DNA from: Okamejei kenojei
Taxonomy: Eukaryota
Assembly: GCA_035221665.1 (NCBI GenBank)
Contig: CM069164.1
Location: 14,260,001-14,324,000 of the forward strand
Reading direction: 5' to 3'
Length of the DNA: 64,000 nucleotides
The position numbers and the translations under genes were made by a program. The notes under the pieces are model-generated. The model did no database searches. It was not told the origin of the DNA and was given only the letters and a program-made list of their open reading frames with translations. Each line of letters begins with the position of its first letter. The stretch's first letter is position 1. This document shows positions 1-64,000 of this stretch, piece by piece.

Positions 1-420
1 GGACTGAGGAGAAACTTCATTCAGAGGGTGGTGAAGCTTTGGAATTCTCCACGAAACTGAGCTTGCAAGCGTGACGCCCTTCAGAGTAAATGATTGATAG
101 ACTCCAAACATGACAGGGACAGAGAGTTACTCCACTACTAGGTCTGCTAAATATATCACAGAAACTGGATAGGCCAGGGCCATTTTCCCTGGAGCTGCTT
201 GGTGACCTTAAAGAGGTTTGTAAAACTCGAAGATGGAGTCATATTCTTTCTTGAAGCGTCAGGTGTTGGTATAAACTGAGATGGGAAAGATTTAAGGGGA
301 CCCGAGGGATGTTTTTCCACTCAGTGGGTAGAGGATTATATTGAACAAACTGTCAGAGGAGGTAGTACAGGCGAGTACAGTTACCGCATGTTTAAAAGAC
401 ATTTGGACAGGTACATGGAT
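1..420 (+). mobile_element. CR1-like LINE 3' fragments
   Basis: Decayed 'FFTQRVV..WN.LP' motif twice, and TTTAAAAGACATTTGGACAGGTACATGGATAG. Confidence 0.6.
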
Positions 421-1289
421 AGCAATGGAACTCAATCTCCTGCCTCCCCACCCTCATAGCCGACTTGCTGGTCAATATGTTGATGACTGATCTACTCCAG
501 GCCGCAAACCTTCTCCATACTGTTCAACTTGTTCTGTCATTTAATAAGAGCACAGCCAATCTGATTGTAACCTCAATTCCACATTTGCCATCTAACCTTT
601 CACTCACTTGCTTTATCAAAAATCTCTAACTTTAATCAAAGATTCTGCATCAATTGCCTTTTAAAAAAAAAGTTTCAAAGGCTAATGATCCCCAAAAATA
701 AATCATCCCATCTTTACCTTAAAAGGGAGAACTTGGTTTTTAAATAGTGACCTAGTTATTTCTGGGTTGAAAAAGAGGAAACATTCTCCCTGCACCCACC
801 CTGTCAAGACACCTCAGTATCTATGTTTCAATCACGTCCCCTTTTGCTCTGTTATAGGCCCAGTAGATACCAGCCCAGCCCAAAGTAACTCCCTTTATGG
901 AAAAATAAGTGTGCGGTATTAATTTAAAGATTCTTAACACCATCGGTTGAGATAATCCAGTTTTAGGGTTAATATCACATTCAACAGTGCAATTGCTCTT
1001 GCCAGCGCTCCAATGATCGCATTTGTAGTGTTCAGGGCAGGTTTGAGAAACTGTGTGATCTGCTGCCCCCTGCATGTTTCAGTTGATGCCCGAGGCATCT
1101 TTCCCCACTGACAAGGTGAGGAGGATGTTCTGCAGAAGAGCACTGAGATGTCGAGAAAGCTGGCTTACACATTACCACCTGGAGTTAAGATTTACGTCAC
1201 TTCGGGGTTTGCAAAAAATTACAGAACACTACACTTGCTACTTCTTGTGAGAAGGTAGCATGCAGTGTCATAGATAAGGCGTGATGAAG

Positions 1290-1560
1290 AGTGTAGGAAG
1301 GAACTGCAGATGCTGGTTTAAACCAAAGATAGACACAAGATACTGTGAGAAGGGTCTCGACCCGAAACGTCGCCTATCTCCTTCGCTCCTTAGATGCTGC
1401 TGCACCCGCTGAGTTTCTCCAGCATTTTGTGTAACCCACTGTGAGTAACTCAGCGGGCCAGGCAGCATCTGTGGAGAGAAGGGAATGGGTGGCGTTTCAG
1501 AAACGTCATCCATTCCTTCTCTCCAGAGATGCTGCCTGTCCCCCCGAGTTACTCCAGTGT
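1290..1560. repeat. Cluster of Penelope-tail/hammerhead-like units in both orientations
   Basis: GAAGGGTCTCGACCCGAAACGTC at about 1349-1371, and a palindromic pair at about 1443-1558. Confidence 0.75.
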
Positions 1561-2189
1561 ATATCTTAGGTCTGATGAAGAAACAGCTTCAGGCTGATGT
1601 GTCTCGTTAAAGCTCTGTTTCAATGCTGTGATTCCTCCAGGATATACTTCACATTACCTACACCTTCAGTATACCCTAGAGCATCACAAGCTTTCCCATG
1701 TCCAATAGATTTACAAAGGATTGGACGTGTAATAAAAAGACTAATTGATCCAGTTTGCTCTCCACGACGCAGGAAGTTACCTGTCGTCAATCCGATGGGA
1801 TTAAGGGGGCTGGCTTCTGCTCAGGTGCCGAGGGAACAACAAAAAATGTCACCAACTCCTTTTCTCCAGAGATTATGTCTGACCCACTGAGTTACTCCAG
1901 TTTTGTGTCCATCCCTTGGAGTTTGCCCTGTTGAGCTCGGCTTTATTTCAAAAGCAAGTTTGTTTTATTAATATCTTCAGCTGAGAAACAATGTCCCATT
2001 TGGGACCGCGATGGCACCGGTCGCTCAGGCTGATGAACACTTCTACTCTTTTGTTTTCAGAGTTCAATCAATTAGCCAATTAAGAATCAATGAATCAACA
2101 ACTGACAGCCCAGTGAACTAAGATCGCTGATAAAATTAGTTAGCAGTCTGCAAGGTTTTGATAACTTACTCTTTTATAAAAGATTTAAG

Positions 2190-3300
2190 GTCATAAGTGA
2201 TAGAAGAATTAGGCCTTTCGGACCATCAAGTTACTCTGATATCCAATCATGGCTGATCTATCTCTCCCTCCTAACCCCATTCTCCCCATAACCCCGGACA
2301 CCTGTACTAATCAATAATCAACCTCTGCCTTAAAAATATCCAGACTTTGCCTCCACAGCCTTCTGTGGCAAAGAACCCCACAGATTCACCACCCTCTGAC
2401 TGAAGAAATTTATCCTAATCTTCTTCCTAAAAGAACATCGTTTATTTCTGAGGCTGACTTCTAGTCCTAGACTCCAACTCGTGGAAACATCCTCTCCACA
2501 TCCACTCTATCCAAGCCTTTCACTAGTCTGCATGTTTCAATTAGGTCCCCCCTTATTTTTTCTAAACTCCAGTGAGTATGGGCCCAGTGCCAACAAATGC
2601 TCATCGTAGGTTAACCTACTCATTCCTGGGATAATTCTTGTAAACCTCCTCTGGTCCCTCTCCAGAGACAGCACATCCTTCCTCAGATATTATGCCCAAA
2701 ATATTCCAAATGCAGCCTTGCCAGCACCTTATAGATCCTCAGCATTACACCCATTTTTGTATACAAGCACTCTTGAAATAAATGCCAGCATTGAGTTTGC
2801 TTTCTTTACTACCGTTTAGACTTGCAGATTAACCTTTTTGGAACTAGCACTCCCAAGTCCCTTTCCATCTCCAATTTCTGGATTATCTCCCATCTAGAAA
2901 AGTCTATGCCTTTATTCCTACTACCAAAATGCATGACTCCACACTTGGCTCCAAATGGTATATTCCATCTCACACTTCTCTGCCCACTTTCCTAACCTGT
3001 CCAAGTCCTTCTGCAGAGTCCCTGCTTCCTCTACAATACCTGCCCTTCCACCTATTTTCATATAATCTACAAACTTTGCCACCAAACATTCAATCCCCTT
3101 GTCCAAATCATTAATATACGTGAAGAGTAGCATCCCTGGCACCAAGCACTGCAGAACTCTGCTAGCTGCGACAGCCAACCAGAAAAGGCCCCCTTTATTG
3201 CCATCTTGTCTTCTGCCATCCAGCGATCCATACTAGTATCTGCCCTTTGATACCATGGGGCTCTCATCTTCCTTTGCAGCCTCAAATGTGGCACCTTATC
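2190..3300 (-). mobile_element. CR1/L2-type LINE (HER1-like) 3' fragment with decayed RT
   Basis: ORF 2921..3178 LLFTYINDLDKGIECLVAKFVDYMKIGG...LQKDLDRLGKWAEK matches the RT YINDL/FADDTK region. Conserved tail ATCAGCCATGAT. Confidence 0.85.
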
Positions 3301-3819
3301 AATTTGCTTTTTTGTATCTTAACCCCCAGTACTTTATTCCAAGTCTCTTTGGTGCTTTTACCTATGGCATAGAGGAAGCGGGGAACCATTAATTCATCCT
3401 GAGGAAGAGGCATCTGAAACGACAGAAAGATTAACACTGAAGTATATAACCTCTTTGCAAATATCAGGTAAGATCTCTGGAAAAATGGAATCAATCACAC
3501 AATGCATTTTCCAAAACAGAATGTAATGGAATCAAACATGACTTATTCTGTCACAACAAGCCATGGTGAAAATTAAAAGCAAACCTGACAGCTTACATTT
3601 GCGTAAATAGACTGATTGTGGCACAAAATGGCAAAATAATGCTAAGCACAGAGCAAGACCATAATATAAACATGATCCGGCATTCTGTTGGTGGGCACGG
3701 CAATGAGTGGTGAAACTGGATCTCAGGCAGAGCAGTCTTACCTGTTGTTGCTCAAAGCAGGTCAGAATCACAGGAGAGGCTACAACAGAGGACATGTCAG
3801 GTACATTCCATCCAACACA

Positions 3820-4520
3820 GGAATGTCAGGTATCACATTTCAAGAGGAAGAATGAGGAGAGGCAATATAAACAAGAGGGCACAATTCCAAGAGGAACAAA
3901 AACAAACAAATTGCGGTTTATTTGTGTAAATTGTTGAAAGTGGCCGGTCAGGCTGAGACAGAAGTTAAAATAACAAGATTCCAGGCTTTATAAATAGATG
4001 CATATAGTACAAGAACAAGGAAGCCCCGACAAACATTATAGGACAGCAGCTAGTAGTTTACACTCATGGTCTATAGTCCAGTTTTGGGTGCTATACTTTA
4101 GGGAAGACCTGAGGGAGAAGTTGCATAAGAGATTTGTTAGAATGATTCTAGGGATTAGGAGTTTATTATTTGGATAGGCTAGAGAGATTCTTGGAACAAG
4201 GGACGTTGAAAATTGATCCAATAAAGGTATTGAAAATCATGAACGGTCTGGAGCGAGTGGATGGAAACATTTCCTGTTAGTGGGGTGGTCAGGAAACATG
4301 AACATACCATGAAAGTCATTGGCAAAACCACCAAAATTGACACAAGGAAAAATTGCCTTCGGTGGTAAGTGGTTGGGGTCTGGAATGCTCTTCTTGGGGG
4401 AATGGAGAAGGCAGACTGAATTTGGGTGTTCAGAAAAGCACTGGAAAAAGAGCTTGGAAAAATAAAATTGCATTGAAAGCATGCGGCTGTCGCATCAATT
4501 AGACCCGACATACTGCATGT
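3820..4520 (+). mobile_element. Old CR1-like LINE fragment
   Basis: Decayed ORF2 C-terminal motifs (GTCCAGTTTTGG, AGAGATTTGTTAGAATGATT, GTCTGGAATGCTCT). Confidence 0.6.
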
Positions 4521-5418
4521 CATCTTTGTGCTGTCTTTCACATTATTTCATGCTATGAACAGCTTAAATAGTAGACAAGATTGTTCTACCTTATTTCTGT
4601 TCTCCTCACAGCATACCGTTTTGCCAGCAAACTTGGAAATTGTACCGTGTCCTGAAGTTTACATAATTAATGTGACATGATATATTTAGCTGCCAGCGGA
4701 AGTAGTTGAGGCAGGTACAATAACATTTAAAAGACATTTGGGAACGTACATGCATGGGAGTTGGGCCAAACACACCAAATGGGACTAGCATAGATGGGGT
4801 ATCTTGGTTGACATAATTGGGCTGCAGGGCCTGTTTCCTTGCTGTGTGGCTCAGACTGGACAATATAACCAGATCCTGCTGTTGGGACGAGTGAACACAT
4901 CTGAGTGAAGTAAAATATCTATTTTCCGCATGCTCTTTTTTTCGCAAAAAGGGTACACAACTGACATACTTAAATATCCTTTCACTTCTCTAATGGTAAA
5001 AAAATAAAACAACTAATCTATTTTCAATTACACTGGCTCAGAAATAAATAATCACAACACAAAGAAATGCAACATTATTGCATTGGGGTATTTGTGGAAG
5101 CTGACAGTATGCAAGATGTCCCCAAAATGGATTTCACCTCAATCAGTATGGGATTTCCTAACATTACAAAAGGTAATGTTAATGGCTCATGCTTTCAATC
5201 ACATTTTGCTCAGACATTTAGACATATCTAAACAAAATGGACAAAAGCAATCTGGGAACAAAGCAACAAGACAATTTTCTGAAGTAGGGTCTCGACCCGA
5301 AACGTCACCCATCCCTTCTCCCCAGAGATGCTGCCTGTCCCACTGAGTTACTCCAGCATTTTGTGTCCATCTTCAGTTGCATTTTGATTTTTGGCCAGTT
5401 TAATAATATTTAGCCATT

Positions 5419-5670
5419 TAGAACGGAGACGAGGAAAACTTTTTCACACGGAGTTGCGAGTCTGTGGAATTCCCTGTCTCAGGAGACAGTGGAGGCCAGT
5501 TCTCTGGATGTTTTCAAGAGAGTTAGATAGAGCTCTTATAGATAGCGGAGTCAGGGGATATGGGGAGAAGGCAGGAACGGGGTACTGATTGTGGATGATC
5601 AGCCATGATCACATTGAATGGTGGTGCTGGCTCGAAGGGACGAATGGCCTACTCCTGCACCTATTGTCTA
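5419..5670 (+). mobile_element. Young CR1/L2-type LINE 3' end
   Basis: GVRGYGEKAGTGY* followed by GATGATCAGCCATGATCACATTGAATGG...GAATGGCCTACTCCTGCACCTATTGTCTAT. Closely similar copy at 52653-52940. Confidence 0.85.
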
Positions 5671-6619
5671 TAAACCAGCAATGGCAGTTCCTTCCTAAAC
5701 AATTTTATCTCGTATTCTAGGAGAAAGAAAATGGCGTCATTTGCTTGGTGTGTCCTCCCTCTGGTCCATACATCGATATTAAACAGCAGAAACAAGGGAG
5801 TTCTTGTTTCAGAACTTAATCTGCAATTACAGATCAAGCATCCAGTACTCTTGCCTGTGTTTTAAACTGTGTTGTGTATTTCAAGGATAGGATTACAGCT
5901 CATAACTCAACCATAAAATGCAGCGCTTAAGTGGTTCTATTTTAATATACAAATGCAACATTAACCTATTGAGATATATCAGCGCAACAAGACGCATATT
6001 TTTGAGTCTTAACAAAATCTGACAAGTAAATCTTGTCTGCCATAGTAAACACAATAAAGATCCGTACAGATTCATTCTTTCACACAATTATACAAACCAT
6101 ACCTCCAAAATAAAATTCTCGGAGGGTTCAACAGGATAAATTCTATGGACGTGTTGGGCTGAAGCGCCGATCTCTCTGCTGTAGGATAACAAATTAAAGG
6201 CTCACAGGAGAAAAGGTCTTGAACCAAAACTTCACCAAATCCTTTTCCCCAGAGATGTTGCCTGATCTGTTGAGGTACTCCAGCTTTTTGTGTCTATCTC
6301 TGGTGTAGACCAGCATCTCCAGTTCCTTCCTGCTCATAAAGGCCCAGAGGGCTGTGAACCTACATAATTTTCTACCCCAGCAGCTGTAGACCCTCAGATA
6401 TTCAATAGTGAAGTTTCAGCAACAACACATGTTTACGCACCATGGGAACCGAGAGGACAGTCCAGAGAGTCTGTGGAGGCGTCAGACGATCAGTGATGAT
6501 CTTATTGGAATCGATCCAGGGCATACTCCCACCTCTTTTCTCCCGAGGAACATTTACACTCCTTACATCCCCAACAGGCCACAAAGAGCACTCATGAAAC
6601 CAAACATCATTCAACATTT

Positions 6620-6665
6620 TACTGGAATTTACAAACACAAGGATGCAGTTTTTATTTATGTACAC
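6620..6665 (-). terminator. Candidate MORF4L1 polyadenylation signal
   Basis: Minus strand reads TGTACATAAATAAA (UGUA then AATAAA at 6656-6651), followed by GT-rich sequence. No repeats recognised between about 6400 and 8317, which fits a ~1.7 kb 3' UTR. Alternative signals: AATAAA 6939-6934 and ATTAAA near 7665. Confidence 0.5.
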
Positions 6666-8317
6666 AAACAACAGGCAAGTTCTGATGTGCGTTGAAAGTG
6701 AGCATCAGATTGGACCTTCCATTCTCAGGTACAAGTTCTTAGAATTGCCCAGTCTTCAATGAACAGAAACAGACTTTGAAAAGTCCACAGGTTTACTTGT
6801 GATAAGTTGTATAAAAAATGAACATGAATTTGAATATTATACATTATCAAATACAAATGCAGATAAGAATCTAAAAAAAACAGAAGATTTTACATAACTG
6901 CATCTTTGGAAAATCGACTCCCAAAAAGATCCATTTATTGATGTTATGCAGTAGAGTGACAGCTCTGTTTCCTGTACAAAGCCAATATACCAGGGATGGC
7001 AATATATTTCTCTGGCAGAATCTCGCACTTTGTCCTTCCTGGTGATATCACTCTGTCATTGGTGCCACAAAGGTTTTTCTATATACAATTTGTGCAGGAA
7101 TGGAGATTTCTTGAGTTGTATATGGTTAGGCTGCTCTGTCCCACTCCCGCACTGCTGTGCACAGGCTTTTGACAATGCTTTTGTGATTCCCTGTAGTCCT
7201 GTGCAGATTGGCGAGGAAGTCCATCAGCTGTTAGCTGCATCACTATCGTAAGGCTTTCAGCAAAGTAAACTCTGATTAACCAGCAAAAGTTTCAACACAA
7301 GTTAGTTCTGTACAAAATTTGAGGAAACAATACATCACCTCCCCCAATGCATCACCCTTCCCTTGCAGACTACCCGAGTGTAGACTTGACACCCACAACA
7401 GGGAAGACATCCCAGTCTGAGCTGAAACGTTTCTTACCCAAGTAGCCAGAGCACACTGTTTGACAGGGATCTGAACCAAATGCTGTTTAATAACTTCAGA
7501 GCTTGTTGTGTGAGCCCTTGACATGGTTCACACATGAAAAACGGCTATCGCAGAACGATGCCAGAACACTGCTAAAAACGTGGAGTGTGGCTGCACCCCA
7601 GACAGATCAGCACCCTCAGGCAAGGAGGAAGAAAAATGTTTCTTCTTTCCTGCCAAGAGAATTTAATTAGCTTTTCAAAGCTCACTTTTACAGGAATTTT
7701 CTTCCTTCTCCGGGTTGAAAGTGTTGGAATGGAAATTGCTTCCATTTCCCATCTGTATTAAGCACTCAACTGTGCATTTTTACAAACCAAAAAAAAGCTG
7801 ACTATTAAATGTATTTTCCACAAATGGATTAAAATCCACATGCAGCACATGATAGTTAAAATCCACCTCCTTGTATCATCAAGAGCTGAAAAATTACAAA
7901 CGTGTTCTTTGTTATCATGGAGCCCAAGTTCAAACTAATTTATCAGCCCAAAAACCAGGGCTATGATATAACCAATAAGCATAAACTGGATGTTTACAAC
8001 ACAACCATGATTAAGAACATTTTTAATGTTTGTATCCAAGGATAAAACCAAACCATTCAGGAATTAAAGTATCTGGTTTACTCGACACTGGTTCCACTAC
8101 CCACACTCCATTTGCCAAAAGACTACCAGAGGATGAAAAACCATCAATGGTAAAAGTCTACTAAAGTGGTTTACAAATTACATTTGGAACCTCATTGCTG
8201 CAGGTACCAGCGGCAACAACTGCTGTACTTCAAATTGGTTAAAAAAAAAACCTGTACAAATAAAAGTTAAATACAAAGAGAAATCATTACCAAAAGGTGA
8301 AATTACAGTTAGCACAG

Positions 8318-8402
8318 TCACACGGCCTTTCGATGATATTCTGGTGGTGCCACTTCATAATCACTTGGACTGAAGAGACTTGAAGCGTTCTTCACCAAGT
8401 AC
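8318..8402 (-). CDS. MORF4L1: MORF4L1 terminal coding exon 12 (YLVKNASSLFSPSDYEVAPPEYHRKAV*)
   Basis: Acceptor tttcag|, stop TGA at 8320-8318. The 12 exons sum to 975 nt (324 aa plus stop). Confidence 0.97.
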
Positions 8403-9149
8403 CTGAAAATGATGTGGGGTTGAAGAAAATAGAGTTACGAATAACAATTCAGAGTTACCAAGATGGTCAGTCACACCCTAATTTGCCTTCTCTATATTCT
8501 CCATATTTCTTTGGAAGCCAAACCTCTCAAAGAGGAAACACCAAACTGTCAGAGTTTAGTTCAACTTAAGCCACTGGAAGAGTAGGGCAGTTCTCTTTCA
8601 GCAACCCATGCACACTTGGAATGATATAGCTCAGAAATTCTAATGGAGAGCCCCCATGATACACGGATCTGACTTAAATGAAGGGTCGACTCAAATGAAG
8701 GACCAAGATAAGATTATCCAACTTCCCTGCAGTGCCTAGCCCCTGCAAACCAATCCAATCATAAAGGATGCAATTCCTAGTCCTGAGTGAAGCCACTAAC
8801 TGTAAACCAGTTGTAAATATATCTTTGGATCTTAAATTCACTAAATGTGAAATCATCTTTCCACTTGCTCTTCATTATGAACACATAACATTCTCAAATA
8901 CACTCATATGCTGGATCTAGTTTGCTCGAGGCAGTTTTAAATATGCTAAACTTGCAAGATATATATTGGCAATTTAAGGTCTACATGGACTCTGATGCAG
9001 CCCACATTTACACTGCACCTCCAATTTCTGTGCGTTGGATGCTCACCAAATCCTCCACCTCTCAACTGTTCCAACCCACACCACAAAAAGCTGTTGAGCC
9101 AGAGATAATGGATAGCAGGCAAATTTGTGAAAGAACCCCTATTTTTGCA

Positions 9150-10500
9150 CATTCAAGGCAGCAAACGGGAGGGCAAATATAAGACGTGAAATGGAGCTGG
9201 CATGTAAAGGTAAATCCTAACAGATTCTGCAGGCATACTAAGTGCAAAAAAGTGGATTGGGATAAAAGAGCCCCCCTTAAAGATCAACATGGCCATCTGT
9301 GTGTAGAGCCATAAAAGATGGGGGAGATATTAACTTAATGCTTCTCACCAGTCTCGACTGAGAATATCATGGAAGCCAAGAAAGGGAAGCAGAGGTGTTG
9401 TGATGTCTTAGATCAGGGGTCTCCAAGCTATGGCCAGTGGGCCACATCCATCCCGCCACGAGATTTTATCCGGTCCACAACAAGCTCTTAACACGTTCCG
9501 TGCAGCGGGCTATTTAACGGGTTCTGTGGTAGCGCAGGATCATACATGTCAGTTTGCCGTATACTATCAAGTTGAGGGTTTGTGTGCAGCTGCTGACAGG
9601 TTACCGTTAGTTGTACGTGACTAATACCCAGGGGAGCAGTGCTGCCGGAGCTCACCGGAGCGCCGCTAGTGGGTGTGTGGTCAGGGTAACCTGGTTGAAA
9701 GAGGAGGAAGACCCATCACTAACGAGGTTCCCTGTAGGAGGGGAGGAGCACTAGGACCCAGCAGAGTCAGACCACATGCTGTCTGCATCGTGGAGGTTGT
9801 GGGCCTGGTGTTGAGTGGAACTCTGGTGAGGTGATGGCTCTGGCCCGCTGGTGGCTGGTGGAGAGGCGAGGGTCGGTGGAATTGCTGGTGGGGACTAGAG
9901 TAGAGATACGGGTCGGCAGCAGCGGCCCTGGGAAGACAGTGAAGGTCAGCGACAGTGGCCTGTGAGCGAGTGAGTGGTTGACATTTATTTTTTCCTACGG
10001 CCTGCAAAATGTGCCAAATATATAAAGTGGCCCTTATGCTGAAAAGTTTGGAGGCCCTGTCTTAGATCAATATAAAAGACCAAAGAGGAGATATTGTCAT
10101 TTTGAAAGCAATTTTAGGTGGATAAATCCCCAGGTGGGCGCCTGCTACAAGATATCATTACGGTCGAAGGGGTCAGAAGAGATGCCCCAGAATATTACTT
10201 GGGTTTGCAGACATGGGTTATGGGGAGAGGTTAGATAGGCTGGCACTTTTTCTTCGAATGTAGGGGTGACTTTATTGAGGTGTACAGTGTCAGGAGGCAC
10301 ATGAATAAAGTGTAAGCACCCAGTATTTTCTGCAGGGTAGAGGATTGTAAAAATAGAGGACAGAAGTTTAAGGCAAGAGGGTAGAGATTTAAGAGGGACG
10401 TCAGGAGCAATTTTTTCATTCAGAGGATAGCCCTTAGCTAGAATGGGCTGCAGAGGAAATTATAGAAGTCGACACAATTATGACTGTTAAAATACATTTG
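9150..10500 (+). mobile_element. Old CR1-like LINE fragments split by the hAT MITE
   Basis: AAGGTAAATCCTAA..GATTCT, GGTGGATAAATCCCCAGG (VDKSPG), AGAGGACAGAAGTTTAAGG and related ORF2 motifs. Confidence 0.65.
9414..10059. mobile_element. Non-autonomous hAT (Charlie-like) DNA transposon/MITE, 646 bp
   Basis: Imperfect TIRs CAGGGGTCTCCAAGCT and AGTTTGGAGGCCCTG. Exact 8-bp TSD TCTTAGAT at 9406-9413 and 10060-10067. Nested in a CR1-like fragment. Confidence 0.88.
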
Positions 10501-10857
10501 TTTTCCCTTAATCCCAACCACTTCATCCGACATTGTACATGTATTCTTTACTGCCAATCCTTAATCCCTTGCTAAATTCTGTACTTGCTCAAAATTTCAA
10601 TCTACCACTTCTGATAATGACTACAAGGTAAAAACAGTTCATTCTCCACATGACCCGATTATTTTCCCAGAATTTAGTCCCTTAAGGCGATTTTCACTGG
10701 TATGCAGACCAGACTTTAAATGTTTGTCATTATGACATTCCACACAACTTCCTATATGTTACCCAGGCTGTAAGAACATTCACCCCATTATCCACCGTGT
10801 TTTTAAAGGCGTAGGAAATGTTATTGTTTTAGACCGAAGATAGACAAAAAATGCTGG

Positions 10858-11260
10858 TAGACAAAAATGCTGGAAAAACTCAGCGGGCAAGGCAGCATCT
10901 ATGGAGCGAAGGAAATTGGCAATGTTTTTTGGGTCAAGACCCTTCCTCAGACTGAAGAAGGCCTTTGACCCGAAACGTTGCCCATTTCCTTCGCTCCATA
11001 GATGCTGCCTCACCCACCGTGTTTTTCCAGCATTTGTCTACCTTTGATTTTCCAGCATCTGCAGTTCCTTCTTAAACACAAAATGCTGGAATAATTCAGC
11101 GGAACAAGCAGCATCTCTGGATAGTAGGAATGGGCGGCGTTTTAAGTCGAGACCCTTCTTCAGACTCTCTGAAGAAGGGTCTCAACCTGAAACATCGCCC
11201 ATTCCTTCTATCCAGAGATGCTGCCTGTTCCGCTGAGTTACTCCAGCATTGTGTGTATAT
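10858..11260. repeat. Two adjacent ~185-bp palindromes, each a head-to-head pair of Penelope-tail units
   Basis: 10858-11040 centred near 10950 (CTTCCTCAG-A-CTGAAGAAG). 11076-11258 centred near 11166 (CTTCTTCAG-ACTCT-CTGAAGAAG). Confidence 0.85.
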
Positions 11261-11296
11261 TTTTAAAGGCTTTGGGTATTTTGAAATTTTACTTAC

Positions 11297-11381
11297 TTTA
11301 AGAAATCGTGCAAGTAATTTAGCAGCAAGGCCAAACTCTTCTCATCCAAAGGCGTGTACGCTAGCATTGCTCCTATTCGCA
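11297..11381 (-). CDS. MORF4L1: MORF4L1 exon 11 (VRIGAMLAYTPLDEKSLALLLNYLHDFL/K)
   Basis: Acceptor taacag|, donor AA|gtaagt, 85 nt. Confidence 0.97.
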
Positions 11382-12201
11382 CTGTTAGAGAGAAGCTGGA
11401 CTTTAGAAGAAAATATTGTTACAGCACTCATTCCACAGAATAGAAGTGGGCTAATTAAAGTAGTTAGCCCGTGGGCTGATCAAAGCAGTTTGCCTATGCT
11501 TCACACAACTCTCCTTCAGTAATAACATCTCAGTGTCTCCAATTATTTCAGATATTTAACTAAATGCTTGTTATTCACTCCGTCTGGCAACAAGCCCCAC
11601 ATTCTCAGCACTCTGCACATTAGCAATCTCCTCAATTCCGACTGGATTTTTAGTAATTTAGTTTTGCCTTCAGACTGGATTATCCATGCAACCACCTGAT
11701 CAAATCCTTTTGTAATATAAAAGGGGTCGTCATCCTTCAGTTTTCTGCAAGCTCTGCTTTGTGCGTCCTTCTCTGATAAACGCGCTATTATTACTCTATT
11801 ATCTTCACACATCAAAGCATTGGCAATAGCAAAATGGACATATTTTAGCGTGGAAAATACCATGATACTCACTCCTTCACACATATTTGACCAAGTGAAT
11901 GCAATCAAAGTTCTCTAAAATGGTCCAGCGAGAAGCAACTGGGATGAAGTTGATTGTTTCTATTTTTTACATCAGGTTTCTAGCACCGGATGTTTTTGAT
12001 TTTATTTCACCTCATTTCTGAAGGGCAACTTTCTCCACACAGAGGGTGGTATGTAGTGGAACGAGCTGCCTACTTTCAAATGAGAAATATCAAACTGTGT
12101 TACAGAGGGCTGCAACATCTCCAGCTTCTGCAGAATGAAGGAACAAAACTCTGAAGACTCGGCACAGAGCAAAAATAATTCAGGAAGTTAATCAAACTTG
12201 C

Positions 12202-12374
12202 CAAACAATCGAAGGAGATGTGGTGCTCCGTAAATCTGTGCCATAGATGCATCAGGGTGATCTGCCAGGATCTCTGCATATTGTGGACGCTCAAATTTGT
12301 ACAGCAGCTGAGTCCCCAACATTACATTGAAGTATTCCTTTATTCCTGCAACTACTTCATTAACGGCATATTCC
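12202..12374 (-). CDS. MORF4L1: MORF4L1 exon 10 ([57 protein letters not shown])
   Basis: Acceptor tttcag|, 173 nt, non-canonical donor G|gcaagt. Core MRG motifs LLYKFER and [10 protein letters not shown]. Confidence 0.96.
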
Positions 12375-12594
12375 CTGAAAATGAAAAATCACAACTGAGC
12401 AACCAGGAGAACACCGCAATCAGTTTTTGTCATTAGAAATAATCAAAGTACCAGAGCAACCCCAAGATGAAGTTTGATAGTTTTATTTGGTAGATTGAGA
12501 GACAAGATTTTCCTGAATTTATATTCTTGGAATTCACTACCCCAAGGATCAGCAGAGGCAGAGTAACTGAATACATCCAAAATGCAGTTGCTCT

Positions 12595-13070
12595 GCCGGT
12601 CAGGCAGCATCTCTGAAGGAAATGGATTAATGACGTTTTGGGTCAGGACCCTTCTTCAGACTGATTGTAGTGTGGGGAGGGCGCGAGGTGAGAGACTGAA
12701 AGTGAGTTTTTAAAAAACATGACAAATCGGGGCCAGCAACAGGCAAGGAGGTTCTCCGCTACACTAATTGTTGGCTAGAGATGATGCAAGCCCAAGAGGG
12801 ATACATCTAAGTTTAGAACTAGTTAATGGACTTTTACAGGGGGGGGGGGGGGGGGAGAGGAAAGAGAGGGGTTTGTTGATGTTAACTAAAATATGTCCTG
12901 GTTTTTTCTCGTATCCAGCAACCCCCCCCTCCCCACCACTACAATCAGTCTGAAGAAGGTACCCAGCTCAAAACATCACATCCATTTTCTCCAGAGATGC
13001 AGCCTTACCTGCTGAGTCACTCCAGCACTTTGTGTCTAACTTTCATATAAACCAGCATCTGCAGTTCCAT
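12595..13070. repeat. Inverted pair of Penelope-tail units with ~250-bp spacer
   Basis: CTTCTTCAGACTGATTGTAGTG (12652-12673) mirrors CACTACAATCAGTCTGAAGAAG (12937-12958). Confidence 0.8.
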
Positions 13071-14206
13071 TATATTACATTCAAGATGGAGATTGACATT
13101 CAAATTGAACTAGAACAAAAGGTCATATGAAAGACGTGCTGAAACCAAGATTGAATTATCCAAAATATTATTAAAGGGAGGGTCAATTGGCCAAATAGTT
13201 TTATAATTTTCCAATATTAAAAATAATCCAATCCATACAGGTTCATATTGTTTGCCAACAATTCCCAAAGAATTGTTCAGAATGTTGCAGCTGTTCCTTT
13301 ATTCCATAGAATTCAGTAGACGGAGGACAAAGCATTGATAGTGAAGGTAAAACCCAATAGGAGAATGGTCAAGCATGAAACAAAGATAAAAGCCAAAAGC
13401 TGCTGAATCAGAACAATATGGGAAAATAAAGAAATGATTGAGAAATTAAGAGCATTGTATTAGTCTTCATGAAGTATACAGAAATGTTCTGTACCGATTC
13501 AAACAATCTCTATCTTATGTAAACTACAGAATTCTGAAGTGTTTGACAAGGTAGTTGCAGAGTTCTGGTGTGTAAAACCAGATTTCAAGAAAACAAGTGC
13601 TCTGGAGAAAGGTTGTGGGTGAGTAATTCAAAAGACAGAGTGTGAGATATTAATGGAATTGAGACATATTAATTGAAGAATCAAAGGATAAGGTTAGTAT
13701 AGTAAACTAACTCCAAGGTAAAAGAACAGCCATGTTTGCATTTAAGACTTGGTCCTGCTTCCATTATGTGATCCACAGATATCTTGAAAGTAATAATATC
13801 TCCACACTTATTTTAGTTCTGATGAAAGAACATTGAAATTAAATGTTATCATTACTCACTCAGATGCTCTCTGGGCTGCTAAAAGTTCCTAGCATTTTTG
13901 TTTCTTTCAAAAACAAAGAGATATTTTTGATTTCAAGCAAAACCATTCATCCAAGGTGGAGATGTGGAACAGATTCATGGAATGGTCACCGATTGTCAAC
14001 CCTAATGGGTCAGTCACTTTAGAGCATCTCAAGTTGCCAAAAGACATTTTCCATTTTCAAGAATGCTATCCTTACTATGGCAAGTAAAACCAGGAGGAAG
14101 GGAGCTCCAGAGAAAGGTCGTCTCTCTAGAGATCCCAATAAAAATTCCAGTTTTAGCTTCTCAGTATTTTAAAGTTATATAAGACAACAAACACAAATAC
14201 ACTCAC

Positions 14207-14298
14207 TTGTTATTGTCAGTGTTCCCACGTGACTTTTTGTAGTTAGCATACTCTTCCAGAACAGTGTCAACATTCTTTTTAGCAGGCAAGTGAAACAG
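14207..14298 (-). CDS. MORF4L1: MORF4L1 exon 9 (LFHLPAKKNVDTVLEEYANYKKSRGNTDNN/K)
   Basis: Acceptor ttaaag|, donor AA|gtgagt, 92 nt. Visible at the end of ORF 14203..14385. Confidence 0.96.
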
Positions 14299-15269
14299 CT
14301 TTAAAGACATATAATTGCTGGTTAGGATGTATAGCCATATTACAAATACATGAATGTTGGTCAATCCTGCAACATTAATTCTCAATTATTAAAAGTAACA
14401 ATCTACTCTACCAATTAATTGCAAATATATTTAAAATTCTAATCATATAAATAAATTTGTAGTTCACCGAACACATCTTTTATTTATCCAATCTCAGCAA
14501 TGTTTATTTTCCGCGATGTAAAGAGTGCAGTAACAATGGTCAAAACTCAAAGCCGTTTTATAATATTTAAAAAAAAAGTGGCTAATGTTTTCGAACAATG
14601 CCTCAAACGTGTTAACTAATAGACAGAACATGAAGAAAAATGTCAAGGAATTGCAAACAACATGTTGCACTTTTATATCATCAAGCAAGTGAAATGTGTC
14701 TGGAATTAGAATCAGAGGATAGGGCCATACAGTCCACCTCATCTCTGTGGACCCTACTACCAATCTATGCTAATTCCAAATGCCTGTGTTAAGCCATTCC
14801 TGTCCAAATGCCTTTTAAGCATTGTAATAGTACAGCGAGTCTCTGGTTACAAGAGATCTATCCATAGAACTGTCTGTGAACTACTTTTTCTGCAAGTCAG
14901 AAACAACTAATTTCAATGAAAGCTGATTAACATTAAAATTAATTTATTGTCTTTCTGTGTCATTACAATGGCGCAGAATCAGAAGGTCCCACATTGAATA
15001 ACTAGTTTTGATGGCTTTAAAGTGTCAATTTATGTTACAGGGTTTGATAATGTTACAAATGTCAATTGAAGAGATTTGCACGTCAAATCTTTTAAATAAC
15101 TTCATATATACATTTTTACTTGAAGACTGGATATCATTCAAATTTACTAGCTGCTACTCCAATTCTATAATTCCTGAAGGTGTTTGCATTTCTGTAACTA
15201 ACTTTTTTTCTTGAAAAATTGATGGGGGAATTTGCATAAAGTAGGGCAAGTAAATCAAGTCTCCTGAAA

Positions 15270-15850
15270 TCTGCCTCCTTTACTTCCTCTGGCAGCTTGA
15301 GCAGAATATTCATTACCCTGTGTGTGAAAAACAACCCCTTCAGATCTCCTTTAAATTTATACCCTCTCACCTTCAACCCGTGCTCTTTCCCTGCTCTGGG
15401 TAAAGATTTTAACTATCCTATCCTATCGATCCTATCTATGCCCATCAATTTTATAAACCTCCATGAGGTCACTCTTCAACCTTGTATGTTCTAGTGAGAA
15501 TAAGCACAGTCCACCCAATCTCTCCCATTGCTACAGCCTTCCATTCCAAGTAAAATCCTGGTGAATCTTATCTGCACTCTCTCTGTTGCTACCATATGCT
15601 TCCTCTACTGTGTTCAAATCTGTGCACAATACTCCAAGTATGTGCCAACCGATGTCTTGTCCACTCTTGTAGGTCAATGCTCGGCCTTTGAAGGCAAGCA
15701 GACCAATGCCTATCTATGTGCATCCCCACTTTCAGGGAGGTCCAGACTTGCACCCCGAGGTGAATATCATCGTTCCAGGCCCCTTGCCGTTTACTCTTTG
15801 CCCTAACATGTCCGTCCAAAGTGCTTTACCCCATACTTGTCCGAATTAAA
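15270..15850 (-). mobile_element. CR1-like LINE fragment
   Basis: KVRGYKFKGDLKGLFFTHRVMNILLKLPEEV in ORF 15134..15376. Confidence 0.7.
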
Positions 15851-17651
15851 TTATTAATTTCCTGTATTCAGAAAGAAACAGGCTACAACAGTTTACGGCA
15901 ATTTTTGCAATTAGGTATCAAAATGCAAATGTTATGCTCTAAAGTTACTGAACTAAAGAGATCTGAATTATTGGAGCATATTCACGTGTTGATACGTATT
16001 ATTGAAAACCCATCTCATTCACTATCTTTCCAGAGAGAAAAAAATGTCATCCTTATACAGTTGAGGGTTAAGAGCCTGTCCTCTGCCCTGTAAAACAGCT
16101 GAGCATCATGCAGCTCAAGAGACCATTAGGGAGGGACTGTATACATTGACTTGGACAGCAATATCAATGCCCAACAGTTGATCATTCACACATGCTCACA
16201 CACATCCATCCTCAACAACATATTGAACTTACTCTCCCTCACTGTAAAGCCCATTAGAAGTATAAAAGCTTTGACCATAGCTTGTGCAAAGTCAACTTCT
16301 TTATTGACCCCCTGACTAAAGAAACATTAGGTACTAAGCTCAAACCTCCATTAGTATTAGACTGACACAGCAATATTACGGTTGGTTTCAAAATGTAAGT
16401 CGTGTCCGTCCCGTCCCCTCCCCCAATGAGCAAAACGTTAGGAGACAAGGAAATGCAGATGTTGGAACCTTGAGTAAAAAATACAAAGTGCTGGAGGAAC
16501 CCAGCAGGTCAGGCATCACGAGAAGGGAATGGATAGGCAATGTTTCAGATTCAGGTTCTTCCAGAGAAGGTGCCCAACCTAAAATATCACCTATTCATTG
16601 CCTCCACAGATCCTGCCTGACCTGCTGAATTATTCCAAGCTTGTTTTATTCAGTGAAACGTGTTTACTAATCATTTCCAAATTATTTTTTTATCCATAGT
16701 TGCAAACCAAAGACTATTTTACTGTATGTTATGAAGTAATAAATTGAGCACATTTAGATAACAAAGGACATTTCCGGTAATATCCTATTAACTGACTATT
16801 TAATGAAATTACTTTCTAGATTCAATTGGATCTGGGAATGGAATTTAATACATTTTATCAGATGTAACATCCCCAGGGAAATCTTTTGCTTTAAGAACAG
16901 CAGTCATCACTTGCAAGATGCTTAATCTACACAATTTGCTTAGAGAGTGTGATCTCAGAGGCAAATTACAGATTACTGGAAACCAAAGTTGTTTGGAATT
17001 TCACCTTTCTATATACAACGAGAAAGGAAAAATGTGGGCAGCTGCTGGAAAATAAAAGGTAGTATTGGCACATAGAGCTCACAATTTTACAACGTGGCAA
17101 GGCTTTTGGAGACTTCTTCTACTATCCCAAAATGTGACACCACCACCAAACTGTCCTGCCTGCAATACATTTGTGACAGTCGTTAAACGTGTGGCTACAG
17201 GGAAATTGCAAATTTGGTGGCCTTTACTGCTTAAACATTTAATGGCAGTTTTGCTTAGAATTAGGACTGAAGCCCTGCAATCTTTCCACTCCATTTTCAT
17301 TGGTCTAACAGTCTGAACCCAAGATGAAAGACTACTAATATTGCTAAACAATAATACCCCTTTAAAAAAAAAAAACTTGAGGCCCACCTAATAAGGAAGC
17401 CCATTTCAACAGAGTAAATGCAAGGTATCCTGAGTCAGGACCCACAACAGTTCATCCTGCCTGAAAATCTGAGATAAACCAATAGTAAAGGAATTAAAAA
17501 AAAACTAAAATCACAAAATATTATATGAAGCAGCAGCTCAGCTCACCTACCTTTCCATTAAATGCATTTTTACAATTTATTTAAAACGCTCCCTGTAGCT
17601 GCAAGCCTTACTCTGTCGTTTAGGTTTAAAGCAAATGGGTGCAGTACTAAC

Positions 17652-17753
17652 CTGCTTTTGACGAGTGATCAGGTCCCAATCATCCACGAGCCATGGTTTC
17701 AACTCCTCTGGTATTTTTACCTTTACTTCAACCCTGTTCATAAATGTCTCCTC
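17652..17753 (-). CDS. MORF4L1: MORF4L1 exon 8 ([34 protein letters not shown]), start of MRG domain
   Basis: Acceptor ctgcag|, donor CAG|gttagt, 102 nt. Confidence 0.97.
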
Positions 17754-19762
17754 CTGCAGAAGTCAAAGAATCGCCAAATTAAGGATCCCCTCAGATATGT
17801 ATTTGACATCCATTTTGCAGTGCTGTTTCAAAATTCCCCATTCGCATACATTGCAATTATTTTTGTTCATTACTACAATTAGAAAACAAAAAACAACTTA
17901 TGCCCTCTCAAAGCTGTGACCAGATGAGGGTCCATAGGCATAAGCACCAGGTATGAGTTTGACGGGGTGCTACGACTGTACTCCAGCACTGTATACAGAT
18001 ATCTGGTTAGAATCCATCCTGCATTATTTTATTCAGTTATAGGAAGGATATTTTCACCTTGTGATGGACTGCAGGAACCATTACCAAAATCATACTGGAA
18101 GTGATGAAATGCTGGAGGCCTGGTTGCTCAGATACATTTTATATTCCTGCTAAAATTTGGTGCCTTATGCTCAGGGGTGGCCTTGAAATATTTTCACACG
18201 GTGGAGGCAGAAATCGAAAGCTCTTTTCCCACAGAGCTACGGAGTCAGGGGAGATATCTGAAAATTCCAACACTTGGGAATAGGGATCAGGAATATGCTG
18301 ATGGGGGCATGGTAATTAATTTATGGGACTAATGTGGCCCAGAGGCCACATTGTTGATCTGTATACACACACACATTTACATACTTTCATTGGAGCTGGG
18401 AAATTTAAATTAAATAAATACATCTGAACTTTACCCAAAAAAGTTTCAGAATTATTGTAAAATGCATGTTCACTTTTGGCATTCTAATCTGGTCCAGTCT
18501 ATGTGACTCCAGACCCACAACTAATCTCAGTTTCAGGGCTGTAAAATATAAGAATGAAATGCTGGTTTGGCCAGTGATACCAACATCACTTTTATAACAT
18601 TTTACTCACACAATCCCTCTTCCATTGCCTACCAGTGGTTCACGGTCACATCTGCAGAACGAATAAAAGCATTCCCCAAAACTGTCACCCAATCTAAGTT
18701 TGGTCTCCAGATGTGGAGGACACTGCACCGTGCGCAGCAAATGGAGCTTTCAATTTAATATCCTGTATAAGTAAATAACTGATGAAGTAAATATCTCGTA
18801 TACGTAAATAACTCAATAAACAAATGACAGTCACAACAAATTAATCACAAATTAATATTTGTTGGTGTTGCTTTGGAATTAACAGGCCGGCCCAGGTTCC
18901 TGCACGAGTGGCCAAGAACTATTCGTAACCCAAACAGTTCACGTAGAAATTGCTAAATGTGTTCCCACCATCAAACACATCCCACCAGTCTCCCAAATAC
19001 TGGGTGTACACAAGTTGGGTGTTTGTAAGTTGCCGGGTTTATGTATACTCTACGACCATCAAACTCCGTTTATTTATTCTCAGAGAATGTGGTGAACCAG
19101 TCCCCTTGACTGATGAAAGTGTTAACATTTTGTAGGGCTCTATGCCACCCATTCCATAGTGATCATGAACCATGAGACAAGGGGAAATAACACCCTGTCT
19201 TTTCTCCTCCTGCCAAGGCACAACATCCAAATAAGCATGCTTACTTGCAACTGTCTTTGGGCAGTGCTCAGGAGCCAAAACCACCCGTGACTTGTCATCT
19301 CCTGAATTTGATTCAAATTGTGACAGACTCTCACTTATTTCACATTGTCAATTCCCACTGCAGTTGAGATAAGCCATCTCAAAGTTGAATCCAGAACATT
19401 TAGCTCTACATCTTGATTGATCAGGAATCTCAATGTGACACTGTCAGAGGGAGGGAAGTGGGCCAATTGACTACTGAAATAACCAACATTAAAATGCAAC
19501 ATTTTGAATGTATGTGTGCTAGTACCAGTTTTTTAAATGCATATCTTTCTGCAATGTACTGTATGATAGATAACACATCACATTAAATGACCCATCTCCA
19601 CTGGGCAACACTGATACATAACAGCACCACTAGGCAATAATGCAGTAATGTTTGGTCATACACTAGTTAAGAATTAAATTTATGCCAGCGTAAATTCTGG
19701 CGTTGCTACTGGATATTTGGCACACATTCAGTCACTATGTCACATTCCAACAAACTACATAC

Positions 19763-19851
19763 ACTTTCCATTGTGGGGTCCACTCTTGCCCTTTTCTTCC
19801 TGGGTGGTTGTGGAGTTTCACTGGTGCTACTTCCATCACCAGCTGTGGGGG
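19763..19851 (-). CDS. MORF4L1: MORF4L1 exon 7 (APTAGDGSSTSETPQPPRKKRARVDPTMES), contains the basic NLS-like RKKR
   Basis: Acceptor ttttag|, donor AGT|gtatgt, 89 nt. Confidence 0.96.
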
Positions 19852-20334
19852 CTAAAATAAAAAAAAGTTAAACAGCTTACTTGTAGGCAATTTTCTGCTA
19901 CAAAACAGCATTATTACTTTCAAAAAAAGTTTTCATTGTAATGTAACTGTCTAATCCATCTGAAAGATACAACATATCGACAGTTTGCAGACAGGACTGT
20001 CAAAGGTTTAGGCCAATGTATAATGTGTACAATCACCTTGTTAACCACTGATGAAGTGCTGCACAAACTGCCGAGAGAAATGGTCAAACCAATTAAGAAG
20101 CTGTAGCCATCAGAATACACACATCCCAAGAATAATACCACCAATCAATCTTGAATGTGCTTGATTAATACAAGTAGACATCAGCTAGGCAGTTTGAAGA
20201 CTATTCCAAAGAGAGGAAAACAATATTTGTCAGCTTACTTCATTCTGCAAATCCTCCAAACCCCAAGCCCAAAATATTTATTGGATCTTGGATATCCACA
20301 GAGGAAGTTGCCATTTCATTCACTGTCAATAAAC

Positions 20335-21530
20335 ATGCTTTCCCACCCCTCCTCCCCTGCTGTGGATGTAGCCTCCACCCATGTCCCGTAGTTCTATCCT
20401 CACTCCCCCTCCCTCCAGAAGGACAAGGATAGAGCTACCCTGGTCTTGCTTCTCACCTTTCACCCCACCAATCTCTGCATCCAATACATCATTCCCTGAC
20501 CTTTCTGCAACTGCCAGAGACCCGGGTTCCATCCCGACTACGGGTGCTGTCTGTACGTTCTCCCCGTGACCTGCGTGGGTTTTCTCCAAGATCTTCGGTT
20601 TCCTCCCACACTCCAAAGACGTACAGGTATGTAGGTTAATTGGCTTGGTGAATGTACAAATTGTCCCTAGTGGATGTAGGATGGTGTTGATGTGCGGGGA
20701 TCGTTGGTTGGCACGGACCTGGTGGGACCAGGTACGTTCCCCTAAGACAACAGGAGATGTAACACTTGTCCCTACACCACCTCTCACCTCTATCTTGGGA
20801 CCCTGCAATTTTTCCAGCTGAAGCAGAAGTTCACATGCACCTCTTCAAACCCTGTCCTCTGCATCCATTGTTCTCAATGTGTTTCCTGTTACATTGGCAA
20901 GATTAAGCATAGACCAAACACCTGCGCTCAGCCCACCAAGGCCGGCTGGATATCCCAGTTGATAACCATTTTCTTTCCCCTTCTCATTCCCATGTTGACC
21001 TTTTGGTCCTTGGCCTCCTCCATTGCTAGAGTGAAACTTGGAACAGTACCTTGTATTCAGCTTGAGTAGCTTAAACCCAATGGTATGAACTTTGAATTTC
21101 CTAATTTCACGTAATACCCACCTTCGTTCCTTTCCCCCACCTTGTTATGCACAAACATTTCCCACCCCATCCAAGCCACCCAGTTCTTTTTCCTTCCTCT
21201 GTACACTCATCTACCATCCCCTTTCATCCATATCCGGCTTCACATTTCACTCCTCTTTCCTTATCTGACGCCTTTTGCCCCCTTTTCACCTGCAGACTGT
21301 CACTTACTCCACACATCTGCCAATCAATCCCTCCACCTTTATCCACTGATCACTTGCAGACTTTGTCCCACACCACCTCTTTTCCAGCTTTCTCCCTCGT
21401 TCCACTAGTCTGAAGAAGAGCTCCTACCCAATTCATCATCTGTCCATTCCCACCACCAATGCTGCCTGATCTGCCAAGTTCCTCCCACATGTTTTTTACT
21501 CAAGATTCCAGCATCTGTGATCCCTTGCAT
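20335..21530 (+). mobile_element. Penelope-like retroelement 3' fragment (GIY-YIG endonuclease and 3' tail), interrupted by a SINE
   Basis: Decayed translation LLLTFHPTNLCIQYII, RRCNTCPYT, TCTSSNPVLCIHCSQC..YIGK. Pyrimidine-rich tail and a decayed CTGAAGAAG unit near 21409. Confidence 0.8.
20512..20727 (+). mobile_element. V-SINE (HE1-like tRNA-derived SINE) nested in the Penelope-like fragment
   Basis: B-box-like GGGTTCCATCCCG and V-domain TTCTCCCCGTGACCTGCGTGGGTTTTCTCC...GGTTTCCTCCCACACTCCAAAGAC. Confidence 0.8.
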
Positions 21531-22477
21531 CTCCTGATCACCTCTGTTGGCTCCAAGTCATGTTTGGTCCCAGAGCACCAGCTTTATTATAATTAGCAAC
21601 TTTTCTGATAGTCCTCTGGATCCCAACAATTACATTAAAACGTTTCTCCCAATTGTTCTTCTGCAGTTCATAATCTGACCTCTATTATCCATTCTCCAAA
21701 GATAATTTTTTTTCTCTATTAATTCTATCACATATTGAAAAAGGCCAATATCTTTTGCCCTTCTGAAAGCCTTAAGAGAAATTCATCAGTCACCAATCTT
21801 TTCCCTATACAGCTTCGGCCGCACAAATGAAGAAATCAGATAGGCAGTGATAATGATGATCACGTCAAACTGGTTTTAACATCATCACCTGCGTCAGACC
21901 TGTATTCAGCTATTAATCCCAGTATTATACAGTTCAATTAATTAACAAAATGGCAAAAGACTATGCAACTGAGAAAACAGTTAAAATGCATTAATGGATG
22001 CTCCTCAAAATTAAAAACTAAACAATGAAATAATTTGTGCTATCATTTCAATAATTGACAGCAGTGCTACAGCTAGATCAATTAAGCACTGTAGTGTCAT
22101 ACATAGAAGACTAATCATTTTGAAAAGACTGGGATGTTGCTCTATGTATCATTGCAAAGGCATCAGTTAGTAATGGCATAATTATATTTCTGAGATCAAA
22201 CATCACCAAGAGTAAAAAAATGACCCTATTCAAAATAATTATACGGGGATGTATTACATCTATACAGAAGCAAGATGGGGACTTCTGGTTAGCATCTCAT
22301 TTGTAAGAGTGACAGTCTCAGGCTTTTATTGCTCAAGTATCTGGTCCCACCTTAATCACAGCTGACACCAGTAAGAAACTAACTCAAGATTTTGTATGCA
22401 AGCAATAACATTAGGCAATTGTTCGAAGGTTCTACACAATAGCGAAGATTTGAATAATAGGTTTTAAGCAAGCTTAC

Positions 22478-22503
22478 CTTTCTGTTTATTCTTCTTTGTT
22501 TTT
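22478..22503 (-). CDS. MORF4L1: MORF4L1 exon 6 micro-exon (KTKKNKQK)
   Basis: Acceptor tttcag|, donor G|gtaagc, 26 nt. Needed to keep frame between exons 5 and 7. Confidence 0.93.
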
Positions 22504-23619
22504 CTGAAATAAAATTAAAAATTATGAATTATGTCAAACATAAATGCAATTCTTTAGTCTCAATGAAGAAACACTTTCAAATAATAAGCCAGCAAATAGA
22601 GTTTTACTGCAAAGTGCAAAAATGCACCTTGCACTGTATTCAGGAAATTAGTGTGAGAAATCAAAACTATAAGTTTTCATTGCAACAGACACGTTATCTT
22701 ATTTAATAATCTTGCTGAAAAACAGTTTCTTAGCTTACTTTCTGCTGGTTAGGGACATGGGGATGTCACTGCTGCAATAGACATTTCTCCTTCCTATTCC
22801 TCAAATGTCACGCTCTATCCTTTATATAGCCATAGGCATTGAAGAGACTGCCAGAGCAAACATTCACTTGGAATACATTCCCATTAACATTATTCTCATT
22901 AATGAGCAAGTAACAATTACAAAAATGAATCAATCTATTTAGCCTGCTTGTGCTACCTTTGAACGGGTGCAAAATGTTTTAATTCCATTTACGACATTTT
23001 CTCGGTATGATTTTACACTTTATTTAGATATTCAATGTTATTGAAGTTACTGCTCACTTTTCAACTCACGTTGCCAGGCGTTCATTTTCCAACATGTGCA
23101 AGCAAAATATTTCTATAAATGTTCGCATTCTCTCTCAAATCAACCACTTAACAATTCTAGCAGACTTGCATGGTTAACATTATTTGTGACAAATTTTTCA
23201 TCCAAGTACATTGTCATTTGGAACATGCAGACAATCTATATACCTACGTGAGGGCAAGGAAAGAAGGGTGATGATGGGAAACATCAAAAGTTTACTCTTC
23301 CTTACGTTGAAGAGTTTTCAATGGAAACGGCAAAAATGTTATCATAAAAATTCACTAGGCTTAGGTCCCAAAACGTTCTCCTGTCGCAGCACGTTTAAGT
23401 TGTGTATTAGGGTCAACTGGCTGAGTGTTTGAAGAGTACAAGGACATTTCAAAGGAACTTTCTGAAAGTTGAGTTCAGTAGTTTATTTAAAAATCCAAGC
23501 AAAGCCTTCCTCAAATCAGAATGCCCCAAATATCAGTGTTTAAAAAACCCATCTCACCCACCACAGATGAACATTATGAATCTGCAAGCATGCAGATATT
23601 TTAACCATGGATGCAAACC

Positions 23620-24200
23620 TAATTCTTCGGTAGACTTTGGCATGTTGTCGAATAATCTCTTGAATTCCTACAGGTGTATGTATAGAGGAAAGCATACCAG
23701 CCTGGTTCAAATGTTGAAAATAATCAAGGCTCTAGAAAGTAGTGGACATTGCCCAATCCAGCACAGGTATTGACCTCCCCACAAACGGATCTACAGGAAA
23801 CACTACATCGAGGCAGCAGCTAATAAAACAAACCCTCACCACCCTGGCTGCACGCTCATCTCACTACAGCCGTTAGGAAGATGGTACAAAGATTTGAGAA
23901 CAGTTACCTCCAGGTTCAAGACCAGCCTCACCCCATTAACCATTAGGCTCTTGAACCGCTCTGCACAAACCTTCCTCAACAATGCACCACTATGGATTTT
24001 GCGTACAGTTGATCTATGTATTTCAGCTTGCACTATTGTGGTCTGGTTACCCAGTATAACTGATAAAGATACAACAAACAATTATTATTTGATTACAATA
24101 ATTTATTTGATGTGCTGTTGCATTGATGCGCTTGTAGAGTTGCAGCTGGTAAGAATTTAATTGTTCTGGTCCTGGTGAAAATGACAATTGAGCACTTGAC
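23620..24200 (+). mobile_element. Rex1/Babar-like LINE 3' fragment
   Basis: Decayed HHPGCTLISLQPLGRWYKDLRTVTSRFKTS, resembling the HP.H.LFS.LPSGRRYR.L..RT.RF.NSF C-terminal motif. Confidence 0.7.
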
Positions 24201-24452
24201 TTTCCTCAATTCAATCCAAACTGCCCACATTAATGCTCTGCAGGAGTTATCTCCCACTCGACTTCATCTCAAAACATCACCATTTTTTTTAAGCCTTTCG
24301 CCCTTATTTATCTACATTCTATATATTACAGCCATGCCAATGGCCTCAAACATACAATGTGGATGTGAATTCTCGAGTCTTATTACTATAGAAATTCTCT
24401 TGAATTAGCCCATTAGTGTATTATCATATATTGATAGATCCAAGTCACTTAC

Positions 24453-24533
24453 ATTTCAACATTCTTTTGTTGCATTGTGGAAGCCTTCTTGGCCGGTGCA
24501 GCGCCCCTCATCTTGCCCTCTGCCCATTGCTCT
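24453..24533 (-). CDS. MORF4L1: MORF4L1 exon 5 (EQWAEGKMRGAAPAKKASTMQQKNVE/I)
   Basis: Acceptor gtttag|, donor AT|gtaagt, 81 nt. Confidence 0.95.
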
Positions 24534-25551
24534 CTAAACAGTTTAAAATAAAATCACAAGGAATGAGGCACTGCTCAAACATCAGCATTAATAGTTTGGA
24601 GATGCATTCATTTATACATCATTAAATATTCCAGTTCCACGTCATCAGCTTCAACGATCCATGATAAACTGTTTTGTTCACATTCAAATTGAAAGTACAC
24701 ATTGGCAAACTCTCAGTATAATCATATTCTGCTCGGCCAATAACGCAAGTTGTATTGCAAGCGCCCATATTTTAAAAAGCACCATTGTCTGTAAAGTACT
24801 TTGGGATAAGGACATTGTGAAAGTCAATGTGTAAATAGGTCACTCGCCTGCTTTACACAAGCTGACTATTGCATTCTGTCCTTAATAATTCTAAGTTTCA
24901 AGATGGGAAATTCATTTCGTTTTTCCGTTTTTTGAGTCACACAACCCAGAAACAGGTCCTTCAGCTCATCGTGTCCAAGTCGACTGCCCATTTACTCCAA
25001 TCTTGTTTTATTCTTCCAATATTCCTCTCACGCGTCCCAAGTTTCAACAATTCACCTGCATAGCAGAGATAGCCATTTGACAGTAGCCAATTAATCTACC
25101 AAACTAGTCTTAGAAAATGGGAGGAAATGTAAGCACTGGGAGGAAACCTATCTCACGAGAAAGTGCAGATTCCATACAGACAGCACTATAAATCAGAATT
25201 GAACAAAAGTTGTTGGAACCGAGACAGCAGTCCTAATCATCGCGCCCTCCTTCCCTTTTAATTATTGCTGTTTTTCTTAGACTTCTCAGAGTTTTCAATT
25301 CGGATATAGAATGGCATAAAGAATTTTGGTCAGCTCTTCTTGTACTCCATGCAACAGTGTGTCCAGTTTTCTTTGATAACGCTTCCTGAAGGGTTTCAAG
25401 CCATTTTATTATGTTATAGAGGCTGTATAGAGATTGCTGCTTGCCCAACCAATTGAAGAAAAAGTTGGCTTTATCCTAAAATGTTTAGTTCCCAAGTCCC
25501 GTGGCCAATAAGTTTAATTTCTTCTTTCATCAATACCACTCGCATACTCAC

Positions 25552-25638
25552 TGATTAGCCTTTTGTAGTTCTTTCTGCTTTTGCAGGTTTGTGTCCACAT
25601 ACTTCAGCACTCTGCTTTCTGGAACCCATTCATCCCAA
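25552..25638 (-). CDS. MORF4L1: MORF4L1 exon 4 (WDEWVPESRVLKYVDTNLQKQKELQKAN/Q)
   Basis: Acceptor tttttag|, donor CA|gtgagt, 87 nt. Contains the WDEWV motif. Confidence 0.97.
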
Positions 25639-25786
25639 CTAAAAACAGAGAGAGAGAGATTAATAAGACAAGACGAAAGCAAAGTACTTGAAAAAAGAAA
25701 TCATCTTATCTGAAAATGTCAGGCTTTATTTCTCGACATTACTGAAAATGTTTAAAAATATCAAAAGAGTTTGAATTTAAACAAGC

Positions 25787-26590
25787 AGCGCTGATGACGT
25801 CACAATGGATCTGCTCCGCGCCGCCTCACGCACACAATCTGCCACACGCCTTGAGGGACATCAACCCCCAACCCCCCCCCCCCCCCAGTTATTCAAAGGA
25901 CGCAGAAAGAACGAGCCCGGAAATGAAGTCGGGCCCTGTACTGGAGCGGCCGAACTCGCAGTCCTTGGGTCGACGCCCACCCATCGCCTGGTGGGGAGGC
26001 TGCTGCCGCGGGCCTCCCTCTCTGCCCCCCCCCTCTCAGCCCCCACTCCCTCCCAGCCCCCACTCCCTTTAGCCGCGTCTGCGCAGTTGGGGGCTGTGTA
26101 GATAGGGCGGAGGATGGGCTAAAAGCGAATGAATAATAGTGCTTCCACACCTCAAAAAAAACCTGAAATAGAATTCCAAATTACCTGGAATTTGATGGTA
26201 TTTCCCGGCCCGGTAAGCCTTCCCCAACTGCGCACGTGCGACTGCCGCCCCAACTGCGCATGCGCAGGGGGACAGCGTCCCTACCGCGTCACAGCCGCTG
26301 TTTTCAATTGTGACATGGCTGACCGGGCTCCCCCAACTGCGCAGGCGCAGATGGTCTTAAATATACAGGTACATACTTTTTTCCCCGCAAATCATTCCGC
26401 GGGCCTGATTGGACCCCTTCGCATCTCTCCCACGCTCGTGCGCAGTGGGCCCCGGTATCCACGCGTGCACAGTTGGGGCAGCAGTCGCACTTGCGCAGGT
26501 GGGGAAGGCTTACTGGGCCGGGAAGTTTCCTGAAATTATTTAATTTCCCTAAAATTACCCGAAGAAAACCAGAATTTCCCGAATTTCGGG
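25787..26590. promoter_or_regulatory. Intronic CpG island with promoter motifs and an inverted repeat (MORF4L1 intron 3)
   Basis: CRE TGACGTCA 25795-25802, GGGCGG near 26105, NRF1 sites TGCGCATGCGCA 26255-26266 and TGCGCAGGCGCA 26338-26349, CCAAT (minus) near 26410, inverted arms 26201-26264 and 26462-26525. Confidence 0.6.
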
Positions 26591-28089
26591 TAATTTCCTT
26601 CAAAGTGCAAACACTGAGTGAAAGATAAAGTTAGCTTAAACGAGAGAATGCATTGGAATATCATTGAACAGGGTTCAATGGTATTTGATGGTTCGAATAC
26701 CATCGGGTTAAAAACAGCAAGAATTTAGGCCTTGTTGGTGGGTTCAGAAGTCATAAATCAGCACAGCTTGAAAAGGTGAAGAGGGAATATTCCACTCCAT
26801 GCACTGTTAATTCCTGCATTGATCATTCCCTACATTGAACCAGCCAAACAGCAATTAGAATGGCACAGGATACAGAATTTCCTTATTTTCTCAACCCAAA
26901 TGAGCTACCAACCTTTGCTCAGGAATTACTTGCCACCCAATTATATTTTTGACCTGCTGCAGACAAAGGTTATTCAGCCTCTGTTTGCTTCAGTCTCTCA
27001 TGTTCTATCAAGAGGCTGCTCTCATATTCCCCACATCATTCCATACATTACACAGCCGGTGATCCAATCGTACAATTCCCACATAAACATTCGCTATAAC
27101 CATCCCAAGCTCCGAACTTGCATATTCAATCAAGCTTTCTGCAAACATCATTGGCATCCTTCCAAAGGATGCCCCTACTTCTCACCCAGCACGCATCCCT
27201 ATCATTTCCGCTGAGCCTCAGAAATCTGCTATTGAGCCCCTTCTATTCATTGTGCAGCTGTTTGGCAATAACTTGAATACAGAAAACAATACCATTTATG
27301 TCTCCCAACATGACTACTCCCAAGACAGCTAGACGTGTTTGTCCAACATCCCTGTATAGGATGAGTCATAGTTTCCTGCAGTTTAATGCAACAAAAGTTA
27401 AGTAATTCTTGTCAGTTTTTACCGACAAAAGCTCACAGGACTCAATACGATCAACTATCTGATTGGTGGAAGCGGTTTCTTTTCATGAAAATTAAGATGA
27501 CCAAAGTTGAACCACAAATTAAGTAGTTTCTCTGGAAGTGACAAAGCAGAACGAGTGGGCCATCTGGCTTCCTTCCATCCTGTATGATTCTATGAATAAG
27601 ATATGATTTTTTTAAATTACAAGTTATAGAAGGATTTGATCACATGAACAGAGCAGTCTGCAGCTAGATGACATCTATTTATGACTTGACGAACAGAAGA
27701 AATGAAAGATTATCAACTCAAAACATTAACTCTGCTTCTCTCTTTAGACACAGCATGACGACTCAAGTGCTTCCAGCTGATTTGGTTGTAATTGCAGAGG
27801 TTTGTCCTGATATGCAGCCCCACATCAAAAGGTGGAATGAAGCCGATTGAATAATAGTTTTTAACGATATAACCTCGTCACCTGCAACCATCTATTACTT
27901 ACCAGGCTTGGACCTGCCCCTCCCCCAACTACAATCAGTCTGAACAGTCCCAACACAAAACATCTCCTACCCATGTCCTCCCCTAATGCTGCCTGACCCA
28001 CTCCATCACATTTCTGGGTTTTATTTTAGTTTTTATCGAGTGTAGGATTATTTTTAGAAGTGAGCACACGGTAAAACACAAAGATGTGG

Positions 28090-28690
28090 AGGATAGACAC
28101 AAAATGCTGCAGTAACTCAGCGTGACAGGCAGCATCTGTGTAGAGAAGGAATGGGTGATTTTTCAGGTCAAGACACTTCTTCAGACTGAGAGTCAGGGGA
28201 GAGGGAAACTGGAGATATGGATGGGTATAATGAGAATGCAAGGTGTGAAAATGACAGTTCAAAGCAGACGCTAATCAAGAAAATGTAGAATGGTTCTTCG
28301 TTGGCTATGGGGAAGGTGACAGCGAGGCACACAAACAGTAAAATGAAACAGGAGGACGGCAAAACTGGTTGGAGAACTAAGACGGAGAGAGAAGGTATGC
28401 AAGAGTTACTTGAAGTTAGAGAAATCAATATTCGTACCGCTGGGTTGTAAGCTGCCCAAGCGAAATATGAGGTGCTGTTCCTCCAATTTGCATCTGACCT
28501 CACTCTGATAATGGAGGTGGTCCAGGACAAAAGTCAGTATGGGAAAGGAAAGGGGAGTTAAAGTGTTTAGCGACCATGAGATCACATACGGCCAGGTGCA
28601 CTGAGCGGAGGTGTTCAGCGAAACAATCACCGAGTCTGTGGTTGGTCTCGCCGAAATATAGGAGACCACACATGGAACAGCAGATACAGC
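28090..28690 (-). mobile_element. Penelope-like element 3' fragment
   Basis: ORF 28406..28669 ends CKLEEQHLIFRLGSLQPSGTNIDFSNFK (GIY-YIG C-terminus). Followed by the 3' tail and a hammerhead-like unit at about 28157-28183. Confidence 0.85.
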
Positions 28691-29309
28691 AAGTCAGAAA
28701 GGTTCAAAAGGTTACTGCCTGCACAGCAAAGTCCAATGAGTCAATGTTTAATTTCATCGCAGCTGCATTTAATCTGAACTGCTTGCTAGAATTTGACTCA
28801 CCTCCAAGAGCCGAGCTGTACATGTAAAACCAAAGGCCATGCAAACAAAAGGCGATAATGTAAAATCAAGATACAACAAGTATATTGGTGATAAAAGCAA
28901 ACTGCTCCCAGGACAGGTTTTTCTAGTTGTACAGAATCAGGGTATAATGAGGAAAATAATTACATTGCTTTCACTACGTAAGATGAAATGACACTAGAAT
29001 TCTAACAAGCAATACATTTCTAGATACATTAATGGGGCTGCAGATTCTAGTATACAAAACCCAAATAAGCTTGTGGTCTTAAAATTGATGATTAAATAGA
29101 GGCTTTAGGCTTTTAGAATTTTCTTCCTAAACCATCAACAACCAGACAAATCCGAGGACGGATTATTGTTTAGTGTCAGCTAATTGGCAATACATGTTAC
29201 AGTCGTGGGTTTTAGAAACCAACCATTGACTTCTACAGGGGCCACATGCCAGTTGAGGGAATGAACAACGTTAGATTTGAGAGCATTAACATTTCAGATG
29301 ACCGGTCCT

Positions 29310-30258
29310 CTATTCATGAAGAAGGTACACAGATGCCTCTGCTTTCTGAGAAGTTTAAAGATATTTGGCATATCACTGAATACTCTAAATTTGCTACAGA
29401 TGCACAGTAAAAAGGGGTCTGACTGGTTGCATCATGGCCTGATGCGGCAATTCTAACACACAGGATCTTAAGTTGCTGAGATTAGTGGATTCAACACAGT
29501 CCAACATGGGCACAGACCTCCCACCAACAAAAGCATTTCCATGAGGCGATGCCTCAAGATAACGCCATCAATCGTCAAGAATCCCCACCACCTGGGCAAG
29601 GCCCTCATTACTTTTCATTGTATCTGTACCTCAACGCGCTTGTGCATATGACAAGCTTCACTCCTCGCCGCTACCGTCAGGTTAGAGGTACAGCTCAAGT
29701 ACCACATTCATCAGGTTCAGGAACAGCTACTTTCCTACAACTATCAGATTCTTGAAAGGACATGCACAACTCTACTTCTACCCCTGCAACACTATGAACC
29801 ACCTCTTGCACTACCATGAACTTGTTTCCCCATGGTGTTTTTCATAAGCTTTTTTTTACTCCCTTCCAAAATTTCACTCAATCCTAGCAACAGGCAAAAG
29901 GTATGGAAGCCTGAAGTTCCACACCATCAGGTTCAGGAACGGGTACTTTCCTACATTAATCAAGTTCTTGAACCCAGTCGCACAATCCTAATCCTACCTC
30001 GACAATTGAACACTATGGATTACCTCTTGCACTATCATGAATTTGCTTCCCCCCCCCCCCCCAATTCTGCTTTGCACGAAAGTCTTTTTTTTTCTTGCAG
30101 TCTTTCTTTTTACTGTCTTCAAAATGTTGTGTGTAAATTATGTATAATTTATGTTTTTATGTGTTATCCAAGTCTACATGCCTATGATGTCACTGCAAGA
30201 AAGATTTTCATTGCATCTGCACTTCACCGTACATATGCATAGGACAATAAACTCAACT
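29310..30258 (+). mobile_element. Rex1/Babar-like LINE 3' fragments (two partial copies)
   Basis: CAGGTTCAGGAAC..TACTTTCCTACA occurs at about 29712 and 29928. Tail ends GACAATAAAC. Confidence 0.65.
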
Positions 30259-30543
30259 TAGTTTAGTGATACAGCATGGAAAGAGGCTCTTCGGCCCACC
30301 GGGTTTGTGCCAACCAACGATCACCAGGACATTGTTCTATCCTACACAAACGGACAATTTTACAGAAGCCAATTAATGCACAAACCTGCGCATCTTTGGC
30401 GTGTGGGAGGCGACTGGAGAACCCAGAGAAATCCCACGCAGTCAAATGGAGAATGTACAAACTCCATACAGACAGCACCCGTAGTCAGGATCGAACCCAA
30501 GTCTGTGGTGCTGCACGGCAGCAACTCTGCCCCTGCGCCACCG
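30258..30543 (-). mobile_element. V-SINE (HE1-like), near full length
   Basis: Minus strand GGTGGCGCAG...GGGTTCGATCCTGACTACGGGTGCTGTCTGTATGGAGTTTGTACATTCTCC, with LINE-derived tail. Confidence 0.82.
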
Positions 30544-31465
30544 ACAACTTGCCCTGCAGAGCTGCTGTCAAAGTCTCACTTGTCTAGAAGACTCCATTAC
30601 AGCATTCAAGGTTACTCCATATCCCAGTTCACTATTATTTCTCAAACACTACCCAGAAAGCCACTCAGTATTTGTTTTCTACAACTAATTCAAAATTATG
30701 GTACCAGATATTTTCACTTCTCCTTCCTTCTCCTACATATTTTCACACCCTCATAAAACATGCAAATCTTAAAATTATTCACACTCATTTTACTTTGTTC
30801 TATTTTAAAGATAGTGACAGGTAAATGTGACAGATGAGAAAGGTATTTTATTGTTTAAATGCAACAATTTACAGAATTGGAGTGCATTGTCTGCAAGTTG
30901 ATTCTATAACATTCAGAAGGGGTCTAAAAATATAATTTGATTGAAGGAATCATTGGACAATGGAAAAGGGACACAGAAACGCAATTACTTCAAAAAACCA
31001 TAACAGTCAAATTGGATCAAATCGCCTCCTACTCTGATATTTAAATCCGATCTTCTCGCCTTGTAAACTGGCATTGATGATTCACAATATTAAAGATTGC
31101 TCTACAGGATACTATAGCCACAGAATTAATTTCAACCGCTTTAAGCCAGTTTATATGAAGAAACTGCACTGATTTTTACAGACTAGTGAATAAAGTATTT
31201 CAATTTTTACAGGCAGTGAATAAAGTATTTCAATTTGAGAGTCAAAATGAGATCAAGAACTCAGCAGTAGTGGAAAAAAGCTGAGGCTGAATCATTTATC
31301 AACATTAATGGTAATATGACACTGCATTAAAGAGTCAGTCCCTCAGGATCAGTCACTCCCTCAAGCATGCACACTAAATAGTTTTACATTTTCAGCTTCA
31401 TATCAACTTGTTAATGACATTATTTTTACAGCCAAAGACTTTAAAATACTATAATTTAACCTCAA

Positions 31466-31880
31466 TTAGTTTTGAGGTACAGCATGGAAACAGGCCCTTC
31501 GGCCCACCAAAGATGGACACAAAATGCTGGAGTAACTCAGCGGAACAGGCAGCATCTCTGGAGATAAGGAATGGGTGATGTTTCGGGTAGAAACTTCTTC
31601 AGCCCACCAAGTCCATGCTGCCCATTGGTCACCCACTCTCACTAATTCTACACTATCCCACTTTCTTGTCAATTCCCTACACATTGGGCCAATTTTACTG
31701 AGCCCAACTAACCTACAATCCTACATGTCTTTGGGATGTGGGAGGAAACCAGTGCACCCAGAGGAAACCAACACAGTCATATGGAGAACGTGAAAAAAAA
31801 AAGACGGGACCCAAGGCGAGGATGAAACCTGTGTCTCTGGCGTTGTAAGGCAGCAGCTCTACTGGCAGCATGACTGTGAT
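31466..31880 (-). mobile_element. V-SINE with a nested ~90-100 bp Penelope-tail unit
   Basis: SINE body GGTTTCCTCCCACATCCCAAAGAC. Insert at 31511-31602 flanked by CTTC(G/A)GCCCACCAA at 31497-31510 and 31597-31610. Confidence 0.75.
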
Positions 31881-34206
31881 GCCCTGGTCATTAACGCAAA
31901 GAGTTTTCCACAAGCTCATTTCTCAAGTTAATTCTGCTTCCCAATGTAATTTGTATTGCGCTCCCCGATGGTGCTGGCAACCTACCTACCCAACAGTCCA
32001 TATTTGCATTAGATAGCGCATGTCAGCAGGCAGGCAGGCAGGCAGTAGCCAGCAACAGAGAATTGTAGTTATTTTGCTCCTAAATTCAAGGACTTTAATC
32101 AGCAGTGGCTGAAAATATATTTCTGACACAACTGACTGCAACAAATATGAAATTCAGAATAGAACATTAATATTCATACTATTTTAAAATCACTTCTATC
32201 ACAGAACTTTCACCACTTAGTTCTGAATCGTGGTGAACATTAATTTTCTAGAGAATTTTTGGGGGGGATCTTTATCATTCCAAACACCAAAAACAGTATT
32301 ATTTTTTCAGTCTTAATTAAAAATTCTAACTAGTCTGTACAATACCTGCATTCTTGACGATACCACACATCTAAGCTGTTTGAATAGGTGAAATAATAAA
32401 GAATTACATATATGGCATTTTCTCTCATGAACCTATCCTATAGCTGTACATTTAGCACTAAAATAGGCACTTTCAGCACCCAATAAAAATAATGCATTTT
32501 TTGTTGTTGCCTACTTATGATAAGCTCCGTGACAAGGCATTATTAAGCCCCACAGGGTCTTCAGAATGGCACGCAGTTGCCCTAAATTGACAACGGTACT
32601 GTTGTGTTAATTATTTCATTTTACAATAATTATATTAAAATATTCTATCATGAATTCTGATTTTTTTTTTAAATGATTTTCCATGTGTGCAAATAAATAA
32701 TGCCTTTTATATTGTCCCAATTTAGCTTAAAAAAATCAAATGTATATACTATTATGTATACTAAATGTATATACTTGACATCACTGGAGCAAGCGATAGT
32801 TATCTACCCAGAATAATTTATGTGCGGTTATACAATTTCTTTTCTGGGATGTATCCCCAATTCAGAGAATTAGTTTACCTTATTTTTTTCTGCCACGCAA
32901 TAAATTGTAGAGACACACCTGTGGCAAGCTATACTCTGGCTTTAACCAATGCCGAGGAACAACAAGCCATTCAATCTTTCAAACCAGTTTAATCATTTAA
33001 AATCTTATCTGACCTATGACCCAACACCATGTGGAGGAAGGAACTGCAGATGCTGGAGTAACTCAGCTGGACAGGCAGCATCTCCGGAGAGAAGGAATGG
33101 GTGAGGTTTCAGGTCAAGACCCTTCTTCATACCCAACCTCATTCATTTGTCCTTTCCCCTTATGCCTTAAACTATTAGATTTAAAATCAACCACTTGCAT
33201 TGTGCTTCTCCAACTCAGCTCGTGAGCAAAGAGCAGAAGAAGGCATACAGACCCAAAACCAACACATTCCCAAATGGCTAACTCAAAAGTACCTTACGTC
33301 TCTTCGCTTCTCTCTGTACTGATCATTCATCAGGAGAAGAGAACAAAGGTGAACAAAGCCAAGGGTTGCCCTTTAACCAGTTACAGTGGATGGACAAGAG
33401 CCGACATATCTTCACACCTTTCATTCTTCTACCATTTGACGCCCAATCACTGCTTTGGCCAAGATCAAGAACAAGGAAGGAAACTAACTGACTGAAAGAG
33501 ACCAGATACAATCTGCAGTAAACTGCAGAAAAGAGTGTAGGTTGCAAAATTCTAAACTTCTGACAGCAAATTCTTTTTTTTTATGTCACTTCAATTGTTC
33601 TATACATGCACATGGATTTGCAGTAGAGATTATTAAAAAAACAAAACATTTAGAACAAATGGATCTCTGTCAGCCCAGAATGTTTCACTAATAGAATGCC
33701 ACACAGATCAATACTGGGCCTTGGATCTTGACAGGTCATATTATTGACCAATTATAAGAATGTGCATTGCAATCATATTTGCTGATGATAAAACTGGTTG
33801 GGAACTGGAGAGGTCAGAAGAGTGGTAAAAGCTCAAGTGGACAAATGTGTGAAATGGAGTATTATGGGCAGAAACATAAAGGTTATTCATTCTTGATAGT
33901 AGAGAAATAGCTCTCTAAATGACAAACCAGCAATAATGGTTTGCGCAGAAGAATCGATATACTGCTTAAATGAAATGAAAAAAACAGGTGCAGCAAATGA
34001 TGACGAAGGAAAATGGGACAATACTGTGAGGAGCTTAGTGCACAAATTAAGGAAGCTTTGCTGAAATTGTACAGAGCTTGATGAGACAATATCATCAGTA
34101 TTCCATGCAGGCTTGGTTTCTGTTTGCAAAGATGCTCGCCTCAGTCATTGCAGCAGGGTTCCCCAAAAGTGCTTCCAGGGATGTAGGGATTGTCCTATTA
34201 AGAGTT

Positions 34207-34820
34207 AGAAACATAGAAAAATAGGAGCAGGAGTAGGCCATTCAGCCCTTCGAGCCAACACTGCCATTCAATATGATCATGGCTGATCATCTAAAATCAG
34301 TACCCCATTCCTGCTTTTTCCCCCAAATCCCTCGAGTCCTTTAGCCCTAAGAGCTAAACTCTCTCTTGAAAACATTCAGTGAATTAGCCTCCACTGCCTT
34401 GTGGCAGAGAGTTCCACAGATTCACAACTCTCTGGGTGAAAAGGTTCTTACTCATCTCAGTCCTAAATCTCAGTACCCTTATTTTTAAACAGTGACCCTT
34501 GGTTCTCTACTCCCCCAACATCGGGAACATTTTTCCTGCATCTAGCCTGTCAAATCCTTTAAGAATTTTATATGTTTCAACTCTAAGATCCCCTCCCACC
34601 CTTCTAAATTCCAGTGAATACAAGCCTAGTCGACATATTCTTTCCTCATATGTCAGTCCCACCATTGTGGGAATTAACCTGGTGAACCTACTCTGCACTC
34701 CCTCAAATCGCAAGAATGTCCTTCCTCAAATCAGGAGACCAAAATTGCACACAATACTCCAGGCGTGGTTTCACCAGGGTCCTATACAACCACAGTAGGG
34801 CCTCATTGCTCCTAAACTCT
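34207..34820 (-). mobile_element. CR1/L2-type LINE 3' fragment
   Basis: EGVQSRFTRLIPTMVGLTYEERICRLGLYSLEFRR...TYKILKGFDRLDAGKMFPMLGE, conserved tail and (CTATGTTT)n end. Confidence 0.88.
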
Positions 34821-36391
34821 AATCTATGTTTTTCTGTGTTTCGAAATTTTACTGACAACTTTGGAATTTATTTAAATGTCTTTATCCCTGAAACTGTACA
34901 TGCACTGCCTATATACAAATCAGAGACTGTCATTCCTTTAGGGAGAACAAGGGAATCAAGAGGCAAGTGTTGAGCAAGAAAATGATAGTAACATGGTAAG
35001 GCATGAATCTTATCACAATCTCAATGGGCTGCACAACTCCCTATTTTTTAAGAATTCTCCATCTCACAAATTCCACATGTAGTAACAGAATTAAGTATGC
35101 TGCTTTCTGCCATTTATCTGTGTGGAGCTGAAAAGTCAAGTCAATTGAACAACAATCAAACAAAAGGACATAATCCCAAATCCTATTTGAAGAGATTTGC
35201 AAACCAAGCCACAGAGGCCCAATTTCATTCTACAGTTTATACACCATGTCAATGCATCAAGAGTAAAGGTTTGTAAATAGAGGAATGAATACCTGTAAAG
35301 GATGCAAATGTCATTTCTCCCATAAACAATTGGCATAACCAAGAGGAATCTTCCAACATTGGATGAGTTTACCAAAATTCATATCTCTTCCACTAATATT
35401 TTTCTCAGCCCAGAGACAAAAATCCAATCTTGCCCACATTACATTTTAGCCCACGCCAAGAGATATTTGTTCTTCAATGAAAACATTAGTTACTAATTAT
35501 TATCCAGTAATTTGTAGTCTGCCTTGCATAGAAAATGCCACTTGAAAAATATGTTTCTTGTGGCATTTGCTTGATAATATTTAGGGAACAGCCTCTCATT
35601 GCATGAGATCTTCACTCCGCAAATTTGCAAAATAAATAGAACAGATGACATCAACGCTGCCAACTTTAACTGATAGTTTCTACACATCCTCTGGTGTTAG
35701 GGAGCAATGGTGACTTTTAAATATTGTTTGAAGTGAAGAGGATGGGACAAAGAGCTCTTTCTAACAATTTAGACAATGAGAAATGTCATCTTAAAATACG
35801 ACTAGCCAACGAAACTATGCATGATCACTTGCTACCAATACTCCTCCAAATCCACCCCGGCCCTGTACTTTGCCAAAGTCAATTACAAAAGCCCACATGT
35901 TCCATTTGGAGGCGCAAAGAAAAGGCCAGCACACATAATTGCACGTATACAGTACGTTATCAACTGCATTCTTATAACTGAACCAACAATCCTCTTCCTC
36001 TACCCCATCCAAAACAAAACATTTGCAGCATATTCAGAAAGAACTCCCTCATTTTATAGATCATATTATACCCCTCTGTTGCATACTTGGATCAAACTGG
36101 TGCAAGGAAGTTCAATGTTTACTCAACATAGCACTGACAGCACAATCACATTGAGAACATGCCTGGTCTATTAGAAATGTCCATCCAATTTATAGATGGA
36201 CTATAATTTTTTCTATTATTTAGATGATACTTTACTTCAAAATATCTGGACACTTGCTGCAAGTGTTCATTACGCTGGCTTCCATACATTGCCTTAGTAT
36301 CCCACTGTTCCAATCTGCAGTGTTTATTCAGCCAGGAATATTTAATATCTTTAACACATCATATTTCTGTTGTAAAATATTTCATACTTAC

Positions 36392-36459
36392 TTCTTATTC
36401 CAGCCACTGTAATGTATGAAGTATTTCACTTGTTTGTCCTTTATAGCAACCTTTACGCA
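36392..36459 (-). CDS. MORF4L1: MORF4L1 exon 3 (CVKVAIKDKQVKYFIHYSGWNK/N)
   Basis: Acceptor atatag|, donor AA|gtaagt, 68 nt. Contains the chromodomain HYSGWN motif. Confidence 0.97.
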
Positions 36460-38769
36460 CTATATTAAAAGATAAAAGAAAAATATTGTAAATGTCAAGT
36501 GTATTAACACCCCAGCAAGTTAAACACTGGGAATATGATATTTAAATAATAAGCCTTATTGTGACTGATATTTACCAAAGAACATTCCCACCTTAACAGC
36601 TAATAAGATTAATGAAAAGAATGGTTGCAAAAAAAAATCTGTAACCAATTAACTATTGAAAGAAAAACTAATAGTGTGTCAAAGAAAATAACTGCAAACT
36701 CCCTGATCTCTTCACTGCTTTACACTGGACACTAGATTTTACACTGGAGCCCAGATTTGAGATTCTCAATACCATCCAGAAAGCTCCTTCTCCACTTTCA
36801 GTCATTGGCCAGGGATTCCCAGGGGAAAATGGAAAACGTTAAACATTTTCAATGCTGCTTTCAGAGCTTCCTTTCACATTTTCCTGTGTCAGCCTGGTAA
36901 TCTCTTCCTGTTGCACAGCTCAGAATAGAGTGCCAGTAGAAGGTAGAGCGGTCAGCAAAAAGAGCTTTGCCATTTGATAAAAAACTTCTCAGTTATATAA
37001 ATCAAATGTCTCGAATTTCATGGGCTGTTTAAAGTGACTGTAGGCATAACTCAGAGGAGCAGTGAAGGCCTGATAGTTAACATTTGCAAGATTTAAACAA
37101 ATATTTTATTGTTTTACTGAAGGAGGGAATCCATGAACAATCTATCCACGTCTTTAATAGTAACACTGATTGTGTATTTGGAAGGTGCTGTTGCAATAGT
37201 CTACAGAGCATTTTGTACATGATATTGTACATGATACTGCAGCCATGGTGTATCAGTTGCTGATGTTGTGAAAGGGAGAGATTTCACTGTTGAATGTTCA
37301 TCAATAGCCCCTACTAAAAGAGAATTGGAGGGAATACCAAAGTGATTGAAAGGGATGAATTTAATTGCAGCTCTTACTTCCTGTACACTCATTCCTCAAG
37401 GTAGGTACATAAGCTAAACATATTGTGATTCATACAGTATGAATGTTTGGCAATTAAATTTTAAATTCAATTTTTAAAGACATATACACTTTCATTCTCA
37501 GCAATGATCAAAATGGTTTTTTTTTATTATCTAGACAAAACCTATGGCCCTTGTTCAGCTAAGGCCCAGGAACCGATGGAATGCGCAGCTTTTGGTATAT
37601 GGCAAATTAGATTTCTGTAAGTACTGTACTTAATACCCCTCTGTGAGGTACCCAGCTAAAGCAATGAACACTTGCTTTGAACAAATCACCACATATTTGG
37701 AAAATTTCCAATTGATTGCCAGTCTGTGAAATTGCCACTCAGATGATGAGTGAGAATAAAACATCATTGATGCAGCATAAGTGACCTCATGGCCCTGCAT
37801 TGAATACAGAGGTGGAATGGTTGTAGAACTGGTTAAGCAAGTGGTGTTTTGGGTCAGGACCCTTCTTCATGTAAGAGGAGGGGATGGTGAAGAGCTGGAG
37901 GCGAGAAAAGACCAATCAGGGCTGGCTTCAAATTACCTCAGGCAGGATGGTGCGTAGGCCCATTGTTGGCATGGGAAGGTGTGATCTGAAGAGGGATACA
38001 ATGTGATGAACCGTGTAATTGGTTAAACGACTAGGGTGAAAGAAAGGGGCAAGGGGGAGGGGGGGGGGAACAAATGTCAGAAATATAGCAGCTTCAACAC
38101 AAGGCAGAGGAATTGTCATGAAATTTAAAACAATAAAGGAAAAGGGACCTGTCATCTTCCATCAGTAATTACATAACAGCCATCCAAGTGCAACTACCTC
38201 TCAGATTCATCTTCAGCTCATTCAATGAAGATCTCCAGATCCTAGCTATAAATTAAATAATCTTGATTAACCTGTCCACGCGCTTAACCCTTTAAAATCT
38301 TTCCACGCTCTTAACCCTTCCTATATTTAACCTGTTCCATATCCCTTTGTACTCTCTGCATTCCTGTCATCCAATTTTCACCACCAGTTCCCCCAAAGCC
38401 AATATGCTCCACTCAGACCTGATCAACCTTTTGATCACCCATCCTCACGTTCCCCACTATTACTCAGTAAAGCTCCTGCAAAACACATAGTGTTTCTTTA
38501 GCACATTCAAAATGTAACTGACTCAACCTCAGACAGCTGTTAGAAAATAGATTCGATCAGTGTCCAGAGGATGTAGTTTGTGATGGGTTGTCCTCACCCC
38601 AAGCTCAGTCAGATATAGGTGGTTCCAACAAGATCATTTACAACATCTACCTTAAATGTCCAAGATGGTAAGATCTGCTTGGAGTCGAACGATTCTGACT
38701 CGCCACTAGAAAACAACCAAATGTGATACTGTGTGGCGTGGAATGACAGTTAGATCGTAATCATAAGAG

Positions 38770-39112
38770 CTTAAGCCATAGAAGCAGAATTAGGCCATTC
38801 GACCAAATTAGTATGCTCTGACATTCGATTATGGCTGATCTATTTTTCCATCTCAACCAATTTTTCCCACCATCTCCCTGTAACTTTTGACACCCTTACC
38901 AAGCAAGAACCTATGAATCTCTGCTTTAAAAATAGCCAACGATCACCTCCACCGCCGTCTGTGGCAATTAATTCCAGATTCACCACCCTCTGGCGAAAAA
39001 AAAACAACTTCATTTCCATTCTAGGGGTACGTTATTTTATTCTAAGGCTGCGCCCTCTGGACCTAGACTATCCCACTACTGCAAACATCCTTTCCACATC
39101 CACCCTAGACCT
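38770..39112 (-). mobile_element. CR1/L2-type LINE 3' end
   Basis: Same tail family (GGCCATTCG...ATGGCTGATCTAT...CCAGATTCACCACCCTCTG). Confidence 0.75.
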
Positions 39113-51769: not shown

Positions 51770-52270
51770 ATAAACTACACAATTTATTGCACATGGTCGC
51801 ATCCCTCTAGTCACAGCCTGTTCATGTGTCTGTCTAATTGCTTCTTTTATTATGCCTGCTTCCATTACTTCTCCTGGCAGCATGTTCCAGACTGCTTAAA
51901 AAAAAACTTGCCTGGTAAATCTCTTTTAAAAAATTCTCCCGCTCCCCTTAAAGCTATGCCCTCTAGTATTTGACATTTCCACACGGGGATAAAGACCCTG
52001 ACCGTCTACATTGTCTATGTATCTCACAATTTTATATACTTCTATCAAGTCTCTCCTCAGCCTTCAACGTTCCAGAGGAACCGATCTAAGTTTGTCCAAC
52101 CTCTTCTGATAGCTAATATTCTCTAATCCAGACGACGTCCTGGTGAACCTCTCCTGCAGTTCCCTCTCCAAAGCCACCACATCCTTCCTATAAAGCAGTG
52201 AATAGAACTGTACAGAATTCTCCAAATACATCCCGACCAAAGCATGATGTAAACATAGCAACAATGTTCT
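51770..52270 (-). mobile_element. CR1-like LINE 3' fragment
   Basis: LENSVQFYSLLYRKDVVALER..RFTR...SYQKRLDKL. Confidence 0.8.
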
Positions 52271-52652
52271 AATTCCTATGGTAGGACAGAACTAAAGACA
52301 AAAATAGAAGCTGGTCATCAATGAATTAATTTCACATGTTCCAATTACAAATTAGAGTGAAATTGATGCATTTAAAGGGAATCTTGATACATACGAGGGA
52401 GTAGAAAGATATGACATAGGGTGAGACAAAGCTGAATGAGAGGGACTGAATGGCCTTAAATGGGAATTAATACGTTTGGGATGATCAAGTGAAAAAGTTA
52501 GAGGACTACCAATATCTCAGAAAGGCTAACGAGTCTAGTCAACTTGGCCGGCATGGACAAGGTGGGCTGAAAGGCTAATTTCCCTGCTATACAGCTCTAT
52601 GATTCTGAAAGTTTTATAAGTAAGAAATACATAGGTTTTGAAAACCAGGAAA

Positions 52653-52940
52653 CAGAACGGAGATGAGGAAACGCTTTTTCTTAGAACGGAGAAGAGGAAA
52701 CACTTTTTCTCTCAGAGAGTGGTGAGTCTGTGAAATTCCCTGCCTCAGAGCGCGGTGGAGGCAGGTTGTCTGGATGCTCTCAAGAGAGAACTAATTAGGG
52801 CTCTTAAAAATAGTGGAGTCAGGGGATATGGGGAGAAGGCAGGAACGGGGTACTGATTGGGGATGATCAGCCATGATCACATTGAATGGCGGTGCTGGCT
52901 TGAAGGGCTGAATGGCCTACTACTGCACCTATTGTCTATT
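52653..52940 (+). mobile_element. Young CR1/L2-type LINE 3' end with a tandemly duplicated 5' junction
   Basis: AGAACGGAGA.GAGGAAAC.CTTTTTCT occurs twice (52654-52710). Tail as at 5419-5670. Confidence 0.85.
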
Positions 52941-53364
52941 ATGTCTTATCTAATCTAGGTCAGAAAGGATGCATGAACAGTTTCTGGTGTGAATAAAAAG
53001 ACAAATTGGTTTTGTGATGATAAAATAGGGGAGGGGGTATCGGGAATCTATTAAATATGATGAAAAGTGAATCCATCAACTAAACCTGATACACTTGTCA
53101 ATCCTGACTCAGCCATAGCACAACAAAGACTGGGTTTATGCTAAAATGAGCTTCTGCACTACAATTCACAATAACCCACAGGCGTCACGATGTCAAATGT
53201 CTAAGGTACAAACTTGGTCAATTGACTAATTGGTAGTTTAATGGTTCAAATGTTCAATTATTCTTTATTAATGGAAGAACAGATGGGAATATTAGAGCAA
53301 GAGGAGATGTTTTAGTCTTGAGCCACTTTGACCATTTAATGAGCTGTGACCTTGCTCTGTAGGT

Positions 53365-53745
53365 ATATGTTTAGGTTTAGGTTTATTCTTGTCACCTGCA
53401 CTGAGGTACAGTGAAAAGCTCTGTTTTTCATACTTTCCATACAAATCAAATATACTCTGCATAAATACAATAAAATCAAACTCGTACAATAGATAAAGCA
53501 GAGGGGAAGATACAGGGAGCAGAATATAGTTCTCAGTATCGTCGGCAATCAATTCCATGGACAAAGTCCAATGTCCACAATGGGGTTGAGGTGAATCAGA
53601 CAGCATCCCACCAGAAGCCCCATAACAGAGGGAAAGAAGCTGTTTCTCAGTCTGGTGATATGTGCTTTCAAGCTTCTGTGCCTTCTACTGAATGGCAACA
53701 GGGAGAAGAAGGAATGACCAGGGTGTGACAAGCTTTGATTATGTT
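53365..53745 (-). mobile_element. Rex1/Babar-like LINE 3' end
   Basis: SHPGHSFFSLLPFSRRHRSLKAHITRLRNSFFPSVMGLL, then AATAAA(CCTAAA)n tail. Confidence 0.8.
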
Positions 53746-53884
53746 TACTAGCCTTTTGATACAACCTCATTTGTTTTGCCATTTGATCTCATCTGCCTTC
53801 AATCCTGCCACAGACCTTTGTTATTTTCCAATCTCTGAACTGATTTAGGAATGGCTTAATTCTATTTTTTGCATAGCATAGGTT

Positions 53885-54600
53885 ACCACCAAGTGCGCCG
53901 TACAATTGGCAGCCCTGCCAACAATCTGTCCGTTTTTTTTGTGTGTTAAAAGCCTGTGTAAATGTTCTCCGGTTTGTTTTATGTGGGGGTCAGGGGAGGG
54001 GGTCGGGGGACACTTGTTTTCAGTTTCTTACCTTGCCGGAGCTGCAATTGTTTTCCGATCGCATCTCCGGCCGATCTGCGGCCTAACATCGATGGAGCTG
54101 GAGGCCTCGGACTGACCTTGGGCCCCACCATGGGCGTGGATGTAACATTGGACTTTCCTGGGATCGCTCCAACTGCGGCCTGCAGACTTTACATCGGGAG
54201 CTCGCAGTCTCCGGAGAGGCTAGTAGAGAGCTCCAACGACTCAGAGGCTCGAGCAGCCCCGACTCGGGCTCCGATCACTGGCACGGGGGAGCTAACATCC
54301 CCCCGATGCAGGAGCCGATCGCCCTGACGCGAAGGGCTTCAAGATTGTCCCGTCAACGGAAGGCTCGAGGCCCCCGACCGCGGGCGAACAAAGAAGGGAA
54401 GAGATTTGAACTTTTTATTGCCTTCCATCATAGTGGGGAATGTGGAGGAGTCACTGTGGTGGATGTTTATGTTAAAATGTATTTTGCGTGTTCCGTTGTG
54501 ATTTTTCTTGCATGACTGACTTGGCAAATGGAAATCCTCGTATGTCCCAAAACATAGTTGGCTAATAAAGTATTATTGTGATTGTGATTGTGATTGATTG
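53885..54600 (+). mobile_element. Probable non-coding, CpG-rich retroposon with AATAAA and (ATTGTG)n tail
   Basis: Sharp CpG-rich block with no credible ORF, ending AATAAAGTATT(ATTGTG)3ATTG. Confidence 0.55.
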
Positions 54601-56109
54601 TGACATGGCGATGACTCTGTTTATGGATGTTGGATGACCTGCTGAGTATTTCCCAGCATCTATGCTTTGTTTTCACAAACAGACTTGCTCTGGCCCATCC
54701 TTCCATCCTTGTAGAGTGTGTAGAGACACAATGTAGAGACACAGCGCAGAAACAGGCCCTTTGGCTCGCTGATGCCATTCCGATCATTAGCACTAATTCT
54801 ATACAAAATCCAATTTTAATCTTCCCACATTGTTATTAACTGAGGTCAATATGCTGAGATTCTCTCATCTTTCTCCTACAGTCCGGGAGAAATACATACT
54901 GGCTAATTAACATACTGACCCACGTCCGTGGTGTGCCTAGGACAACCCAATGGTCACAGGGAGAATCTACAAACTCCACACAGATAACACTTGAGGTCAG
55001 GATTGAACCCTAGTCTCTAGGACTGTATGGCAGTGACTCTACCAGCAACACCATTATACTGCCCATAATGTTGCCCCATAATGCACATATGTAGCATCCC
55101 ACTTAAATGCACCCATGGGATTCATCTCAACATCTCCCCAAGGGAGTGAATCTCACATTCTCACCACTCTGCCTACAGGTGTTTCTCCAAAATTTTCTGC
55201 TAGATTTACAAACCATTGCAAAACAAATGTGGCATTAGGTAGGCCATTTGACCCAACCAGTCCGTGGCAACGTTAATGTTTCACCTGAGCCTCATCACAT
55301 CCTCATATAAAACAAGTAGGTGATCTTCTATTCCCTCTCCCTCATCTGCTTCTCAAGCCTCCCGTTCAATATATCTGTAATATTAACTTCAACCACTCCC
55401 TGTAAGAGAGGGTTCCACATTCATCATCCCAGTTCCACCCTTCTCATGAAGGGTCACAGATCTGAAATGTTAACTGTTTCACTTTTACTGGAGGTGGAGA
55501 AGTCAATTGGGTTCAAATTGCGGAATCTGATAAGACTCTGACTCGGATTCAGATTATGAATCCGATCCCACTTTTACCAGATACTGTCTGATTTGCCATG
55601 TTTCATATTTATTTCAGGTTTCCGGCATCTGCAGTTTTTTATTTATATATTTCCATTTTTGTATTAATTTACATTCTGCACACTCTTTGGTAAAGAGGTT
55701 TCTCCTGAATTTCCTATTGAAATTCTTGGGGACTAATTGATATCGATGAACTCTGGTTATACTCTCCCTCACAAGTGGAAACGCTCTCGCTATTCAATCC
55801 ACTTTGTCGACACTTTTCAACATTGCAAACTCTTTTACACCAGCCCTCCTCATACTTCTTTCCTGAAAGAAGTCCTAATCTGTATGGCTTTGTATCCTAA
55901 CAAGCATTCTCCGCACCCTCTCCAATGCCTCTATTCTATAACATGGCAACAAGAAGAATGGATTTCCTCCTTCCTTCCTTAGTGACATTCTTGTATTGGA
56001 GACACAAGGGACTGAAGATGCTGGTACCTTGAGGAAAAACCAACTACTGGAGAAACTCAGCTGGCCAAGCGGCATCTGTGGAAGTAAATGGACGGGCGAC
56101 ATGTTGCGT

Positions 56110-56425
56110 CATAGAAACATAGAAACATAGAAAATAGGTACAGGAGGAGGCCATTCGGCCCTTCGAGCCAGCACTGCCATTCATTGTGATCATGGATGAT
56201 CGTCCCCTATCAATAACCCATGCCTGCCTTCTCCCCCTATCCCTTGATTCCACTAGTCCCTAGAGCTCTATCTAACTCTTTCTTAAATCCATCCAGTGAT
56301 TTGGTCTCCACTGCCCTCTGTGGCAGGGAATTCCATAAATTCACAACTCTCTGGGTGAAAACGTTTTTTCTCACCTCAGTCTTAAATGACCTCCCCTATA
56401 TTCCAAGACTGTGGCCCCTGGTTCT
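56110..56425 (-). mobile_element. CR1/L2-type LINE 3' end
   Basis: (CATAGAAA)x3 tail and GGCCATTCGGCCCTTCGAGCCAGCAC. Confidence 0.85.
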
Positions 56426-58512
56426 GATCCTTCTTCAGACTGATCGACTAGTAGAGTGGTAGCTGATATTAAGTGGTGCAAATGGTGGAATCTGATAAGG
56501 AATGAAGATGTGAGTGAAATGTAGAACCAGAGGGAGGAATAGCATGGACTTTCTACATTACACTCCCACCTTCCTTTCTTATCAGATTCCACCCTTTGTA
56601 CCCATTTGTCCTCCATCTCCAGCCTTGGTTTCTATCTCCATCTGACTTTCCCCCGCCTGCCAATTCATCCTTCGTCACCTGCATCCACCTATCACTACCT
56701 GTTGCCCCAGCACTTCTCCTCACCTCTTTCTATCTCCCCTCTACTCCACCAGCCTGAAGAAAAGTTCCAACCCAGAAACAAGCTCCTTATATTTATGGCT
56801 CTTTGTTTTGGTTTCCTTCATGAACCTTTCCACATTACTCAATCAGATCCCCATATAATTGTAAGGACCTCTACCTCCTCAGCTCTACAGCATTCGCTTT
56901 ATCAGGAAAAGGAGCCACAAAGTGTGGCATTTCTGCTGATTGTCACAGCTTGCCAGTTCTTGCTTTGTTCTTGCAAATCTTCTTTACACCTTTTCCATTT
57001 ATTTGCAACCTTTTCAGAACACAGGGGGGCACAGCAGTATGTTATCAACATTTTTCAATATGTTAAAGTGTTAAGTATATTAAGTGTTAAGTATAGAACA
57101 TGTTTTTTAATTCAGTGAGGCAGAAAGATGATTATCTGTTGTTCGATCTGTCACCGCTAGAGGACCCCCAGAGCATATGTGCAGGCAAAGGGATAGCTGA
57201 TGTCTCGGGTCCAGAACTGCATCAGGACTGTTAATAATTATACAAATAGAGCACAGCGACAGACACTTCTGATCCCATCCATGTCGACCATCAATTGCCC
57301 CCTATGCTTGTATGCTTGTATGCTTGGAACTTACTTATCTCTCTCCGCAAACTTAATTAATAGGTTTAGGAGGGGGTCATAGCACTTCAATAGATTTTTA
57401 GAATCATTTTTTAGATAGAAAAATAATCTATTAACGTAGTATGATGTAATTTTTTAGAATTGATCAAATAAACACCAGCTTCAAATGTGGCTCTATTCAA
57501 ATATCGAAATTTAACTCAGATTTCGCATCAGAGCCAAAATTGTGAGAGTCATAATATTTGCTCGTTAATTCTCAACTTCGGAAGTTTCATTTCATATAAT
57601 TACAATAGTACACCACAGTAGGGGGGAAATATATTCCACTTAATTATTTTTAACAATTAATAAACGGTTTGCTTAATAAACAGTTGTAAAACTGTTTGCC
57701 AAATACTAATCGGGGTTGTGATGTTAATGGCAAGTCAGCGATTGTCGTTTAACCTATTGCACGATGTGAAACTCTAACGTCTCATGGAAACAATTATTGA
57801 ATTAAATCAAATGTTAGTGACATAAATTGAAATAGTTCATAAGTGATAAAGAAATAAACACTCTACAATATAATTGCAGCGTGAACATGTCTATTTATTA
57901 ACAATTCAAGAGCACTTTATATGTTTTCATGATTCACTTTCTCGACATAGGGACGACCCAAGGTGGGGAGGTTCTGGGAGAAACCCTGCAAGGTCACCGC
58001 CATCACAATGATATTCCCAGGCAGTGGACATCTGACCCGAGGCTGCCCGGGGTGACGCGGTCCCATCTCCATTCCGCCCCTTGACCTAAATAAGTGGAGT
58101 GAAAGCGATGCAGTTATCCCCTCGGACCCCTTAGACTAATGAATTTGATGATCACACGTTGCCTTCGTTTAAGGAACAAGTTGCAACTTCTAAAACATTG
58201 CACGGAGCTTCGATTTTGCAGTCTCTAAAGTGAGAGGGAAAAAGATCAACCTCAGTCTAAACCCATCGCGCTTCTGCATTTAATCACACATGTTCGAGTG
58301 AAGGGCGTTCATAGCAGGGATCTTTTTCTTTCGAGATGGTTATTCTACATCGGATTTATCCAGTTGTTATTCGCCGTCACAACAATCCCGATACCTTCCG
58401 TCAGCAGCCTCCCAAGCCAGTCGGTTAATTGGGGTTTGGCTGAGTGCTGCAGTTGGAGGGACCGTTTTCACATCGACTGTTAGAGTCGGAGTCTCGGTTG
58501 TAATGTGCGATT

Positions 58513-59601
58513 TCAATAATGTTCAGACCCATTCCGACCTGCATATGCGTTGGGTGCCCGATTAATTACCGGGCCGGAGAAGGGTCGTATTGCAACCTTG
58601 TGCGCCAAAGCCGGGGTAGATATCTTCCAGAAGATCTCTTTCATAGATTTCCTGAACTCCTTCCTCATTAAGCAATAGAGAAATGGGTTGAGGCAGCTGT
58701 TTGTGTGTGCCAAGCACACGGTGACGGGGAAAGCATAGGACTGCATGGAGTAGTAGGTCTTGTCCCAAGGTATCACGTTGAGCTTGACCAAAACGCCCCA
58801 GAATGTGATGATGTGGTTGGGTAGCCAGCAGAGGAAGAAGGCGAGCATGACGATGGTGATGGACCTGGTCACTGTCGACTTTCTCTTGCTGTTTTTGTTG
58901 CCCATGTGTTGTTGCCTCAAGAACCTGAGGAGGAGCAGATAGCAGACCGACAGAATGACCATGGGCAGAACAAAAGCCAGGACGATCTTCTGGATGTGGT
59001 AGAGTGCGAGCCAGTATTGGCCATCGTCGGGGAAGTCCAGCAGACAGAGGTTCTCGCCGGCGGTGGTGCTGACAGTGGAGAAGATTGCGGTGGGGAGCGT
59101 GGCCAGGCCGGCGGCCGTCCAGAGAAGGACACTGACCCACTTGACCGAGCATGACAGCCCGCTGCTCCTGGCCTTCAGAGCCGACGCCACCGACCAGTAG
59201 CGGGCAATGCCCATTGCAGTCAGGAAGAAAACGCCGGCGTACATGTTGAGGACAGTGACTGACTGTATGATCTTACACATGGCACCCCCGAAAGGCCAGC
59301 TGAAGTCCAGAGCGGTGTCCACCGCCCAGAATGGCAGGGTCATGACGAACTGGAAGTCGGTCACCGCCAGGTTGAGAATGAAGACGCAGGTGGTGGATCT
59401 GCTGCGCCCTGGCCTCGCGTTCATCAGCAGGAAGACCAGCAAGTTCCCGACAAGACCGACGGCGCAAACCACCGAGTAGGTGGTGGAGATGACGATTCTC
59501 AATGCCGGGGAGCCGTCTCCGTGGAAATCCATCTCACACAGGCTGCAGTTTTGGCTGGAGTTGTAAATCTGCACGGTAGCGTTCAACACACAATCGTCCA
59601 T
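58513..59601 (-). CDS. Relaxin family peptide receptor 3-like class A GPCR (RXFP3/RXFP4 family), 362 aa, single coding exon
   Basis: Seven hydrophobic segments. GNLLV, NLAVTDFQFVMTLPFWAVDTALDFSWPFGGAMCK (RXFP3-family signature), ARY at the DRY position, CWLPNH, LAHTNSCLNPFLY. First ATG at 59601 in strong Kozak context GAGATGG; the track start at 59643 is a TTG. Confidence 0.93.
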   Translation of the reverse strand: MDDCVLNATVQIYNSSQNCSLCEMDFHGDGSPALRIVISTTYSVVCAVGLVGNLLVFLLMNARPGRSRSTTCVFILNLAVTDFQFVMTLPFWAVDTALDFSWPFGGAMCKIIQSVTVLNMYAGVFFLTAMGIARYWSVASALKARSSGLSCSVKWVSVLLWTAAGLATLPTAIFSTVSTTAGENLCLLDFPDDGQYWLALYHIQKIVLAFVLPMVILSVCYLLLLRFLRQQHMGNKNSKRKSTVTRSITIVMLAFFLCWLPNHIITFWGVLVKLNVIPWDKTYYSMQSYAFPVTVCLAHTNSCLNPFLYCLMRKEFRKSMKEIFWKISTPALAHKVAIRPFSGPVINRAPNAYAGRNGSEHY

Positions 59602-59948
59602 CTCTTCCAACTTGCTGCATTCGAGTGGCGCCGGCCGGACCAACTAATGAGATCGTAGACAACTCGGGAGCCAGCGCCAAACAAAAAAATCCTTTTTAAC
59701 AAGTACATAAATTAAACTTTTTTTTTGTTCTGGGCAATTGCAGCTGACAGTCCGGCGGGCAGCGTTGCTACAGACCTTGCGGCAGGGTCCACCTGGGCGC
59801 CAGTTGCCGACCCTGTACTCTGAAGACAAGGCGGATCTCCGGTTTGAATCAACTCAACCTGGACCGCCCGCCCTCTCCCCGCTCCCATTGGCCTCGCCTT
59901 GGATGGGGCAGGTCCATCCGGCAGCAGAGGCGGCTCGCCCCTCGGCTC

Positions 59949-59969
59949 TGTGCTGTCCAGGGTGCTGAA
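59949..59969 (-). promoter_or_regulatory. RE1/NRSE (REST-binding) element upstream of the RXFP3-like gene
   Basis: Minus strand TTCAGCACCCTGGACAGCACA versus consensus TTCAGCACCnnGGACAGCGCC. CCAAT (59891-59887) and GC boxes (59864-59873) lie between it and the ATG. Confidence 0.85.
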
Positions 59970-60225
59970 TGAAGCCATCTCTTCGATGGGGGGGGGGGGG
60001 GGGGGGGGGGTAGGAAGAATATCTTTGCAAATTCTGGGGGAGATTAAAAAATAAAGCTCTCGATTGTTGCGCAAGCTATGTGTTTATTTCCATTTGTTTA
60101 GTTTGTACAATTAATTAATAAATGTGGGAGTGGGTATTTCATAGTCGAAGCAGGAGGACAGCGGGAGGGGAAGGGCTGTTGTGGGTCGAGGGTCCCGACC
60201 TGGCCGGGATCAGACGTAGGAAGGG

Positions 60226-60470
60226 TGTGTAGGAAGGAACTGCAAATGCTGGTTTACACCGAAGACAGACACAAACATGCTGGAGTAACTCAGCGGGACG
60301 GGGAGTATCTGTGGATAGGAGGAATGGGTGACGTTTTGAGTCGAGAGCCTCCTTCAGATTCAGAGCGACCACCAGTCTGAAGAAGGGGCTCGACCCAAAA
60401 CGTCCACCCATTCCTTCTATCCAGAGATGCTGCCTGTCCCGCTGACTTACTCCAGCATTTTATGTCTATC
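60226..60470. repeat. Palindromic Penelope-tail pair upstream of the RXFP3-like gene
   Basis: Minus unit 60226-60357 and plus unit 60377-60470 (CTGAAGAAGGGGCTCGACCCAAAACGTC). Confidence 0.8.
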
Positions 60471-61087
60471 CTCGGGAGGAGGGATGGGTCAGTTTCTTCC
60501 ACGGTCACCCCCGCCCGAGTGCAAGTGCGATGTAGGAGATTCCTTTCGTCAAATAAATACATCCCGCTGCACCCGTTGGTGGGAAAGGGGAACCCGTTTG
60601 CCCGACCCCTCGCGGTTACCACGCCGTGGCCGAGGGCACCTCCTTTTTAAACACCATACTGTGGTTAAAATCAGGAAATGTGAGTTTAATGCGAAACCGA
60701 AATCAAGTGTCCGTGTCGAGTGCTTCTGCACCTTGGAAGGAGGTTTGGCAAAGAACCCCAGAGCGACCGTGCACCGATAGATGGACACAGGTGACATCCC
60801 AGGCTGGAGAGACTGATTATCATCAGCTTAATCTGCAATGATCATCACGGGGAGGCGCATGAAACACCAGCAAATATTCCTCCAGGTCCCGAGGGACGGG
60901 TTATTCTCCGGACCTGGGACTTTTACACTTCTCCCGGGGGGGGGGGGGGGATTATTGTTCCATGTCATTCCAATAAAAACATAATTAAGGAATTCTATTG
61001 ATTCAATATATTCAACATCCGATTCAGTGGCATTTCGGGTTTCCTTTTGTTCTCGGGGGGGTTGCGAACAGATTTGCTTTGTTCACA

Positions 61088-61114
61088 AGCAGCAGCAGCA
61101 GCAGCAGCAGCAGC
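61088..61114. repeat. (CAG)~9 microsatellite
   Basis: AGCAGCAGCAGCAGCAGCAGCAGCAGC read directly. Confidence 0.9.
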
Positions 61115-62390
61115 GGAGAATGTAAAATAATCTGTGGGTGTTACCGGCTGCAGCGCTGAAGTGTAGATCTAGTTTTACTGTCGCCCGCCGGGGACGGATG
61201 AGATCTCAGAGACGTGAGCCCATTGCATAACAAATACAGTTCTTAGTGGAGGCTGGCGAGTGGTTTGGAGGCTGGAAATTTCCCTGCAGGAGTTTGGGGT
61301 CATGTCGATCATCTCTGGCGTCGTTAACAAGTCCACACAGCCCTAGACGATGGGTGGGTAACTGAGGTAACAGGCCGGTTTTCAGCTTCTCATATGGAAG
61401 AATACGTTGCAGATTAAAAAGCAAACGGCAAGAGGAGCTGAGCGGGTTGGGGGTCATCTGTGGAGACAAGGAAGTATTGTGGAGTCGAAGTGTTGGGTCG
61501 AGGTCACGCATCAGGACCGAGAGTGTAAAGGGGAGTATCAAGAGGCGGGGGGGGGGGGGGGGGGGGGGGGGTGACTTGCTAAGCGACGGGTGGTTCCTGG
61601 AGAGGAGAGGGAGGAGTAACGTGTACATGGAGTCATGCTGGCTGAATAACTTCAGTGGACATGAGATGGCAACCTTTGGTGTCATGAATCCCAAGGTTTA
61701 CATTGAGAATTTCCACACCTCGGCTCTGGATCAAACAAATCGATCAATTAATATAATAAGCTTCATCGATATAATTAGTCAACAACCCCAACACCAGCCA
61801 GGATGAGGATTAGATACAGACAGGGTTGACTTGTATCTCTTGAATTCCACCAATTGCCATGTTTTCATGTCATTTTCCATAGAGAAATATTTTTGAAAAA
61901 GGGGAACCCGCACTACAGTCTACCCTGTACTTCTGAAGTGTGGTCACCTTCACAGGGTAGAGTTCTGCACGGACAATGTGTGCATAGCCAGATCCCACAA
62001 GCGGCAAACAGATGATGTCCAGGCAATCTCTCTATCTTGTGGAGTTGGATCTAGGCTAAATATTGGCCAGGTCATCTTCCTCATTTTTCTTTCAAATAGT
62101 GGGCTTTAAAAATACTAGCAAGGGTAACCAACATTCTAGCTCAACACCCCTGCCTAAAGGGCCACTGTTTGCAGGACACAGCTCTTCAAATAAATATCCT
62201 AGTAAACTGAAATTACTGAGATTTTCTGCCTCTACCACCGTTTCAGAGGGTGACATTTCCTCTCCTCCAACATCTCACCAAGAATCTTTATAACAATTAC
62301 TTTTATTCCCAATGTAAAGTAATTGGTGTAAGACTATTTGGTGAGATTTCTGACTTCTCTGCAAAATGAAATAAATAAATCATATAGTTA

Positions 62391-63894
62391 CAATGCCCTC
62401 CATAATATTTGGGACAAAGACCCATCATTTATTTATTTGCCTCTGTATTCCACAATTTGAGGTTTGTAATAGAAAAAAAAAATCACATGTGGTTAAAGTG
62501 CACATTATCAGATTTTAATAAAGGCCATTTTTATACATTTTGGTTTCACTATGTGGAAATTACAGCAGTGTTTATACATAGTCTCCCCAATTCAGGCCAC
62601 CACAATGTTTGGGGCACAGCAATGTCATGTAAATGAAAGTAGTCATGTTTAGTATTTTGTTGCATATCCTTTGCATGCCATGATGGGCATCTTCTCTGGT
62701 GCTGCTCTGCCAGGAATGCATTGCAGCCATCTTTAGCTTATGCTTGTTTTGGGGGCTAGTCCCCTTCAGTTTTCTCTTCAGCATTTAAAAGGCATGCTCA
62801 ATTGGGTTCAGATCGGGTGATTGACTTGACCACTCAAGAATTGACCATTTTTAGCTTTGACATTTTTCTTTGTTGCTTTGGCAATCTGTTTGGGATCATT
62901 GTCTTGCTGTAGAATGAACCGCCGGCCAATGGGTTTTGAGGCATTTGTTTGAACTTGAGCAGGTAGGATGTGTTATGCACTTCAGAATTCATTATGCTAC
63001 TATCATCAGCAGTTGTATCATCAATGAAGATGAGTGAGCCAGTACCTTCAGCAGCCATACATGCCCAGGCCATAACACCCCCACCACCGTTTCACAGATG
63101 AGGTGGTATGCTTTGGATCTTGGGCAGTTCCTTCTCTCCTCCATACTTTGCTCTTGCCATCATTCTGATATGTTAATCTTCGCCTCACCTGTTCACAAGA
63201 CCTTTTTTCCAGAACTGTGGTTGCTCTTTTAAGTACTTCTTGGCAAACTGTAACCTGGCCATCCTATTTTTGCGGCTAACCAGTGGTTTGGATCTTGCAA
63301 TGTAGCCTCTGCATTTCTGTTCATGAAGTCTTCTGCAGACCGTGGTCATTGACAAATCCACACCCGACTCCTGAAGAGTGTTTCTGATCTGTTGGGCAGG
63401 TGTTTGGGGATTTTTCTTTATTAAACAGAGAATTCTTCTGTCATCAGCTGTGGAGGTCTTCCTTGGCCTGCCAGTCCCTTTGCGATTAGTAAGCTCACCT
63501 GTGCTCTCTTTCTTCTTAAATATGTTCCAAACAGTTGATTTTGGTACGCCTAAGGTTTGGCTGATGCCTCTAACAGTTTTATTCTTGTTTCTCAGTCTCA
63601 CAATGGCTTCTTTGACTTTCATTGGCACAACTTTGGTCCTCATGTTGATAAACAGCAATAAACGTTTCCAAAAGTGATGGAAAGACTGGAGGAAAGACTA
63701 GGTGCTGAGAGCTCTTTTATACCTGCATTAAGGAGACGATTAAACACATCTGAGCAATTACAAACACCTGTGAAGCCATGTGTACCAAACATTATGGTAC
63801 TCTGAAATGGGGGGGACTATGTATAAACACTGCTGTAATTTCTACATGGCGAAGCCAAAATGCATAAAAATACCCTTTAATAAAATCTGACAAT
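62391..63894 (-). mobile_element. Decayed Tc1-family DNA transposon with long IR/DR-type inverted repeats
   Basis: TA then CAATGCCCTCC at 62389-62401. Left IR about 62391-62618; its inner part is mirrored at 63781-63894, and the outer right IR is missing. Transposase remnants: HTH/GRPRKT (63185..63643), VMAWACM, WSSQSPDLNPIEHAF followed by a stop. Frameshifted. Confidence 0.93.
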
Positions 63895-64000
63895 CTGAAA
63901 AATTAATTCTGTTCTTCTCTTCACAAATGCTTCCTGATCTGTTGAGCATTTCCAACATGTTCTGTTTTTGTATATAATGTTTTCCTCACAGTTAAACATT

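Follow-up and report, generated by a model that had tools for sequence, protein, structure and literature searches.

The hammerhead-bearing repeat units in the window, the 64-kb stretch of skate DNA that was analysed, are most probably short by-product insertions made by the reverse transcriptase (RT)/GIY-YIG protein of a high-copy Neptune-type Penelope-like element (PLE), with hammerheads that have decayed and are probably inactive. Judged by its sequence, the unit is the 3' end, or pseudo-LTR (pLTR), of such an element in the skate, and the units are 3'-terminal pLTR pieces of a known kind of element and probably not an independent ribozyme element. As a family they are ordinary, representing another vertebrate PLE with a minimal hammerhead, and their main use is in skate repeat annotation, to which they bring a load of about 40 pieces per 64 kb. 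What PLE hammerheads do and how short and inverted PLE insertions arise are standing questions in the field, and it is the geometry of the ends that is most worth following.

The repeat unit and its parent element

With an iterated nhmmer profile (E<=0.01), 41 matches to the repeat unit, including arms and fragments, were identified in the window, and none in each of five shuffled windows searched with the same profile. An earlier note on this DNA had named 14 positions of the unit and counted about 20 copies. The unit is present at all 14 positions, and the count agrees with the 18 of 41 matches that cover the whole motif, from C3 through the base after the cut site. The high copy number proposed there is supported by 78,000-90,000 contigs per DNA run matching the unit in three organisms; read depth over the bin of the endonuclease end amounts to 32-80% of that over the unit's top bin and is not taken as copy number. 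Copies bearing ORF sequence stand to short ones in the window at about 1 to 10. Head-to-head inverted pairs, in which many copies are arranged, and a bimodal 3' end of the unit were absent from the earlier description.

A Penelope origin of the unit, as proposed before, is supported. The three GIY-YIG fragments reported for this region are real, and each terminates in the unit, 214-295 nt past the end of the ORF (Table 1), so that the motif sits in the pLTR behind a PLE ORF. A C-terminal GIY-YIG endonuclease with CCHH-type residues is supported by tblastn to a PF01541-bearing protein, and Pfam on the five broken endonuclease frames of the window alone gave no match. The endonuclease is preceded by a CX4CxxC linker, which fits the CX2-5CxxC pattern of Neptune and Nematis (PMC8557442); the window holds broken 3' fragments only, without RT, and the linker motif is the sole basis for the distinction between these two clades.

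Table 1. Positions of the host gene and of PLE-derived features in the window (E, tblastn against a metagenome PLE protein)
Feature	Position	Strand	Remarks
MORF4L1 (MRG15) coding span	about 8318..44524	-	PF05712
Four-arm array, two adjacent head-to-head pairs	1291..1570	.	pairs 1291-1441 and 1443-1570
Solo unit, short 3' end	5278..5379	+	among closest to intact; A9 mutated
Solo tailed unit	6208..6332	+	imperfect 12-14-bp target duplication
Four-arm array in MORF4L1 intron, two head-to-head pairs	10824..11274	.	joined at or beside TCAG-T-CTGA palindrome overlapping CUGA box
Head-to-head pair, 3' UTR on both arms	12544..13069	.	units 12663 minus, 12946 plus; tail on plus arm only
Head-to-head pair	16442..16648	.	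tail on minus arm only
PLE 3' fragment, subfamily B: broken linker and GIY-YIG, 295-nt 3' UTR	20335..21530	+	E 4e-8; ends in decayed unit with tail; nested ~210-bp repeat at 20515-20726
Subfamily B unit with about 75 nt of 3' UTR	27860..28032	+	start approximate, by eye
PLE 3' fragment: broken GIY-YIG C-terminus, 221-nt 3' UTR, unit	28087..28697	-	E 4e-13; C3 near 28184; short 3' end (no tail); outer junction common to two related organisms
Solo unit from C3	31509..31602	-	8-9-bp target duplication in another repeat
Solo unit from near U4	33028..33132	-	internal deletion, tail, 7-bp target duplication
3' UTR piece and hammerhead	37838..38030	-	truncated just past cleavage site
Inverted PLE remnant, hammerhead deleted from both arms	39340..39690	.	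minus arm: endonuclease piece and unit tail; plus arm: 3' UTR piece and unit tail
Two older-subfamily copies	43205..43460	+	43219 match, 43381 weak match; stem I strands unlike subfamilies A and B
Head-to-head pair	45993..46128	.	14-bp target-site duplication around it; tail on minus arm only; short microhomology at junction
Solo tailed unit	47422..47549	+	GAAA box destroyed
PLE 3' fragment: Cys-rich linker (CX4CxxC), broken GIY-YIG, 3' UTR	48263..49056	-	E 5e-21
Hammerhead unit of the preceding fragment	48346-48286	-	3' end cut short
Unit from just before palindrome	49298..49380	-	internal deletion, tail
Head-to-head pair	49966..50168	.	tail on plus arm only
Complex array	51243..51590	.	inverted tail remnant, tailed plus-strand unit, tailed minus-strand unit
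Head-to-head 3' UTR arms, both stopping inside hammerhead	56421..56790	.	weak matches
Head-to-head pair	60226..60471	.	tail on minus arm only; plus arm (60377) with G12 mutated at CpG

Among unrelated contigs of metagenomes, a search with the motif alone resulted in 84 loci, a count that includes repeated samples of one insertion. A related endonuclease end was identified in 33 loci, 28 of which have the motif behind it at a distance of 54-116 nt and on the same strand. Locus L056 contains a 961-aa frame with RT similarity directly behind the motif, its RVT_1 match (E 5.6e-6) being under the curated cut-off. A word-based protein search found nothing among longer proteins, and a scan of viral contigs gave 0 matches. 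The search of representative proteins resulted in 23 weak matches; one of nine scanned contains RVT_1 and a weak GIY-YIG, and two further ones match unrelated families (7tm_1, PKD).

Hammerhead anatomy and decay

The earlier parse of the motif into CUGANGA, one extra A, a stem II with G10.1-C11.1, GAAA, ACGU and a GUC triplet is correct for the consensus, with stem II better read as 4 bp and a 4-nt loop. The consensus passes a hammerhead descriptor with the CUGANGA, GAAA and UH boxes in type I order, and the extra nucleotide after A9, the G10.1-C11.1 pair and the palindromic stem III are all present in the unit. The anatomy of a minimal type I hammerhead is thereby borne out by the consensus. 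Non-CpG cells of the core are off consensus in 9.3%, versus 16.9% elsewhere (p=0.016). Stem I consists of 2 bp in subfamilies A and B, for which a stable duplex is not predicted. Of 74 metagenome copies, for which stem I lay outside the search pattern, 59 have a stem I of 3 bp or more. In the aligned sequences the inner two pairs of stem I covary, with two-sided changes in 7 and 9 of 22 rows. For stem II, the covariation check suggested in the earlier note gave a weak result, with 1 two-sided change and a bias from the search pattern.

An Rfam search of the window gave no hammerhead match; the matches to miRNA families correspond to the inverted pairs, all under the gathering score, and were rejected. 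RNAalifold on 11 full units predicted one 4-bp hairpin with zero compensatory pairs, so that a conserved downstream structure is not supported. For the subfamily A consensus, a competing hairpin is predicted.

None of the window copies passes the strict descriptor for an intact hammerhead, even when no stem I is required; as a control, 80 of the 84 metagenome loci pass. The two caveats attached to the motif before, namely substitutions in each copy examined and a very short stem I, thus hold more strongly than they were stated. G12 is mutated in 15 of 29 copies. The hammerheads in the window copies have decayed and are probably inactive. In the source elements, the motif would have been selected as a dimer-type or protein-assisted minimal hammerhead, which would have decayed after insertion, with the loss of CpGs at G12 and G16.2 as the main route, and the subfamily A consensus would additionally be shut off by its predicted hairpin.

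Ends of the copies and a proposed mechanism of insertion

The 5' ends of the copies pile up just upstream of the hammerhead, both in the skate window and in distant PLEs. In the window, 17 of 30 fall within one 21-nt stretch (p 0.001), or 13 of 23 when one arm per pair is counted (p 0.007); the stretch was picked after seeing the data, and a scan statistic was applied. Among the metagenome loci, 20 of 24 5' ends lie in the pile-up. Diverged 3' UTRs can escape detection, three ends scored automatically at -16 to -23 being longer by blastn or by eye. All four runs show loose contig ends at 28189, but these do not count as proof of a hotspot, because subfamily differences start at the same base. 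The TCAGT at the skate 5' edge resembles an Initiator motif; this reading suits the skate edge and fails for the metagenome families.

The 3' ends are bimodal, at about 92-111 and 124-128+ in the window and at about 59-69 and 101-124 nt past the motif in the metagenome loci. Truncation at the 5' end, an inverted copy at the 5' end and a 30-40-bp tail were all identified among the window copies, and target duplications at p<0.05 were found for 4 of 18 tested events. A tail on exactly one arm is present in 6 simple pairs and not in 5 complex ones, a difference which is not significant, and it was rejected as a rule.

The following mechanism is inferred from the biochemistry of an Anolis PLE and from the end anatomy in the window. 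The PLE protein would nick the target and begin cDNA synthesis downstream of the hammerhead, at either of two internal sites that lie about 65-70 and about 100 nt beyond the cut site; depending on the site, the 3' end would be short or extended by a ~33-nt tail. The cDNA would pass through the uncleaved hammerhead and mostly stop within about 10 nt of the CUGA box, less often extending to 3' UTR and ORF sequence of a tandem transcript. Priming on both strands of the target would give two cDNAs that are joined head to head via microhomology, often at the palindrome overlapping the CUGA box. The position of the 5' pile-up, upstream of the hammerhead and not at the cut site, suggests run-off copying of uncleaved RNA; that the cDNA stops frequently near CUGA because the RNA 5' end lies there is given somewhat less than an even chance.

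A more general proposal, which we consider rather unlikely as a whole, is that the RNA of Neptune-type PLEs starts at the 5' edge of the hammerhead and that the short units are its regular run-off product from both priming sites, inserted singly or as twin-primed inverted pairs, as a rule from skates to distant animal PLEs. The template would never be cut, and the dominant skate lineage would have switched its hammerhead off by the competing hairpin at very high copy number. If this were true, each genome would be a fossil map of the PLE start site and both priming sites, and cleavage would be dispensable for PLE success. With a pile-up before the ribozyme and none at the cut site in two distant groups, the model of an uncleaved template with internal priming becomes testable. 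Neither a 5' pile-up just before the hammerhead of PLEs nor a strong-stop or twin-priming account of PLE ends was found in the literature searched, which was largely without subscription papers.

A possibility to be taken seriously, although held tentatively, is that the pile-up reflects RT fall-off or template switching at a structure (past stem II, at the palindrome TCAG-T-CTGA or at a bound protein) of a long tandem RNA, with the units being ordinary 5'-truncated PLEs with a hotspot. This competes with the run-off step alone, and its estimate covers that step. Four pair junctions are centred on or beside the palindrome (10948, 11166, 16562, 50055), and in the metagenome copies a predicted upstream hairpin, which pairs with the core, spans the zone of their breakpoints. 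However, the palindrome is missing from the metagenome families, the solo copies bounded by duplications (6208, 31602, 33129) start at the same place with no fold-back needed, and in both data sets the 5' ends have a sharp upstream edge and a downstream tail, as expected of run-off. In D. virilis, the start site lies far upstream, about 120 nt from the intron end, where the hammerhead begins; this agrees with a stall and speaks against a run-off start at the hammerhead edge. There is a slim chance that the CAG directly upstream of CUGA acts as a 3' splice site, like that of D. virilis Penelope, with splicing bringing another 5' strand that completes stem I, so that the ribozyme would be active only in spliced RNA. 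Although subfamilies A and B differ in their upstream sequence, both have a pyrimidine-rich tract and CAG ahead of the core, and in D. virilis the end of the intron coincides with helix I of a hammerhead with a 2-bp stem (available text of PMC4209133), but solo copies have no common upstream exon, no deletion ending at AG was found among the window copies, and the AG is missing from the main metagenome families.

The earlier note had read the units as an independent non-autonomous family of the retrozyme or SINE type, which was not sustained. It is improbable that they form a dedicated family, whether PLE-dependent and SINE-like or a monomeric retrozyme, with short masters and an RNA from the hammerhead onward. 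Fairly discrete 5' and 3' ends and the large excess of short over ORF-linked copies in the window would suit such a family, and both putative non-autonomous PLE derivatives (PMC8557442) and PLE-derived retrozymes (bioRxiv 10.64898/2026.07.22.740005) have been described. However, head-to-tail arrays with a hammerhead in each unit are absent from the window, contigs elsewhere contain just a few tandem-like joints, and Rfam identified no tRNA, 5S or 7SL match as a Pol III-type head. The 5' ends spread over about 30 nt, and 0 of 41 lie at the cut site, the expected start of a self-cleaved monomer. Subfamilies A and B each contain intermingled short and long copies (131 of 500 and 500 of 500 shuffles as low), and in the window tree, whose resolution is low (32 short rows, only 2 well-supported branches), short copies form no clade apart from the ORF-linked ones. 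In the metagenome tree, the labels are partially clustered (11 changes versus 19 shuffled; 0 of 500) and one five-row clade holds short copies only, so that some dedicated short lineages may exist. For the copies inside MORF4L1, which were correctly noted before, lie in its introns and comprise 17 of the 41 matches, ribozyme activity in the pre-mRNA is unlikely because none of them is intact and neither strand is favoured (9 sense, 8 antisense). That some of them, alone or as dimers, cut or regulate this pre-mRNA is extremely improbable, even with nine copies in sense orientation, a unit density of 0.47 per kb inside the gene versus 0.86 outside, and an Anolis PLE hammerhead that cleaves upon addition of PLE protein (available text of PMC11167929); neighbouring partners are moreover inverted and would form long hairpins, not double hammerheads.

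Comparison with known systems

Minimal hammerheads in the pLTRs of metazoan PLEs were described by Cervera and De la Pena 2014 (PMC4209133; statements here follow its available text). The skate unit shares with them the core boxes, the extra nucleotide between 9 and 10.1, G10.1-C11.1, the palindromic 15.2-16.2 and the pLTR position. They occur by the thousands per fish, frog or coelacanth genome, mostly as single dispersed motifs ascribed to truncated PLEs and with some opposite-strand pairs, an arrangement common to the skate units. In contrast, stem II has 4 bp in the skate unit and 7-8 bp in the Schistosoma families, and the 2-bp stem I of the skate consensus falls short of the usual 4-5 bp, with D. 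virilis also having 2. Skates are not named among the hosts in that text, and no paper reporting hammerheads or Neptune elements from skates or other cartilaginous fish was found in a literature largely without subscription papers.

With the Neptune clade of EN+ PLEs as defined by Craig et al. 2021 (PMC8557442), the skate element shares the C-terminal GIY-YIG, the CX2-5CxxC linker and CCHH-type residues, as well as 5' truncation, an inverted truncated copy at the 5' end and a 30-40-bp tail that is often one-ended. Inverted pairs and the tail are described marks of truncated PLE insertions, and the existence of two 3' ends and target duplications is likewise known from PLEs; all of these count against a retrozyme or SINE reading.

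For the Anolis Poseidon element PAc (Frangieh et al. 2024, available text of PMC11167929), a hammerhead upstream of two RT start sites that set the tail is shared with the skate element as proposed here. Uncleaved RNA serves as the template there and both target strands are extended, like in the model proposed for the skate PLE. However, PAc belongs to the Penelope/Poseidon clade, is without the linker present in the skate PLE and has an ORF from stem II; a pile-up of 5' ends just before the hammerhead, as found in the skate copies, is not described in that text.

Animal non-LTR retrozymes (Cervera and De la Pena 2020, PMC7229834; Li et al. 2026 preprint, 10.64898/2026.07.22.740005), with one chondrichthyan genome among their reported hosts, are likewise non-coding, contain a type I hammerhead, are kin to PLE pLTRs and can occur as dispersed monomers. 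They form head-to-tail tandems of mostly 150-450 bp with canonical efficient hammerheads and circular RNAs, whereas no window copy contains a canonical intact type I hammerhead, and the skate units, of 100-135 bp, occur singly or inverted, have PLE ends and bear a minimal motif that has decayed.

The repeat unit and its hammerhead ancestry

The unit was found at each of the 14 coordinates listed in the earlier note. An iterated profile search identified 41 matches in the window and none across five shuffled windows, and 15 further weak matches (E 0.016-9.6) contribute a few old copies. Numbered along the consensus, C3 stands at position 6, stem II pairs 14-17 with 22-25, G12 is position 26 and the cut falls after 33; positions 6-34 are fully covered by 18 of the 41 matches. 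The stretch 28040-28800 was matched at 80% likeness by 89,159, 90,071 and 78,306 contigs, which are not copy numbers, from DNA runs that represent three coded organisms, and the outer junction of the insertion in this stretch is common to two of the three. Because of these counts and this junction, the unit family is seen to be very abundant and to predate the split of these species.

When metagenome contigs were searched for the core motif only, 84 loci emerged, 33 of which contain a related endonuclease end. In 28 of these 33, a count that includes some insertions repeated across several samples, the motif lies 54-116 nt behind that end on the same strand. Stem I has at least 3 bp in 59 of 74 metagenome copies (four other-family loci and contig-end copies left out), though it was absent from the search pattern. 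Thirteen rows from the window and 9 from metagenomes were selected by hand and aligned; in this alignment the inner two stem I pairs showed two-sided changes in 7 and 9 rows. The stem I covariation score was 0.292, against 0.165 after shuffling and 0.02-0.13 in slid controls, scores of a kind that kinship inflates. Among the window copies, with six old or partial ones left out, 9.3% of 234 non-CpG core cells were off consensus versus 16.9% of 1946 elsewhere (permutation p 0.016); the hammerhead reading thus withstands the check on core conservation set out in the earlier note. Since the non-core positions include subfamily differences, the lower core divergence reflects constraint on the source elements.

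A 2017 paper reportedly described hammerheads of Penelope-like elements (PLEs) cleaving as dimers. The repeat and its ribozyme ancestry are real, and the kind is already known. The hammerhead anatomy agrees with the min-HHR that Cervera and De la Pena described (PMC4209133), with dispersed single motifs left by truncated PLEs and also opposite-strand pairs. No paper on skate hammerheads was found in a literature search of incomplete coverage. For an old-subfamily copy at 43381-43420 (+), the flanks could pair as a stem I of 6 bp interrupted by a single bulge, which suggests that older skate lineages had a fuller ribozyme.

Parent element and origin of the short units

A GIY-YIG C-terminus was identified in three broken window fragments, two of them with a CX4CxxC linker. 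They match a metagenome PLE protein (E 5e-21, 4e-13 and 4e-8), which itself matches PF01541, and the hammerhead follows their ORF ends at 214, 221 and 295 nt. Judged by the linker criteria in Craig et al. (PMC8557442), the element probably belongs with Neptune or Nematis, not Penelope/Poseidon; no RT remains in the window. One metagenome contig carries a near-complete PLE (L056:10-2899), whose 961-aa open frame lies directly behind the hammerhead and shows RT similarity, the Cys linker and an endonuclease end. This element is a candidate for biochemistry.

The short units are probably by-products of the PLE. Short and ORF-linked copies are intermixed in both skate subfamilies, A (131 of 500 label shuffles as low) and B (500 of 500), in a window tree well supported in just 2 of 29 branches, and this argues against a dedicated short family. 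In the metagenome tree, both kinds occur in most clades, yet the short and long labels are clustered (0 of 500 shuffles) and one clade consists of short copies only, as a dedicated family would have it; that alternative is regarded as unlikely. The earlier note had called the units retrozyme/SINE-like. Retrozymes are defined by tandem units, canonical hammerheads and circular RNA (PMC7229834; preprint 10.64898/2026.07.22.740005), and the skate units lack the two of these features that were tested, tandem units and canonical hammerheads. With no tandem arrays in the window, no Pol III-type head in the unit and no canonical hammerhead, the label was not supported.

Ends and junctions of the insertions

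Inspection of the window by eye gave eleven head-to-head pairs of full or partial units. Short microhomologies join several of them, and four have their junction at or beside a TCAG-T-CTGA palindrome. The metagenome PLE families contain such inverted head-to-head pairs as well, with junctions about 10-25 nt upstream of the hammerhead, at loci L005, L007, L031, L050, L058, L064, L080 and L083. The 3' ends are bimodal, with groups about 33 nt apart in the window and about 45-50 nt apart in the metagenome families. The stretch by which the groups differ is the PLE tail, which in the Anolis PLE is bounded by two RT start sites. It is present on a single arm in six simple pairs; five complex pairs depart from this pattern. 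Of 18 events, 4 carry target duplications of 7-14 bp.

For 33 arms the 5' ends were scored automatically, 8 partial matches being unscored. Thirty of these have their end in the range -50 to +45, and a single 21-nt window around CUGA takes in 17 of the 30 (scan p 0.001). With one arm per pair it takes in 13 of 23 (p 0.007). Among 62 scored copies from the metagenome loci, the end lies 2-25 nt upstream of C3 in 28, 26-88 nt in 4 and further in 30. Once families that lack an ORF-linked reference had been dropped, together with a few rows that were repeated or lay at contig ends, 24 ends remained within 90 nt, and 20 of them shared one 21-nt window. The upstream edge is sharp in both sets, and none of the 41 window matches has its 5' end at the cut site. 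We infer that the PLE templates were uncleaved, in agreement with the Anolis result. The cDNA would most likely run off the 5' end of the PLE RNA, and run-off there is tentatively put forward as the source of the pile-up; stalling at a structure is a possible, slightly less favored explanation. In D. virilis the intron ends at the hammerhead and the start site lies about 120 nt before that end (PMC2377424), which shows that run-off at this point does not hold for every PLE. No paper on the pile-up was found in a literature search of incomplete coverage, and a text search of the three files available for PMC11167929 returned nothing on it.

Ribozyme activity, MORF4L1 and neighboring features

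A strict hammerhead descriptor, which recovered 80 of the 84 metagenome loci as a control, gave no match on either strand of the window, even without stem I. The consensus passes it with a 2-bp stem I and fails with 3 bp. G12 is changed in 15 of 29 window copies, chiefly through CpG decay. In subfamily A, the bases past the cut site duplicate the 3' strand of stem II; the predicted fold pairs them with the stem II 5' strand (P 0.92), hiding the core, at -10.1 kcal/mol versus -4.8 for stem II alone. For subfamily B, the prediction is divided (0.45 versus 0.38). The window copies are probably inactive as ribozymes. The hammerheads of source elements may act with protein help, since cleavage by the Anolis ribozyme depends on its protein (PMC11167929).

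MORF4L1 is encoded by the minus strand, between about 44524 and 8318, and contains 9 sense and 8 antisense unit matches. With no strand bias and no intact copy, a role of the units in the gene found no support. A four-arm inverted array at 10824-11274 stops some 20-35 nt short of the MORF4L1 exon 11296-11379, at its splice donor; in the pre-mRNA it would form two double-stranded hairpins of about 90 bp, a possible RNA-editing substrate.

Other features of the window
Feature	Position	Strand	Remarks
Relaxin-3 receptor 1-like GPCR, single exon	58513-59643	-	92% identity to Leucoraja erinacea
tRNA gene, intact-looking	50759-50831	-	Rfam RF00005, 65 bits
Tc1/mariner-type transposon remnant	62501-63897		92-nt inverted arms; transposase HTH frame 63185-63697
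Second dispersed repeat, ~210 bp	20515-20726, 30295-30507, 31704-31839		
Third repeat family	34208-34575, 44811-45220, 52682-52939, 56115-56426, 5419-5671		
Inverted arms, MITE-like	26189-26537		76 nt, 86% complementary, 197 nt apart; GC-rich intronic stretch

The window is skate DNA, the encoded GPCR being 92% identical to a relaxin-3 receptor of Leucoraja erinacea. The second repeat, which we take to be SINE-like, has one copy inside a PLE fragment, and the unit at 31509-31602 has another copy as its target. The frames of the third family presumably resemble LINE (CR1/L2-type) 3' ends, and the MITE-like arms are unrelated to the unit.
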